Source of the DNA: Vampirovibrionaceae bacterium NZW_1234 | GTDB taxonomy: Bacteria; Cyanobacteriota; Vampirovibrionia; Vampirovibrionales; JAGQHJ01 | DNA length: 64,000 nucleotides | Reading direction: 5' to 3' | NCBI GenBank assembly: GCA_041697335.1 | Contig: JBGUGD010000014.1 | Coordinates: forward strand, 1 to 64,000 | Shown here: positions 1 to 64,000 of the stretch, piece by piece | How the letters are laid out: the number at the start of each line of letters is the position of its first letter | Position numbering within the stretch: the stretch's first letter is position 1 | The notes under the pieces: generated by a model | Told to the model about the DNA's origin: nothing | The model's input: only the letters and a program-made list of their open reading frames with translations | Databases searched by the model: none | Position numbers and translations under genes: made by a program

Positions 1-68
1 ATAGAGCTCATCCCGTAATTTTTTGTTAGAATGAAGGGATTAAAGGGTAGAGTTAGAGAGGGCTTGAG

Positions 69-413
69 ATGACGCTAATCCGATTAAAAGAAGAAGAATG
101 GGCTGAGATTGAACCATTGGTTCCTAAACAAAAGCGGGGACGACCTAGAACACGAAACAAAGAATGCTTTGAGGCGATCTTGTATGTGCTAAAAACAGGC
201 TGTCAGTGGGAGTTTCTACCTGAAGGCTACCCACCCAAAAGTACAGTCAACAAACGGTTTCTGGTCTGGCACAAAGCGGGTTTTTTCCGCAAGTTGTTTG
301 CCAAGACCCGAAGTCCCAAGGTTAGAAATGCCCTTTACCACTTGGATTCCACCGTGAGAATCGCAAAAAGGGGGGCGTTTAATTTCGAAAGCGGGCAAAT
401 ACAAATGCACTAA
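69..413 (+). CDS. IS5-family transposase, N-terminal part (orfA)
   Basis: W..IEPL.P...GRPR, AILYVLKTGCQW..LP..YPP.STV..RF..W, and LDST (first catalytic Asp). Confidence 0.9.
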   Translation: MTLIRLKEEEWAEIEPLVPKQKRGRPRTRNKECFEAILYVLKTGCQWEFLPEGYPPKSTVNKRFLVWHKAGFFRKLFAKTRSPKVRNALYHLDSTVRIAKRGAFNFESGQIQMH

Positions 414-459
414 AATCACCGCCTTTTGTGATGAGGCGGGCGAAACGGTTGATTTTGAT

Positions 460-810
460 TTGGCAGCAGGGGGGCGAAACGATACAAAAGCCTGTATCCC
501 TATTCTACCAAAGATTCCAGCGTGTTCGACAGTCACGATGGACAGAGGCTTTGACGACCAGAAAATACGTCGTAAATGCTGGCGAAAAGGGGTTTCACCG
601 GTCATCCCCAGGCGACAACGTAAAGGAGGCAAGCGTAGGCGAACACCCAAACCTCACTTATACCAAGCCAGATGGAAGGTTGAGTGGCATTTTTCCCGCT
701 ACGACCAATTTAGAAAACTGTCTGTGCGTTACGAGCGGAACCCTTACCATTACAAAGCCTATTGGTACTTGGCTGGAGCCGTTTTAAACCTCTCTCGATT
801 AACGGGATAA
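460..810 (+). CDS. IS5-family transposase, C-terminal DDE part (orfB; frame is open from about 364 and joined via slippage at 365-375)
   Basis: Upstream in-frame KGG..GK.K.TKITAFCDEAG, then DRGFD, LY..RWKVE..F and FRKL.VRYER. Confidence 0.88.
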   Translation: MAAGGRNDTKACIPILPKIPACSTVTMDRGFDDQKIRRKCWRKGVSPVIPRRQRKGGKRRRTPKPHLYQARWKVEWHFSRYDQFRKLSVRYERNPYHYKAYWYLAGAVLNLSRLTG

Positions 811-1145
811 GCTCTACAATAGCTACGTTGTTGAGGTGTAAGGTTGTCTGCCATAATCCAAATCAAATTTGAACATTATTACTACTCATAGTAATTTAAC
901 ATATATAGTCTTGCTAAACTGCTTATGCCCTGGCTATGAAACAACCCAAACAATACAGCATTCTTACCGACTTGCCATATACACCTTACATACACAATAA
1001 AGCTGCTATTAACTATAGGGCATCAATGAAGTTTTTAATTACCATTGAACAGGAGAATCTGCAATAATACTTCCAAATTAACAAGGTACTTGAAGACTTT
1101 CATATGAAAGAAACCAACAACCCCCTGAGTGAAAAGAGGCTAAAC

Positions 1146-1685
1146 TCATTCAATCCTAGAGTCAAAATCGTTCTCACCACGAAAGCGAACATAGTAAATA
1201 TCACTTCTGAGGACGCCTCTATATTCAGTTTTTTGAAGATCGCTTCCAGAGAGACAAACACAGGCTTTCCCTTTATACGTAAGATAGGCCAATACTGTCT
1301 CATAAGACTTTAATGGTATATAGATCGCCGCATTTAAAAAATGGCCTTTCTTTTCAGCCTCAAAAAACCTTTGATAGACCATCCTTCCTATAGTTCTGTC
1401 ATCCTCGTCCTTCGAATACCGTGCCCGTGAGACATACAAAGAATCATTCCCATACATACGAAGAGAGGCATAGAGACCTTTCTTAACTTTTTTATGGGTA
1501 GTGCTCGTATCAACCAAATGACCATTCAGAATGACACTAAAAGACTCTTCAAATTCGGTATCAGATTCAAAAGCATACAAACTTGCATAACGATTAAACT
1601 CAACATCAATTACCCAGTCAGTGATATATACCTCATATAAGAATGTTTTAGAAGCATCTATCTTCTTTCGAAATTTTAAGTTCAT
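1146..1685 (-). CDS. hypothetical protein (AT-rich island cargo)
   Basis: 179-aa ATG ORF in AT-rich DNA; no recognised motif. Confidence 0.6.
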   Translation of the reverse strand: MNLKFRKKIDASKTFLYEVYITDWVIDVEFNRYASLYAFESDTEFEESFSVILNGHLVDTSTTHKKVKKGLYASLRMYGNDSLYVSRARYSKDEDDRTIGRMVYQRFFEAEKKGHFLNAAIYIPLKSYETVLAYLTYKGKACVCLSGSDLQKTEYRGVLRSDIYYVRFRGENDFDSRIE

Positions 1686-2001
1686 TTACACAATCCGCCT
1701 TTCTAGTATTCCGAATCTGTTACCAAGCCAGAGGATTTCCCAAGTTTGCGACTGGCTTAGGACTCCCATACTAAAATGAACAAAGGCCCCCCTGGGCATA
1801 CCCTCGTTGGATCAACTGGATCCTTATAGTAAGGTGGTCGTGTTCGGTGTTCATGTGTTGATCCTGTGTTTTCCTGCACAGAAAAGATAAGTCGCTGCAG
1901 GATTTCGGCAGAAAGCGCCAGAATGCTCAAAGTATCCGCAATTGAATCAAGGAGAACATCCGAGACAATTATGGATACTAAGAGAAGGCTCTATACATAG
2001 T

Positions 2002-2044
2002 CTCATAATCGCTTGGTTGTAGGTTCGAATCCTACTGGGGCCAC
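2002..2044 (+). other. 3' half of tRNA-Ile2/Met (CAT anticodon); probable island att site, not an intact tRNA
   Basis: CTCATAATCGCTTGGTTGTAGGTTCGAATCCTACTGGGGCCAC gives the anticodon loop, T-arm (GTAGG-TTCGAAT-CCTAC) and 3' acceptor strand. No D-arm or 5' acceptor strand upstream. Confidence 0.85.
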
Positions 2045-2063
2045 TTTTGTGTATCTGAGTGCG

Positions 2064-4433
2064 TTAACTTCGGATGCCATCAGGCTTATAAGCGGGATCC
2101 CCGGTTGAAATAAACAGATAAAGCTTGTGGAACCACTCCTGATCCGCTGCTGGCATGGCAAGGAAAGCCTCAGCAACCGTTCTGGTTGTGCTGTACTGGT
2201 TATACAAATACGTATGGGCCAGGTTATGCAAGTGCTGTGATTTTTCGTACGTTAGCGTTCCACCGGCTGTGTGAATATCCTTGATGGGGTATCTCGGATC
2301 GGCAAGACACCACATGATGAGACTAAACAGACTACCCTGGCCATAACCGGGACCGCCATTATCAAGGCGTGGGTCGGCATGCAGGTTGCCTCCCATACCA
2401 GCCCCGCCACCTGGCCCCATAAAGGAGACATAAGTAGGTGTATGGGTTGAAGGATAGACTGGATCAATATTAGGCGGAGGCTGCGTTGGGGTGCATCGAG
2501 GGTTACTGACGCCTAAGGCCTGATCCAGGGTACAGGCATCAGTGGTCACATTGGGGGTGGTGCCGTCAGGGACAAAGGGGTTGGGAGCCACAGCACACCG
2601 GTCATCAATCAGCCCGGCGGTTCCTCGGGCATAATTACCGTTCACGGCAACATCCCCGCCATTTTCTATGGCATCGCCGGCAAAACCGCCTAAGCGACTT
2701 CGGGCATGAATGTTGGAAATGGTCACATCCAGATAATTGGATGTCCAAGCAACCGGCTTGATATCGGTCTGGGTGCCCAAGGGATCAATGATGCGCCTTG
2801 TCCCATCCGCCAACGTTGTAATGGTGATTTGCCCTTGTGGCGACTGAATCGTCGTACCGGCCCCATTCATGGCCGCACCATTAATGGTCAGGACGCCTGT
2901 GTCACTGGATTCAATGATGACACCCGCAATCTCCAGACGGGCTCCGGTGACCACCGCCACGCCATTGGCGTTAATGGCTGTGTTGTGAACATGCAACAGG
3001 AAGGTCTCGGTGGCACTCGTGGAATTATTCCCCGGGGAATAATCGTAGGTCAGCGCCGTCTGCCAGCCTGGGGTATGGAAGTCCGTGTTGTTGGTCTGGC
3101 CGTTCAGACTGATAAAGACGTGCGGATCGCCCCAAATCTCGACTTTATAGTCGGTAAAGGGTTTCGCCAAACACACATCCGGCGGTGGCGGTGGTGGGGG
3201 CGGCGGCGGACATTTCGGATTGACAATGCCGTTGGCATGTTCCAACTTACAGGCATCATTCGTCACATCCGGGGTGGTGCCATCGGGCCTTAAGGGCGGT
3301 GGTGTCACAGCACACGTATCATCAATCAGCCCAGCCGTTCCTCGGGCATAGTTGCCCTTGACATTCACATCGCCCCCATTTTCTATGGCATCGCCTGCAA
3401 AGCCGCCCAAACCGCTTCGGGCACTGATGTTGTTGACCTTGATATCAAGATAATTGGGCTGACCTGCATTTGGCTTAATGGTTGTCCGCGTGCCCAGCGG
3501 ATCCACAATGGTCCGGGTTCCATCCGCATTGATCGTAATCGTCACTTGCCCCTGCTGGGATTGAACCGTCATGGTATTCCCGGCCATGGGCACGCCATTG
3601 ACCGTTAAGGCCCCTGTGGCATCGGAATCAATGGTCACCCCGGCTATTTCCAATCGGGCACCGGTGGCCACAGCCACGCCGTTGGCATTAATGGCCGTAT
3701 TGTGGACATGCAACTGAAAGGCCTCGTGGGCCCCCGTGATGTTGTTGCCGGCCACATAATCATAGGTCAGCGCCGTCTGCCAGCCGGGGGTATGGAAGTC
3801 CGTGTTATTGGTCTGGCCGTTTTTCGTGATGAAGACGTGCGGATCGCCCCAGATTTCAATCTCAAACTCCTTAAACGGGGCCAGCATACACACATCCTTC
3901 GGCGGCGGTGGAGGTGGTGGCGGTGGTGGAGGTGGTGGCGGTGGTGGAGGCGGTGGTGGTGGCGGGGGAGGAGGTGGTGGCGGTGGTGGACATGTGCCTA
4001 CCGGTGGTGCCACAGGGGGGCACACGGGAACCGGCGGCGGACAAAATCCAACGGGTGGCGCCGGAGGCAGACAAGCCCCTATGGGAACTCCCACGGGGGG
4101 TGCACCGCAACTTTGGCCCGTGTTTCCACCCAACATCCAGCCCGGAAGCTGATTTACGTTGCCGATTGCATTCTGAATGCTACCTCCATTGCCAAGAATC
4201 AGTGTGTTATTGTCCGAGCCGCCGCCGGGTCTCCTGAAGAGCATGAGCATGGCGAACAACTGAAACGGGTTTGCACCAAAGCCCATTCCCAAAGCGCCAA
4301 ATCCCCCACCAGACGACTCATACGTTCCTGGTGACGGGCCACCTGACTGAACCCAGGCACCGCGCCGCATGATTGGCTGAGAATTCACGCCACGGTTCAC
4401 AGGACTGGAATAGGCGACATTTCCGAAGGACAT
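2064..4433 (-). CDS. polyproline-linker protein with two tandem WGDPH (MIIA/DUF1521- or VWD-like autocleavage) domains
   Basis: ATG at 4433 with GGAG RBS. Gly-rich leader, Cys/Pro region, about 30 and 10 consecutive Pro, and two ~239-aa repeats each with EIWGDPHV. Confidence 0.8.
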   Translation of the reverse strand: MSFGNVAYSSPVNRGVNSQPIMRRGAWVQSGGPSPGTYESSGGGFGALGMGFGANPFQLFAMLMLFRRPGGGSDNNTLILGNGGSIQNAIGNVNQLPGWMLGGNTGQSCGAPPVGVPIGACLPPAPPVGFCPPPVPVCPPVAPPVGTCPPPPPPPPPPPPPPPPPPPPPPPPPPPPPPKDVCMLAPFKEFEIEIWGDPHVFITKNGQTNNTDFHTPGWQTALTYDYVAGNNITGAHEAFQLHVHNTAINANGVAVATGARLEIAGVTIDSDATGALTVNGVPMAGNTMTVQSQQGQVTITINADGTRTIVDPLGTRTTIKPNAGQPNYLDIKVNNISARSGLGGFAGDAIENGGDVNVKGNYARGTAGLIDDTCAVTPPPLRPDGTTPDVTNDACKLEHANGIVNPKCPPPPPPPPPPDVCLAKPFTDYKVEIWGDPHVFISLNGQTNNTDFHTPGWQTALTYDYSPGNNSTSATETFLLHVHNTAINANGVAVVTGARLEIAGVIIESSDTGVLTINGAAMNGAGTTIQSPQGQITITTLADGTRRIIDPLGTQTDIKPVAWTSNYLDVTISNIHARSRLGGFAGDAIENGGDVAVNGNYARGTAGLIDDRCAVAPNPFVPDGTTPNVTTDACTLDQALGVSNPRCTPTQPPPNIDPVYPSTHTPTYVSFMGPGGGAGMGGNLHADPRLDNGGPGYGQGSLFSLIMWCLADPRYPIKDIHTAGGTLTYEKSQHLHNLAHTYLYNQYSTTRTVAEAFLAMPAADQEWFHKLYLFISTGDPAYKPDGIRS
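2500..3890 (-). repeat. intragenic tandem domain duplication, 717-nt period
   Basis: WGDPH codons at 3837-3851 and 3120-3134. Near-identical blocks NNTDFHTPGWQTALTYDY and LGGFAGDAIENGGDV. Confidence 0.9.
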
Positions 4434-4592
4434 AAGCCACTCCGACAAACACACTAATATATCTAATATATATAAGATTTATCCAGGACCGAAATTGCTC
4501 CGTTTTCGGGAAATGTGAAGCAAACGTAACAAAGCAAATCAGGTAGTTGAGTTTATTCTAGACAGATAAACCAACGCCATATCACTAGACAT

Positions 4593-5345
4593 CTACGGAA
4601 ACTCCCGAGTTCGCTCCACGTGAGCTGGCCCGGTTGCATTCATCACCAGCCCCATGAAAATACGGTGGTTCAAACGATCCGCTTCGCCGGCTCTTCCATT
4701 AATAAACTGGAGTTGATACCCTGTGCGGGTACAGAAGCGCAGAGTAAAGCAGCGTCCCAGGCCAACAAAGGTCCGATTCTGCTCCAATCCCTGTTGGGGG
4801 CCACCGGAAACATTATTTAGATTAAAAACCATATCATTGCTCATCAGAGCCCGCCACCGAGTGTGCCGAATCTGGCGGCCCAAGGACAATCGGTAGGTAC
4901 TCTTGAATGACGTGCCCTCTCCATCAAGAAATTCCTGCTCTGTAAGCACAATATTTGCGACATAAGTTTGTTTTACCTTCCGATGATCAATAAAGGCTTG
5001 GTATAGCCCATTGTTCAACTCGCGAGTTTGCCCGGGGTACTGGCGTATATGGTTGAATCCCGCTTGAACAGCCTGGTTCTTTGAAAGCTCATACTGTACT
5101 CCTGAACTCCAGACCATTCGTCTCAGGTCGGAAACATCATTGCCAATGACCCCTTGATAATCAAACAGCGCGTGTAACTTTTTATACAAGGGTAGTTCCA
5201 GGGAAACAGGAGAAAAAAACTGAACATCCTTTACGATTTCTGCTCTCGCAGTTTCATGCTGGCCCAAACCTCCAAATACAAGAACTGCCAACACGATTAC
5301 AATTATTGCGAAACAGGAGCGATGGGGTCTAGCCATAAAACTCAT
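4593..5345 (-). CDS. DUF2490-like outer-membrane beta-barrel protein
   Basis: Signal peptide, alternating aromatic strands, and C-terminal QNRTFVGLG...GYQLQFIN. Confidence 0.7.
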   Translation of the reverse strand: MSFMARPHRSCFAIIVIVLAVLVFGGLGQHETARAEIVKDVQFFSPVSLELPLYKKLHALFDYQGVIGNDVSDLRRMVWSSGVQYELSKNQAVQAGFNHIRQYPGQTRELNNGLYQAFIDHRKVKQTYVANIVLTEQEFLDGEGTSFKSTYRLSLGRQIRHTRWRALMSNDMVFNLNNVSGGPQQGLEQNRTFVGLGRCFTLRFCTRTGYQLQFINGRAGEADRLNHRIFMGLVMNATGPAHVERTREFP

Positions 5346-5351
5346 CGATGC

Positions 5352-6953
5352 TTACTTCTTCCTGTCACAATAGATCATATGCTTCACAACGGGCGGTGAA
5401 GGCTTCGTGTGGAATTGATTGACACTATCTTGAGCAGCCTTGTCTTCCAGAGTTACCCGCTCATGCTGGCGAAGATGTTCAAGCCAGGACTCTACAACAA
5501 ACTGTTCCACAACGACAGAGGGTTCGGCTATATCCGTATACACCTCCCAGCGAATTGCACCACTGCGCAGTCGGGAAGGTCTTAATGCATAAAGGGCTTT
5601 TAAGAAAGAATCAAGTTGCTCAGGGTTAACAGAATACTCAATCGTAACCAACACAGGACCTTGATCATGGGTAACCTCAGCCTGCGTGAAGGGTGGATAC
5701 CAATGATGAGAAGGCGTCAGCTCCAGGCCTTCCGATGAGGCTAACTTATAGGGAATGATGGTGATCAGACTGACTAGACAACCCATGGCAGCCATTGTCA
5801 AGGAAATTGAAATACTAAACTGAGTCGCCAATGCTCCCCAAACAATACTGCCCAGAGACATACTGCCAAAAAACACAACAAGATAAATTGACAATGCTCT
5901 GGCTTTTACCCAGGAGGGAGAGGAGCTTTGTGCGGCAATATTAAAGCTGGAGAGATTGGCAAGCCATGCAATACCCGCAAAAAACATCAACACACAAAGA
6001 AGGGGGAAATTTTTCAGGTAGGCAAACCCTAAAAACACACACGCAAAGACTGTGGTTGCCAATAAGACAATGATATCCGAAGCCATTTTCTTGCGCAGCT
6101 TGGGTGTTAAAATTGCGCTCGTAATCGCACCTACACCTAAGAATCCCAACAAAATTCCCAGGCTCAGCGGGCCTTGATTAAGCTCTTGCTTGACCACCAA
6201 AGGCAATAGCCCCCAGATGGCACTGCCAAAAAACATAAATGCTCCTGTTCGAATTACCACGGCCTGAAGTGCAGCAGTATGACGAACATATCGAAGGCCA
6301 ACCTTCATGGCGCTAAAAAATCGCTCCGTAGGCAAAACAGACTTCTCAGCCTCACGACGCCAGCGAAATAAAACATAGACCACACCTAAAAAAGTCATGG
6401 CATTCAACAGAAATGCGGCATGGGGTCCTTGAGCAGCCACCACCAAGCCACCTAAGGCAGGTCCGATAGAACGAGCGATATTAATTGCTGAGGATTGCAG
6501 CGAGATTGCATTAGGCAACTGTTCCTTGCTGACGAGCTCAGGTGTAATGGCCTGCCAGGCCGGAGAATTAATCGCCGATCCAATGCTCAAGGCAAATGTA
6601 AACGCTAACAGTATCCATGGGGTAACCCATCCTTGCCAGGCTAAAAATGCCAACAGAAGAGCAGAAAAAAACATCCATACCTGGCTGACCAATAAAATTT
6701 TTCGCCTGTCAAAAACATCGGCAAGGGCACCAGCAGGAATCGCCAATAAAAACATCGGCAACGTTGTTGCCGCCTGCACCAGAGCAACCATAATCGGAGC
6801 AGGCGATAAACTTGTCATTAACCACGAGCTACCCACATCCTGCATCCAAGTGCCTATATTGGATACGATAGTTGCAAGCCATAAACTGCGAAAGACAGAG
6901 TTATGCAATGGACCGGCTGCGGCTTCTTTTCTCATATCAATCCGGGCATTCAT
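5352..6953 (-). CDS. MFS transporter (MFS_3 type) with C-terminal soluble domain
   Basis: FRSLWLATIVSNIGTWMQDVG, AGALAD..DRR, and GPVLVTIEY C-terminal domain. Confidence 0.92.
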   Translation of the reverse strand: MNARIDMRKEAAAGPLHNSVFRSLWLATIVSNIGTWMQDVGSSWLMTSLSPAPIMVALVQAATTLPMFLLAIPAGALADVFDRRKILLVSQVWMFFSALLLAFLAWQGWVTPWILLAFTFALSIGSAINSPAWQAITPELVSKEQLPNAISLQSSAINIARSIGPALGGLVVAAQGPHAAFLLNAMTFLGVVYVLFRWRREAEKSVLPTERFFSAMKVGLRYVRHTAALQAVVIRTGAFMFFGSAIWGLLPLVVKQELNQGPLSLGILLGFLGVGAITSAILTPKLRKKMASDIIVLLATTVFACVFLGFAYLKNFPLLCVLMFFAGIAWLANLSSFNIAAQSSSPSWVKARALSIYLVVFFGSMSLGSIVWGALATQFSISISLTMAAMGCLVSLITIIPYKLASSEGLELTPSHHWYPPFTQAEVTHDQGPVLVTIEYSVNPEQLDSFLKALYALRPSRLRSGAIRWEVYTDIAEPSVVVEQFVVESWLEHLRQHERVTLEDKAAQDSVNQFHTKPSPPVVKHMIYCDRKK

Positions 6954-6972
6954 GGCACAGTAAATCTAGATT

Positions 6973-8844
6973 TTAAAAAGCAAAACATTCACAACCCTGG
7001 CTTCCCCATAAGCCAAAGCCATGATGTAGATGATGCGAAACCGACTGTCGCACCGTCTGAATCAATGAATGTTCCATACAAGAGGTATGTGAATGTGCCT
7101 GTGAGACATCACCAACAAGGGCACAACTTTTTTCTCGGGCATATCCGCCATAAACAGCAACCGGTGACCAATCAGGACTTACAGGCAAGGGTGGGGGAGC
7201 ATAGTGTTCAAATTCCTTGACAGCATAGACAACCCGTCCACCCACCATGGTCATGACAGACTCAAGATGCTTTATCTCGTCCTCTGGAATTGTGAAGAAA
7301 TCACTCGTCAATACTGCTAAATCAGCCAATTTTCCAGGCTCAATGGCTCCTTTGCGGTCTTCTTCCCCGGAGAACCAGGCACTACCCAAGGTATAGAGTC
7401 GAAGTGCTTCCGTTCTCGAACAAAGGTTGTTATGGTCGTATAGCTGGGTACCACCGACCGTTTTGCCTGTGACCAGCCAATAGAGTGATACAAAGGGATT
7501 AAAAGACGCTACTCGTGTCGCATCTGTGCCTGCACCAACGGGAACACCCATATCCAGAATTTTTTGTACAGGGGGAGTTGTTCGTGTAGCTTCGGCACCA
7601 TAACGCTGAATAAAATATTCGCCCTGATAAGCCATCCGATGCTGGACTGCAATTCCCCCTTGCAACGCTCTGACGCGTTCAATGTTTCGCTGATTGATGG
7701 TCTCCGCATGATCGAAAAACCAACGCAAACCGTCAAAGGGAATTTCTCGGTTCACGTCTTCAAACACATCGAGCATACGGCCAATGGATTCATTGTAGGT
7801 CGCATGAATGCGAAAGGGCCAACGATTCGCAACCAGAATCCGAACAACTTCCTTGAGTTCGGTCTCCATGGTCTCGGGCAAATCGGGTCTTGGCTGTAAA
7901 AAATCCTCAAAATCGGCTGCTGAAAATACCAGCATTTCCCCTGCCCCGTTCATTCGAAAAAAGTCGTCACCGTCTCCTGGCTGAGTCATCCGAACCCATT
8001 TGGCAAAGTCGTCTTTTTCCTGCTTGGGGCGCTGCGTAAACAGGTTATACCCAATGCGTACGGTTAATTGCCCAGCTTGATGCAAATGTTGAATTATTTC
8101 ATAGTCTTCGGGGTAATTCTGGAAACCGCCACCGGCATCAATACAACTGGTGACGCCCAACCGGTTCAACTCTTTCATGAAGTGCCTGGTGGAATTGATC
8201 TGATCTTCCGGAGAGAGTTTGGGGCCCTTAGCCAGTGTGGAATACAAAATCAATGCGTTGGGCTTGGCAATAAGCAGGCCAGTAGGATTGCCCTGGCCAT
8301 CGCGCTGAATTTCCCCCCCTGGTGGATCGGGTGTCTCTTTAGTGTAGCCCAACACTCTTAATGCCGTCTGGTTGAGCAAAGCACGATCGTATAGATGCAA
8401 AATAAAGACCGGTGTATCTGGCGCGGCGTGGTTGATCTCATCCAGGGTGGGCATACGACGTTCTTGAAATTGAAACTCAGACCAGCCACCTACAACCCGA
8501 ACCCATTGAGGAGCAGGGGTCCGTTCAGCTTGTTTACGAAGCATGCTCAGGGCATCTGCCAAAGAGGGAACCCCATCCCAGCGCAGCTCCATATTATAGT
8601 TCAAGCCACCTCGTATCAGATGCAAGTGTGAGTCATTTAACCCCGGAATCACAGTATGGCCTTTTAAATCAATAACCATGGTTTCGGGACCTTGAAACGC
8701 AAGGACCTCTGCCTCTGACCCGACAGCCAAAAACCGTTCGTCGGCAATGGCAACAGCGGATACAAAAGTATTGTTTCGATCAAGTGTGGCAATACGCCCA
8801 TTCACCAGAATGGTTTTCGCTGTCGGATTGGTCATGGCAGTCAT
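6973..8844 (-). CDS. amidohydrolase (YtcJ-like, Amidohydro_3)
   Basis: PGLNDSHLH, RIHATY, FDHAET, GAGTDATR, GKLADLAVL. Confidence 0.93.
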   Translation of the reverse strand: MTAMTNPTAKTILVNGRIATLDRNNTFVSAVAIADERFLAVGSEAEVLAFQGPETMVIDLKGHTVIPGLNDSHLHLIRGGLNYNMELRWDGVPSLADALSMLRKQAERTPAPQWVRVVGGWSEFQFQERRMPTLDEINHAAPDTPVFILHLYDRALLNQTALRVLGYTKETPDPPGGEIQRDGQGNPTGLLIAKPNALILYSTLAKGPKLSPEDQINSTRHFMKELNRLGVTSCIDAGGGFQNYPEDYEIIQHLHQAGQLTVRIGYNLFTQRPKQEKDDFAKWVRMTQPGDGDDFFRMNGAGEMLVFSAADFEDFLQPRPDLPETMETELKEVVRILVANRWPFRIHATYNESIGRMLDVFEDVNREIPFDGLRWFFDHAETINQRNIERVRALQGGIAVQHRMAYQGEYFIQRYGAEATRTTPPVQKILDMGVPVGAGTDATRVASFNPFVSLYWLVTGKTVGGTQLYDHNNLCSRTEALRLYTLGSAWFSGEEDRKGAIEPGKLADLAVLTSDFFTIPEDEIKHLESVMTMVGGRVVYAVKEFEHYAPPPLPVSPDWSPVAVYGGYAREKSCALVGDVSQAHSHTSCMEHSLIQTVRQSVSHHLHHGFGLWGSQGCECFAF

Positions 8845-8887
8845 CCTTATTCGATTCGAATTTTAGACTCGATGTGTTGGTATATTT

Positions 8888-9562
8888 TTAATGAACCAAG
8901 CTGGCTTCTTTATGGACCAAGCGCGGCGGTTGGCCATGAACCATGGTGTAGGCATAGTCCACACCCATACCATAAGCGCCAGAATGCTGGCTAACAATGT
9001 CTATTACAGCGTTATAGGTTTCTTTCTTAGCCCAGTCACGTTGGAACTCAAGCAGTACTTGCTGCCAAGTTACAGGTACAGCTCCGGCTTGAACCATGCG
9101 GGTGATGGCAGTATCATGAGCCACTTGAGAGGTTCCACCAGAGGCGTCCACAACAATGTAAACCTCATAACCATCTTCAATGGCTTGAATGGTTGGAAAT
9201 GCTAAACAGACTTCAGTCCACAGGGCAGCCATAACCAGCTTTTTCCGACCGGCTTTCTCAACTGCGGCTTTAAAATTAACATCTTCCCATGAATTCATAC
9301 TGCTCCGCTCGATAGGTTCCTGGCCAGGAAAGACATCCAGTAATTCAGGCCACATGTAGCCACTGAACGCTTTTGTTTCAACCGTCGTCAAAATAGTCGG
9401 GACGTTAAATACCTTGGCAGACTTGGCTAAAGCGATGGTATTGTTTTTCAACGTCTGACGATCGATATTCGCCACACCAAAAGCCATTTGAGGCTGATGA
9501 TCGATAAAAATGACCGTACAATTCTCTGGGGTCAGTAACCCGTGAACGTTGGGCTGGGACAT
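8888..9562 (-). CDS. ycaC: YcaC-like isochorismatase-family cysteine hydrolase
   Basis: FIDHQPQM, RSSMNSWED, ALWTEVC, DASGG, ELLEFQRDW-type motif. Confidence 0.9.
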   Translation of the reverse strand: MSQPNVHGLLTPENCTVIFIDHQPQMAFGVANIDRQTLKNNTIALAKSAKVFNVPTILTTVETKAFSGYMWPELLDVFPGQEPIERSSMNSWEDVNFKAAVEKAGRKKLVMAALWTEVCLAFPTIQAIEDGYEVYIVVDASGGTSQVAHDTAITRMVQAGAVPVTWQQVLLEFQRDWAKKETYNAVIDIVSQHSGAYGMGVDYAYTMVHGQPPRLVHKEASLVH

Positions 9563-9710
9563 GGATTCCGTCTCCTTTAATCAATTTACCGTTAACGTTG
9601 GGCCTGGAATTGTTGTTCAAATGTACCAAGGTATTGGAATTACCTCGAAACAAGACTTCTCACTGTATCACACCTCATATTCTTTTAAAATAAAGCGTTT
9701 CAATATTGCT

Positions 9711-9743
9711 ATTCTTGATACAAAGATACTTTATATAAAGATA
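9711..9743. promoter_or_regulatory. tandem degenerate MarR/MhqR-type operators
   Basis: ATTCTTGATACAAAGATA followed by CTTTATATAAAGATA, in the divergent ycaC/marR gap; matches the palindrome at 11642. Confidence 0.6.
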
Positions 9744-9807
9744 ATTGTGTTATACTACCAAAACAAAGGAAATCATCCACAATTAACATCTCAGAAGGAA
9801 AATCGCC

Positions 9808-10254
9808 ATGGCTCAGGAGAATACAACAGGGGTTCATGTGTGGCTGATTATGATGAAAGCCTACCAAGTTATGCAGAAACATGCCGAAAAAAGCATTCAA
9901 TCCACCGGATTGTGCTATTCGGACTTTACCGCCTTGGAAGTGCTCTTCCACAAAGGGCCCTTACCCATTCATGCCATTGGTGAAAAAATTCTGTTAACCA
10001 GCGGTTCGCTGACTGCGGCCGTGGATAGACTGGAAAAACGAGGCTTCGTTGAGCGTCGTGCTGAGTCCGGTGATCGACGAGTACGTATCATTCATCTAAC
10101 ACCCTCTGGGAAAAAATTCATTGAAACGATCTTTAATCAACATGCAATAGATATGGAAATGGCTACAACAAGCCTTACTAAGACAGAGCGTAGCACGTTG
10201 ATGAAATTGCTCAAAAAGCTGGGCAAGGATGCTGCTCAAAAACTGAAAGAGTAG
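9808..10254 (+). CDS. MarR-family regulator, MhqR-like
   Basis: GL..SDF..LEVLFHKGP.PI..IGEKILLTSGSLTAAVDRLEK.G.V.R....DRR. Confidence 0.92.
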   Translation: MAQENTTGVHVWLIMMKAYQVMQKHAEKSIQSTGLCYSDFTALEVLFHKGPLPIHAIGEKILLTSGSLTAAVDRLEKRGFVERRAESGDRRVRIIHLTPSGKKFIETIFNQHAIDMEMATTSLTKTERSTLMKLLKKLGKDAAQKLKE

Positions 10255-10304
10255 CGACAATAGTCCCATCAAACGGCTTGAGTCAGACAATTGGTATCAG
10301 TACA

Positions 10305-10338
10305 AAATGCCAGCCTTTTTTAGTAAAGGCTGGCATTT
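10305..10338. terminator. bidirectional intrinsic terminator
   Basis: AAATGCCAGCCTTT/AAAGGCTGGCATTT hairpin between convergent genes. Confidence 0.8.
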
Positions 10339-10359
10339 CTTTGCTGTCTTTGGCCCCGA

Positions 10360-11091
10360 TTATGCCCTCAGGTTAAACAGGAGGACTTGTGAGTGATTTT
10401 CAAGCCCTTCGACAACCAGGGTCTCTGCGGGATGAGAAAGACCGATCCCACCTCCAGCTTCAACCAGTTGGCCATTGATGTTGACGGTTCCCGTGGCCAC
10501 ATGAAGCCATACTTTACGGCCCGACGGAATATCATAATTTACGCTCTGGCCCGCATCCAGGATCGACGCGTACAGTTCGACATCTTGATGAATAGTAATG
10601 GATCCGTTCGCACCATTTCGAGAGCCAACCAAACGCCATTGACCTTGTTTCTCAGCATCGGAAAAAGAACGTTGTTCGTACTCAGGCTGAAGATCATTCG
10701 ACTCGGGAATGATCCAGATCTGCAGAAAATGCACCGGTTCGGTCTCAGATGGGTTGAACTCGCTATGCCGAACCCCCGTCCCTGCACTCATGCGCTGAAC
10801 ATCGCCAGGCTGAATCACCGAGCCTGTACCAAGGCTATCTTTATGCTCAAGTTGACCGCTTAAGACAATGGAGACAATCTCCATATCCCGATGCCCATGT
10901 GTCCCAAAGCCGCCTTTGGGAGCAACCGTGTCATCGTTAATGACCCGCAGATCACCAAACCCCATATAGCGCGGATCGTAATAGTCCCCAAAGGAGAATG
11001 TATGGTAGCTGTCTAACCAGCTGATTCGAGTTCGCCCACGCTCTTGGGCAGGACGAGAAATTTGTTTCGGTGTAGTGGTAGTCATCATCAA
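10360..11091 (-). CDS. pirin family protein (YhhW-like)
   Basis: HTFSF..YYDP, LRVINDD, FGTHGHRDMEI, HKDSLG, MSAGTGVRHSEFN. Confidence 0.95.
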   Translation of the reverse strand: MMMTTTTPKQISRPAQERGRTRISWLDSYHTFSFGDYYDPRYMGFGDLRVINDDTVAPKGGFGTHGHRDMEIVSIVLSGQLEHKDSLGTGSVIQPGDVQRMSAGTGVRHSEFNPSETEPVHFLQIWIIPESNDLQPEYEQRSFSDAEKQGQWRLVGSRNGANGSITIHQDVELYASILDAGQSVNYDIPSGRKVWLHVATGTVNINGQLVEAGGGIGLSHPAETLVVEGLENHSQVLLFNLRA

Positions 11092-11114
11092 TGCCTCCTT
11101 GTATGTTGTGATAG

Positions 11115-11588
11115 TTAACTTTGAATCGGAGCTGTTGTGTTTTTTGTTGTACTGGCATTTCTGATTTGATTCTTGACCAGGAGATAGTCCAAGGAGAATT
11201 TTCCAGGGCTACTCAAGAGCAGGAGCAACGATGCAGCCAGATACACGAGCGCTAGTTCGTAAGTCGGCCCTTCGCCACTATTGACAAAGGGGTGCCCGCT
11301 CGGCACATGGACAAGGAACAAGGCCCCAAGCATGGTGCCAATCAGACCTAAAGAGGCTAACGGCGTCAGTAAGCCTAAAAGCAAGGCAATCCCGCCGCCA
11401 AACTCTGAAAATGCCGCCAAAGCTTGAACAATCCCAGGTATGGGACCATCTCCCATCCAGGTAAAGGCGTTTTGCATCTTTGGCAGACCATGCAGAATAA
11501 AGGCACTTCCAACAACCAGTCGAAAGGCCAGAAGCCCCAGAGATGGCAATGGCTTTTCCTGAAAATAACTGGATATAGATAAACTCAT
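11115..11588 (-). CDS. DoxX family membrane protein
   Basis: R..VG..F..HG..K, EFGGG..LLLGL.T, YELAL.Y, PGKFSLD. Confidence 0.92.
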   Translation of the reverse strand: MSLSISSYFQEKPLPSLGLLAFRLVVGSAFILHGLPKMQNAFTWMGDGPIPGIVQALAAFSEFGGGIALLLGLLTPLASLGLIGTMLGALFLVHVPSGHPFVNSGEGPTYELALVYLAASLLLLLSSPGKFSLDYLLVKNQIRNASTTKNTTAPIQS

Positions 11589-11641
11589 TCGGATACTCCT
11601 TCTTAATACTCATGTCGCTTCAACGTTTTACTCGACATATT

Positions 11642-11659
11642 TATCTTGATATCAAGATA
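11642..11659. promoter_or_regulatory. perfect 18-bp palindromic operator TATCTTGATATCAAGATA
   Basis: Perfect inverted repeat in the divergent doxX/reductase promoter region. Confidence 0.7.
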
Positions 11660-11948
11660 CTTTATTTCGAATATTTTTTCAACCCCTATTCCTAAAATAA
11701 GCCTTAAACCTTGTTCAAACATAACGTAAACGTATCGAACGCGACACTTGTTATAGCCCTGATAGGGGTTCCACAATCGGTCGACCGGAAGGATATTTGT
11801 GCTATAAGTGTTCAAGAGTAACAGGTGTAATGGAAGCCCTACTGAAGAATTCGTAATCTCCCGGGTTAGCTTGCTTTCATCTTTAGCATTTACAAATGGG
11901 GTGGTTGAGGCCAAATAATCCACGTCTAACTTAGAAAGGAAGTATCTG

Positions 11949-13652
11949 ATGACACAGAAAGATGGGGAAAATAGAACAACATCTGATCCGACAGATCCGT
12001 ATTCTCGCCATACCGAGATATTTCCTGTTCTCAGTAACGAGCAGATTTTACGATGTAAGCCCTTTGGTACCACCGAAACGGTTAAACAAGGGACCGTTCT
12101 CTTCGAACGCGGCGACAGAAGTGTCGATTTCTTTATTATTCTTGAAGGCAACATCGAGATCTATGAGCACAAACGACTTGGACTCAACATTGTAACGGTT
12201 CATGGCAAGCACCAGTTCACGGGAGAGCTTGATTTGTTTAACGATCGACAAATTCTTGTGGGCGGTCGGATGGGGGTAGACGGAAAAGTCATTCGGATGA
12301 GCAGCGAACAATTCCAAAAATTCATGATTGCCGAGCCTGAAATTGCCGATATCGTGATGAAAGCGTTTATTTTGCGGCGCATGGGCCTAATTACCCATAA
12401 TCAAGCTTCTGTCTCATTGATAACCACTCAAGAGTCGCCAGACTCACTTCGAATTGAGCGCTTCTTGAAGCGCAATGGGTATCCCATTGAAGTTCTGAAT
12501 TATGATCTCGCCCGTGAGACCCATACCTGTCTTTCGGAATTAGGAATTTCCAAGGAGCAATTGCCTGCTGTATTTATTCACCAAGGTGAACAGCTGTTGC
12601 ATAGACCCTCTAACCAGGAATTAGCTGAGACACTCGGGCTCGTTGAACGTATAGAACCCGAGAGGATATATGACTTGGCGATTGTCGGAGGCGGGCCAGC
12701 AGGCTTGTCAGCTGCCGTATATGCGGCCTCCGAAGGGCTGGATGTTGTCCTTTTGGAAGCGGAAGCCCCCGGCGGACAGGCTGGAACAAGTTCTAAAATA
12801 GAAAACTACCTCGGATTTCCAACCGGGGTATCCGGTCAGGAGCTTGCTGATCGCGCTCAAGTTCAGGCACAGAAATTTGGTGCGCGTATTGTTCTTCCCA
12901 ATGAAATCACACACATCCATTGTGAAAAAAGACCTTTTAAACTTGCCACTGAGAACGGCCTATCATTTTCCGCCAGAGCCATTGTCATTGCTTCTGGAGC
13001 TTGTTACCGACGTCTTCAATTTAATCATTCCTTTGACAATGCTGGAGTATATTATGCGGCCACCGCAATGGAAAGCAATCTTTGCAAGCATGAGGAAATT
13101 ATTATTGTCGGTGGAGGCAACTCTGCCGGGCAAGCCGCCATCTTCCTATCCGGCCAGGCACGGCACGTCCATATGTTGATCCGCTCCAATAGCCTTTCTG
13201 CGAGTATGTCAGACTATTTAATCAACCGGATTAACTCAGCTCAAAATATTACTCTGCATAAAAATACTGAAATTATCAGCCTCAACGGAACTCGGCATTT
13301 ACAGGAAGTCACCTGGCAAAATCGAGAAACCGGGGAAACGGAAACTCACCCCATTAAACATGTATTCCTGATGTTAGGTGCCATGCCCAACACAAAATGG
13401 CTCAGAGGCTGCCTTGCCCTGGACGAAAAAGGATTTATTATGACCGGTACAGATTTAATGGAATACCAAGGCTGGCAACAAGAACGATACCCGATGATGC
13501 TAGAAACCAGCGTACCCGGCATATTTGCAGCTGGCGACGTTCGGTCTGGCTCCATTAAACGAGTAGCATCAGCCGTAGGCGAAGGCGCCATGGCCATCAG
13601 CCAAGTCCATCAATACCTCAGCCTTGAAATGAAAGAACTTGCAAAAGTTTAG
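11949..13652 (+). CDS. cNMP-binding-domain thioredoxin-reductase-like FAD oxidoreductase
   Basis: N-terminal cNMP fold (FTGEL), GGGPAGLSAA, SSKIENYLGFPTG, GGGNSAGQAA, GDVRSGS.KRVASAVGEG. Confidence 0.93.
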   Translation: MTQKDGENRTTSDPTDPYSRHTEIFPVLSNEQILRCKPFGTTETVKQGTVLFERGDRSVDFFIILEGNIEIYEHKRLGLNIVTVHGKHQFTGELDLFNDRQILVGGRMGVDGKVIRMSSEQFQKFMIAEPEIADIVMKAFILRRMGLITHNQASVSLITTQESPDSLRIERFLKRNGYPIEVLNYDLARETHTCLSELGISKEQLPAVFIHQGEQLLHRPSNQELAETLGLVERIEPERIYDLAIVGGGPAGLSAAVYAASEGLDVVLLEAEAPGGQAGTSSKIENYLGFPTGVSGQELADRAQVQAQKFGARIVLPNEITHIHCEKRPFKLATENGLSFSARAIVIASGACYRRLQFNHSFDNAGVYYAATAMESNLCKHEEIIIVGGGNSAGQAAIFLSGQARHVHMLIRSNSLSASMSDYLINRINSAQNITLHKNTEIISLNGTRHLQEVTWQNRETGETETHPIKHVFLMLGAMPNTKWLRGCLALDEKGFIMTGTDLMEYQGWQQERYPMMLETSVPGIFAAGDVRSGSIKRVASAVGEGAMAISQVHQYLSLEMKELAKV

Positions 13653-13710
13653 TTTCCTCTCCTCAGATACGATGGAATACTGTTCCAAATAGCAATAAGG
13701 AGATTTATCG

Positions 13711-13965
13711 ATGACCACATGCACACATCTAAGTGAAATTCAGACTGTCAAACCCAGTGCTCCAGGGTGTCAGGAATGCCTAGCGACAGGAAGTGAGTGG
13801 GTGCACCTTAGAGAGTGTTTGTCCTGTGGCCACGTTGGCTGTTGTGACTCTTCACCCAATCGCCATGCCACAGCCCATTTTCACCAAACAAAGCATCCGA
13901 TTATGCAATCGTTTGAACCGGGTGAAGATTGGCGCTGGTGTTATATTGACAACGATTTTGTCTAA
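13711..13965 (+). CDS. UBP-type zinc finger protein
   Basis: CQEC..WVHLRECLSCGHVGCCDSSPNRHATAHF...W.WCY.D. Confidence 0.93.
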   Translation: MTTCTHLSEIQTVKPSAPGCQECLATGSEWVHLRECLSCGHVGCCDSSPNRHATAHFHQTKHPIMQSFEPGEDWRWCYIDNDFV

Positions 13966-15647
13966 ACCGACTGAGGCAAAGCAGCTTGCTGATCTCGAGC
14001 CATTCGTTCCAAACGGCTTTCAATTTGTTCATCCGAATAAAGCAAATGACGCATTAGTTTGGATGTAATCTCTCGGGAGGTATTGTGGTCTTTAAGTAAG
14101 GTATTTTCAACCTTCCTATCGAGAACCTGCTGGTAATGCTTATCATCATACGTCACCGTATAAACCGGGATTGTCGTATTCATGTGTTTTAATGCATCGA
14201 TAAGATAGAGTGAAACGTCCAAGTCTTCAAGCAAAATAATGACTGCCGTGGCATCACCAACACTAACCGCCGTCGCCGTCTTGGGACGATTCATATCGGC
14301 ATACCCAACCTGAAACCCCTTGCTACGTGCAAGGGCAATCCGATCCCGATCGCCATCATAAGCAATATAATCAATCCCCTCAGCTTCGAGGACTTTTGCA
14401 ATTTCCTGACCAATCTCATTAAAGCCGGTAATAATAACCTTAGGGGCATCCGGATTATACGTACTTTGAACTTCTTCAACCCGCCCTTGCTCAATACGTT
14501 GGCTTAAAATGCGCCCCATCCATGATAAAGCAGGTGTTAAGGCCAAACTTAGCCCAACACAAACCTGCAATAACTGCCCTAATTCCCCTGTCAGAAGCCC
14601 TTGGGCTGTAGCAAGAGCAAGCAGAACAAATGCAAACTCACTTCCCTGGGCTAACAATAACCCCAGTCGTATAGAAAAACCCTGGCAATACCGTGATAAT
14701 CTTGCAATAGCCCAAAGGGTAATCGATTTAACGATCAGTAACCCTGCCAATAGACCGACAACGGTGCCACTATGTTGCAAAGCCAAAGGCCAGTTGAGAG
14801 ACATACCAACGGTAACGAAAAACAAACCTAAGAGAAGTCCACGAAAAGGATAAATTTCAGTTTTCACCAGATAACAAAAATCGCTCTCGGATAACGCCAA
14901 TCCCGCCAGAAAGGCACCAAGTGGCAGAGACAACCCGAGCTGGCTGACCAACCAAGCGGTGAGTAGGACAAAAAGCAGGGCTGATGCGGTGAAGACCTCA
15001 CTGTTTTTAGTTGACGTGATCCACTCGAAGATGGGCCTTAAGAGAAAACGTCCTACGACCATTACGGCCAACAATGCGCCCAATGCTTTCAATAACGCTA
15101 GGCTCAATAGGGGCATAAGGTTTGTGGCCGATTGCGCCAAATTTGGCAATAAAATCAGGAGAAAAACAACGAAAATATCCTGCGCAATCAAGACCGCTAG
15201 GGTTGAACGAGCCAATGGCGTGCTTTGTTCCCTGGATTCCTTCAACGCCTGCATGACAATAGCCGTTGAAGATAAACTCAAGCCACAGCCAATTACAAAT
15301 GCCGTTGTAATATCTCCGAGAAACCAATAAGCTATCAGCCCAATCACCGATGCTGTCCCAAAAATCTGTGTCGGTCCCAACCCCAAGAAATCTCGTCGAG
15401 ATTCCCAAAGCGTTCTAAACGATAAGTGGAGCCCGATATCGAAAAGTAAAAAAGCCACTCCCACTTCAGCCAGCGACTCAACAGAAGACGTATAGGGTAT
15501 CCACCCAATTCCATAGGGGCCCAGAACCAGTCCAGCCAAAAAGTACCCGATGATCGGACTGAGTTTGAGCTTTTGAGCCAATGAAACCCCAAGAATTCCA
15601 GACGCCAATAAAATAAGTATAGGTTGCAAATAGTCAGAATGGTTCAT
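13962..15647 (-). CDS. CPA2 cation:proton antiporter (KefB/KefC-like) with TrkA_N domain
   Basis: LSSTAIV, QDI, LGAFLAGL, FRGLLLGLFF, LAQGSEFAF; C-terminal Rossmann-like GF..IG. Confidence 0.92.
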   Translation of the reverse strand: MNHSDYLQPILILLASGILGVSLAQKLKLSPIIGYFLAGLVLGPYGIGWIPYTSSVESLAEVGVAFLLFDIGLHLSFRTLWESRRDFLGLGPTQIFGTASVIGLIAYWFLGDITTAFVIGCGLSLSSTAIVMQALKESREQSTPLARSTLAVLIAQDIFVVFLLILLPNLAQSATNLMPLLSLALLKALGALLAVMVVGRFLLRPIFEWITSTKNSEVFTASALLFVLLTAWLVSQLGLSLPLGAFLAGLALSESDFCYLVKTEIYPFRGLLLGLFFVTVGMSLNWPLALQHSGTVVGLLAGLLIVKSITLWAIARLSRYCQGFSIRLGLLLAQGSEFAFVLLALATAQGLLTGELGQLLQVCVGLSLALTPALSWMGRILSQRIEQGRVEEVQSTYNPDAPKVIITGFNEIGQEIAKVLEAEGIDYIAYDGDRDRIALARSKGFQVGYADMNRPKTATAVSVGDATAVIILLEDLDVSLYLIDALKHMNTTIPVYTVTYDDKHYQQVLDRKVENTLLKDHNTSREITSKLMRHLLYSDEQIESRLERMARDQQAALPQSV

Positions 15648-16042
15648 AACCCAAGTATTATAATATAATCCCAGCGCGAGCTTCGACTAAAAATAAAATC
15701 AAGGTCTTCTTAGATTTTCAATCGAACTCTCAGCCACGCAACCGAGCTTTATGTAAAATCGAGCCAATGTCAGATTGCAAAAAGACATTTATTTTTTAAG
15801 CGTTGTATTTGAATATACCAGTGGGATTCGGCCCCAGCAGCTAAACTCTTAATATTCGGATGCTTTGAAACTGACACAGTTGAGATAGACAATTAGACCT
15901 GTGAACAACATCAGATGCCCTTCTTTGGTATCGACTGGGTTCTGATGCCATTCATTTCGGTCGCTAGCATGCCCCTCTCAGACTTTCTGCACGCTTGAGG
16001 GATAATTGGATGTGACACAACGGTTGATACTCTGGAGATCGA

Positions 16043-16741
16043 ATGATGACATCAAATTGGAAAACAGCTTTGGTTACGGGAGCTAACCGTGGGATTGGGC
16101 TTGCGATTGCTACCGGATTAGCTGCCCGAGGGGATATAAAAGTCCTTCTTGGCAGCAGGGATTATGAAAGCGGTGTAACGGCTACAGGAACGATTCCTTA
16201 TTCAACAGTGACACCGGTGCATTTGGCGTTAGAAAATAAGGCCACATTAAACCAACAGCTTGAAACGATTTTGGCAGATCATGGCCCTATTGACATTCTG
16301 GTGAATAACGCAGGCGTCCTGACCCCGGGGAATGTCCTGGATGCATCGGAATCAGGGTTTTCCGAGTCAATGCGCATCAACTTTGAGGCCCCCCTCGAGC
16401 TCATTCGACGGCTGGTTCCAGATATGATTCAACGAGGCTATGGACGCATTGTCAATGTTTCCTCGGGCTGGGGATCCTTTGGGGAAGGGTTGTCAGGGCC
16501 TGCCGCTTATTCAATAAGCAAGGCAGCGATGAACGCCTTAACCCTCAGCCTTTCCCAATCCGTTCCCAAAACCGTCAAAGTCAATGCCATGTGCCCAGGA
16601 TGGGTCAGGACCAGAATGGGCGGTCAGGCCGCAGATCGCTCACCAGAACAGGGAGCCGATACGGCAATCTGGCTTGCCACATTGCCTGACAACGGACCTA
16701 GCGGGGGCTTTTTCCGAGACAGGAAGCCTATTGAATGGTAA
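16043..16741 (+). CDS. short-chain dehydrogenase/reductase
   Basis: TGANRGIG, NNAG, YSISK, CPGWVRTRMGG. Confidence 0.95.
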   Translation: MMTSNWKTALVTGANRGIGLAIATGLAARGDIKVLLGSRDYESGVTATGTIPYSTVTPVHLALENKATLNQQLETILADHGPIDILVNNAGVLTPGNVLDASESGFSESMRINFEAPLELIRRLVPDMIQRGYGRIVNVSSGWGSFGEGLSGPAAYSISKAAMNALTLSLSQSVPKTVKVNAMCPGWVRTRMGGQAADRSPEQGADTAIWLATLPDNGPSGGFFRDRKPIEW

Positions 16742-16800
16742 GCCGTAGTCTTACAGCTACCAAGAGTTATTATTAACACTCCACCAAACCTGAACTGCAT

Positions 16801-19800
16801 TTATTCGATCAACACAAACTGATCCTGGTCTATTCCTATACCCTCCGATGAAACGGGTGAAAGGGGTAATTTGACCTCGAAAGTTGTGCCAACACCTTCC
16901 GTGCTATGAACCAGGATGACACCACCATGCAGCTCAACCAAATCCTTTGTCAAGGATAGGCCTAACCCTGTTCCTTCTTGTCGGCGGGACATGGAACTGT
17001 CCACTTGATAAAATTTGTGAAATAATTCGGGCAACTTTGATTGCGGAATTCCGATACCTGTATCCCACACAGAAACTGTGAGCCATTGTTCTTCGTTTCG
17101 GATCTGTACAACCACATCACCATGGGGCTTATTAAACTTGATAGCATTATTAATGAGATTCACTAAAATCTGCTTGAACCGATATTCATCGACATAGATC
17201 CGGCCGATAGCCGGTTGCAGATTAAATGTCAAAGCAACGTTTTTCTTACTTGCCAATGTCATCATCATGGACTGAATATCGGCAATAACAGGCTCAAGAT
17301 CAATCCAATCAGGCATAATCTGCATCTTACCCGCTTCTATTTTCGACACATCCAGAAGGTCATTGATAACGGCCAGCAAATGCTGACCACTGGCCCCAAC
17401 ATTATGGAGATATTTTGCCTGCTTTTCTGTAACAGGACCCGCCAACCCCATCTCCATCATCTTTGAATAACTTAGAACGGCATTGAGAGGTGTTCTAAGT
17501 TCATGACTCATCATGGCTAAAAATTCGCTTTTCTTCTGATTGGCAATTTCCGCCATTTCTCGAGCTAAAAGGAGCTCTGCCTCCGTCTGCTTTTGCTCGG
17601 TAATATCGGCACAACTCCCAATAAAACCTAGAAATTCACCTTGCGGCGTAAAACGAGGAACTCCTACAACCAATAACCAACGCACAGCGTGATTAACGTC
17701 ATAGACCCTGACTTCTGTTTTAAACGATTGTTTTGTCCGAAAGGCATCTTCACAGATTTTAAGATAGCTCTTTCGATCATCAATATGAACTAAATCCATC
17801 CATCGGTTTCCTAAAGCCTCTTCGGGACTCAGGCCGAATAAGGATAGGTAAGAGGCATTCACATATTCATTTTCATTTTGTGCATTGGTCATCCAGATAA
17901 TCACAGGTGCTGACTCCGCAAGCATTCGAAAACGTGCTTCACTTTCAGCCAATGCATGCTGGGCCCGAAGTCGCTCTGTCAAATCCGTATGTAAGCCTGA
18001 CATCCGGACTGGCAGACCTTGCTCATCCTTGATTACTTTACCCCGAGACCAAACCGTGACATAGGACTGTGTTTTCTTGTTCAGTAAGCGAAATTCAATA
18101 TCATAAGCCGCACTGGTTTCCATATGTGCCAGTACGGCATCCACCACGCGGGGCTGGTCCTCCGGATGAATCAGCGAAAAGAAATAATCAATTGAAAAGT
18201 CCTCTTCCTCCAAACCAATCATGTCACGATATCGTGCATTGGAATAAACAACATTGTTCCCCATATCCCAGTCCCAGATACCATCATTGGATCCCTCAAG
18301 AATAAGACGGTATCGCTCTTCAGACTCTTTTAAGGCACGCTCATATTGCTTTTGTTCAGTAATATCAAAACAGGCACCGGTTAAGTAGACGGGTGTCTCG
18401 TCATCATCGCGGCGAACAGCACCCTTATCCAAAATCCAGCGAACTTGGCCATCCGGACGTATAATTCGGTATTCCAGGTTGAATTGGCAGTAGTCAGGTT
18501 GCTTGCACCGCTCAATCTCTGCCTTGACTGCATCCAACTCATCTTCATGAATTAATTCATAAAAACTTTGAAGTCCCCTAGGACCACTTTCATCAACCCC
18601 AAAAAGTTGGTACAGACTACTGTCCCAAACAACATCACCCGTTTGCATATTCCATCGATATGTGCCCATCCCAGCCACATCAATGGCAGCTTGAAGCCGA
18701 TCCCGACTATCAATCAAATCTTGTTCCGCCTTCTTTTGCTGCGTTATATCGGCAACCAAGACAAAGAAGCCTTCAACAGAATTGTCCGACGAAAATTTAG
18801 GAATATAATCAGCGTGAATGGTTCTCGTTCCACCCATATGATAGGGTGTGGTCAATTCAAAAGAGACGGTTTCTCCTTGGAGCGCACGAACCATATAGGG
18901 CTTTAAGCCTTCCATGGCTTTTTCACCGAGAACTTCGTAGACCGATTTCCCTAGGATCTGATTAACGGAATATCCAAACCAAACCTCATATGCCTTGTTA
19001 GCAAATTGATAACACAAGTTCTTATCAATAAAAGAAATGAGAACCGGCAACGCATCTGTTATCAGACGAAGCTGCTCCTCACTGTCCTCTAATGAGGCCT
19101 CTGCCCGCTTTTGATTGGTAATATCTAAAATATAAGCAACCCCAGCCTGTTTGCTTTGGTGGTAATACGCAACAGACAATTGAATATCAATCCGACGTCC
19201 ATCTTTCGTAATGTACTGCTTTTCGTAGGGCTCGCACTTGCCGTAGGATTCCATTTGAATAAATGCCCTTTCATCCAGATAGGCGTATTCCGGGGGGGTC
19301 ATTTCTCGCCAATTAATGCGTCCCTGCTCCAGTTCTTCACGGCTATACCCTACCATGTCCAAAAACGCATCATTGGCATCGGTAATTTCGCCCGCTTTAT
19401 TCCAGAACACAAACCCCAAAATACCAACTTCCACGACCTGTCGAAATCGTGCCTCAGCCTGGCGTTCACACTGCAATGAAAACAGAGACTGCTCATAAAA
19501 ATAAATGGCCATCATAATCACCGTTACAACCAGCGTGAACAATCCAATCGCTGAAAACTCATCGTTTAAGTATATTGACGTCAGCTCACCTAAATTCGCC
19601 TGGAAAGAAGTGTTAATAACGGAATGAAGCCTTAAAATATCCATAAAGCCATCTATCATTAGAAATCCACCAATAACCAGTGCTCCCAATGACAGCCATC
19701 GCACCAGATTTACAGAAGAAAATAACGGAGAGAAAAGACCACGGCTAGGAATTGTATCAATCAGAAGTATCAAGCTAAAGAGCAAGTATCCCAGTGAGGA

Positions 19801-20481
19801 CGGTATGCTCATGTAAGAGGCGTAGAGCATAGGAATATCATTAATGTGACCAAGAAGGGCGAAGGAGTGAATACATAATAGGAGTAGGGCCGGGATGCCA
19901 ACTCCAAATACTTGAACCAGATAAACGCGCCCAAAATAGCGACACGTTAGAGCGATACAGCTCAAAACTAAACTAATTGCACCGATAAGTGTCATTCCCC
20001 ACCAGGTCATTCGCTGTGTCAGTAAAAGTTCCAAATGAAACCCAACTTGCATCATCAGTGCGGTTAAAAAGTAGAGTCCAATCGACCAAGTGACTACTAA
20101 TGAGCCAATCTGCAAACAAGCTTGTCTGCAAGGAGTTTGAGCTCGAGGTATTGTCAGAATCAAAAGGCCGGTAATGCTTAGCGAAACAAGGGCATAGGCA
20201 GTGGGTAACAGAATAGGAGTACTTGTCCCCAAACTGCGTAAGTTAGGAATATCAAAATAATGCCCAATCAGACCCAAAAACCCAATAGCAAGAACCAGAC
20301 CAAGTAAAACCCGATTCAGTAATAAGATGTTCTCCTTCTGAAATGCAGATAGCATCGCCACTGAGGATGTCGTCCTGAGAGCTTGGGTCGTTTGTGCAAC
20401 AGGCGAACTGTCCTGCCTTAACCCAAACTGATTGGCGTTCTCCCCAATTGATTCTCTATGCTTGTTCAATACTGACTTCAC
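16801..20481 (-). CDS. membrane sensor histidine kinase with five PAS/PAC domains
   Basis: Multiple TM helices, five PAS units, FLAMMSHELRTPL, NLINNAIKF, DTGIG, GTGLGL; exact start uncertain. Confidence 0.93.
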   Translation of the reverse strand: MKSVLNKHRESIGENANQFGLRQDSSPVAQTTQALRTTSSVAMLSAFQKENILLLNRVLLGLVLAIGFLGLIGHYFDIPNLRSLGTSTPILLPTAYALVSLSITGLLILTIPRAQTPCRQACLQIGSLVVTWSIGLYFLTALMMQVGFHLELLLTQRMTWWGMTLIGAISLVLSCIALTCRYFGRVYLVQVFGVGIPALLLLCIHSFALLGHINDIPMLYASYMSIPSSLGYLLFSLILLIDTIPSRGLFSPLFSSVNLVRWLSLGALVIGGFLMIDGFMDILRLHSVINTSFQANLGELTSIYLNDEFSAIGLFTLVVTVIMMAIYFYEQSLFSLQCERQAEARFRQVVEVGILGFVFWNKAGEITDANDAFLDMVGYSREELEQGRINWREMTPPEYAYLDERAFIQMESYGKCEPYEKQYITKDGRRIDIQLSVAYYHQSKQAGVAYILDITNQKRAEASLEDSEEQLRLITDALPVLISFIDKNLCYQFANKAYEVWFGYSVNQILGKSVYEVLGEKAMEGLKPYMVRALQGETVSFELTTPYHMGGTRTIHADYIPKFSSDNSVEGFFVLVADITQQKKAEQDLIDSRDRLQAAIDVAGMGTYRWNMQTGDVVWDSSLYQLFGVDESGPRGLQSFYELIHEDELDAVKAEIERCKQPDYCQFNLEYRIIRPDGQVRWILDKGAVRRDDDETPVYLTGACFDITEQKQYERALKESEERYRLILEGSNDGIWDWDMGNNVVYSNARYRDMIGLEEEDFSIDYFFSLIHPEDQPRVVDAVLAHMETSAAYDIEFRLLNKKTQSYVTVWSRGKVIKDEQGLPVRMSGLHTDLTERLRAQHALAESEARFRMLAESAPVIIWMTNAQNENEYVNASYLSLFGLSPEEALGNRWMDLVHIDDRKSYLKICEDAFRTKQSFKTEVRVYDVNHAVRWLLVVGVPRFTPQGEFLGFIGSCADITEQKQTEAELLLAREMAEIANQKKSEFLAMMSHELRTPLNAVLSYSKMMEMGLAGPVTEKQAKYLHNVGASGQHLLAVINDLLDVSKIEAGKMQIMPDWIDLEPVIADIQSMMMTLASKKNVALTFNLQPAIGRIYVDEYRFKQILVNLINNAIKFNKPHGDVVVQIRNEEQWLTVSVWDTGIGIPQSKLPELFHKFYQVDSSMSRRQEGTGLGLSLTKDLVELHGGVILVHSTEGVGTTFEVKLPLSPVSSEGIGIDQDQFVLIE

Positions 20482-20872
20482 TGATCAGCCTGTTCTCATG
20501 GGTTTTGTATGGGTTTATTTAATCTACTAAGCCTAAAGCTTTTAACTGCTTAGGATATAACAACCTTCCCTCTTATGGAGCCGAAATGAAAACAGTTCAT
20601 TCTGCAACAAACCTAGCCAGCCAGGTATTAGCCAGTTGGGTATTTTGTTTTTTACGCCTAAAGCCTGATCACATAAACACAAGAAAATAAATAATCAGAA
20701 TTACAAATCCAGTTCTCACTCATCAGCTATTTTCTGTTCCAGCGTCCCGTGCTTTGAGCTAAGACTTATCGAAAACATGCACATATAACCCTTGAGGCGT
20801 TTTTCATACAGTATCCTCTAGATTGTCTTCTTCCTGAATATGGATTCTGCCTATATTATGATATACCGTTCT

Positions 20873-21562
20873 ATGCCATGGCCCATTGGCCGTGATGTTC
20901 GCAACACACCATTCTTGAAATTTTCTTCACAACAGCCCTCCTCATCCTCTTCGGAATTCACCAGAGCTATGGCTTTACCACGTGGCACTTATTACACTCC
21001 CAAAACCACACGCATGCGGCACGAAGAAGTTATTATGATCGGCATGGATCAAACGGCTATCACAAATGCCACCAGCGAAGTTCCAATTATCGGGACCAGA
21101 AGCTTGAACCCTTGCTACGCCATTATTCTATTCAATCGCACTACCCGAACTGCAATCATGCGTCATCAACCCAGCCCCCCACCAGAAACATTCAATACCT
21201 TGATGACATTGGTCCGCAAGGACCCCCGAGATAGAGTTGAAGTTCATCTTATTGGAGGCACCCCCAGCGATGATCCCGACCTGAATGAGCGAGCAAAAGA
21301 CAACACGGATCGACTCAACACTCTATATAACTTGGTTACGGCCATTGACAACACAAATAATACCGTTCTTAAGACCTGTGATTGCTATGACAAGCCGAAA
21401 CCGATTGCTGTCGCCATCGATAGCAGAAATGGGCGCCTTATTCGAGGCTCAGATTTTTTCATTACACCTGAAGAAGGTGATAAAACCTTTGACTGTTTTC
21501 AAGATTACGGCTACATTAGCGATACTGTCGAAGTCTTTGACGGTACCATTCCCGAATATTAA
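20873..21562 (+). CDS. putative Cys-His deamidase (CheD/NTAN1/CNF1-like fold)
   Basis: IIGTRSLNPCYAIILFN...AIMRH...VEVHLIGG; alternative ATGs at 20840 and 20858. Confidence 0.55.
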   Translation: MPWPIGRDVRNTPFLKFSSQQPSSSSSEFTRAMALPRGTYYTPKTTRMRHEEVIMIGMDQTAITNATSEVPIIGTRSLNPCYAIILFNRTTRTAIMRHQPSPPPETFNTLMTLVRKDPRDRVEVHLIGGTPSDDPDLNERAKDNTDRLNTLYNLVTAIDNTNNTVLKTCDCYDKPKPIAVAIDSRNGRLIRGSDFFITPEEGDKTFDCFQDYGYISDTVEVFDGTIPEY

Positions 21563-21734
21563 CTCTTTTCAAGCCTTCGAACTGATATTTCCTTATTAGG
21601 GTCGCTATTACAAGGTAACATTCCTTAACCAATTCGTTGGTTCATGGCAATTTCAAAGATTTCCATTGTTTATATATATTATATACAAGCTCCGCTTTGG
21701 CGATGCCTCAGGTAGGTCTTTGAAGGGTTCAATT

Positions 21735-23480
21735 GTGATTAGCACCAAAGATCTTCTCCTATTTTCCGCAATTCAAAATTTCTCTCGTTCGTCACGAGGG
21801 GGAATCTATCGTGGGGTAGATGACTCAGGCTCATCTTCAAACAATCCATTCACAACCCTCATCTTCTTGTCGTTTTTAAAGAAATCCAAATCCACCCCAG
21901 TCAGTACAAGCCCCTTTGGCTCGCTCAATCTCCCCTTGAGCAGTGGTGGAAACACGCTCATCATTGGCGGTAATGGCGGGTTGAATTTAGGAGGATACGG
22001 CTACTGGAATGGCTACGGCCTACCAAGCCAACCCCCAGGCGTGTGCTCCCAACCCGTGTATCCATCCCCTTGCAACACGGTTTGTCTCCCACCGCAACCT
22101 ACACCGTTGCCAAGCCCATCACCCACGCCACTGCCACTCCCCACACCAACTCCAGTGCCAGCTCCAGTACCAGTCCCAACACCCGCTCCCACACCAACTC
22201 CAACGCCTGCCACACCCGTTGACCCTTCATCGATACTGGATTTTGCCCCCGTGCTGGTTGGCCGTCAGGCCAATAACAATTTGAATTACACCAATATCGA
22301 TTCCACCTTTAACTCGAGTGAGAGCACCCTCAGTAAGACCTACGCTCTCAGCAATTCGCCCTGGGGCGCCAACTACCGTTCTCCTTATATGTATCAGGCC
22401 TATCAAGAGCAAGTCGATTTCTATGCAATGATGGGCCGTAATTTCGACCAAATTGATACCAATCGCGACGGACTGGCATCGGCTTCAGAAATCATGGCAC
22501 TCGCTGCGAGATCTGGAAATACAACCAGTATTGAGGCTTCGGACTTTACCCCCGGAACAGCGCCTGCGGATATGACGCCTGTTCCCGTAGGTATTCATGC
22601 CCAAACCGGCGCCATTTTATTTAATGCTACAGCTAATCTTCAAGGAGGTTCATTAGCACCGACACCGAGCCTCAATAAAGCGTACTTTGAAAATCGAAGC
22701 CAAGACATCTTACTCTGGCAAAACTATAATAAATTTCTCTATAGTATCGGAGTCACGTTTGATCACTGGGATACCAATCGAGACGGCAGGTTAAGCAAAG
22801 CCGAGCTGGATGCTGTTGCAGCCCGCTCAGGTGATCCAACCCGCATTGAAAAATCAGACTTGTTGGGTGCTTCAACGACTCAAACGAACAATACCGGATT
22901 CATCCAGTTCAACCCTGCTAACGTTGGCACCGATCAATTTGGCCAAGTGCAAATTAGCGGTATTTCTCTCGGTGCCAACCAACTGACCACAACGCTGATT
23001 GGCCAGTATAATGCAACCCCCTGGCAAGAGAGTCAAAATATCACCAACATGTACAGCACTCTCTTCCAGAATTTTAGCCAAGTGGATACCAATAACGACG
23101 GTGTTCTCAGCAGAGCAGAACTCTCAGCCTTTACCGCCAAGTCTGGGGACACAACCAAGTTGGAGGTCACAGATTTTACCCCCGGTACTGTAACGCAGAC
23201 ATTTACCGGTGTTACCATAAGTTCGAGCAATGATGGGCTTATTTCAATTAATGGCGCCCCTATGTTCGGAACGGACTTCCAGATAACCCGCACAAATCTT
23301 CAACAGCGCCTAAGCGAGTCTGAAAACGGGACCAACTTCAGAAAAATCATGTATAACCTGGGACAAGTAACAAACCGAGTGGATACAAACGGTGATGGCA
23401 CGCTCAGCCTTGCTGAACTGAACGCCTTTAAAGCCAGAGCCGGAGATATCACCAAACTGGATTTTGCAGACTTTGCCTGA
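21735..23480 (+). CDS. Pro/Thr-rich protein with four EF-hand modules
   Basis: DTNRDGLAS..E, DTNRDGRLS..E, DTNNDGVLS..E, DTNGDGTLS..E; (PT/PV)n linker. GTG 21735 is the likely start (TTG 21666 possible). Confidence 0.82.
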   Translation: MISTKDLLLFSAIQNFSRSSRGGIYRGVDDSGSSSNNPFTTLIFLSFLKKSKSTPVSTSPFGSLNLPLSSGGNTLIIGGNGGLNLGGYGYWNGYGLPSQPPGVCSQPVYPSPCNTVCLPPQPTPLPSPSPTPLPLPTPTPVPAPVPVPTPAPTPTPTPATPVDPSSILDFAPVLVGRQANNNLNYTNIDSTFNSSESTLSKTYALSNSPWGANYRSPYMYQAYQEQVDFYAMMGRNFDQIDTNRDGLASASEIMALAARSGNTTSIEASDFTPGTAPADMTPVPVGIHAQTGAILFNATANLQGGSLAPTPSLNKAYFENRSQDILLWQNYNKFLYSIGVTFDHWDTNRDGRLSKAELDAVAARSGDPTRIEKSDLLGASTTQTNNTGFIQFNPANVGTDQFGQVQISGISLGANQLTTTLIGQYNATPWQESQNITNMYSTLFQNFSQVDTNNDGVLSRAELSAFTAKSGDTTKLEVTDFTPGTVTQTFTGVTISSSNDGLISINGAPMFGTDFQITRTNLQQRLSESENGTNFRKIMYNLGQVTNRVDTNGDGTLSLAELNAFKARAGDITKLDFADFA

Positions 23481-23652
23481 TTCAGACCGGCATTGCGGTT
23501 ATAAATAATTACCCAATGTAACGCGTCTAAAACTATATATTTGACAGCAGCTATACTTTTTCATACAATCAACCGGTTGGGAATTTTATGTGATAGGACG
23601 TTTATGCCGTTCCCCATGAGCCGGCATAACACTAGGTATGGGAGATAATACA

Positions 23653-24450
23653 ATGAAGCTAACCCCGATTCGCTTTGGGGCCATTGCGGTGACCAATGCA
23701 ACGGTTTCGAGACAGCAAACTTCACTGGTTACTTTGGGACGTAATACCCAGGCAAATGCAAAGGCCAGCAAAGAGACGAAAATTCAAGTAACTTTGAAAG
23801 CATCTGAGGACAAGGATCTGGTGTTTAAAACCATCCCTGGCCTACAACCAGGTGCATTAAGAGAGGAACCCATCACGTTAACCTTTTTTCAAAAAGACGG
23901 TTCACTTTCTGTCCAATCCACCTTCAAGGAAGACAAAAAAGCTGTTGTAGGTCAGGAAATTGTCGGCTATAAAGATGTTTTCAAAGGTTATGAAACAGTA
24001 CAAGCGGGCTTACCCGCTTGCTGGGAAGGCCCTGTTCCTGAACCCTACGAGCAGCCGGTCTATGAGCGAGAGCCAATCTATGGGCCAAAGATGGGAATTC
24101 AACGACAAGACAGCCACAAGACAATTGCTCTGGATACTCCTGAAGCATTCCAAGATTTACTGACGCTAACCGAGCAGATTCCGCTGGATAAATCCATCAA
24201 GGGTCCCATTAAAAAGTTACTTTCTCATACATTCAAGGCTTTTGCCGATCAGAAAGCCAAAGCACTGGAAGCCGAACTGGCTGCACTGGGAGAAAGTAAA
24301 GCGGGTGCGCTGGAAAAATTGAAGCAGGATAAGGCCAGGGAATTAGCAGAACAAACTCGTCAGCTCACAGAAAGCCATGACACAAAGACAAAAAGCCTGA
24401 GCAGCACACAGGAACTCTTAGCTGCACTCAAAAAGAAACTGCTTCGTTGA
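23653..24450 (+). CDS. hypothetical protein with C-terminal coiled coil
   Basis: GGAG RBS plus ATG; begins MKLTPIRFGA; Glu/Lys/Leu-rich tail. Confidence 0.75.
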   Translation: MKLTPIRFGAIAVTNATVSRQQTSLVTLGRNTQANAKASKETKIQVTLKASEDKDLVFKTIPGLQPGALREEPITLTFFQKDGSLSVQSTFKEDKKAVVGQEIVGYKDVFKGYETVQAGLPACWEGPVPEPYEQPVYEREPIYGPKMGIQRQDSHKTIALDTPEAFQDLLTLTEQIPLDKSIKGPIKKLLSHTFKAFADQKAKALEAELAALGESKAGALEKLKQDKARELAEQTRQLTESHDTKTKSLSSTQELLAALKKKLLR

Positions 24451-24570
24451 TTCTGATTGCATCTTTTTAAATTAAAACCAGTATCGGGTAGACATGACAG
24501 AATCCCTCCTGATTCGACGTCATGTCTGCCTCAGATTCTGAAAAAGCGATACCGACCTAGAACAGAACTC

Positions 24571-25371
24571 TTAGGCTGTCTGAAGATTCCGACCCGGTTT
24601 CAACCGTCTGACTGCGGCTGATAGGGATGCATAATCTTGCATCTTGTCATGGGCCAATAGCGACAAGAGCGAGTAGATACGCTTGTTGGTTGCATCCTTG
24701 CCACCCGGCAATGCCAGATCTTCGTCAATAAAAGTAATGTATCTGGGGTCTTCCAAGCGATCAGTCGTACCGGTCAGCGTCACCGCATGAATATCGCTTG
24801 GTGCCTTGGGATGAAGCATGAATTGGGCTGAACGCAAATAGTTGTATAGGTGCTCGGGAGACCTCTCCAGATCTTTTTGAATAAACTCAAAATATGTCTG
24901 CCCATGGCGAATTTCATCATCGGCAATGAGGGTAAATATGTCCTTCCCAACCGGCTCGTCCAGCCAATTGGCCATACTGCGATACCAATTCGCCAAACGG
25001 TGTTCGCTCAGAAAATGGATCATCAAAATGTTTTCTTTGCTGCTCGGTGGAATACTCATGCGAAGAGCCTGGAATTCGGCCTCCGGAATTTCGATACCCA
25101 GATGCGAAAGGTATTTCTTCAGCACCAGGCAATGCTTCATTTCCTCGTAATACCACACAGAAACATAGCAGGAAAAATCGATGTCATCGTAGAAATCCCG
25201 AATAAATGATTCTGCGGCAAATAACGACCCAATTTCCGTCTTACAGATATGGTGAATCAAATTGGTTTGCTCCTGGCTAATTCGTGTCGGATCAATTTGA
25301 TCCCACTGAATATCTGTACCAAGATTCCATCGGACCTTTTCTAATTTATCAAAGAATTTCTCATACAGCAT
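24571..25371 (-). CDS. ferritin-like di-iron protein (acyl-ACP desaturase-like)
   Basis: RW....DI.W, TE, W..EEMKH, SE....WY, I..DEIRH. ATG 25371 overlaps the end of the helicase gene. Confidence 0.82.
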   Translation of the reverse strand: MLYEKFFDKLEKVRWNLGTDIQWDQIDPTRISQEQTNLIHHICKTEIGSLFAAESFIRDFYDDIDFSCYVSVWYYEEMKHCLVLKKYLSHLGIEIPEAEFQALRMSIPPSSKENILMIHFLSEHRLANWYRSMANWLDEPVGKDIFTLIADDEIRHGQTYFEFIQKDLERSPEHLYNYLRSAQFMLHPKAPSDIHAVTLTGTTDRLEDPRYITFIDEDLALPGGKDATNKRIYSLLSLLAHDKMQDYASLSAAVRRLKPGRNLQTA

Positions 25372-26647
25372 ACGCTTTTCCCCGCTTCTCCTGTGGGTTG
25401 TTCGGATTGTTTTTAGGATTGCCAGGCTTATGAGAACGACCTTTGGCACCATTCTTAGACCGATGCCGATCGGGACGCCCGGTAGAATTTTGATTGGCTT
25501 GATTCCCTCCGAACGAGCGCCTGCGTCGACTGCCATTGGATGACTGTGGACGCGTCGGCACTTGCGACGGATCACCGTTGGCATTCATCAGATCTTGGTA
25601 TTGTGTTGCAGAAACAAAGGTAAAGGCTTGCCCCGTCTTACCGGCACGACCCGTTCGTCCGATACGGTGCATGTAGTTTTCTGTATTTTCAGGCAAATCA
25701 TAGTTAAATACGGCTTGCACATTCTGCACATCAATCCCCCGTGCCGCAACATCAGTCGCCACCAGGAAATGAAAGGCCCCACGACGGAAACGTCCCATCA
25801 CTTTGTCTCGCTTCACCTGGGACATTCCTCCATGTAGGCCTTCAGCTCGATAGCCTGCAGATTTCAGGCTTTCAGCCAACTGATCCACTTGACGCTTGGT
25901 ATTGCAAAATACTAAACCCAACTTGAACTGATGGGCATCAATCAATTTGGTCAGGGCCTCAAACTTGGTTCTCGAATTCACCTGGATATATTCCTGCTGA
26001 ATTCGAGAGACATCTTCCTGCGGGGTTTCGATACGGATGTGTTCAGGATTGGTCTGGTACTGGCGTGTCAGCTCAATAATGGCCTTCGGCATCGTTGCAG
26101 AGAACAAGACCATTTGCCGCTCTTGTGGAATATGGCACAAGATTGATTCGATATCTTCACGAAAGCCCATATCCAGCATCTCATCAGCCTCATCCAAAAC
26201 AACAGTCTGCACAGCACTGACGTTAATGGTATCACGCCATAAGTGATCAAGCATACGCCCCGGTGTGGCTACTATCACCTGAGGCCGACTCTGCAAGGCC
26301 AGAAGTTGTCTGTCCATAGGTTGGCCCCCGTAGACAGAGACAATAGAAATACCTTTTTTAAATTTGACCAGCTTACGAAACTCTTCGGTCACCTGGAGCG
26401 CCAGCTCACGAGTTGGACATAAAACCAGGGCTTGAGCCTCTCTGCGGGACACATCAAGGCGTTCAATAATCGGTATTGCAAACGCTGCAGTTTTACCAGT
26501 ACCCGTCTGCGCCTGACCAATAATATCTTTGTTTTCCAGCAGGTGCGGAATCGCCTCTGCCTGAATAGGCGATGGGGCTGTAAATTTCATGGCCTCAAGG
26601 GCACGGTTCAATTCGGGACTGAGCCCCAATGATTCAAACGTTAACAT
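25361..26647 (-). CDS. DEAD-box RNA helicase (DeaD/CshA-like)
   Basis: AQTGTGKT, PTRELA, TPGR, DEAD, SAT, ARGID, HRIGRTGRAG. Confidence 0.96.
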   Translation of the reverse strand: MLTFESLGLSPELNRALEAMKFTAPSPIQAEAIPHLLENKDIIGQAQTGTGKTAAFAIPIIERLDVSRREAQALVLCPTRELALQVTEEFRKLVKFKKGISIVSVYGGQPMDRQLLALQSRPQVIVATPGRMLDHLWRDTINVSAVQTVVLDEADEMLDMGFREDIESILCHIPQERQMVLFSATMPKAIIELTRQYQTNPEHIRIETPQEDVSRIQQEYIQVNSRTKFEALTKLIDAHQFKLGLVFCNTKRQVDQLAESLKSAGYRAEGLHGGMSQVKRDKVMGRFRRGAFHFLVATDVAARGIDVQNVQAVFNYDLPENTENYMHRIGRTGRAGKTGQAFTFVSATQYQDLMNANGDPSQVPTRPQSSNGSRRRRSFGGNQANQNSTGRPDRHRSKNGAKGRSHKPGNPKNNPNNPQEKRGKAYAV

Positions 26648-26757
26648 ACGTTCGTTCTCCAAATTATGTCATTACTGTCGAGAAATATGCGTTTCAAGTG
26701 CTCTTAAGACAGCAATGACAGGTTGGAAGGAACAGTATGTCTAAAAGAACTTGAAGT

Positions 26758-26789
26758 AAAGCGAGTATCCAAGTGGATACTCGCTTTTT
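26758..26789. terminator. hairpin terminator/attenuator
   Basis: AAAGCGAGTATCC-AAGT-GGATACTCGCTTT. Confidence 0.7.
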
Positions 26790-26797
26790 CACAGAAA

Positions 26798-26950
26798 TTA
26801 TTCTGCAGGAACCTGGGCAGGTGCGCTACCTGATGCCCGGTTACCACCACCGCCGCCGCGGCTACGTCCGAAAGCTGGTTTCTTGCGATACTTTCGAGCG
26901 TTTTCTTTGTTTCGAAGCGCTTTTTCCTTTTTCTGATTATTTTTGGCCAT
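26798..26950 (-). CDS. 50-aa Lys/Arg-rich small protein (absent from the ORF track)
   Basis: MAKNNQKKEKALRNKENARKYRKKPAFGRSRGGGGGNRASGSAPAQVPAE; AGGGGG RBS, 10 nt after the upstream stop, followed by a hairpin. Confidence 0.75.
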   Translation of the reverse strand: MAKNNQKKEKALRNKENARKYRKKPAFGRSRGGGGGNRASGSAPAQVPAE

Positions 26951-26960
26951 CTACAACCCC

Positions 26961-27278
26961 CTAGTAAGAGGATTGGTAGCAATCCCGGCAATAGACAGGT
27001 TTGGCACCACTAGGTTGGAAAGGAACTTGGGTCTGCACACCGCAACCAGAGCAGACAGCGGGGTACATCTGACGCTGAGGGCGACCGCCGCCACCATAGC
27101 CACCGCCGTAGCCACCACGACCGCCACCACGGGCTTGCTTGGCAGCATCACGGCAAGGCTTGCACTTGCGTGGCTCTTGAAACCCTTTGGATTGATAAAA
27201 CTCTTGTTCTTCAACGCTGAAGGTGAAGTCGCTACCACATGACGAGCATTGGATTTGCTTTTCGGTCAACATGTTCAA
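26961..27278 (-). CDS. zinc-ribbon plus CxxC-x17-CxxC domain protein
   Basis: C..CG..F.F..EEQ.FY..KGF..P..C..CR, Gly-rich linker, C..CG....VPF.P....PVYC..C. Confidence 0.92.
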   Translation of the reverse strand: MNMLTEKQIQCSSCGSDFTFSVEEQEFYQSKGFQEPRKCKPCRDAAKQARGGGRGGYGGGYGGGGRPQRQMYPAVCSGCGVQTQVPFQPSGAKPVYCRDCYQSSY

Positions 27279-27773
27279 TTGGAACCTCTTTATTTCGTAT
27301 TGATGTTTGTCACATTTGGATCTTTAGTAGAGGCACCGTTTGAAATGAAGACAGAGACCTACAACTGAAAAATCGCTAACTTTATTATGGATCTTTTTCA
27401 ATCATTTTACAATCCCCCACCCATTGGACCTCGAAATTTTCTTATCCGATCCCCCCTCAAGTGCGCTGTTGATGCGTACTTATTTTGTTACATTTTATTG
27501 CAACATTTAATCACCAAACATATCTATTAGCCATCCACCTATTCAATAAGACTCCTATATTACTCTCCGCTGAGCAATACCAAATTCATCCTTATCTCCC
27601 GCAAGCGTTGAGCTTTTCATACTGTTTCACTATAAACAGACCCATCTTTGTTGAGCTTACCCAACTCAACACTCCTCAACCGTCCTACTGAACATTATAA
27701 TCCCCTGGAGAATAAGCGTTTTTTGTTTCCAGGTCTATACTAAACGTGAATTATGATTCGGAGGGTTTATCAT

Positions 27774-28079
27774 ATGCCAGAAAAATTTCACCGTATTGGA
27801 CCTGTAACCGTATTAGGGCTTGGTATTGTACTGCTCAGTGCCTGTACAAGCATGCCTCAGAAAACATCAGAAAACGAACCTGCAAACACCTCCCAAGTCG
27901 GGAGTGAGGCCACAGAAAAATATGCAGAAAAGCCCGTAAGCGTTGAGCGCAATAAAACAACAGATCCGTACACGGGAACTACCAATGAAGAAAATTCTGT
28001 AGAGCGCCGCCCTATCGCTGACGACCAGTCGGTCTTGGACAAGCAACTCGATCGAAAAGAAAAGCAAAGCAACCCATAA
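27774..28079 (+). CDS. hypothetical lipoprotein
   Basis: GGAGGG RBS; hydrophobic stretch with lipobox LSAC. Confidence 0.75.
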   Translation: MPEKFHRIGPVTVLGLGIVLLSACTSMPQKTSENEPANTSQVGSEATEKYAEKPVSVERNKTTDPYTGTTNEENSVERRPIADDQSVLDKQLDRKEKQSNP

Positions 28080-28170
28080 CAGACAACCAAAGTACATTCA
28101 CAATTTCTAACCTCATCTAAGAGCCCTTTTACTCCATGTTCAGTATGTAGAAGATTAAGGAGGAAATCCC

Positions 28171-28935
28171 ATGGATTGGAATAACCCAAGTCGCAAAACC
28201 GTCTCCGGTATTTTTAGCTCTGAAGCCAAAGTCCGATCTTTAATCGAAGATTTGGAAGACCGGGGTTATAGCAAGGATCAGATCAGCATGTTGATGTCCG
28301 ACAAAACGCGTGATCGATTCCCCCAGCTTGAAAAGTCCTCAAAATTGCCTGAAGGAGCCGCAACAGGTGGATTATCGGGCGGATTGCTCGGCGCATTAAT
28401 TGGTGGTCTGACAATGGCCGGAAGTGTCTTGGTTCCTGGAGCTGGACTTTTGATTGCCGGCCCTATCATTGGAGCATTAACAGGAGGAGCCATTGGGACA
28501 ACAGCAGGAAGCCTCATTGGTGCCCTGATTGGGGCAGGCATTCCCGAACATGAAGCAAAACACTATGAAGACGCCCTCAAACAAGAAGGCAACGTGTTGC
28601 TCATTGCTCATGTGGATAAAGATGAAGTCTCTGAAGTCAAAAGTCTTTTCAAAACATATGGCGCAAAAGAGCTGGATGTCAAACGCGAAGATCCGGATGC
28701 GCGGCGTGAAACGGCCGGGTATTCGAAAGAAGATGAACCCGATGTTCGGAGTGGTCGGCAGCACTCTGGTTTCTCATCTGGAGAACTGGGGACAGAAGGT
28801 CGCTCGAATGTCCAACGTAAGTCGACTGAATATTATCGGGAAGACGAACCCTCGGTCCACCGAGAAACACGTCGGTACACTGAGGAAGATCCCAGTATTC
28901 ATCGAGAAGGCTCCCGCTTCAAAACCGATCGATAA
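28171..28935 (+). CDS. general-stress/glycine-zipper membrane protein (YflT-like)
   Basis: L...GY....IS, EGAATGG..GG.LG, AGPIIGAL, GALIGAGIPEHEAK.YE. Confidence 0.8.
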   Translation: MDWNNPSRKTVSGIFSSEAKVRSLIEDLEDRGYSKDQISMLMSDKTRDRFPQLEKSSKLPEGAATGGLSGGLLGALIGGLTMAGSVLVPGAGLLIAGPIIGALTGGAIGTTAGSLIGALIGAGIPEHEAKHYEDALKQEGNVLLIAHVDKDEVSEVKSLFKTYGAKELDVKREDPDARRETAGYSKEDEPDVRSGRQHSGFSSGELGTEGRSNVQRKSTEYYREDEPSVHRETRRYTEEDPSIHREGSRFKTDR

Positions 28936-28964
28936 TTGCGATTAAAGAACCCTCTACACCATCA

Positions 28965-29001
28965 TCAGCCTCCGATTTCTATCGGAGGCTGACTTTTCTT
29001 T
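28965..29001 (+). terminator. intrinsic terminator
   Basis: TCAGCCTCCGAT/ATCGGAGGCTGA followed by a T-rich tail. Confidence 0.8.
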
Positions 29002-29103
29002 TGTCGTTCAACAAATTTGCCACACGTTTTCTTGCGGCTTGGATGAAAAATCGATTCAATCATTCCGTCTAAAACAATGCCATATCGGCTTTGATGAACA
29101 CTG

Positions 29104-30465
29104 TCAGTCTAAGACTTTCTTATTTTTGGGAGAGACCAAACCTAAGAGTTGGTCATAAATACGTTGACTTAAGCCCTCTACTGCCGATTCAGGTGTTCCG
29201 GACTTAATTGTGTCTAAAACATTAATTGGCATCCCGATTGAAATACAAGCACGCCGAGGTATCTCTGTCATGAGCTTTTTTGCTGCTTGCGGATCATGAA
29301 GATTAACCAAAAGAAAGAGGGTTTCGGCAATTCGCTCCGGGGATGGCATCAAGCGAACATAGTTTGGATCATACTTGGCAATTGACAAGCAATCCTTAAC
29401 TGCGGAAAGAAAGTTCATCAATTTCTTATGCTCAACAACGGAAGTTTCTGAACGATGCCACTTGGCATATATGGAACGCCTAACCATCGCACATCGTTCC
29501 AGTGGATCGTCTTTTCGGACGGCATCAACAGCAATGTTTAATGATTTCTCCAAGGGCTGTAGGGTTGCTTCAATACAAGCTCTTCTTAACTCCTGCAACG
29601 TAGCCGACTCTGGGAGCCGAATATTACTGCGAGCAAGTATTGCCTTTAAACTGGCACGAGCAACCCCCTCCAATTGCGTTAATTGCGAGACAGGTTCACC
29701 TGAGGCAGTAAAAACCCTTAATCTCTGGCACCATTGGTTTAGATGCCTATTAAGGACCTGAAAAGCATATGAAGGCGAATTAAACTTGAAGTTAATCCCC
29801 ACAGGAAGAATAACAACACGATGATCGGGCTTCTCCTTAATGAGTCTTTTCGCTGCTTTAAGACTCAATTGAGCAACCCCTGAACGAATCGGCAATACGG
29901 ACTCGGCCTGAAAACTTTGCATCCCTTCCGGAAAAATAAGTACCGGCGCTTCGCCTTTTTCAATAGCCTGAATAATCGCCTTAATCGCCTTTAAGTCATT
30001 TGCATCCCGGTGAATAGGCACAAATCCCAACCAACTTAGACACTGCTGAATCAGCGGCCTAAAAAACTGCCCCCAGGCATTAAACATGGCCAAATTTCCA
30101 ACAACCTGAATGCGGCTGCTTGCCTGATTTAATACTGAAAACAGAGAAGCCACATCGCCAAAGCCCGGATGCGTGGGAGCAATAATTAAATGCGTTTTTG
30201 GGTCATTAACAAGGCCCTTCAGCGTATCCAAGTTTGAATGAGACACATCGGTAATGTTATGAACCAAGCGTCGAAAAATATTGGTGTTCAACCCATGTTG
30301 CACTGCCCAACCCATCAATATGCTTGGATAACTCTGGTAATCCTGAGCTGGAGATTCTGTAATTGGATCAGGCAAAAAATTACCATTCCCAAAGCGTAGA
30401 CTTGGCTTTAAAACAATTGCATTCTGGCCCGAATGACCGGAGTTTCTATAAAACACGGAGATCAT
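29104..30465 (-). CDS. PlsC-family (lyso)phospholipid acyltransferase with N-terminal extension
   Basis: THPGFGD (HxxxxD), F.PI.R, IFPEG, ILPVGI. Confidence 0.85.
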   Translation of the reverse strand: MISVFYRNSGHSGQNAIVLKPSLRFGNGNFLPDPITESPAQDYQSYPSILMGWAVQHGLNTNIFRRLVHNITDVSHSNLDTLKGLVNDPKTHLIIAPTHPGFGDVASLFSVLNQASSRIQVVGNLAMFNAWGQFFRPLIQQCLSWLGFVPIHRDANDLKAIKAIIQAIEKGEAPVLIFPEGMQSFQAESVLPIRSGVAQLSLKAAKRLIKEKPDHRVVILPVGINFKFNSPSYAFQVLNRHLNQWCQRLRVFTASGEPVSQLTQLEGVARASLKAILARSNIRLPESATLQELRRACIEATLQPLEKSLNIAVDAVRKDDPLERCAMVRRSIYAKWHRSETSVVEHKKLMNFLSAVKDCLSIAKYDPNYVRLMPSPERIAETLFLLVNLHDPQAAKKLMTEIPRRACISIGMPINVLDTIKSGTPESAVEGLSQRIYDQLLGLVSPKNKKVLD

Positions 30466-30479
30466 AGGTATGCACCATA

Positions 30480-31409
30480 TCAAGTTTGCTTTTCAGCTGT
30501 ATCCTCCGCAAGCGGAAAGTCAGCTTCAGCCTGACGAGCCATCTCTTCGTAGATTGGCATCAGTTCAGCTTGAATCTCACTGGCTTCGGCAGCAGAATAA
30601 TGAGGACGTTGATTACCCATTAACGTGTGAATTCCCGATGATGACGCTATGGTCCTGTGATTTCCCACCAATTCACTATCTTGAACTTCCTGAGGATGAA
30701 CCCAAAGATTCGGGTTTTTCAGAAACGGCCGCTTCCAATCCAACATTGACTCTTCGAATGGCAGCCCCATTCTCTCACAGAGCTTTTGGGTAATAGCCCT
30801 AGGATAAGTCTGAAGACGCTCCAGGGTTAATACGGCTGTTTTCGAGTTAAGTTCCTTACATTTCTTAACCATAGCAGCAGTATGGCGATAGGCGGCTTTA
30901 AAAAGCGCCAAATTACCGTTGGCAAAGTTGAATCGTTTCCAGGAATCCCATGTCTTCAACGGATCTCGAAAAATAAACAAAGGGTTGTCCTTCTTAACAG
31001 CGTCATCATTCGGAAATACGGGCATTTGACATTCTTCTGCATTTCGATGCCCAATGGCTTCTTTCACAACCACCACGGAATCTTCTGCTAAATTGGCTAG
31101 AAAAGGGTGAGAAGGCTGTGTGCCATAAACCTGGTCATAATCCAATTCTCCGGTAGCTCGCCACTTGCTTTTAATTGGTTGAAACAGGGCTTTTACCTGG
31201 GAATGATTTCCCAAGACATTCAAGAGTAATGTTGTGCCACTACGACACGGACCAATCACCGTCTGTACTTGTACCATAGCGTCTGTCTCACTTCTGTTAT
31301 CTGGAGGGGAATTATTGTTTGTGTGACTTACGTTTTTCTGAGCATCAGGCTTCAATGGGCTTTCAACAAGGAGTTTAGAGCGAAGCGAGATTTCCTGTAA
31401 ACTCGCCAA
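30480..31409 (-). CDS. sulfotransferase-fold protein
   Basis: GPCRSGTTLL (5'-PSB-like), FIFRDP...W.SW (3'-PB-like), LCERMGLPFEESMLDW. Confidence 0.75.
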   Translation of the reverse strand: MASLQEISLRSKLLVESPLKPDAQKNVSHTNNNSPPDNRSETDAMVQVQTVIGPCRSGTTLLLNVLGNHSQVKALFQPIKSKWRATGELDYDQVYGTQPSHPFLANLAEDSVVVVKEAIGHRNAEECQMPVFPNDDAVKKDNPLFIFRDPLKTWDSWKRFNFANGNLALFKAAYRHTAAMVKKCKELNSKTAVLTLERLQTYPRAITQKLCERMGLPFEESMLDWKRPFLKNPNLWVHPQEVQDSELVGNHRTIASSSGIHTLMGNQRPHYSAAEASEIQAELMPIYEEMARQAEADFPLAEDTAEKQT

Positions 31410-31572
31410 GGTATATCAGGGGTACTCCCGCCCACATGAAAACAACTCACAAAATTTTTGTGATACGCCATGCATTTTTCTTCCTGAATTGTCGAAGGGC
31501 TTGGCCCGAGAGGAGCGGGACATGTTATGATGATGCTCAGAGGCAGTCGGGTTGAGTCAAACGGGAGTCACC

Positions 31573-32853
31573 GTGAATATCATTTTCTTCTTATTGGTTA
31601 CTATTGCCTTCTTGGTTGCAGCGTTTCATCAACTGTCATCTGGAATGACGGTCACCCCAAGCCCGATGGATGCAATGACCCAGGCTATTGTGGAAGCTGC
31701 AGGAACGGCTGTAGAGCTGGCCATCAGTTTGATTGGCATTACAGCCTTATTTTTAGGCTTGATGAAAATTGTAGAGGAAGCCGGCCTTCTCACCATTATT
31801 GCCCGCATCGTAAAACCTATCACTATTCGTCTGTTTCCCGATATCCCGGCAGAGCACCCGGCCATGGGGGCCATGATTATGAATCTGTCAGCAAACTTCC
31901 TCGGGCTTGGCAATGCCGCTACACCGTTCGGTATCAAGGCAATGGAAGAACTTAACAAGCTCAATCCGGTTAAAGGCACTGCAACCAATGCCATGGTCTT
32001 GTTTCTCGCTCTGAACACATCCTGTATTACCCTATTGCCAACAACTGTTATTGCCCTGCGAGCCGAAACTGGCTCTCAAAACCCTGCAGGCATTGTGGTC
32101 ACCACTATTTTTGCCACTGTGGTTGCAACCATCTGCTCCATTACCGCCAGCAAGTTTCTGCAACGGTTTTGGCCCGGCGGCGAATCCAGATTGTCAGAAA
32201 ATACAGACGCTGCTGCTGAAACCAGTGCTCAGAACGTTTCGGTTAAAGCATACCCACTATGGGTTTCCGCTCTTGCCTTTTTAGGGATTATTGCAACAAT
32301 CCCCCTCATGCTCTTGTACGGCAAGCTGATTACCCCTTGGATTATTCCTGCCTTAATCGTAGCCATGCTGGGATTTGGTCTGGCTCGCAAAGTCCCTGTC
32401 TATGAGACATTCATTACCGGCGCCAAGGAAGGCTTTGATATTGCGATTCGTATTATGCCCTATTTGATTGGGATTCTGGTGGCTATTGGCATGTTTCGAA
32501 AAAGCGGCGCCATGGACACGCTAATTGCGCCCTTAGGACACTTTACAGCGCCATTGGGTCTGCCGGCAGAAGGCCTCACCATGGCCTTTTTACGGACGCT
32601 TTCCGGCTCAGGCTCCTTTGGACTTCTGGCTGACTTTCTTAAAAACCCAGCGATTGGCCCTGACAGTTACACCGGTTATTTGACCAGCACAATGTATGGT
32701 TCTTCTGAAACCACATTTTATGTTCTTGCCGTCTATTTCGGGGCAGTTCAGATTCAGCGCATTCGCCATGCACTGGTCATTGGCCTATTAGCGGACGTTG
32801 CCGCCACCATTGCCGCCATTGTGATCTGTACTTTTCTCTACGGTCGAAGCTAA
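31573..32853 (+). CDS. spmAB: fused SpmA/SpmB (nucleoside-recognition gate) membrane protein
   Basis: AN.LGLGNAATPFGIKAM, YETF..GAKEG, SGSGS, GSSETTFYVLAVYFGAV. Confidence 0.9.
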   Translation: MNIIFFLLVTIAFLVAAFHQLSSGMTVTPSPMDAMTQAIVEAAGTAVELAISLIGITALFLGLMKIVEEAGLLTIIARIVKPITIRLFPDIPAEHPAMGAMIMNLSANFLGLGNAATPFGIKAMEELNKLNPVKGTATNAMVLFLALNTSCITLLPTTVIALRAETGSQNPAGIVVTTIFATVVATICSITASKFLQRFWPGGESRLSENTDAAAETSAQNVSVKAYPLWVSALAFLGIIATIPLMLLYGKLITPWIIPALIVAMLGFGLARKVPVYETFITGAKEGFDIAIRIMPYLIGILVAIGMFRKSGAMDTLIAPLGHFTAPLGLPAEGLTMAFLRTLSGSGSFGLLADFLKNPAIGPDSYTGYLTSTMYGSSETTFYVLAVYFGAVQIQRIRHALVIGLLADVAATIAAIVICTFLYGRS

Positions 32854-33057
32854 TAATACTGGCATTACCGATACACTATTGAAACCAGCTCCAAATTGTA
32901 ACAATTCTGAAACAAACTAGCATCAACTTGGATTGATGACTTTTAGTGCGGGAAATTCAGCTCGACTGAGTTGGATGATTTATTGAGAGCTAGCCTGATC
33001 GTACACAGAGCTAAGAACAGTTGCAGCTTAACAAATTGCAGAAAGTGAAGCGGGATT

Positions 33058-34272
33058 ATGAAGGTACATTCGGTTTCGGGAGTGACACCCTTATTTGGAG
33101 CCCATTCCTTACAAGCCTCCAAGTCTGCGGAGGAGATAAACGGTAAGGCCTCCATCCATCATCAAAACCCTACTTCTTCTGGGAAGGTAGTCTCTATTCG
33201 TTTTGGCAGTAGCGGTTATCCGGCAAATACGTTGAAGCTTATGACCTACAACGTGGATGGCGCAGGCTCGCCAGAAGCTTGCAAATGGTTTGGCTACGGC
33301 AAGTCCAATAACTTTAAATTGGAAAAACTGGCCGAAATCATCAAGGACAAGTCTCCCCATGACCTACCCGATGTGATTGCCTTGCAAGAAGTCATTATCA
33401 AAAAAGCACTGAAAAACTATGGGGGCTCTGAGCCCTTGATTCCACGGAAATATGACCAGACAGGTTTTGACGCATGGTTAACTCAGGAGGATGGCCCGGA
33501 ATGGATTGAAAACTGGGTTAAAAAGCATCTGGGCGATGCTTATGGGGTTATCTGCTCGGAAGGAACCAATGATCCCTCCGGAAAAGCATTGGCCATCTTG
33601 TACAAAAAGGATATGATCCCCGTGGCTAAAAAATCACATTATGGCCTCAAGAACCAATTCAGCGACAATATTTTCACCCGAGACTTGCAGGAAGTGCATT
33701 TTCAGATCCGCAGTCAGCGGGACCCCAGTAAGGTTGAGAATCTGGTTGTCCTAAACTCCCATTTCTATGCGAACTTAAAACATAATCGTTATGGAGAACA
33801 ACGCCAAAAGCGGGAATATTTGCAAACGGCAGATATTATCCAAGAGATCCTCAAGGCCGATCCGAATACCCACATTGCGGCGATGGGTGATTTTAACCTG
33901 CCAACCGATCACCGACAGCGCAAAGATCTCTTGAACATCCTGACCGATGACGGCAATGCCATGGTTGACAGTTTTATGAAACACCACATGGCTGTTCCAA
34001 CCTGCCGGTCCAAAATGGAGGGCTCAACCTTCCGCTCGGATTGTATTCTGCTGACACCCACGTTGGATGCCAACGTACAAGATTTAGGAGTCATCGGCAA
34101 CTTTGACACTGAGGACAAATACCAAAAATCGTCTCCACACTTGCCGGTCTTTGTCGCCACAAACACGTCTATACCCCGGAACGAGTGGCTCCAATTCAAG
34201 CGGGTCACCCCTGCCGCTGCAACAACGAACAAGGCCACTCCCATTGGGAAAAAGCTTGTCGTTAATGGATAA
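33058..34272 (+). CDS. endonuclease/exonuclease/phosphatase family protein with N-terminal extension
   Basis: MTYNV, DVIALQEV, NSH, MGDFN, SDCIL, SSPHLPV. Confidence 0.85.
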   Translation: MKVHSVSGVTPLFGAHSLQASKSAEEINGKASIHHQNPTSSGKVVSIRFGSSGYPANTLKLMTYNVDGAGSPEACKWFGYGKSNNFKLEKLAEIIKDKSPHDLPDVIALQEVIIKKALKNYGGSEPLIPRKYDQTGFDAWLTQEDGPEWIENWVKKHLGDAYGVICSEGTNDPSGKALAILYKKDMIPVAKKSHYGLKNQFSDNIFTRDLQEVHFQIRSQRDPSKVENLVVLNSHFYANLKHNRYGEQRQKREYLQTADIIQEILKADPNTHIAAMGDFNLPTDHRQRKDLLNILTDDGNAMVDSFMKHHMAVPTCRSKMEGSTFRSDCILLTPTLDANVQDLGVIGNFDTEDKYQKSSPHLPVFVATNTSIPRNEWLQFKRVTPAAATTNKATPIGKKLVVNG

Positions 34273-34459
34273 AACATCCAGGCCCTGCACTATGAGGCTA
34301 TTTCTTCTTTAACCTGATCATCCCGCGATCAGAGCTTTCACTTTAGCTTCAGATCTTGATTTTTTTCAAAATCGCCTTTGTGGTTTAGTGGTCACATACC
34401 GTCCTATCGGTTCTGTATGGAAGTGATCTAGTCGTTAGACGTGAGGAGAAAATAAGCCC

Positions 34460-35242
34460 ATGAATTTAGTGAGTTTGCGTCCTGCAATTTCGCCGCAGGC
34501 CAAGAAGCCCATCCTTAACTCCAGCCAGTCTCGGTTTTCAGGTCAAAAGCCCTCTGTCCTCACCGTGCAAGGTGTTGGAACCGTTTATAAAGTGCCTGAT
34601 ACTGTAAGTGTGACAATGCAAATCCACGATCAGGCCAAGACTCGACGCGAAGTGGCTTCATCCCTGGATGACCGCTCTCGGCGAATGATTGAAATGATTA
34701 AAGATATTAGTCCCAACTTACGGATTAAAACCGATACCCACATCGGACAGCATCATGAATACAACCACCAAACCCATAAAAACGAAAAAGTCGGTTACGC
34801 AGGTCGTTATATTGTTACCGTGACAGAGCAAGGTGACAATCTGGACGAATTAAAAAAACATGCCTCCCGAATCTCCGAGATTGCCGATGAAACCGAAGCC
34901 AATTTTAATGGGCCACAATTTGCATACAGCAAAACCCAGCAGGCTGTTTTAGAAGCTATTCCTGAAGCGGTTAAAAACCTTAAAGAAACTGCATTGACGC
35001 TCGCCAAAGCCCTCAATGTCAAACTTGCTAAAAAACCGGTGTCTGTCTCAACAGGTGGAGAGACACCCTCGGTTGCTCATGCCCAGCTTGAAACAGTTGC
35101 TCTTGCAGGCGCTGCCCGTCAGGCGGATGCCCCCGTCGGTGTGAGTCCAGAAACCATGCAAAGTGGCCTGATCCCCATCCAATCTCCAACCGTCCAGGCC
35201 GTGTTTCGGATTTTGCCCAAACAAGCTGACTCCTTAAAGTAG
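34460..35242 (+). CDS. SIMPL (DUF541) domain protein
   Basis: LTVQG.G.V...PD...V, GY......V, GPQF..S, A...A...A..LA..L.V.L. Confidence 0.75.
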   Translation: MNLVSLRPAISPQAKKPILNSSQSRFSGQKPSVLTVQGVGTVYKVPDTVSVTMQIHDQAKTRREVASSLDDRSRRMIEMIKDISPNLRIKTDTHIGQHHEYNHQTHKNEKVGYAGRYIVTVTEQGDNLDELKKHASRISEIADETEANFNGPQFAYSKTQQAVLEAIPEAVKNLKETALTLAKALNVKLAKKPVSVSTGGETPSVAHAQLETVALAGAARQADAPVGVSPETMQSGLIPIQSPTVQAVFRILPKQADSLK

Positions 35243-35265
35243 ACGACTTAAAAATTCTCACTTTT

Positions 35266-35301
35266 AAGCAGCCGTCGGAGATGCTCCGGCGGCTGCTTTT
35301 T
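35266..35301. terminator. bidirectional terminator
   Basis: AAGCAGCCGTCGGAG/CTCCGGCGGCTGCTT between convergent genes. Confidence 0.8.
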
Positions 35302-35330
35302 GTAATTCATAAGTAAGATAAATACACTCG

Positions 35331-35660
35331 CTAATAGCGATTTCGAGGAGCAAATCCACCGCGGCTCTGACCACCGGAGCGACCATAGCCCCCTCCGGCA
35401 TTGGCCGGTTTCGGCTCAGCAAATTTGACAACAATATTTCGACCCTTGAGCTCCCATTCATTAAGAGCATCAACGGCGGATTGAGCTTGTGTATTATCCG
35501 CCATGGCAATAAAGGCAAAGCCCCGTTTCCGCCCCGTCATTTTATCAACGGGAATGCGAACGGAAACCACCTCCCCATATTGTGCAAACAAATCTCCTAG
35601 CTCATTTTCAGTGACAGACCAATCCAACTGAGCCACAAACAGTTCATTTTGCATGTTCAT
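35331..35660 (-). CDS. RRM RNA-binding protein with Gly-rich tail (Rbp type)
   Basis: RNP2 LFVAQL, RNP1 RGFAFIAM, C-terminal GGGYGR. Confidence 0.93.
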   Translation of the reverse strand: MNMQNELFVAQLDWSVTENELGDLFAQYGEVVSVRIPVDKMTGRKRGFAFIAMADNTQAQSAVDALNEWELKGRNIVVKFAEPKPANAGGGYGRSGGQSRGGFAPRNRY

Positions 35661-35759
35661 TATCCTCTTGCATTCAATAACACATTAAAAAACCGAATTT
35701 ACTGATAAAAATTCAATGGATACGGAGCCTCCTCTCGCTGTCTATCGTGAGTGCAACGA

Positions 35760-36050
35760 TTATGCCGTTGCTCCTTCTTCCGGCCCAGCCCAATCCGACG
35801 AACGAGACATGTCCGCTTCGAAATGACAGTCGATAGTCAGCTCTCTGGGTAAAGGTAAAACCAAGGCAACGGTTAGTACATCCGAAAAATGAAATTGCCA
35901 GAGCATCCCGTTGCAACACCCATTGTGGAACAACGTAAACGTATCTTGTTCAATACTACGTACCGTGCCCCGAAAGACATCCTGAATCCCTCGGATGTAG
36001 ACAACAATATCGCTACCAGCATCATATGCCGATTGAATCATGGTTTTCAT
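35760..36050 (-). CDS. hypothetical protein
   Basis: AAGGAG RBS before ATG 36050; small beta-rich ORF. Confidence 0.6.
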   Translation of the reverse strand: MKTMIQSAYDAGSDIVVYIRGIQDVFRGTVRSIEQDTFTLFHNGCCNGMLWQFHFSDVLTVALVLPLPRELTIDCHFEADMSRSSDWAGPEEGATA

Positions 36051-36355
36051 AGGCCTCAAAGCTCCTTTTTCATGGAATGTGGTTATCATTGTGACGCATG
36101 TTTTGCATTATTGCAACATTGTTGCATTAATACAATTTAATCGTATGATAGTGCTGTTCCGCAAACAGAATCGCTTGGAGATACTCCGATGAGACAACCT
36201 GTTGAAGCTGTTCTCACAGCACTTTTAGGGTTAAACCCGATTGAAACACCCAGCACCTGTCATCGCTGGACCAGGGGTTTTTATGACTTGCCTATTGTCC
36301 GACCGTATCGGACTTGGATACACTAAAGACGCTTTAGGACATTGGGAGCCTATCC

Positions 36356-37159
36356 GTGTTTATCTCCATGCCTGTCAGGCCATACAAACCCATCAACGGT
36401 TTTCCAAAACCGGTTTCTTATGAAGACGTGAAGGGGAAACCTTACCAAACTACTGAGGTCAATATTCCTCAAAATTCGCAGATTCCCCCCACATTGTGCC
36501 AAGTCTATTTTGGGGTGTCAGAACCCGATAAGGCCCTTGGCAATTTAAAACAACGTATTCAAACTCTCGTTCACACCTATCGCACCCAAGTCGAAGCTAT
36601 CCCGACATTAATGCGTGACAACCGCATCAATCACCGCGTTCATCTACGCATCATCGGCACCCTGCTTGGGTATTTACCACCCACCGCCTCACCCAAGGAA
36701 TCCTACCATCAGTACCAGCTAATCTTTAATGCCGTCCAGCGGGCTGTCGCACCGGGTAAAAAAGACTATCGCATGGTGTGCTATACAAAATCCAAGCCCG
36801 TTTCCGACGACACCTATTGGATACAACAGTACGGCTATCATGTGCTCGTGTTTGCACCCAACGGTGCTGTCGAGTCGTACCGACGGATAACCCCGCCTGA
36901 TGTTGAAATTGATGGCGTCACACCTACAAACTTTCAAAAACGCTTGCAGCTTTTTAGCAAAACTGAAGAAGATGTCAAAGCGGTTTTAAAGCAACTGAAT
37001 ACTGAGAACCCAATGCCACACAGCCCACCCGAACCGCTTTCAGATCCAAACCACTACTCCCGCACCCTGTTTAAACTTAGTGCCAACGGCCTGGATGCTT
37101 GGTCTCAGCCAGCCACCCTCACCTTGCCGTCCCTTTCTCTGGATGAGCCTGTGGGTTAA
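36356..37159 (+). CDS. hypothetical protein
   Basis: 267-aa ORF filling the gap; Pro-rich leader with VYFG. Confidence 0.65.
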   Translation: MFISMPVRPYKPINGFPKPVSYEDVKGKPYQTTEVNIPQNSQIPPTLCQVYFGVSEPDKALGNLKQRIQTLVHTYRTQVEAIPTLMRDNRINHRVHLRIIGTLLGYLPPTASPKESYHQYQLIFNAVQRAVAPGKKDYRMVCYTKSKPVSDDTYWIQQYGYHVLVFAPNGAVESYRRITPPDVEIDGVTPTNFQKRLQLFSKTEEDVKAVLKQLNTENPMPHSPPEPLSDPNHYSRTLFKLSANGLDAWSQPATLTLPSLSLDEPVG

Positions 37160-37251
37160 GCACCTTCCATGTTCCACCCCTGGGCAATGTGAATATGCAC
37201 AACTCCCCCCATAATACCCAAGGAGATGGAGTCAACCGGGAGGTGAGAAGA

Positions 37252-37740
37252 ATGACAGCATCCGCACTCGAAGCCATTTTTTCAGAGATTAAACATTTTT
37301 CCAACGCCATGCTGGTAACGTATGGTACCAATGGCATGATGCATGCACGGCCGATGGTCATCACCGACATTGAGACACCTTCTTGCGTCTGGTTTATTAC
37401 AGCCAGCGAAACGGCCAAGACCTATGAGATAGCAAAAGATAATCGAGTTCTCGTAACCTGCCAGGATGACGATTACTGCTACCTGACCCTCAGTGGCATA
37501 GCAAATGTGGTCTACAACCGGCAAAAAGTTGCATCGCTGTGGAAAGACTTTTATTCCCAATGGTTCCCCCAAGGCCCCTCGGATCCAGATATTGCTTTGA
37601 TTCGGGTAGACGTGGACGCCGCAGAATACTGGGATCATAGCGGTTTTCAAAAAGCCCAGGAACCGGTGTCTACCCAACAAAGCAAAGCCAAACAAAATCA
37701 GGGCTCTTCTACCAACAAGATTGAAACCGGTGCGAGCTAA
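37252..37740 (+). CDS. pyridoxamine-5'-phosphate-oxidase-like / general stress protein 26
   Basis: AML.T....MHARPM, WF.T....K..EI, WFPQG..DP.I.LI.V....AEYWD; GGAGG RBS. Confidence 0.88.
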   Translation: MTASALEAIFSEIKHFSNAMLVTYGTNGMMHARPMVITDIETPSCVWFITASETAKTYEIAKDNRVLVTCQDDDYCYLTLSGIANVVYNRQKVASLWKDFYSQWFPQGPSDPDIALIRVDVDAAEYWDHSGFQKAQEPVSTQQSKAKQNQGSSTNKIETGAS

Positions 37741-37764
37741 ACACGGGATCGGAATACACAACAT

Positions 37765-37795
37765 AGAGGCCGTCTTGGTTATTCAGACGGCCTCT
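37765..37795. terminator. hairpin terminator
   Basis: AGAGGCCGTCT/AGACGGCCTCT after the stop codon. Confidence 0.65.
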
Positions 37796-37991
37796 TGAAG
37801 CTATGAAGCGATTTGCTTGAAATTAATCAAACAATCTACCAAAAAATCCGCCGACAGCCCGGCCCGCATCCGCAATCCCTTCACCAACAGCACAAACCAG
37901 CACTAAACTCCTGGCCTAATACGGTGGCACCAGCCTAGGCCGACTTACAGCCGCCCCTAATTTATACCCTGTCACAATGAAAAGTGACGTT

Positions 37992-39644
37992 TTAAGGTGT
38001 GGTTACCTGCTGGCCTTGAATGGCTTGATAGGCTTCCAGAATCTTGGCAGGAATGGCTCGAACCACTTCCGCATCAATAAAAGGGGACATCATATAGGAC
38101 TTCAAGGCCACAATGGGCTTATCATAGCTGCTGGAGCGATAGTTCTCCGTCAAAGAGAATGCAACACCACGGCCCTCCAGAGATTCTTTATAGAGATAAT
38201 CAAAAATCGCCCGGTTAAGTTCGTTATGCCGCTCCAACGACTCCGCATAGGCCGGATCGCGCATTTCATTTAAAAACATCGCCGAGGCATCAATGTCGTC
38301 AGGATAAATGCGGAACAACGTCACAGAACCATAATTATAGGTGTTCACGCAGGTGATATTGGGGAAAACCTCCAGGGATTCCCGCAACAATTCAGCCATT
38401 TCCACCAGATGGCCCAGTAAGGACTGATAGCCCTCCTTGCCAAAAAGCAACATATTCGCCATAGCAGCCAGCGGTGCCGCCCCACCTCGAGACGCTTCTA
38501 GAGTGTATACGCCAGGACAATATTCATCGGCTTGGCGAATATAGGGGATCGTCTCTTTTGAACGGTTCAGCAACTCTAACTCCGAGCGATTTTTCAATAA
38601 GAACAGGCTGGATGTATAAGGAGCAAAGCCGGTTTTATGGAAGTCAATCCCCATAGAGTCAGCCAGATGCAAGTGCCGAATTTTTCGCATCGAATCAGAC
38701 AGGCGCCGTAAGGTTCGGACAGAGAAATTCAATTCATTGCGAGAGAAGTCATAGTCGTTAAAGACACTCCAAATCCATCCGATGACGGAATCTGCGTGCA
38801 CATGGGGCACGTAATCAAGCTGGTACTCCTCCACACAGCGATCCCGAATCTCAACCATTTCCTTGAGAGGGTCAATTCCAAAGGAATCGGTTGTCCCCAT
38901 CGTCGCCACAATACAAGCCACCCGGGTGCCTTCAGCCAATACTTCACGTAATTTGGCTTCAAAACACTTGATATCCATATCGTTGTTTTCTGTGGTGGGA
39001 ATTAAAATTACGTTATCCATACCAATTCCAAGCCACGCTGCAATACTCAGCTTGCAATAGTGGGCTGTACCCGAAGCAAAGACCACGGTCTTCTGTGTAA
39101 TTCCGGTCTTTAATGTATTGGGGCAAGCTTTTTCCAAACCAATTTTGGTGCCGTAGAAATTGGTTCCGGTCCCCCCAAAGGTGAAAAGTCCCACTGATTC
39201 CTCCGGATCATAGCCGATTAAATCGGCACACATCCGTGAAACTTCCAATTCGGCCATAGCAACCTGGTTGCTGTATTCAATCCCCACCATGTTGGGGTTA
39301 TAAATCGCCCCAATCAGATTTCCCACAATCGAGGGGATGGTCGTCGGTGGGACCACATTGGTCTGAGCATTGGGGTGTCCCCAAATTGTCATGCCACTTA
39401 AGTAACGAATAATCTGATGAATAGACCATTCAACATTGGAGAAGTTTTCGGGAATCCGATCATGGGACTCGGTATCTGCAGGCTCTTTGGCATAGCCTAA
39501 GATGGGAGCACTACTTTTGAGTGTATCCACTTGGTCCAAGGCCCGCAAAATGGTATGAATAAAATAAGCATCATGCACTTTATCCGAAGTGGGCTTTGGA
39601 AAGGCAAGGCGGATCTTATCTAAAATTGTTTTGTAATCGCTCAT
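37992..39644 (-). CDS. group II PLP-dependent decarboxylase
   Basis: TFGGTG.N, HY, TMGTTD..G.DP, HVHADSVIG, DS...DFHK (PLP Lys). Confidence 0.92.
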   Translation of the reverse strand: MSDYKTILDKIRLAFPKPTSDKVHDAYFIHTILRALDQVDTLKSSAPILGYAKEPADTESHDRIPENFSNVEWSIHQIIRYLSGMTIWGHPNAQTNVVPPTTIPSIVGNLIGAIYNPNMVGIEYSNQVAMAELEVSRMCADLIGYDPEESVGLFTFGGTGTNFYGTKIGLEKACPNTLKTGITQKTVVFASGTAHYCKLSIAAWLGIGMDNVILIPTTENNDMDIKCFEAKLREVLAEGTRVACIVATMGTTDSFGIDPLKEMVEIRDRCVEEYQLDYVPHVHADSVIGWIWSVFNDYDFSRNELNFSVRTLRRLSDSMRKIRHLHLADSMGIDFHKTGFAPYTSSLFLLKNRSELELLNRSKETIPYIRQADEYCPGVYTLEASRGGAAPLAAMANMLLFGKEGYQSLLGHLVEMAELLRESLEVFPNITCVNTYNYGSVTLFRIYPDDIDASAMFLNEMRDPAYAESLERHNELNRAIFDYLYKESLEGRGVAFSLTENYRSSSYDKPIVALKSYMMSPFIDAEVVRAIPAKILEAYQAIQGQQVTTP

Positions 39645-39880
39645 ACGGGTAACTCTCCAAGGGTTTTATCGGTGAGGGGCGAGGGGACTCTATCAACAAT
39701 AGCACGAGACAGTCACTAAAAAAGCAGCCAGGACTCTATGGAAAATCAAACCGGTGCAGGCCTTAAAATTGCGCGTCGGTCTTCGCATCCGTCAACACAA
39801 TCACTCTTTATTTTTCTTTGCACAGGCCACTCAAAGGACTACAATAACGATAGCCTCAATAGAAAATAATTTGTATCGTC

Positions 39881-40327
39881 ATGAATTTTACCTACGCACA
39901 TTTGCTCGTAAATCACATCCCCATTATTGGCGTGATGATTGTTCTCTTCTATATGGCCATGGGTTTTTTGCTAAAAAGCGATAAGCTCTTTCTCGCCAGT
40001 TGGATAGCCCTACTCGGCCTAACCATCGTTACCGCCTTTGCCTACTGGACAGGCACCCAAGCATTCGGTGGCCTGGCTAAATTCCAGGAAATTAATGTTC
40101 AAGCCATCGGTCATCACGCCCAATGGGCTGGCTATACACTCTGGGGAATGGGAATCAACGCCATCGCGTCGCTGCTAAGTCTATTCTCAGCTTGGAGCAA
40201 TCAAGGCCAGACACGGCCTCTTTGTCGCTGGGGCCTATTGATCTACAATCTGCTCCTCTTAGCCGTACTCCTCCAAACAGCCATGCTTGGCGGAAGCATC
40301 CGCCATATTGAAGTGCACAGTCATTGA
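39881..40327 (+). CDS. His-containing membrane protein (DUF2231-like)
   Basis: H.LVNH.PI, AYWTG, HH, A..GG.IRH.E; four TM segments. Confidence 0.7.
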   Translation: MNFTYAHLLVNHIPIIGVMIVLFYMAMGFLLKSDKLFLASWIALLGLTIVTAFAYWTGTQAFGGLAKFQEINVQAIGHHAQWAGYTLWGMGINAIASLLSLFSAWSNQGQTRPLCRWGLLIYNLLLLAVLLQTAMLGGSIRHIEVHSH

Positions 40328-40365
40328 GCAGTACCTACGTTTACTTCAATTCAGTCTAAGCAGGA

Positions 40366-41880
40366 TTAATCAAAAAGGGCGTCAAACATATCCGAAATTT
40401 CGGAGAAAAACCCGCCCATTGCTGAACTACTTTTCTTATCGTCAAGCATATCCATCAACATGACTGTGGTCATCATATCGTTCCCACTTCTGCTCGAACT
40501 CTGAGGCCGGTATTGAGGACGTGGTTGTGGACGGGCCCCCTGGGCTGATGCTGGCCGTGCCCGTCTTGGACGAGATGGAGCAGAAGCCGGCTGGCTCGGG
40601 GTATTCATCAACATCATCAACAACAACAATTCAGTGTCGTCATCACCTTTTTTCTTGCTGGTACCGCTTGCACCCGTGGTGCCTACCGGGCCGGATGCGC
40701 CACTGGTACCAGTAGTGCCCGTCGTCCCGCCGGGACCCGATGTACCTGTTGCACCTGTGGTTCCCCCAGGGCCGGATGTGCCCGTAGCTCCAGTCGTTCC
40801 CCCTGGCCCCGATGTGCCTGTTGCACCCGTGGTTCCCCCAGGGCCGGATGCGCCACTGGTACCAGTAGTGCCCGTCGTCCCACCGGGGCCAGACGTTCCA
40901 CTAGAGCCGCTTGTCCCCGTGGGACCCGTGGTTCCGCTGGGACCGGTTACCCCATCAATGACGGCTGTGGGGTCATTCACCAATGGCAAGCCAGCTCTGG
41001 CTCTTAAATCGTTAATGGTCTCATGCGTCGGGGTATCATCCATGTACCATATGGTCAGATTGACGCCATTTTTCACAGTGACTTCATCACCACTGGACCG
41101 ATCGGTGAGAATACAGTCCCCGTTGGCATCAAAGCGGACATCAATATCGGTGTCCATATAGATAACGTCGGCATTATCGGCACTATTAATAACCAGCCTG
41201 TTCTGCAGCCCCTGACTACTGGCTCCAGACTCCGTCATATCGATGCGATCAATATTATTGCCATTTAAATTCAGGTTAAATACGTTGTTTGCTGCGGTGG
41301 CCCCCAATCGAGTGAAAGTGTCCCGCTTCGACGCAGACGTATCGATATTTACCTGATTCTGGTTACCCAGGATGGACCAGCTGGGTGGGGACTGAAACAC
41401 AGTGGTATCCATGGTGGCATCTGCCTTTAAATTCAATGTATTCTGGTTACCCAGGACATCGATATACATCATGCCACTGCCATCCGTATTTAAAGTGTTT
41501 CCAGTACCGGATAGCGAAACAGAACTGCCAAAATTCCCGAGATTCGAAAAGGTCAACGTATTGTTATTGCTGTTCTCCCGCAGGTCAATTCCCTTAAACG
41601 TGCCCGATACGTTAAACCTATTATTCTGCACACTGGCAAAATGAAAGTAGGCATAGGTAGAATCACCGGAAATATTAACCTGATTATTATTGAACTGATA
41701 GTTGAGGGTTGAAAACGGAAATTCCTGAGATTGGCTGCTGCCAAAGTACATGGCACCTAGTTGCTGTTCCTGGATGGATGTCAAATCAAAGGTCTGCCCA
41801 ACAGCATCCATAAACTGCCTGCCATGGGCTACAGGTAAATTATTGCTCAAGAAAAACCGGATAAAATCTGAATTCGACAT
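40366..41880 (-). CDS. collagen-like repeat protein with Asn/Gly-rich beta-helix-like N-domain
   Basis: 33 Gly-X-Y triplets (40657-40953); repeated G..N.L/V strands; Met-rich hydrophobic C-terminal segments. Confidence 0.8.
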
Positions 41881-42063
41881 CTCTTCGCTTCTCTTTACTC
41901 TCCGTTTTCCAGCCGAGTAACATCGGCATGCAGATCCCAAAAATAACGACCTACATGAATAAAAACCAGAGATATCAAAAAATTGCCTTATTATATCATT
42001 CAGATTTACAAATTTTCAAAACCGCCCCTTCATTGGCAGACATTCGCACTCATCTCGGGATGA

Positions 42064-43164
42064 TTAATCCCGAATCGGTGTTTTGGGAATGATCACTTTG
42101 GGCATCAAAGCGCTGCCACGAACCACCTGGTTCTTGCCTTGTTTTTTCGCTTCATACAAGGCCTTATCTGCCAGCTCTACCAACTCGAATGCGGTATGAT
42201 GCCGAGGATCCAGTTGGGCAACCCCAACACTAATGGTGATGGTTAAAGGGTTTTCAGGCAGGCAAAACACGGTCTGAGACACCAAGAGACGGATCCGCTC
42301 CAGTAATTCATAGGCTTCGGTTTCACGCGTCTCGGGCAAAATCAGGGCAAATTCTTCCCCGCCATAGCGAGCCGCCAAGTCGGACTCACGGATATTGTTA
42401 CGAATCAGGCGCCCCAACTCTCTCAGGATTCTATCACCTACCGGATGGCCATAGAAGTCATTGAGCCGCTTAAAGTCATCCAGGTCAAACAACGCCAAGG
42501 TTAAAGGTGCTTCATGGCGCCGGGCACGGGCAATTTCCTCATGAAGACGACTGTTAAACTGCCGCCGGTTGGTTAACCCTGTCAAGGCATCGGTTGCAGC
42601 CATCGATTGAAGCTTACCCACTTGTGTCGAGTGGGAGCGCAACAACGACGAGAGCATCAATCCATAAGCATACAGGCAGGCGCCCCAAGCCACCGCTGTC
42701 ACAATCATCTCGGCTAGCCCCAAGGTAAAAGACCTCGGGTAAGACAATGGAATACTGCCCAGCAACAGGACCCCGTGCCAGGCCATCAGTATCTTACTGA
42801 GCTTGGTCTGGCCTAAAAACTGGGCCTGCAGCACCGCAAAAAGCCCAAAGGAATAGACCAAAAAACTGCCTGTTAACAGGTAATTGATGGTTGTATAAAG
42901 CGCCAAAACAACGGGAATAAAGACACTTAAATGCAAAACAGTCTGAAGTTCAGCATCTCGAAGGCGCTTGACAACTTTGAGTAAAAATTCATTGCCCATT
43001 AAAAAGCCAAAATGGACCACCGCCAAACTCATTAAAATGGCTTTCCCACCCCAACCCGGATGATGCCACATCTGCGCAACAGTCAGCCCCACCAGAGTCA
43101 ACACCAATAGGCGATTAAAGCGGAAAATCGACTTAAATTGTGTTTCCACCATGGCAAGCATCAC
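42064..43164 (-). CDS. membrane diguanylate cyclase
   Basis: D.LTGL.NRR, DLDDFK.LND..GH..GD, RESD (I-site), RYGGEEF. Confidence 0.94.
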   Translation of the reverse strand: MMLAMVETQFKSIFRFNRLLVLTLVGLTVAQMWHHPGWGGKAILMSLAVVHFGFLMGNEFLLKVVKRLRDAELQTVLHLSVFIPVVLALYTTINYLLTGSFLVYSFGLFAVLQAQFLGQTKLSKILMAWHGVLLLGSIPLSYPRSFTLGLAEMIVTAVAWGACLYAYGLMLSSLLRSHSTQVGKLQSMAATDALTGLTNRRQFNSRLHEEIARARRHEAPLTLALFDLDDFKRLNDFYGHPVGDRILRELGRLIRNNIRESDLAARYGGEEFALILPETRETEAYELLERIRLLVSQTVFCLPENPLTITISVGVAQLDPRHHTAFELVELADKALYEAKKQGKNQVVRGSALMPKVIIPKTPIRD

Positions 43165-43194
43165 CCCAGGTTGTTGGTCTTGGCATCCAGGAAA

Positions 43195-44523
43195 TTATAC
43201 TACGTCTTCCCAGCCGTCACCACCGGCCAGCATTTCACGGTTCAATTCGCCTTCACTGGCGGCAACAACGGTGGCAACCACACAATCATCCATCACATTC
43301 ACCGTCGTCCGGCACATATCCATAATCCGATCGACGGCCCAAAGCAAGGACAAGCCCTCCATCACCTGATCCGGACGAAAACCACCGATGCCATTCAGAA
43401 TGACGGCCATGGTAATCATCCCGGCTGCGGGTACCCCGGCCGCTCCAATGGAGGCAATAATCGAGAGAATAATGATGGCCACAATGGTGGTGAAATCCAG
43501 GGGAATATGATAGAGCTGCGCCAAAAACATAACAGAGATCACTTCGAACATCGTGGTCCCGTTCATATTCATACTAACCCCGGCCGGAAGCACAAAACTG
43601 GCAATGCGATTTGAGACCCCGGCTCGCCGTTCGATACAGGCCAGGGTAACCGGCAACGTGGCCGAACTGGAGGCTGTTCCAAAAGCCACCAGGATGGCTT
43701 CGGAAATGGCCCGGTACAGATCCATAAAATTCACCCGGGCCAGGACATACAGCAGCACCGGGTAGACAAGCACAATCTGCAACATCAGGGCCAGCAACAA
43801 TGCCCCCATGTAGGGCATCATCTCGGTAAACAACTTGGTTCCACCGTGAGAGACGGCTGTAAACGTCAGTGCGAAGACCCCTGGGACAGCAAAAATCATA
43901 ACCCAGTCGACAATTTTCATGGTGGCCGCAAAGACCCCTTCAAAAAAGGCAATGAAGGGACGAGCCGTGTCGCCAATGAAGGACATGGCCGAGCCAAACA
44001 GCAGAGTGAACACGATAACCGGAACCAGGTCCCGTTTGGCCAGAGATTCAAAAGGGTTCTGCGGAATCAGGTTGAGCAAGACATCCTTTAATGAGCGAAT
44101 ATGCCCGGCATCCGTCGGCATAAAAGGATTAATGCCGGTGACAATATGAAATTCCTTGGGGAAATTTGCCCCGGGTGCCACATAATAAGCAATCAAGGCA
44201 GCAACAGATGCTGAAATGGTCATGGTCAAGGCAAACAGGGCGATGGTTTTAAAACCAATTTTGCCAAGCTGCCGTCCATCTCCCAGAGAGCTCATCCCAA
44301 TAATCAGAGAGCTGATAATCAGCGGAATGGCCAACATCGCCACAAGACGAATAAACATCTGCCCGACCAGTTCAAAGGCCTGATGGGCAAATGTGGGATG
44401 CTCGGGATTATAAGGTAACCATGCGCCCAGCACGACACCCAATAAAATGGCAATGAAAATATGCCAATGACGCTTGGTGCCAAGCCCCAGCGCAACGAGA
44501 ATCATCAATAAATTCCGCATCAA
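43195..44523 (-). CDS. dicarboxylate/amino acid:cation symporter (GltP-like)
   Basis: AFGTASSSATLP, NMNGT, ASIGAAGVP, DRIMDMCRTTVNV. Confidence 0.94.
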   Translation of the reverse strand: MMRNLLMILVALGLGTKRHWHIFIAILLGVVLGAWLPYNPEHPTFAHQAFELVGQMFIRLVAMLAIPLIISSLIIGMSSLGDGRQLGKIGFKTIALFALTMTISASVAALIAYYVAPGANFPKEFHIVTGINPFMPTDAGHIRSLKDVLLNLIPQNPFESLAKRDLVPVIVFTLLFGSAMSFIGDTARPFIAFFEGVFAATMKIVDWVMIFAVPGVFALTFTAVSHGGTKLFTEMMPYMGALLLALMLQIVLVYPVLLYVLARVNFMDLYRAISEAILVAFGTASSSATLPVTLACIERRAGVSNRIASFVLPAGVSMNMNGTTMFEVISVMFLAQLYHIPLDFTTIVAIIILSIIASIGAAGVPAAGMITMAVILNGIGGFRPDQVMEGLSLLWAVDRIMDMCRTTVNVMDDCVVATVVAASEGELNREMLAGGDGWEDVV

Positions 44524-44624
44524 CTCGTCCGATTTTCCACTACATCAACTGCTTTCCATTATAAGAAGGTTTGAGGCAATGGGGAATCCGTCGATGCGGA
44601 ATTTACTCTTTTAGAATGACAAAC

Positions 44625-44843
44625 TTATTGCCAAGCGTCTTTGCGGCGAACCCCCTTCATTTGCTTAGCACGCTTGTGTGTTTTGTTGTACAGCTTCGAC
44701 AAAGCTTCATGGGCGTCTTCTAAGAATTCAGTATTGACGGGGGCATCATCCATCTCCACCAAATCAGACATATGACCCATCCGGGGGTTATTCGACACTT
44801 CATATGCCTGATCGTCCCAAATATTGCGCCGTCGCTTAGTCAC
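44625..44843 (-). CDS. small hypothetical protein
   Basis: 72 aa; AGGAG RBS; sigma-28-like promoter upstream. Confidence 0.65.
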   Translation of the reverse strand: MTKRRRNIWDDQAYEVSNNPRMGHMSDLVEMDDAPVNTEFLEDAHEALSKLYNKTHKRAKQMKGVRRKDAWQ

Positions 44844-44908
44844 GGGTACTATCTCCTATTCATTCGATTGTTTGACTTCGAGGAATCACTCACAGTGATC
44901 TACCCCCC

Positions 44909-44936
44909 ATATCGTCGAAACAGGGACCAAACTTTA
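44909..44936 (-). promoter_or_regulatory. candidate sigma-28 (FliA/SigD) promoter
   Basis: Minus strand TAAAGTTT-N12-GACGATAT, i.e. TAAA-N16-G(A)CGATAT. Confidence 0.5.
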
Positions 44937-44954
44937 GGGTTTTGCATATAAAAT

Positions 44955-45980
44955 TTATAGACAATTGATCTCTTTGGTCAGGTGACAGTGGGCCGAATGT
45001 CCCGGGAGGTAGTCTGTCATCTGGGGAATATCGTGAGAACATATTTCAATCTTATATGGACACCGCGTGTGGAAGCGACATCCGGATGGAGGATTTGCCG
45101 GGGACGGTAGGTCACCTTCCAACAGCAAGCGTTTTGAGTAGTCGTAATTGGGATCGGGTACGGCTACGGCGCTTAACAAAGCCTTTGTATACGGATGCAG
45201 TGGCCGATCGTACAATTCACCAGCCTTAGCCACTTCCACCACTTCACCCAGGTACATCACCGCCACCCGATCGCTAATATACTCAACCACACTCAAATTA
45301 TGAGCAATGAACAAGTAGGTCAGGCCGAATTCTTTTTTCAAATCCATCATCAGATTCAGAATTTGAGCTTGAACACTAACGTCCAAAGCACTGACAGGCT
45401 CATCAGCGACAATAAATTTGGGTTTCAAAGCCAATGCCCGGGCAATGCCCACGCGTTGTCGCTGCCCACCTGACAATTCATGAGGGTAACGACCATAGGC
45501 ATCCTTGGGCAAGCCTACCAAGTCTAACAAACGACGAACTTCATTTTGCAGGGCAACCCCACGGAAGACCCGATGAATGCGAAAGGGTTCGGCAATGGAA
45601 TCCCCGATAGACATCCGGGGGTCCAGGCTGGAATAGGGATTTTGAAAGACAATCTGCATATCCCGACGCCAGGCACGAAGCTCCCTGGGACTCAATTGGG
45701 TTAAATCCTGCCCTTCAAACAAAACCCGTCCAGACGTGGGGCGAAGCAACTGAAGGATGCATCGGCCCAAAGTCGACTTTCCACAACCGGACTCACCCAC
45801 CACACCCAACGTTTCCCCTTTATAGATGTCCAAAGAGACGTTGGTCACCGCCTGAATCTGCCCTACCGTCCGGTTAAAAAATCCTTTTCGTATGGGAAAT
45901 TCCTTGGTCACATTCTCCAGCCGGATCAGGGTCTCCTGCTGAGCACGGGATTGATTCTCGGTCGCCGCCTGTGTGGCCAT
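44955..45980 (-). CDS. oligopeptide/dipeptide ABC transporter ATPase (OppF/DppF-like)
   Basis: GESGCGKST, LSGGQRQR, ADEPVSALD, HPYT, PSPANPPSGCRFHTRCP. Confidence 0.95.
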   Translation of the reverse strand: MATQAATENQSRAQQETLIRLENVTKEFPIRKGFFNRTVGQIQAVTNVSLDIYKGETLGVVGESGCGKSTLGRCILQLLRPTSGRVLFEGQDLTQLSPRELRAWRRDMQIVFQNPYSSLDPRMSIGDSIAEPFRIHRVFRGVALQNEVRRLLDLVGLPKDAYGRYPHELSGGQRQRVGIARALALKPKFIVADEPVSALDVSVQAQILNLMMDLKKEFGLTYLFIAHNLSVVEYISDRVAVMYLGEVVEVAKAGELYDRPLHPYTKALLSAVAVPDPNYDYSKRLLLEGDLPSPANPPSGCRFHTRCPYKIEICSHDIPQMTDYLPGHSAHCHLTKEINCL

Positions 45981-46123
45981 CTTACCTCACTGATATAAGG
46001 GATGTCGCATCCTGCCTCGAACATCCCTATTGTATCGTATTTAGTCCGGTTGGCATAATAAACGACAAGGGCTAAGCCGACTTATATGTGCCTATCCCTA
46101 ACAGACTCCCGAGCCAGACACGC

Positions 46124-46465
46124 TTACCGATGAAAAGCAAAATACACGGCGCCAACCAGGCACAGGAACGACCACAGATGATTCCACCCCAGCTGTTCCT
46201 TAAAATACCAGGTTGTAAACCCGGCAAAAACCACCAAGGTAATACACTCTTGCAGCACTTTTAACTGGGACGGGCTCATCACACCATAACCAATGCGATT
46301 TGCCGGGACCTGGAAGCAGTACTCAAAAAAGGCCAGCCCCCAGCTCATTAGAATGGCCACTAACAGGGACCACTTGGGAAACTTTAAATGACTGTACCAG
46401 GCAAAGGTCATAAAAATATTCGCAATAATCAATAGAATCAGGGTCCAAAGTGGGATGCCAAACAT
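46124..46465 (-). CDS. DMT family protein (DUF486-like)
   Basis: NIFMTFAWY.HL, SW..AFFEY..QVPANRIG, QLK.LQE.ITL. Confidence 0.9.
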   Translation of the reverse strand: MFGIPLWTLILLIIANIFMTFAWYSHLKFPKWSLLVAILMSWGLAFFEYCFQVPANRIGYGVMSPSQLKVLQECITLVVFAGFTTWYFKEQLGWNHLWSFLCLVGAVYFAFHR

Positions 46466-46605
46466 AAACTACCCAAGCCACAATCCTAATGTTGATCATT
46501 TAATTATAAAGGACATTCAATAGGGGCAACACACTTGCCTTGCAGATGCCACATGTTTTTGGGATAGTGTCCTCCAAATAGCATCGGTTTTGGGAGTGAG
46601 ACATT

Positions 46606-47574
46606 ATGCCTTGGGATGTCACGGCATTACATTCTGCCAATAATAGTTGTTTTTATAGCCCTAAAACTCAAAATTTCACTCATAGCGTTCCCAGGATCGC
46701 TTCTAAACACGATGGGATTTATTTTGGAAAGGCAATAACCCTGATCCCCATCACACGCCTGGTCATTGATGGCAAGCCAACTCCCCAATCAGCGGAACAA
46801 AGCTTGCTTCTGGCTTTAAAACAGTGGCCCAAAGGAACACGTTCTACCTTTTTGATGACTCCAGGCGGTTTCCTAACCGTCCAGGCAGCCACAAATGTCT
46901 TTCGAAAAACCGGATGGGAAAGCCAACCCGTAGACTTGGCACGGGCCAAAAACCTGGCAGAGGAGGCTATTAAGACAACCCTGACACAGGAATTCTACCG
47001 CGCAGCTCAGTCCAAGATTCGTTACCTGACCCTGGGCGTGGATGTTGTGACAGATACGACCTTCAAGACACCTCATGCGGAACTGGTCGCCGTTGTTGAC
47101 ATTCAACAGCGAAAAATCGTCCACTGGACAGGGAAGTCTTATCCCCACAGTAAGCAGGAACACACGCTGGTCCACGAAACCAATCTCAACAGTCATCTCT
47201 TTACCACAGATACCCAAGACAAAGTGTTGATTTTGGGCTGCCACGACCTCAATCTGTTTAGCCCTCGCGCATTTCATAACCAAAGTCCCGGCAGCATGCG
47301 GCGTCGCAGGACCGAAGCTATGGAAACCACTGTGGCACCTCACCCGGATATCCGGTTCATTCTCCAACACCCACACGGCACAGATACCCCCAATATCTGG
47401 CGTGGTGCCTGGAGTGCCATCCAGCGTAAATTTCCCCATCTTACCGCCTGGGCCAGCGCCGTTGGCTATTTCAACTTCAATGGCGGCAAGCCAAGGCAGC
47501 CTCTGGCACGTGTTCTCACCCAAACCCGAGACAGCGCCCAGCACGTTCAGGACATCGTGGTGAAGCTCCCTTGA
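46606..47574 (+). CDS. hypothetical protein, carbon-nitrogen hydrolase-like fold
   Basis: FLMTPGGF, WTGKSYP, LILGCHDL; leader with IYFG. Confidence 0.55.
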   Translation: MPWDVTALHSANNSCFYSPKTQNFTHSVPRIASKHDGIYFGKAITLIPITRLVIDGKPTPQSAEQSLLLALKQWPKGTRSTFLMTPGGFLTVQAATNVFRKTGWESQPVDLARAKNLAEEAIKTTLTQEFYRAAQSKIRYLTLGVDVVTDTTFKTPHAELVAVVDIQQRKIVHWTGKSYPHSKQEHTLVHETNLNSHLFTTDTQDKVLILGCHDLNLFSPRAFHNQSPGSMRRRRTEAMETTVAPHPDIRFILQHPHGTDTPNIWRGAWSAIQRKFPHLTAWASAVGYFNFNGGKPRQPLARVLTQTRDSAQHVQDIVVKLP

Positions 47575-47639
47575 GGTTTCCAGCGTCTTATGGGATAGTC
47601 TAAACAAAGCGTTCACCCCAACCTCTGGAAAATGCCTCA

Positions 47640-48368
47640 ATGCCCTCAACTGTCCCAAAAGCTCAGACAATAGCCCCCTCCAAGTCACCGGACGTTATTT
47701 CAGGGATGTTCAACCGCATCGCCAAGACCTATGACTTGTTGAATGATTGCATGACCGGCGGCATGCACCGGATTTGGAAGCAACAAGCCTGCCAGGCTCT
47801 CCAACTAAAGCCAGGCCAGCGTGTTTTGGATGTGTGCACAGGCACCGGGGATTTGGCCTCCTATCTCAGCACCCTGGTTGGCCCTCAAGGCCAGGTGACC
47901 GGCATCGATTTTTCTGCCCAAATGCTGCATGTGGCCCGCAAACGCTTTGGACACATTCCCCAGATCGATTGGATCCAGGGCGACGCTCTGGCCTTGCCCT
48001 TTGAAGACAACTGTTTTGATGGATGCATCATTAGTTTTGGTTTACGCAATGTATCTTCCGTGGAACAAGCCTTGTCTGAAATGGCTCGTGTGACGCGCCC
48101 CGGCGGCTGGGTGATCAACCTGGATACCGCTTCGGACTGTAAAAATCCGTTATTTTGGCTTTATTTTTCAACCATCATGCCTCTTTTAGGCAAACTCCTT
48201 GCCCGGGATCAACAGGCCTACCAATACTTATGCCGATCGACCCAAAGTTTTGCCCCGCCGCCTCAGTTGGCCCAAACCCTCTCTGGCCTTGGGCTTCAGG
48301 ATGTCGAAATCGTTTACATGGGATTCGGTTCGGTATCCTATCAACGAGGCCAAAAGCCTTTAGCTTAA
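47640..48368 (+). CDS. ubiE: demethylmenaquinone/ubiquinone methyltransferase
   Basis: MF..IA..YD.LN, LDVCTGTGD, GDALALPF.D, FGLRNV, AYQYL..S. Confidence 0.93.
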   Translation: MPSTVPKAQTIAPSKSPDVISGMFNRIAKTYDLLNDCMTGGMHRIWKQQACQALQLKPGQRVLDVCTGTGDLASYLSTLVGPQGQVTGIDFSAQMLHVARKRFGHIPQIDWIQGDALALPFEDNCFDGCIISFGLRNVSSVEQALSEMARVTRPGGWVINLDTASDCKNPLFWLYFSTIMPLLGKLLARDQQAYQYLCRSTQSFAPPPQLAQTLSGLGLQDVEIVYMGFGSVSYQRGQKPLA

Positions 48369-48637
48369 AGCCTGATTTCTATAATGAATCACATTCACAA
48401 AGTATTTACCTGGACTTACAGGTTTAAAAAGCGGGCTTTTTTGGAATAATAGTAAAAACGACATTTACCTTCAACAAAAAGGACATCCCACAACCCATGA
48501 CAACAAAAGCACTGCCCTGAGGCCCAACTCAATCTGGATAGATATGGACAAAACGCGTCGAATTTCTCCAGCTTCTACAGCTAAAACCCGAAAAACCTCA
48601 CAGAGAAATGATTTCGCCAGATCGACGCAAGCAAAAA

Positions 48638-48702
48638 CGACGCGAACTCGACGCGATTTCAACGCTGTTTTGTCGATCAACCATCGATCAAACGTCGATC
48701 AA
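48638..48702. repeat. two sets of three direct repeats with 11-bp period
   Basis: CGACGCG/CGACGCG/CAACGCT at 48638, 48649, 48660; TCGATCAA at 48673, 48684, 48695. Confidence 0.75.
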
Positions 48703-48735
48703 TCCCACGCTTCCTCTCTGCCGGGTCCACGTTTT

Positions 48736-49050
48736 TCAGGAGGAAACCTCGTTAAACTGATGAGGCTTTATCTGGTGCAGCCAACGACCAAACTGCCACC
48801 GCTCATAGCTTTCGCAATAAAAATACAGGGTCTTCAACAGCGTGTCACCGGTCGAAGACTTACCAATAAACACCGGATGCCCTGCCAATTCAAATAATTC
48901 GATTTCCGTATGGATCACCTTGCTCACCTGGGTAGAGGGTGTTGGCTCAGCAAGGACGTTTAACAGCCAGGCATGAAGTATTTCGACAGCCGAGCTGTCC
49001 ATGTCTTCAAACTGGTCTTTTAAAACATCGCTAAAGGCTTCTAAAATCAT
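48736..49050 (-). CDS. hypothetical protein
   Basis: 104-aa ATG ORF, last gene of the rpe-directed run. Confidence 0.65.
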   Translation of the reverse strand: MILEAFSDVLKDQFEDMDSSAVEILHAWLLNVLAEPTPSTQVSKVIHTEIELFELAGHPVFIGKSSTGDTLLKTLYFYCESYERWQFGRWLHQIKPHQFNEVSS

Positions 49051-49100
49051 ACCGTTCTCTTACGCTCCCCCACCATCCAGGGGTCCATACGAATTAGACT

Positions 49101-49820
49101 CTATTGTACCAGACCGGGTTCCATAGGGACTGAATGATAGCAAACCCCACGGACACAATACTTCAGATGCACGACTTGCGGATGCACCGGATCTCCGGGC
49201 TCAACAACCAACTCCACAGTCGACTCCCCTTTTTTCAACTTCTTGAGTGGGGCCGACGAAGATTTGACAGGCAAAACCACCTCAATACTTCCCTTTTGTT
49301 TGACCACTAAGCAAACTTGGGCGCCTGCTCCGTCGTCTCGCCCTGAATCCTCTTGGGAGCCGATTTCCGGATACTGCTTTCGTTTCTTCGGCTTATCGCC
49401 ATCATCAGCGTGGGGTGTTCGAAAATGCTCTTTACCCGCTTCAAAACTTCGCACCGGAACTTCCGGCCGGGTTTTCTGCAAGTGCTTATTAATGGTTTCG
49501 TCAATAATATCCAACTTAACGTGGTGGTAGCCTGTCGGCAAGGTAATTTCTCCAACCTGAAGGGGTTGGTAAACCAAGAGCAAGGCATAGGGAGAATAAT
49601 GTTGCCGATAGTAATCCTGAAATTCTTTGAAGTCGGTATTTTCATATGGCGGGACCGGCAGCGGGTAAAACTCCCTTGGCGTCTTAACGGTTGATTTTCC
49701 CACAGTGCTTCGGGGATCAATAATATAGCTACTCTCATATTCAGCCCAGGCGGCCCATCCTGAGTTCAGGATCAGCACCAAGAATACAACCAAAGAAATT
49801 GGGCGAACTAGCCAGGGCAT
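49101..49820 (-). CDS. hypothetical exported protein
   Basis: Signal peptide ending AWA; start overlaps the rpe stop. Confidence 0.65.
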
Positions 49821-50500
49821 GGAGCAGGGTTTCCTTGCGGCCAACGCAATTGATCGATCACTGTTTTCATATCGACCGATGCGTTAAAAACTGCAGACCC
49901 CGCAACTAAAACCTGGGCTCCCGCGTCGCGGATGGCTTGGGCATTTTTGGGCGACACCCCGCCATCGACTTCGATAAAAATATTCCGCCCAGCCACCATG
50001 GCCTTTAAACGCCGGAGCTTGTCCAGGGTGGAGGGAATAAAAGATTGCCCGCCAAACCCGGGACTGACCGACATAATCAAGACCAGATCCACAATGTCGA
50101 GAACTTCTTCCAGGACCACCAAGGGCGTCGACGGGTTCAAAGAGACACCTGCCAGGGCCCCCAATTCTTTAATCTGATGCAAGGTCCGATTCAAATGGGG
50201 GCAAGCTTCGGCATGGACCGTAATCACGTCGGCTCCCGCTGCCTTGAAGTCCGCCAAATAGCGCTCAGGTTTCTCAATCATCAAATGCACATCAAAGGGA
50301 AGCTTGCTGTAATGGCGAAGGCTTTCAATGACCGGGGGTCCAATGGTCAGATTGGGCACAAAATGCCCATCCATCACATCCACATGAATCCAATCCGCCT
50401 GGGCGTCTTCGAGATCCCGCAAGGCCTCAGCCAGGCGAGCAAAATCTGCTGAAAGTATGGATGGTGAAACCAGCGGACGGTCCGTATAGGTCAGCGCCAT
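49808..50500 (-). CDS. rpe: ribulose-phosphate 3-epimerase
   Basis: [47 protein letters not shown]. Confidence 0.97.
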
Positions 50501-50632
50501 GGAAAGCCCCTCGTCTTGTTGCCAATGCTCTTCGATTGTACCACTTGAAGGGTTTGATTCACACCTGAACAAAAGCGCCCCCAAATAGGCAGGCGCTTTT
50601 CCAAATCTCCACAGTAAACCGTGTACCCAAAT

Positions 50633-50869
50633 CTAGCCCATACCTAGCGTCCGTTTTTCTTGATCAGGATTCTGGTTCATCATGCCAAAGTTATCCGGCT
50701 TCTTATCGGACCAGCCAGCCACATAAGCCATTTGATCCTTGAAGCCCTTTTGACCCGGTAAATTTACATTCTCGGAATTTTGCGTCGATTGCGTATTATT
50801 TAAAAACGGATTTCCCGATACTGCCTTAGTCGGATCGAATCCCATTCTCATATGCCTTGCGTCCTCCAT
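50633..50869 (-). CDS. small hypothetical protein
   Basis: 78-aa Asn/Gln-rich ORF followed by a hairpin (50571-50600). Confidence 0.5.
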   Translation of the reverse strand: MEDARHMRMGFDPTKAVSGNPFLNNTQSTQNSENVNLPGQKGFKDQMAYVAGWSDKKPDNFGMMNQNPDQEKRTLGMG

Positions 50870-51333
50870 CTGCTAAAAAGTGTCTTAACGCTGACGTCTC
50901 TCAACCAATACCAGGAGCATCGTCTTGAATACGATTTTGGCCGATGTCCACTTGGTATTTGTATAAAAACAGATCACGCCAACCTTCGTGATACTCCAAG
51001 GCCCAATTTAATAGACTCTTTAGAATGATTAGGGCTCTAAAAAAGCCCCTTATTAAGGCAGTATCACTTCATCCGCTGATTTCTGCATCTCACCTCTTAA
51101 TAAAATGTCTCAACAGCGTCCAAAAAGTGCCTTTCAATTGACATCCTGGTTGATATCACAACCAATATCACAGCGTACACAATAATATATCTATTTTCCT
51201 CAAAGCTCAATATAGGTACTTTTTAGCAGATCATCAATGCTCTGCTGGGCCCGTGTAAAAATCAAAACGAGGTGCCTTGGACACCTCGTTTTGTTTACTT
51301 GGATTCATGTGATTTAATGGATACCCGAATTTG

Positions 51334-52005
51334 TTATCGCACCCAGGGTACAATGACCCCACGTTTGGCCATCTCACAGGCAAACAAAATGCCATTGGCA
51401 CTGTAAATCCAGCGATTCCGAGGAATTTGCTCAGAAAGCGGCCGGAAGTATTGCTGTAAAGACGGATCCTGCAACCAAGCCGGGTTAAACCCTTCCGGTA
51501 AACCATAGGGATTATTGGCCGGAAGTCCACCGCCCATTCCAAAGCCAGGCGTTCCAGTAATCCCAGGCGTTACCACCCCAGGAACACCAATGGCAGGCAT
51601 GCCTGTAATTCCCACGGTGGGTGCCGCCCCAAAGCCAACTCCTGGTGTCACGCCATAAGAGTATCCAGGTATAACACCTGTCGCTCCATAAGGAGCATAG
51701 CCACCTGCGACACCGGGCATCACAGTCGCCCCGTAAGGTGCATAACCTGAAACGACGCCAGGCATCGTTGGAACGCTACCCCCAGCAGACATGGCTCCAA
51801 GAGGCAACGTAAAGGTTATGCTTGTGGGAGCACCGGCTCCAGCCGAAATCATTGGGAAAGTTGTCCCTGCGGGAACACCACCTGTGGATCCACTGAATAG
51901 AATAGGTGCACCGACACCCGGACTGCCACCAATTGCTCCCCCAGTGGGATTAGACCCAACGCTGCAGTTAAAATTAAACGTGCAGCTCATTTGCATATAA
52001 CTCAT
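51334..52005 (-). CDS. Gly/Pro-rich hypothetical protein
   Basis: GGAGG RBS; GYAPYGAT twice, MPGV repeats; short globular C-terminus. Confidence 0.7.
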   Translation of the reverse strand: MSYMQMSCTFNFNCSVGSNPTGGAIGGSPGVGAPILFSGSTGGVPAGTTFPMISAGAGAPTSITFTLPLGAMSAGGSVPTMPGVVSGYAPYGATVMPGVAGGYAPYGATGVIPGYSYGVTPGVGFGAAPTVGITGMPAIGVPGVVTPGITGTPGFGMGGGLPANNPYGLPEGFNPAWLQDPSLQQYFRPLSEQIPRNRWIYSANGILFACEMAKRGVIVPWVR

Positions 52006-52254
52006 GCTGTCCTCCAAAAGTCCCTGCGTGATTAACCCCTTGTATCATCCGAAATGAGAAAAATGATTTTCTATATGTACAAAAACAAATTTTTTATTAA
52101 TACTGACCATTTGTTAATATTTTTTTTAAACTTGTTACAATCCGCTAAAAAACCGAACCACGCATATTTCAACCATATTTTTATATAAACAATAATTAAA
52201 AATCTTTAGCCTTCACTCACCTCTGATTCAAGCGGGGCACTAATTATTACAACC

Positions 52255-52289
52255 AAAAGCCCTTGCTTTGTACTCAGAGCAAGGGCTTG
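52255..52289 (-). terminator. terminator after dcd
   Basis: AAGCCCTTGCT/AGCAAGGGCTT hairpin with a T-tract on the minus strand. Confidence 0.75.
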
Positions 52290-52310
52290 AAACTTTTGAT
52301 AAGGTTGCCT

Positions 52311-52952
52311 CTAGTAGGTATACACCAGCTTTTCTTGAGCTTCCCGGATACGGGCATACTCAGGATCCTTGAAAAAGGCCGAGGCAGCGGTAGACATCTT
52401 CCGGCTGTACTTGGTCAATTTCTTTTGACCATAGGGCAGGCGGGTTTCAACACTTTGGAAGAAACACAATTGCCCAATTCGAACCCCAGGATAAAGCTGA
52501 ATCGGAACAGTACTCACGTTCGACAACTCAAAGGTCAACGCGCCCGAAAACCCGGGATCGACAAAACCCGCCGTGGCATGAATCTGTAACCCCAGTCTAC
52601 CCCAGGTGCTGCGACCTTCCAAACGAGCCGCCAAATCCAGGGGGATGGAAAGGTATTCCAACGTTGACGCCAATGCAAACTCACCCGGGTGCAACACAAA
52701 GGGTTGGGTCGGATTGACCTTTACCGCCGACATGTATTTACCCATATCCCGAGCCACCTGGTCCGGCGCATTTACCAAATCCAGGTGCGTAATGTTGGAC
52801 CGGTGGAGGACCTGAAAGTCCGTCCCCAGACGAACATCCACCGAGGTTGGGCCAAATTGCTCTTCAGGATAAATCATCGGTGTAATAATAATCCGCCGTT
52901 CCGGATCCGGATCGAGCAAGCGTTCTAAAATCTGGATTTCGTTAAGAATCAT
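52311..52952 (-). CDS. dcd: dCTP deaminase
   Basis: SVDVRLG, LHPGEFAL..TLE, EGRST.GRLGL, FVDPGFSG.LT.EL, YPG.RIGQL. Confidence 0.93.
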   Translation of the reverse strand: MILNEIQILERLLDPDPERRIIITPMIYPEEQFGPTSVDVRLGTDFQVLHRSNITHLDLVNAPDQVARDMGKYMSAVKVNPTQPFVLHPGEFALASTLEYLSIPLDLAARLEGRSTWGRLGLQIHATAGFVDPGFSGALTFELSNVSTVPIQLYPGVRIGQLCFFQSVETRLPYGQKKLTKYSRKMSTAASAFFKDPEYARIREAQEKLVYTY

Positions 52953-52972
52953 CGGGACGAAAACTCCTTTCT

Positions 52973-54259
52973 CTACACCGGCATTAAGGCATCACTTTCC
53001 TCAAAGGAAAGCACGCGATGCACTTCGGCAATCTCGATACTCTTGAGCAGAATGTTATCCAACTCCGCGATACGAGTGCGAAAGACACTCCATTCATCCT
53101 GTGGCGCCATTAACACCGCTTGCAACCAGGCAGGAGACTGATCCAGTTTATGCAGCCACCCGGCATTAATAATCTCTCTGGGTGATGCTGGCGTTTCCTG
53201 AATTTGATGCAAGATACCATAGACATCAATACCTTCCTGCTCCAGCTTCTGAAGATCCTCACGCAACTGAGCAGGGCTGCCTAGCATCGGCACAGCGCTA
53301 ATGAGCATCCCGCGTTCAAGGCGTTCTTCCAGCAATTGACTCTTAAGCAAGGCTTTTTCTGTATACGCCAAGCGTTCCGGAATCACTTTTTCAATGGCTT
53401 TCAGGATGCGATCGGCCACATCTTCTTTACCAAACAGTTGCACAACACTATGGGCTTCTTCGGATACCGGCAAAGACTGCCGCAGACGCTCCAAGGACTG
53501 ATGAAGAATGACCAGATCCTTATTCACCAGACCGAAGCGGTTTAAAGCTTGAAATAAGACCGGCTCCACAGCCTGTAAAACACTAAACTGCTTCAATTCC
53601 AAGCTCTTCAAGACAAAGTAGGCATAATAACCGGGCCCTAACAAACGCAGATTGAGGACCGGGGTAATATACTTTGCTTCTGACTGAGGCACCCCAATTT
53701 CCTCAAACAACGAGGCCATTTGAATCGACTGAACGGAAAAATACTCGGTAAAACGATCAGCCAGTCCAAACCACGGCAACGGGCTTTGGGCGTCCAAGAT
53801 GGGGAGGCTTGACACGATTAAGGACTCAAACGTAGGCAAGTCAGCCTGCTGAGCCTGAGACTCCACGGGAATCACAACCACACCAGGCGCATCCGGCACA
53901 AGCTTGGTTAGCCCAAGGCTGTTGAGATAGAGTTCGGTCTCGGGCAAGACTTCACGCTTCTTCAATTGATACAACGCTTTTCTTACCGGCGCCAAGGAAC
54001 TGCGGATTTCAGGAAAAATACTGTTAATACAGTCGTGGATAAACGCCTCGTCCAGCGTGGCTTCCTGGAATGCCAGCAAAAACTGCTCCCGCTGAGCAAA
54101 AACACGCTCTTTAACCCCTTCCATATGGCGCACCAATTGGGTGACATAGGGCAAAATGTTGGCCTCTGCCTGATTTTCCAATTCGTTGAGTTGAAGCTCT
54201 AAGCGGCCAATTTCCTCTAACAACTCATATAGCAGGCGTTTTAGCAATATTTTATTCAT
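52973..54259 (-). CDS. helical hypothetical protein co-transcribed with dcd
   Basis: 428 aa, N-terminal coiled coil, 20-nt gap to dcd containing AAGGAG. Confidence 0.8.
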   Translation of the reverse strand: MNKILLKRLLYELLEEIGRLELQLNELENQAEANILPYVTQLVRHMEGVKERVFAQREQFLLAFQEATLDEAFIHDCINSIFPEIRSSLAPVRKALYQLKKREVLPETELYLNSLGLTKLVPDAPGVVVIPVESQAQQADLPTFESLIVSSLPILDAQSPLPWFGLADRFTEYFSVQSIQMASLFEEIGVPQSEAKYITPVLNLRLLGPGYYAYFVLKSLELKQFSVLQAVEPVLFQALNRFGLVNKDLVILHQSLERLRQSLPVSEEAHSVVQLFGKEDVADRILKAIEKVIPERLAYTEKALLKSQLLEERLERGMLISAVPMLGSPAQLREDLQKLEQEGIDVYGILHQIQETPASPREIINAGWLHKLDQSPAWLQAVLMAPQDEWSVFRTRIAELDNILLKSIEIAEVHRVLSFEESDALMPV

Positions 54260-54275
54260 GGGTGGATTAGCCTAT

Positions 54276-54486
54276 CTTTGTCTTGTGACGCTATGATCTC
54301 AGTGACAGTGTGTATTACCGGCCCCGGATGAAGCCCGTCCGCTACGGACATCACCGACTGCTTTATACATCCCCTGAACTGTTCTTTTTTATACATCACC
54401 GGGTAATGCCACGGAGTCAACCTGAGTGGGGGGATACCACTTGCACCCTAAGTATAGGGAGGACTCCCCCCTGCGACAAGCAAAAG
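54276..54486. ncRNA. candidate structured RNA/leader (unassigned)
   Basis: Nested long-range stems spanning the folC-orphan gap (see findings). Confidence 0.4.
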
Positions 54487-54496
54487 CATGCGTTTG

Positions 54497-55834
54497 TTAA
54501 GTAAAGCTTTGATAAGTGCCCATGGCATCGTAGCACGCACCGCCAGTATACAAGGATCCGGTCACCACTTTCAGCTTGCCTCTTGGGCAGGGTTCTTCTA
54601 GGAACTGGGCAATACTCTGGAGATCAAGATTCACACCGGATGGCAACCTCGGTTCCAAAGCCTTGCTCAAGTTCTCAGGCGAATGGTAGCGATGCACATC
54701 CACATCCGCCAGCACAGTAACCCGACTTGTGGCAGGATAAGCAAGTAGCGGAGCCAAAAGCCCTGGGTCGCGATTTTTCAGCAAACTGATCCCCCAGTGA
54801 ACCGAGATGCCGGAAAAATCAGCCGAAAGCGTTTCCAAAAGGGTCTCGATACCCGCTGCATTATGAGAACCATCAATTATAAGCCGCTTTTCCGGATCAT
54901 ACTGGAAGCGTGCGGGCCAGGTAACATGAGCCAACCCAGCATCCCGTTGTGAAGCAGACCATGGCAAGACAGAGGCCAAGGCTTCCAGAACAGAAAGAAC
55001 CACAGCCAGGTTCATGGCCTGATAACGCCCCAGCAACGACAAGTAGAACTCCTCCCCTGTGGGCAGATATTTAACTTGACGCAAAAATCGCCCCTCTTTG
55101 AAAACCAGCGGGCCCAATTCCACTTGATTCGGCTGTACCCATTGTAATCGGGCCTCAATCCGGCGGGCCTGAGCTTCAATCACAACCGCCGCATCGTGTG
55201 ACTGCAACGGACTAAACACCAAGCCCCCGGGCTTCATTACCGCCGCTTTCTCCGAGGCAATCTGTCCCAGGGTCTGCCCCAATCGCTCCATATGATCGAA
55301 GGACACCGAAGTCACAATCACAGCGTCGGGGGCAGCCAGCACATTGGTGGAATCCAGTCGTCCCCCCAAGCCCGCCTCGATAACAGCAATATCGACTTGC
55401 TGTTCTTGAAACAGCCAGAAAGCCATTACGGTTAAAAACTCGAAATAGGTCAGCCAGTCTTGTGGCTCGGGCAGAGCAACCAGCATCGCTTCCTGACAAA
55501 CTTGAGCCGCTTGCACAAACAAGGCCTCCGACACGGGCAAAGCGTTTAGCCGGATACGTTCTTTCACATCCTGCAAATGGGGACTGGTGAACAACCCCAC
55601 CCGATAGCCAGCATGGGTATACACGGACGACAGCATGGCACTCACCGATCCTTTGCCATTGGTCCCAACCACATGAATACTTCGGACCCTGTCCTGGGGG
55701 GTATTCAATTCAGCCAAAACCCTGGCCACGCGCTCGGTGCCCAGCTTCATTACAGAAACATCCAATTGGTTCAGGTAAGCCTCTACCTGCCCTTGGGACT
55801 CAAATGGCACTCTTGTATCAGTCAACACCATCAC
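54497..55834 (-). CDS. folC: folylpolyglutamate synthase/dihydrofolate synthase
   Basis: GTNGKGS, FTSPHL...ERI, TYFE, EAGLGGRLDSTN, DGSHN, TGSLY. Confidence 0.95.
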   Translation of the reverse strand: MMVLTDTRVPFESQGQVEAYLNQLDVSVMKLGTERVARVLAELNTPQDRVRSIHVVGTNGKGSVSAMLSSVYTHAGYRVGLFTSPHLQDVKERIRLNALPVSEALFVQAAQVCQEAMLVALPEPQDWLTYFEFLTVMAFWLFQEQQVDIAVIEAGLGGRLDSTNVLAAPDAVIVTSVSFDHMERLGQTLGQIASEKAAVMKPGGLVFSPLQSHDAAVVIEAQARRIEARLQWVQPNQVELGPLVFKEGRFLRQVKYLPTGEEFYLSLLGRYQAMNLAVVLSVLEALASVLPWSASQRDAGLAHVTWPARFQYDPEKRLIIDGSHNAAGIETLLETLSADFSGISVHWGISLLKNRDPGLLAPLLAYPATSRVTVLADVDVHRYHSPENLSKALEPRLPSGVNLDLQSIAQFLEEPCPRGKLKVVTGSLYTGGACYDAMGTYQSFT

Positions 55835-55927
55835 TGCGCTTGAGATACATTCTCTGGAAACAATCCAACTCAGCTCTCATCATGGCATAAAGACAATCGC
55901 TCTGAACACATCGGTCCAAAGAGAGAC

Positions 55928-57037
55928 TTAAACCAATTCCCGAGACTTTCCAGTCTGCTCTAAGCGCTGTACCTTGGTTTCTACTAAGGACGCCAGTCGC
56001 TTGGCATCATGTACAGGAACCGTTTGTACCTCCGGAGCTTGATTTAGCCGCAACCAAGTTCCATTAGGCAAGCCTACGGTCTGATATAAGTTTGCTCTTC
56101 GCCCCGAAGCATCTAACCAGCTACGCGGGTGTAACGATAAACGAGCCCCATTAGGCAGGCTCAAGGCATCCTGATCCACCCTCAGGCCCAATATCGGAGC
56201 AACAAATCGGGCAAAACCACGAATGGCCAAACCTTGCAACGGATGTTCCATGGGAACGAAACCCGCCTGTTGAGGATTCTCTTGAGACAGTACGCGAAGC
56301 ACATCGCCGGCTTGATGAACCCATCGTGGTGTAGCCCGTTCCCAGCCGGCTGTTGCATAAGCCATATCGAGTTGATGGAAGAACTGGGGCTTAATCATTT
56401 GGCCGGTAAGATGATGCAAATCAACCTGAGTCAGGCGGGGAGCAGACTCTTTCAACGGTGCTGAATTTTTTGATGTTAACGAACGACCAAAGACAGGCCA
56501 ACTGGATGTATACAGACGGGTCTTACCGGAAAACGGGTTTGAGACAGGGGTTGCAAATCGCTTAGCTTTCTTGGCAGACGGTTGTTTCTCTAACGCATCC
56601 GGTGACACAACACGCTGTGGCGCCATCGCCTCGTTTAAGGCCGATTCAAACGGGTTGGATGTCTGTGACACCGTTCCCTTGGAAACCCTGGGCTTAGAAA
56701 CGAACCCTTGTTTTTGCGCTTCCTTGGGCTTGTCATCCGAAGCCCCAGAAACCCCATGAGGGTCTCGGGCCTGATCCATCTGTGGCTTTAAAAGCAGCAC
56801 ATCACGTTGACTGGGGGGCAATACTTTGTCCCAAATCGGGGCGTGGTCATGATTGACGAACGTGAACATGAGCGGTTGCGGAGCCTTCTGAGCAAAAAGG
56901 GACATCACTTTTGCCCGGACCGAGTCGCCAGAAAAGAAGACATCTTTATGTTGTAAAAATTCCAAGCTCCGGCTTGGTTGCGACGCCTTCGGTTGGGTAA
57001 AAAAGGGAGCCGCATGTACACGAGACACAGGTCTCAT
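55928..57037 (-). CDS. hypothetical protein with low-complexity N-terminal half
   Basis: AGGAG RBS; leader with VFFSG. Confidence 0.7.
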   Translation of the reverse strand: MRPVSRVHAAPFFTQPKASQPSRSLEFLQHKDVFFSGDSVRAKVMSLFAQKAPQPLMFTFVNHDHAPIWDKVLPPSQRDVLLLKPQMDQARDPHGVSGASDDKPKEAQKQGFVSKPRVSKGTVSQTSNPFESALNEAMAPQRVVSPDALEKQPSAKKAKRFATPVSNPFSGKTRLYTSSWPVFGRSLTSKNSAPLKESAPRLTQVDLHHLTGQMIKPQFFHQLDMAYATAGWERATPRWVHQAGDVLRVLSQENPQQAGFVPMEHPLQGLAIRGFARFVAPILGLRVDQDALSLPNGARLSLHPRSWLDASGRRANLYQTVGLPNGTWLRLNQAPEVQTVPVHDAKRLASLVETKVQRLEQTGKSRELV

Positions 57038-57154
57038 GGTAATCTCCTAACTCTCCGCTGAAGACACCCGTTGGGTATCGTTCCTACAATATACCGTAAA
57101 TGATGATGATTGTTTAGCAAAAGTTCATGAGAACCATGAGGGATTAACAATTCT

Positions 57155-57697
57155 TTACAAGGATTTCTCAATCACATACATATCCAACCGAACGACACCC
57201 AGCAGCATAGAGCCTTTATCCTCTTTGATTGTGGGGTCTTTTGCGGGCAATGAGCCCAGATTCTTCAGCTCTACCATTTGTACCACCACATTGGGAAAGT
57301 GCTGAATAACCTGGGACAGAAATTTCTGGATGGAAAAATAGGGTCCACTCAACTGCACCGTAATAGGAATTCGCTTCACCATAGACGGAAACCGGGGATC
57401 AGAAACCGCCTTGGAAGGATCGCCTGCGATTTCAGTGAGATAAATCCCTGCTTCCACACTCTGGTTAAACAACGGAGATACAATACGAGACTGCCAGGCC
57501 TCTGTATGTTTTAAGCGAAGCTCCGGCAACGTCGCCAGTGGCTTGGGGATGTAATTAACCGGGTCATTCAACTCCACTTGATAACGTCCATGGGCTTCAA
57601 TGGCCGGCTTGAGCACCAGCACCGAAATCACCGAGGAAGCAGCCAGCATGGCCAACAACAGAAACCATTGACGAAGCGTCAATCCGGATGTGCTCAT
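57155..57697 (-). CDS. PilO/GspM-like pilus assembly protein
   Basis: N-terminal TM helix; PI.V.L.G.Y..I..FL..V motif. Confidence 0.7.
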   Translation of the reverse strand: MSTSGLTLRQWFLLLAMLAASSVISVLVLKPAIEAHGRYQVELNDPVNYIPKPLATLPELRLKHTEAWQSRIVSPLFNQSVEAGIYLTEIAGDPSKAVSDPRFPSMVKRIPITVQLSGPYFSIQKFLSQVIQHFPNVVVQMVELKNLGSLPAKDPTIKEDKGSMLLGVVRLDMYVIEKSL

Positions 57698-59148
57698 GGT
57701 TTTTTAGTCTCCTGCTTAGCTTGAGCCTGACCCGAGCCTGTTGCATCTTGAAGAATTTTCCCCGTAAAGCTGAATTGGCTTAAAATCTTCTCCCCATCCG
57801 AAGGCATCACAAATCGTTTTTGGGCTTTGATTTGAAACGGCTTGAGCTCAGAGGCGGAAACAAGTGCGTCGATAAAGGCATTTGCCTTTTGGGCTTGCGC
57901 CGCCTTTCCGGAAATGTTCACCCGCTCAGGCATCTCAACCCGCAAGTAATCAATCTGGACTTGAGCCGCATTTTTATTAATCACGTCCATCAGTTTTTGA
58001 TAAAACCCATTCTGCTGGTGTAAAGCTGAAATGGTAGATGACAGTGCTTCATCACGTTGGCGGAGCTGAGCATCCAGCTGTGTATTTTGAAAAATATAAT
58101 ACCCGCTCGTCCCTAAAACCCCGAGCATCACAAAAAACGAGATTATCAATAAAAAGCGCAATACCGTTGCTTTGGCACGCACCGCTGTTCGATGAGAAAC
58201 ATGATGCTTGGCTGAAGCCCCACGTCTGGATGCTAAAAAATCCCAGGCCAAAGGGAAAGGCACTTCCTGCTTTAATGCAGCCCCTAGAGCCGCTGCCGAT
58301 GGCTGATTGGGGTAACTTCCATACAAGGGCCCTAAAACCGCCTGACGAACAGGAGCGCCCAACTTCAGCTGAAGCAGATCCATCGGCTGCTTGACACCCT
58401 GCTCGGACCAGGCAAACCAGAGATTCGGCTGACTGATGCCCATTCCTAACATGGGTTCCATGAGTCGCTCCTGCATACTCGCCATATCCGCGGGTATGGT
58501 AAACGTGCCAATGTAGATCAGGTTGGTCCCCTGCCAAATGGTCTGCCACGTTTGAGAACCGACCACACCAAAGCAACCCCACACCGCATCGGAACCTAGG
58601 CGCCGCAGCAATGCGTCCAACACGCCTGAGGCCGCCATGCCCCGCAAGACCGCCAAGGGCAAAATATCCACTCCCTGCAAGGGATAGCCTGCCTCTTCAA
58701 AGACTTGAAAAAAGTGTTTAAGCTCATTATCACCATAAAACGCATACGCAATGGCCGCATGGTCCCCATGTTGCCAAAGCATAGAGTATTGCACAATGGG
58801 CGTATCTCCGGCCAAAACCCCTTCTTCAGAAATTAATTGGGGTAAGCCCTCTCTCAAGGCATGCACATCGCCCACCGAAAAGGCACGGGTGGCTAAAAAA
58901 GGTGTGTAAAATGTTAAATACACGGGATAGGCAACATCGGGCTGTCCTAAAGCAGCAAAAAGCCCACGAATCGCTGCCACCAACGTGGGTGTATCCAGAA
59001 TCCGTTTGCCGTCGTGCGCCATCGTCGCTGGGGGCAATGGCTGGTGTTCATAGGCTTGGAGAGAAAAATCCTCAGCCGAAACTTTGACCCCACTAATATG
59101 GGTGGGCGAGATGGAAATACCGATTAAACTGGATGACGACTTGCTCAC
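57694..59148 (-). CDS. degenerate PilM-like domain fused to TM plus PilN-like domain
   Basis: IGISIS.., GVDILPLA..R, AALGAAL, TM helix, coiled coil, V.ISGKA; 4-nt overlap with the PilO-like gene. Confidence 0.65.
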   Translation of the reverse strand: MSKSSSSLIGISISPTHISGVKVSAEDFSLQAYEHQPLPPATMAHDGKRILDTPTLVAAIRGLFAALGQPDVAYPVYLTFYTPFLATRAFSVGDVHALREGLPQLISEEGVLAGDTPIVQYSMLWQHGDHAAIAYAFYGDNELKHFFQVFEEAGYPLQGVDILPLAVLRGMAASGVLDALLRRLGSDAVWGCFGVVGSQTWQTIWQGTNLIYIGTFTIPADMASMQERLMEPMLGMGISQPNLWFAWSEQGVKQPMDLLQLKLGAPVRQAVLGPLYGSYPNQPSAAALGAALKQEVPFPLAWDFLASRRGASAKHHVSHRTAVRAKATVLRFLLIISFFVMLGVLGTSGYYIFQNTQLDAQLRQRDEALSSTISALHQQNGFYQKLMDVINKNAAQVQIDYLRVEMPERVNISGKAAQAQKANAFIDALVSASELKPFQIKAQKRFVMPSDGEKILSQFSFTGKILQDATGSGQAQAKQETKKP

Positions 59149-59162
59149 AAACGACGCAGCAC

Positions 59163-59813
59163 CTATCGACGACGTCCTGCGGCCATAAACCGCAATACCA
59201 TCAGAAACAGATTGATAATGCTGAGATAAAGCCCCAGTGTTGCAGCAACCACGCTGTTATTATCATAGCGGTTCACCATGTCACTGGTCTGCAGCAAAAT
59301 ATAGCCTGAAAAAATGACAATTCCGACACCGGAATAAACCAAATCAGAGATGGGCAACGTAAAAAACAAGCCAAGAACCCCAACCAACACCAGGGCCAAT
59401 AAGCCAATGAATAAAAAGCCTCTCAAGAAGGAGAAGTCCTTTTTCGTCACATTCACAAAGAGACTCAGCCCACCAAAGGTAACCGCGGTGGTTCCTGCCG
59501 CTACAGGTATCAGATCACCCATTCCCATCCGCACATAGGCATTTAATACCGGCCCCAAGATAACGCCGGAAAAGATTGTGAACAAGAACAACAGCATGAT
59601 GTTCAAGGGATAGGTTCTTTGGCACAGGGTCGCTGCAAAATAAGTCACAAAGTACACGACGATCATAGGCAAATACAAACTCGGTGGCATGGAGAGACCC
59701 AAGTAGCTGCCAGCCGAGCAAAACAACAGGGACACACCCAAAAGCGTATAAACCCGGCTCACAAACTCCGATCGATCTTGAACAGCGGTTTTATCCAGAC
59801 GGACCAGGCTCAT
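59163..59813 (-). CDS. Bax inhibitor-1/YccA family membrane protein
   Basis: F..RVY, KDFSFL..FLF, IFSGYIL..T, A.LGLYL..INLF..L. Confidence 0.93.
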   Translation of the reverse strand: MSLVRLDKTAVQDRSEFVSRVYTLLGVSLLFCSAGSYLGLSMPPSLYLPMIVVYFVTYFAATLCQRTYPLNIMLLFLFTIFSGVILGPVLNAYVRMGMGDLIPVAAGTTAVTFGGLSLFVNVTKKDFSFLRGFLFIGLLALVLVGVLGLFFTLPISDLVYSGVGIVIFSGYILLQTSDMVNRYDNNSVVAATLGLYLSIINLFLMVLRFMAAGRRR

Positions 59814-60111
59814 TTTCGAGACCTCGCTTTCTCCAGTAGCCACAATCATCTATTTTTAGAATATCAGGTTTTTCCAAGAGGGCAATGTACAGCCCGCACC
59901 TAAGCCTCTGATAGACAACAGCGTTCCCCCCGACCACGGTTGCTTCAACACTAAGACCCGCAAACCGCCCTTCCAATGCGGCTTTTTACATTCACATCAT
60001 GACCCTGGAACACAGGTCCATGGAAACAAAACTTAATATAGTAGCAACGGATTTTCTTGAGGATGCTTTATACCGACACAAAGACACGAAGAGCACGGGG
60101 GAAAGTTACGG

Positions 60112-60720
60112 ATGCTACCAGGATTACAAGGCAATAACGTCGGTGGAAATCACGCCACGTTTAAAACAGGGGCCTCAAGACATGGCCAAGCCTGTTTATG
60201 CGGCGGATGCTCCAATGGCAGCCTGCAACCCCGGTTCTCCAGCAACACTCCTACAAGCAAGCCCATTGACCTACCCAGAACAAATGCAACCCTCGGGTAT
60301 GCACTCAGTGGGGGACAAAATCAGTTCCAGGCTCTGAATGACACCTTCCCCGGAGGCCAAAGAGCGACGGAGGAATTCCATCATAAAGTCCATCATGGTC
60401 TTGATGGCTACGGTGTTACCCCGGGCACGGCTGCTCTTGGCGAAACCCCAGAGAACTTGGCCCATATCGGATCTCCCGGACTGTTTGAAAGTTCGGTGCG
60501 ATTAACGGAACTCCATAAACAGGCTCGCCAGGATTACGCCAATGCCCTTGCTGCCAGCGTGTCGTCCGGCCAAATGACTCCTGATCGAGCCAAATCAGAA
60601 CTGGATCTCTTTGACAGTGAATGGGATCACACGTTCACCTTAGGCCAATATGCCCATAAAAAAGGAATTGAAGAAATTGCAGGAGCCCGATCTGATATCC
60701 ATACCTTGGCTCAAGCTTAA
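60112..60720 (+). CDS. hypothetical protein
   Basis: 202 aa; leader with HGQACLCGGC and PRFS. Confidence 0.65.
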   Translation: MLPGLQGNNVGGNHATFKTGASRHGQACLCGGCSNGSLQPRFSSNTPTSKPIDLPRTNATLGYALSGGQNQFQALNDTFPGGQRATEEFHHKVHHGLDGYGVTPGTAALGETPENLAHIGSPGLFESSVRLTELHKQARQDYANALAASVSSGQMTPDRAKSELDLFDSEWDHTFTLGQYAHKKGIEEIAGARSDIHTLAQA

Positions 60721-60780
60721 ACCCCGCAAACAAAAGTTTTCTCTGCTACATACTACCTCACCACACACATACACTTACTT

Positions 60781-61250
60781 TCTCCTCTGAAACAAATGAC
60801 ACTTGCGCTCACTACCCCCCCTAGAGCGCATTTTTTTTGCGCATTTTTACCCTCCTCGAATTCAGATTTACAAAACTTAAGCAAGTAGCATCCAAAAATC
60901 TTGAGAGGGCTTTATGTAGGCACAACGAGAGATGGTCGGGCGAACACCAGATTTTCCACACACACTATCTCTGCTACCTACACTCACTCTTCTGAATGTT
61001 ACCCCCTCGCCCCCCCTCATTCGTATACGCAGGAGGATGTGAACCGAGATGATGACTTCATTGGATACGCTTTACAGCTATGTTTTTGACAATCTGCTAA
61101 TCCGTGCCGGTCTTGCGACTGTTGATTCCATTGCAAACCTGCCGGATCCGCTTATTTTGGCCCCACAACAGGCCGATAGGATTTCTTAGCTCTCCTCCTA
61201 AAACTAATGACGCTGGCGCTCTCTCCCCCTATACTGAGCGCCTTTTTCTT
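60781..61250 (+). repeat. two copies of a ~60-nt TCTCCT/C-rich-loop hairpin unit (60781-60838, 61191-61250)
   Basis: TCTCCT..AAAC.AATGAC.CT.GCGCTC-(C-rich loop)-GAGCGC-T-tract in both copies. Confidence 0.7.
61049..61189 (+). CDS. candidate 46-aa small protein
   Basis: AGGAGG at 61031; MMTSLDTLYSYVFDNLLIRAGLATVDSIANLPDPLILAPQQADRIS; hairpin follows. Confidence 0.45.
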   Translation: MMTSLDTLYSYVFDNLLIRAGLATVDSIANLPDPLILAPQQADRIS

Positions 61251-61522
61251 TTTGTCGGATTCACAGCCTACTATTCCCGCCAAGCAGCTGACGTGGAGAC
61301 TCTTGCGGTTGAGCGCAACATCAGTCATAATACAATCAGATATTCAAATTTGAATGCTCATAAAAGCATGAAGCCATAAAACATCTACAATTTGTTGATT
61401 AATTAATTTAATGAGGCAATTTCTTGTTGAAGCTTCCCGGCGAGTCATGGTAGGCTAGACCATGGAAGTGGGGATGTTTCCACCGACCTTGAATCACACA
61501 AAACGGATAGGGATTTATAGGG

Positions 61523-62329
61523 ATGCCGCAAACGCTTACTGCAGAAATACTTTTTGAACTTCGCCATATCCTTGCCCAAGATAGTCGTGAGGATGTTCCT
61601 GCGGTCAAAATGGTGTCCCTGGAATTCTGGGAACATGTGAAACAGTGGGTGCATCTTATCTGCGAAGTTCCTAAGCCCTTCACTATTGGTCTCACCGGCG
61701 GATCCGGCTCCGGAAAATCCATGGTTCGCGAGGTCTTGGTCAATGCCTTAAGCGACGTGGCCCAAGTGTCTTCATTTACCCAGGATAACTATTATCGAGA
61801 CTTCGAAAAAGACTTTCCACACCTTCCTCTGGAACGCTTTTATGACGAAATTGACTTCGATGATCCGGCCCACATCCAGTTTGAACAACTGGTTCAGGAT
61901 TTAACCCACTTAAAAACCTTGCAATTTGGGCAAACCTTACATATTCCCAAGCTGGTCTACGGAACTCCCTCCTCAATGCCGACCAGTATTCCCCAGGGTC
62001 TTGCCGTACCGATTCGACCCTTTATCGTAACCGAGGGAATCCACGCGTTTTACAACCCCTCTTTGCGGGCCTTATATGATTTCAAGATTTATGTCGATGT
62101 TGATGAAACCGAACGTCGGGAACGCTGGCTGGCCCGAAATCGCCAGGAAAACCGAGGCACCACCGATAACATGTGGCAAACGACGGTGGATTGTCTCCAT
62201 CAGCATATTCTGCCGAACCGGGCCCATGCCGACTTGGTGCTGAATAACGCCGCACCTCAGGATCAGATTGAGCACTTCATCTACCAGGTGATTCAACTCC
62301 TGCAACAGGCCGCTCAGCGGGCTGCCTGA
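61523..62329 (+). CDS. udk: uridine kinase family protein
   Basis: IGLTGGSGSGKS, QDNYY, FD.P, EGI, D.KIYVD, R..R..ENRG, AD.V. Confidence 0.85.
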   Translation: MPQTLTAEILFELRHILAQDSREDVPAVKMVSLEFWEHVKQWVHLICEVPKPFTIGLTGGSGSGKSMVREVLVNALSDVAQVSSFTQDNYYRDFEKDFPHLPLERFYDEIDFDDPAHIQFEQLVQDLTHLKTLQFGQTLHIPKLVYGTPSSMPTSIPQGLAVPIRPFIVTEGIHAFYNPSLRALYDFKIYVDVDETERRERWLARNRQENRGTTDNMWQTTVDCLHQHILPNRAHADLVLNNAAPQDQIEHFIYQVIQLLQQAAQRAA

Positions 62330-62622
62330 TTCTTGCTCCCTCAGATCATTATCACCAATATAAATTTATAGCCTCTCAGCCACATCGTCTTGAAAAGGAA
62401 CGGCAGAATCTGCCGTTCCTCTGGTTTTGTTGGTGTATCCTCGCTACGGGTCGGATGGACCCGGTACCATGACGAGTCCTCGACCTTGCCTTCTTGGATT
62501 ACCGCTGCAATCACGCAGATACGCCCCTCACAGGAGAGACATCATCGGCGACTACTAACACAAAACGGTGTTCAGGCGATTTAAAAGACTAGTGATTTGT
62601 GACGAGAGAGATTACTGCCTGA

Positions 62623-63948
62623 ATGAGTTCTCCCATAACATTACCACCTGTTCAGCTTCCTGTTGTGACACCCTACAATGCGGCACAAGCCATTTATGGG
62701 CTGAACAAACAATTCAGCCCCTACCGGAAATGGGCCATAGAACCTCTGGCAACCTCACAAAAGCTGATTGAAGAAGCCTATGATCTATTTAAACCCCAGA
62801 TTGAAAGCGTTTTGGAAGACCTCCCTGAAGGAGACTCACGAAAAATGGGCTTTATCGATGCCATTTCGTCCCAAAACCAAGCTCGATTGAGTAAACTGCC
62901 TTCGCCACTAAAACCCTTAATCGATAAACTCGTCGCACTCCGGGCAGCAGCCTTCCCCGAAAGCCAACGCCGGGAAAAGGTTGTCACGAATCAGGTTCGG
63001 CCTTATCTCCCCTTTGTCAAAAATCATATTCGCGATGTTCAATTTAACCAGGCGTTACTCCAAATGGACCCGGATTCCGTGGCCTTGGCTCATCCCAAAA
63101 ACGTTCGCGTGGTGGCCCCGGTCGGCCAGAATTATGGCTCTACAGGCCCTCATGGTATGACTGGCCCCCACGATCTGACCTTGGGCAACAAAGCTTGGCA
63201 ACGAGCCCTTCAAAAAACCGCCAGTATGGATGAGGCCGTCTCCCACTATCTTAACTGGTCAGTCATTCCTGCGGATGCCGACCCGGCTGTTCCCGATTCC
63301 GGTCTCCAAGTGGTCGCTCCGGTAGCCACACGCCGCAGCAACCCCTATGCTTGGCGAAAGGCTGACAACACTAACCCTAACGTCCGTCGGATTGCGGTCT
63401 TCATAGATGACGCCGAAGAAAACATGAAAGACCAAACCGATGGCTTGATGAAGAACTTTATTAAACAGCCCTGGAATGCCTTTAACGCTCAAAGCGGATT
63501 CTCGGGGTATCGGGTGGATGAGATCCTGATTGTACGGCCCCCAACGGCTGAAGAATCGAAGCGAGGGATTACCGTTTATGACAAATTGACACATGCCTTT
63601 GCACAAATGCATGCCTTCACCGAGGACCAAAGAAAACAGGCTAGAGCGCAAGGCCAGGACCCCAAGGCCTTATCGTTTGAAAGTTATATCTCCTGGGCGG
63701 TTCATGGGTCTTCAGAGCTGCCTAAGCACTTGGAACTTCAAGAAAAACAGACTGGGCAAACGTGTCCAGAAAGATTCCGCGAGGGCAGCATGGAATTCCG
63801 GGCCTTGTTTAAACCCCTGGTCCCTGAAAACCACAAGGAAAATGTATCTGAAACGACCCTCAAACACCTGGAACATCAGTATCTCAGCAACTTCCGCTAC
63901 GTTGTCCAGCATCTGACCTCGTGCACCTCGGGAAGCTTTACCGCCTAA
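62623..63948 (+). CDS. hypothetical protein with C-terminal caspase/clan-CD-like His-Gly...Ser-Cys motifs
   Basis: RRIAVFID, YISWAVHGS, VVQHLTSCTSGSF at the extreme C-terminus. Confidence 0.6.
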   Translation: MSSPITLPPVQLPVVTPYNAAQAIYGLNKQFSPYRKWAIEPLATSQKLIEEAYDLFKPQIESVLEDLPEGDSRKMGFIDAISSQNQARLSKLPSPLKPLIDKLVALRAAAFPESQRREKVVTNQVRPYLPFVKNHIRDVQFNQALLQMDPDSVALAHPKNVRVVAPVGQNYGSTGPHGMTGPHDLTLGNKAWQRALQKTASMDEAVSHYLNWSVIPADADPAVPDSGLQVVAPVATRRSNPYAWRKADNTNPNVRRIAVFIDDAEENMKDQTDGLMKNFIKQPWNAFNAQSGFSGYRVDEILIVRPPTAEESKRGITVYDKLTHAFAQMHAFTEDQRKQARAQGQDPKALSFESYISWAVHGSSELPKHLELQEKQTGQTCPERFREGSMEFRALFKPLVPENHKENVSETTLKHLEHQYLSNFRYVVQHLTSCTSGSFTA

Positions 63949-63952
63949 TACG

Positions 63953-63988
63953 ACACCAGGCCTTGCTGAACAGCAAGGCCTGGTGTTT
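63953..63988 (+). terminator. intrinsic terminator
   Basis: ACACCAGGCCTTGCTG/CAGCAAGGCCTGGTGT followed by TT. Confidence 0.85.
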
Positions 63989-64000
63989 GTATTTATGCCG

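Follow-up and report, generated by a model that had tools for sequence, protein, structure and literature searches.

An N-terminal R-F-G leader on unrelated proteins of a non-photosynthetic cyanobacterial relative, a candidate substrate tag for a second flagellar-type export system

The window, a stretch of 64,000 nucleotides from Vampirovibrionaceae bacterium NZW_1234 (genome G000), holds dispersed genes whose products begin with a polar segment closed by a Phe-centred motif. Eleven such motifs were quoted in an earlier note on this DNA, and all lie at the genes named, in frame and within residues 1-50. Scored with a leader profile learned by EM (S-[VPLI]-R-F-[GSA]-[GSA]; threshold at least 5), five of the nine genes listed there pass. 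They encode an orphan of 265 aa with a short leader and no Pfam match (23653..24450, + strand; IRFGA 23668-23682, score 10.7); an EEP nuclease/phosphatase (33058..34272, +), whose 50-aa leader contains two motifs (PLFGA 33088-33102 and IRFGS 33196-33210, scores 7.8 and 12.1); a SIMPL/DUF541 protein (34460..35242, +; SRFSG 34529-34543, score 9.5); an orphan with a long leader and no Pfam match (36356..37159, +; VYFGV 36503-36517), which at 5.7 is barely over the threshold; and another leader-bearing orphan (60112..60720, +; PRFSS 60229-60243, score 13.5). A regulon box lies upstream of the EEP gene (32918..32947, +, box score 23.4) and of the gene at 60112 (60042..60071, +, 20.5). As had been claimed, the motif precedes the recognisable domains, which start at residue 62 in the EEP protein (PF03372) and at residue 34 in the SIMPL protein (PF04402), and rpe, dcd, folC and udk have no leader (scores -5.5 to -13.4).

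Three listed genes are borderline. The gene at 20873..21562 (+) is a probable member; its LKFSS (20915-20929, score 2.7) precedes a weak N-terminal Asn amidohydrolase-like domain (PF14736, E=0.001, below the cut-off), and a box is found at 20777..20806 (+, score 16.9). Also probable is an acyltransferase gene (29104..30465, -, start 30465) with LRFGN (30385-30399) ahead of PF01553, where the core of the motif is canonical, the flanks are not, and the score is 1.9. The gene at 46606..47574 (+; IYFGK 46717-46731, score 1.0, box 6.3) is a doubtful member. Its protein is about 35 aa longer than those of Atlas look-alike clusters (287-292 aa), and the label "nitrilase-like" serves as a lead only, there being no Pfam match and the nearest named Atlas cluster being CN_hydrolase (31% of members, score 0.87). 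The ninth gene, 55928..57037 (-), is not supported as a member (VFFSG, score -8.6, no box). Two genes proposed as possible members combine weak motifs with an upstream box: a Pro/Gly-rich gene (2064..4500, -, start 4433; MSFGN, 1.6; box 4471-4500, score 14.3) and a collagen-repeat gene (PF01391; 40366..41988, -, start 41880; MYFGS, 3.4; box 41959-41988, 17.8). A Gly/Pro-rich candidate (51334..52005, -; ILFSG 51889-51903), missed earlier, passes with a score of 7.7.

Across the genome, 320 of 2,776 proteins score at least 5, compared with 25±6 (maximum 36) when the N-termini are shuffled 20 times with their composition preserved; these matches include some false ones (FliW, YdjM, a UDG and Sec proteins). 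When the profile is trained and tested on separate contigs, the held-out estimate is 200 of 2,776, and shuffling leaves 7-17 per half. No N-terminal tripeptide is more strongly over-represented than RFG (146 observed, 29 expected; residues 2-60 of 2,454 proteins), and the 204 N-terminal profile matches in 1,768 long proteins compare with 4 and 11 in internal control windows. Between two and three hundred unrelated proteins in this non-photosynthetic cyanobacterial relative bear the leader, and the earlier idea of a lineage-wide, non-Sec tag at the protein level is supported. The true consensus is narrower than the x-F-[GS] first put forward, [V/P/L/I]-R-F-[G/S/A]-[G/S/A], with the Arg before Phe supplying the bulk of the signal in this genome. 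The preceding segment is polar, non-hydrophobic, rich in Ser, Pro and Arg, and acid-poor (D+E 3.2% vs 9.0% in other N-termini), with a net charge of +2. Phe stands at a median residue of about 22 and in 95% within about 50; the distance from start to motif ranges from about 2 to 60 residues, and in a quarter of the cases (84/320) the leader has at most 10 residues. By a hydropathy proxy, used in place of SignalP, 1.9% of leader proteins and 17.6% of others have a hydrophobic N-terminus, in agreement with the non-Sec character predicted for the leader. At least four transmembrane segments occur in 0.3% and 6.4%, respectively. Codons for R, F and G vary roughly like those of the genome, so that selection acts on the protein.

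About 40% of the leader genes share a positioned upstream box, GCAA-N10-TTGAG-N5-TT[TA][AT]T (108/273 vs 74/1,683 other genes; cross-validated, 43/136 and 53/137 vs 53 and 107 of 1,683). Out of sample, in other members of the family five of six genes with the box have the leader, and in a gut genome 5 of 13 do (vs 19/386). Sigma-28-like patterns are not enriched, and the box is unlike the sigma-28 consensus.

The leader is fused to unrelated domains as an appended module. For 64 of the 320 leader proteins a leaderless paralogue exists (median identity 33%), and the alignment begins past the Phe in 59 of these pairs; in a seven-member family of orphans the motif is retained behind a spacer of changing length and sequence (Phe in 6/7). 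Just 5 of 361 best-hit conserved orthologues carry the leader, and Pfam matches are found in 37 of 115 leader proteins, compared with 46 of 60 neighbours. Roughly two-thirds of the cargo are orphans. The rest are extra copies of catabolic enzymes, proteases (Clp/Lon/FtsH-like among them) and nucleotide or glycogen enzymes, including second copies of TCA, beta-oxidation and nucleotide-salvage genes. For most of the cargo there is either a twin without the leader or no known function; the sole aconitase found is leader-bearing, with an internal ATG at residue 112 that matches the start of its orthologues. The cargo had been pictured as host-attacking enzymes, which is too narrow, and a predatory lifestyle of this organism is suggested by kinship only. 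Behind the motif, 41 of 320 leader proteins (control, 106/1,755) have a second Sec-, Tat- or lipoprotein-like or membrane segment, and bipartite forms with a leader followed by a Tat/Sec segment occur. Inspection by eye finds the leader in all of the 18 closest SIMPL relatives (17 of the top 19 score at least 2), and the N-terminus is hydrophobic and Sec-like in 106 of the 130 that follow; in the gene at 34460 the leader occupies the place of the relatives' Sec signal. Judged by sequence, a SIMPL subfamily has the leader in exchange for its Sec signal, as the earlier note had held.

The inventory of secretion systems proposed in that note, which had named no machine, revealed a second flagellar-type set (system 2) next to a complete flagellum; the genes for FHIPEP, FliP and FlhB each occur twice in the genome. 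System 2 comprises export parts (FlhA', FlhB', FliP'Q'R', FliI'H'J'), base and rod parts (FliF', FliM/N-like, FliG-like, FliE', FlgB'C'F'G'), a FliK-like ruler, a lytic transglycosylase and a FliA-like sigma factor adjoining flhB'; the box is missing from its structural genes. Neither a second hook nor a second flagellin, cap or L/P ring was found for it, and the single-copy FlgD, FlgE, FlgH and FlgI are those of the flagellar set. A linked secretin was not found either: the two secretins of the genome belong to its T4P/T2SS and Tad loci, and the contiguous locus of genome G001 contains none. That no outer-membrane part of system 2 is known counts against reading the leader as its substrate tag. 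VirB4 was not found in G000, which is 94.75% complete.

FlhA' forms its own clade outside SctV in both trees, and AU tests reject neither its placement with SctV (p=0.70) nor with the organism's own flagellar FlhA (p=0.84). It is kept in 76 of 76 sampled genomes of families f7-f9, where flagellin and FlgI are absent, and the flhB'-linked sigma factor has the same range; in the order itself, all 41 genomes sampled combine system 2 with a full flagellum. All eight NF-T3SS core (sctJNQRSTUV) homologues are present (FliF', FliI', FliM/N-like, FliP', FliQ', FliR', FlhB' and FlhA'), as in injectisomes (Abby and Rocha 2012, PMC3459982). Homologues of flgB, flgC and fliE all lie within the system-2 operon, and since these are kept and no secretin is linked, system 2 is not an NF-T3SS under the rules given in the part of that paper used here.

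The motif is not coextensive with system 2. A leader variant is enriched in the non-flagellated genome G144 (13/371 vs 1.3% internal; p=0.004, optimistic because the pattern was widened after its N-termini had been viewed), which has the system-2 gate only: flagellin, FlgI and a flagellar gate are absent, and its second FHIPEP match is a stand-alone C-domain. Two leader genes lie inside its system-2 locus. The leader persists in 1.9-Mb gut genomes that retain system 2; in gut relatives the motif reads I/V-S/N-F, with the Arg missing. Family f5, with the machine in 1 of 56 genomes (a contig-edge fragment), has no leader enrichment (6/289, p=0.16). The motif was nearly or wholly absent among sampled proteins of f2 (0/132), f6 (0/147), f8 (1/106) and f9 (0/100), though FlhA' is present, and not significantly enriched in f3 (6/245) or in 13 named gut loci (3/171). 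In G000, system 2's own transglycosylase is tagged (score 6.3) and its rod proteins lack the motif; among flagellar proteins, both FliD begin with x-F-G-G (scores 8.1 and 5.2) and FlgJ scores 3.2.

What may connect the tag, its N-terminal place, its fusion to unrelated domains, the shared box, and the parts and conservation of system 2 is a reading to which we give slightly better than an even chance: the leader would be the substrate tag of system 2, a flagellum-type exporter not used for swimming, and its bearers are predicted to be exported. An alternative promoter would turn on the cargo regulon, and the unfolded, acid-poor leader would thread into the type III gate, where the Phe-centred motif may serve as an unchaperoned docking element like the flagellar gate-recognition motif. 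The cargo would then exit the cytoplasm via the rod and would most plausibly be active inside prey or host cells. The 41 proteins with post-motif Sec/Tat/lipoprotein-like or membrane segments are not accounted for by simple injection into the cytosol of a eukaryote.

Neither the leader nor a second export system was found described in the literature searched, and the known systems agree with them in part. Early flagellar type III substrates combine an N-terminal hydrophobic signal with a gate-recognition motif (Bryant et al. 2022, PMC8983047, in part). As far as that source was used, they too are unchaperoned, carry a short hydrophobic motif among their first ~50 residues and are read by the FlhAB-FliPQR gate, as is proposed for the leader; spacing matters in FlgD (PMC8983047), whereas the start-to-motif distance of the leader is variable. 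Unlike these signals, the leader is a fixed R-F-G consensus on hundreds of non-structural proteins, and the rod subunits of system 2 do without it. Injectisome effectors have Ser/Thr/Pro-rich, acid-poor, non-cleaved N-termini and hrp-box-type regulons, and share with the present case scattered monocistronic cargo genes with a promoter box and leaders on acquired enzymes. We know of no consensus in injectisome signals comparable to the leader, and a CesT-type (class I) chaperone was not found here, the search controls being likewise blank. In repurposed flagellar exporters a gate and rod of flagellar type, lacking a filament, serve or are proposed to serve in protein transfer; they include, according to the portions of the sources considered, the Buchnera basal bodies (PMC8109811), the FT3SS of Lysobacter enzymogenes OH11 (PMC7688988), the CORE nanotube platform of B. 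subtilis (PMC6456723) and the secretin-less T3SS of Myxococcales (PMC3459982, in part). As described there, the exporter in the first three is the cell's single flagellar set, whereas system 2 is a deep paralogous set apart from the flagellum, has a sigma factor to itself and is accompanied by a recognisable candidate substrate tag. The "partial flagellum" of gut Gastranaerophilales comprises the same genes as system 2 (flhA, flhB, fliI, flgG and others) and was taken for a flagellum in decay (Di Rienzi 2013, PMC3787301; Soo 2014, PMC4040986); the tree and the two-set genomes instead show a distinct conserved system. A 2026 preprint states that a role in secretion has been postulated for the Gastranaerophilales flagellar genes (bioRxiv 10.64898/2026.04.24.720558). 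Leader, promoter box and substrates go unmentioned in the parts of these three sources that were consulted.

The leader could instead be an intracellular tag for maturation, degradation or localisation on a developmental regulon, with the proteins retained (for example as a second, stage-specific enzyme set) and system 2 unrelated. The cargo does resemble a slice of a whole bacterial proteome, the only aconitase found bears the leader, 41 proteins keep export-like segments past it, a common promoter suits any regulon, and several machine-bearing families lack the motif. We nevertheless consider retention unlikely: the leader swaps with a Sec signal in the normally periplasmic SIMPL family and is rare on polytopic membrane proteins and on core genes, the larger part of the cargo is either matched by a leaderless twin or of no known function, two leader genes lie within the system-2 locus of G144, and the acid-poor composition is that of type III signals. 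Export by another machine, be it an unrecognised translocon, a T4SS absent from the incomplete assembly, or a system of the pilus, T6SS or contractile type, seems improbable. T4SS effector signals are usually C-terminal, VirB4 was not found in G000, T2SS and T4P require Sec/Tat entry, which the leader lacks, and the leader persists in the small gut genomes with system 2; set against this are the T4P/T2SS and Tad loci, the imperfect co-occurrence of leader and system 2, and the plasmid-linked T4SS attack proposed for V. chlorellavorus (PMC4451040, in part).

It is quite improbable that in flagellated species the gate of the motility flagellum, or both gates, read the leader. G000 has a complete flagellum whose FliD and FlgJ show scores as given above, and flagellar gates can export non-flagellar proteins (PMC7688988, in part), but G144 carries the leader variant with no flagellin, FlgI or flagellar gate, and none of the proteins sampled from the flagellated families f2 and f6 has the motif. 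Very little probability attaches to a leader that mainly mimics eukaryotic organelle presequences and sends delivered enzymes into host mitochondria or plastids. The leader has transit-peptide traits (acid-poor, Ser/Arg-rich with Pro, positively charged at net +2), R-F-S/A resembles mitochondrial cleavage sites, and enzymes typical of matrix and stroma are among the cargo, as are bipartite forms with a Tat/Sec segment behind the leader. Organelle import, however, uses a transit peptide of tens of residues, and 84 of 320 leaders have at most 10; gut relatives have I/V-S/N-F without Arg, lipobox forms require bacterial processing, and an export step would be needed in any case. Practically no weight is left for an artefact of mis-called starts or low-complexity N-termini, which is already refuted statistically. 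Gene starts do come from our own gene caller and some matches are false, but shuffle, held-out, internal and reading-frame controls contradict it, the leader is conserved in independent homologues (the seven-member orphan family and SIMPL), and the DNA box is independent. RBS and ATG use is as good as in other genes, and an in-frame ATG with RBS follows the motif in 3.4% of leader genes compared with 4.2% of controls, so the earlier concern that true starts lie downstream does not hold.

A bolder and rather unlikely version has a rod-only channel with its own sigma factor, evolved independently of injectisomes, deliver a second, functional proteome to a separate compartment of bacterial type. 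The destination might be a prey bacterium or organelle, or else a part of the cell itself that contains no DNA and serves for feeding or as a daughter compartment. This second proteome would consist of TCA, beta-oxidation, salvage and quality-control enzymes and of proteins with Sec/Tat/lipoprotein signals behind the tag; the R-F-G leader would be the bacterial counterpart of a transit peptide, and the bipartite forms would allow onward sorting.

If the leader is indeed the substrate tag of system 2, a class-wide type III export system has been overlooked in the sister group of photosynthetic cyanobacteria, and a sequence rule would list the substrates of the exporter straight from genomes. 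It would be a living second case of a flagellar exporter put to non-motility use, and a type III signal with a real consensus would make what the gate recognises directly testable. For predators of the Vampirovibrio type it would offer an alternative to the plasmid T4SS model of feeding. The "broken flagellum" of human-gut Gastranaerophilales would be a secretion machine that is being maintained, and would point to an interaction partner, so far unknown, of this common gut lineage.

In the source genome (3.70 Mb, 41 contigs, 94.75% complete; the window is C23:1-64000), a hexamer/RBS script called 2,856 genes, and 2,776 of them, each 100 aa or longer, were scored. The top N-terminal tripeptide is RFG (146 occurrences, 29 expected), and the EM profile of the leader reads S-[VPLI]-R-F-[GSA]-[GSA], with flanks rich in Ser, Pro, Ala and Thr. 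At a score of at least 5, 320 of the 2,776 proteins carry it, as against 25±6 with shuffled N-termini, and with contig-separated training and test 200 pass, as against 7-17 per half; these counts therefore place the true number at about 200-300, or 7-11% of the proteome. Known false positives within the 320 include FliW, YdjM, a uracil-DNA glycosylase and a few Sec proteins. The leader genes have normal GC and are spread over 35 of 38 contigs. The N-terminal enrichment anticipated in the earlier note is real, far beyond chance and more extensive than its author could see. Of the nine genes named there, five pass the profile and three are borderline, but the gene at 57037 fails; two others listed as possible members have weak motif scores, although the DNA box described below lies upstream of both. 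As claimed, rpe, dcd, folC and udk are without leader, all four being profile-negative. The proposal that the leader replaces a Sec signal in the SIMPL protein also held, with the leader in the 18 nearest relatives and a hydrophobic, signal-like start in 106 of 130 more distant ones.

That the pattern is an artefact deserves next to no credence. Start analysis rejected mis-called starts with the true ATG downstream of the motif, and differing synonymous codons ruled out that the motif stems from a DNA repeat or a mobile element. Because the codons vary, the leader is selected at the protein level. It is poor in acidic residues (D+E 3.2% vs 9.0%), and leader proteins seldom have a hydrophobic N-terminus (1.9% vs 17.6%), are seldom polytopic membrane proteins (0.3% vs 6.4%) and are seldom encoded within operons (8% vs 26%). 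Judging from sequence comparisons, the leader is an added module. A leaderless paralogue at 23-56% identity exists for 64 of the 320 proteins, and in 59 of these the alignment starts past the Phe; a seven-member orphan family keeps the motif with a freely variable spacer; and of the conserved orthologues (361 best hits, pooled over six samples of DNA from other families) only 5 have a leader.

The proteins behind the leader are diverse. In a Pfam scan of 115 of the 320, taken from regions picked for leader density, a family was found for 37, compared with 46 of 60 neighbouring non-leader proteins. Profiles identified TCA-type enzymes (citrate synthase, aconitase, isocitrate and malate dehydrogenases), aldehyde dehydrogenase, acyl-CoA dehydrogenase, enoyl-CoA hydratase, thiolase, PRPP synthetase, guanylate and uridine kinases, NAMPT, MalQ, aminopeptidase N, phosphoesterases, Lon-, FtsH- and ClpB-like ATPases, a calpain-like protease, and TPR and HEAT proteins; GDH, NadD, ClpC, ClpP and glycogen enzymes were identified by eye alone. 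A candidate nucleotide translocase pair proved to be glutamate-synthase-like. Versions without leader exist for most of the enzymes named above, but aconitase (TIGR01340 type; C20:394-3018, locus L220), the exception, was found in a single copy. It carries a module of 111 residues, leader plus amphipathic helix, that is absent from orthologues. An internal ATG coincides with the start of the compared orthologues and would yield a normal enzyme, so this is possibly a dual-start gene with two protein forms. A Trp/Phe-rich amphipathic helix is found in 12 leader proteins (control 22/2,077). By a simple rule, a Sec-, Tat- or lipobox-like or single membrane segment directly follows the motif in 41 of the 320 (control 106/1,755); examples of such bipartite N-termini, with the RFG leader preceding a lipobox-, Tat- or Sec-like signal, are encoded at C14:137174, C34:197552, C10:63584 and C8:43123, and another is protein P0025.

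Leader genes also share an upstream box, [TA][AG]GCAA-N10-TTGAG-N5-TT[TA][AT]T, mostly 30-60 nt ahead of the start, a position that suggests a promoter. It precedes 108 of 273 leader genes and 74 of 1,683 others (32-39% vs 3-6% in cross-validation). Out of sample, in three further genomes of the same family, it was found ahead of 6 of 110 genes, five of them with a leader, two being near-duplicates. With the spacing derived from the source genome, it precedes 5 of 13 leader genes and 19 of 386 others in the gut genome G144, and is absent from those of family f3 (0/6) and of named gut loci (0/3). In most of 46 genomes of the order, a fixed-spacing pattern, too strict for regulon mapping, matched more often in the forward direction than in the reversed control (13 vs 6 in the source genome). 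Among the 153 box-negative leader genes no second promoter motif was found, nor were sigma-28-like patterns enriched. The box is also found ahead of a second class, low-complexity proteins rich in Pro, Tyr, Gln and Gly that lack the RFG motif (window 4471-4500 and 41959-41988 on the minus strand, 21645-21674 and 62556-62585 on the plus strand; L171:18310 in G144), including an EF-hand repeat protein (21666) and a collagen-repeat protein (41880); members of this class may be additional cargo or structural components. Two window matches, 60886-60915 (+) and 31436-31465 (-), have no leader gene: one has no clear ORF after it, possibly marking a non-coding RNA or remnant, and the other lies before a sulfotransferase-family gene. 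Elsewhere in the window, two overlapping ORFs at 69-810 resemble, by eye, a split IS5-type transposase; a gene pair at 57155-59148 (-) resembles, by eye, type IV pilus alignment proteins (PilM/PilO-like), the larger one without Pfam match; and at 52973-54259 (-) lies a gene of 428 aa whose coding signal is strong but which has no Pfam family.

Besides one complete flagellum, the source genome encodes a second flagellar-type set, system 2, at C32:10110-20950, C8:66046-69870, C29:178730-180600 and C30:50562-52826; most of it lies in one contiguous locus (L150) in another genome of the class, G001. It comprises the export parts FlhA, FlhB, FliPQR, FliI, FliH, FliJ and FliF, together with FliM/N-like and FliG-like proteins, FliE, FlgB, FlgC, FlgF/G, a FliK-like protein, a transglycosylase and a FliA-like sigma factor; a second FlgD, FlgE, FlgH or FlgI was not found in the genome. 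FlhA' (the FlhA of system 2) shares 62-67% identity with proteins of named Gastranaerophilales/Melainabacteria genomes of the same class, which places the source genome in Vampirovibrionia; Vampirovibrionales would be its order. A survey of 200 further genomes of the class found FlhA-family genes in families f1 (3/3), f2 (17/17), f3 (20/20), f4 (2/2), f6 (22/23), f7 (57/57), f8 (8/8), f9 (11/11) and f11 (1/1), in f5, probably Obscuribacterales, in 1 of 56, and in f10 in 0 of 2. Family f7 groups with named Gastranaerophilales genomes and would belong to that order. Neither flagellin nor FlgI was found in the surveyed genomes of f5, f7, f8, f9 and f10. FlhB' (91/120 genomes; 0/28 in f5) and the sigma factor (140/200; 0/56 in f5), usually adjoining flhB', have the same range as FlhA'. 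FlhA' forms a single clade (SH-aLRT 100), separate from SctV and the class's own flagellar FlhA; AU tests leave its sister group ambiguous and weaken the tree as proof of a flagellar rather than SctV origin. This clade and the shared range of FlhA', FlhB' and sigma factor therefore point to a maintained system, not decay. The impression that f7 keeps both gates was wrong: the second match is a stand-alone, soluble FlhA C-terminal domain protein with an unfamiliar N-terminal part (C1:1501950-1502969 in G144, loci L219 and L122; L218 in G030), which was not found in the source genome and could be a cytoplasmic cargo adaptor. A CesT chaperone search was blank, as were its own controls.

A candidate export role for the leader is well supported, and we lean towards its being a substrate tag of system 2. 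The link is circumstantial. In its favour are the type III-like composition of the leader, the tag on the system-2 transglycosylase of the source genome, two leader genes within the system-2 locus of G144, a leader variant in that genome, which is non-flagellated and has system 2 as its sole gate, I/V/P-S/N-F-T/G/K (13/371 vs 1.3% internally; a post hoc pattern), and the lack of enrichment in f5 (6/289). Against it, the motif is absent or nearly so in sampled f2 (0/132), f6 (0/147), f8 (1/106) and f9 (0/100), where a 3% rate predicts three or four matches each, and falls short of significance in f3 (6/245) and in 13 named gut loci (3/171). Each genome contributes 60-500 kb to these samples, and the genomes are related, so the comparison is no formal test either way. 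The protein profile of the source genome fails to transfer to AT-rich lineages, and de novo tripeptide counts gave no dominant motif in G144, G078 and G001.

Other readings carry less weight. The leader could serve as an intracellular tag on a developmental regulon, which seems rather unlikely. Export by another route is distinctly unlikely: a T4SS model exists for V. chlorellavorus (PMC4451040), yet no VirB4 was found in the source genome at 94.75% completeness, and its secretins sit in T4P/T2SS and Tad loci. It is very unlikely that the motility flagellum's gate reads the leader; G144 is non-flagellated, with system 2 as its sole gate. Both FliD cap proteins of the source genome (C5:100662-102452, C5:141547-143340) start x-F-G-G and match the leader profile, possibly as the ancestral source of the motif or by coincidence. 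A tag for system 2 explains the bipartite leaders and the organelle-like enzyme set least well. These motivate a reading in which cargo would be delivered into a bacterial-type compartment, to which we give little weight; mimicry of an organelle presequence is highly improbable.

The literature searched, subscription journals excepted, yielded no account of the leader, of the box or of a second export system. In the available parts of these sources, partial flagellar genes are interpreted as loss (PMC3787301, PMC4040986), retained flhB, fliI and flgG are 'postulated' for secretion (bioRxiv 10.64898/2026.04.24.720558), and the class goes unmentioned in PMC12248157; related prior work includes PMC5877343, PMC8983047, PMC7688988, PMC8109811 and PMC6456723. 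Duplicate genes could be visible in the supplementary flagellar gene tables of Soo and Di Rienzi. Under the criteria of Abby and Rocha (PMC3459982), system 2 would count as a flagellum because it keeps flgB, flgC and fliE, and this classification may be the reason it was missed. Whatever the role of the leader, the hook-less, filament-less system with its own FliA-like sigma factor is an independent finding, conserved in most of the class.
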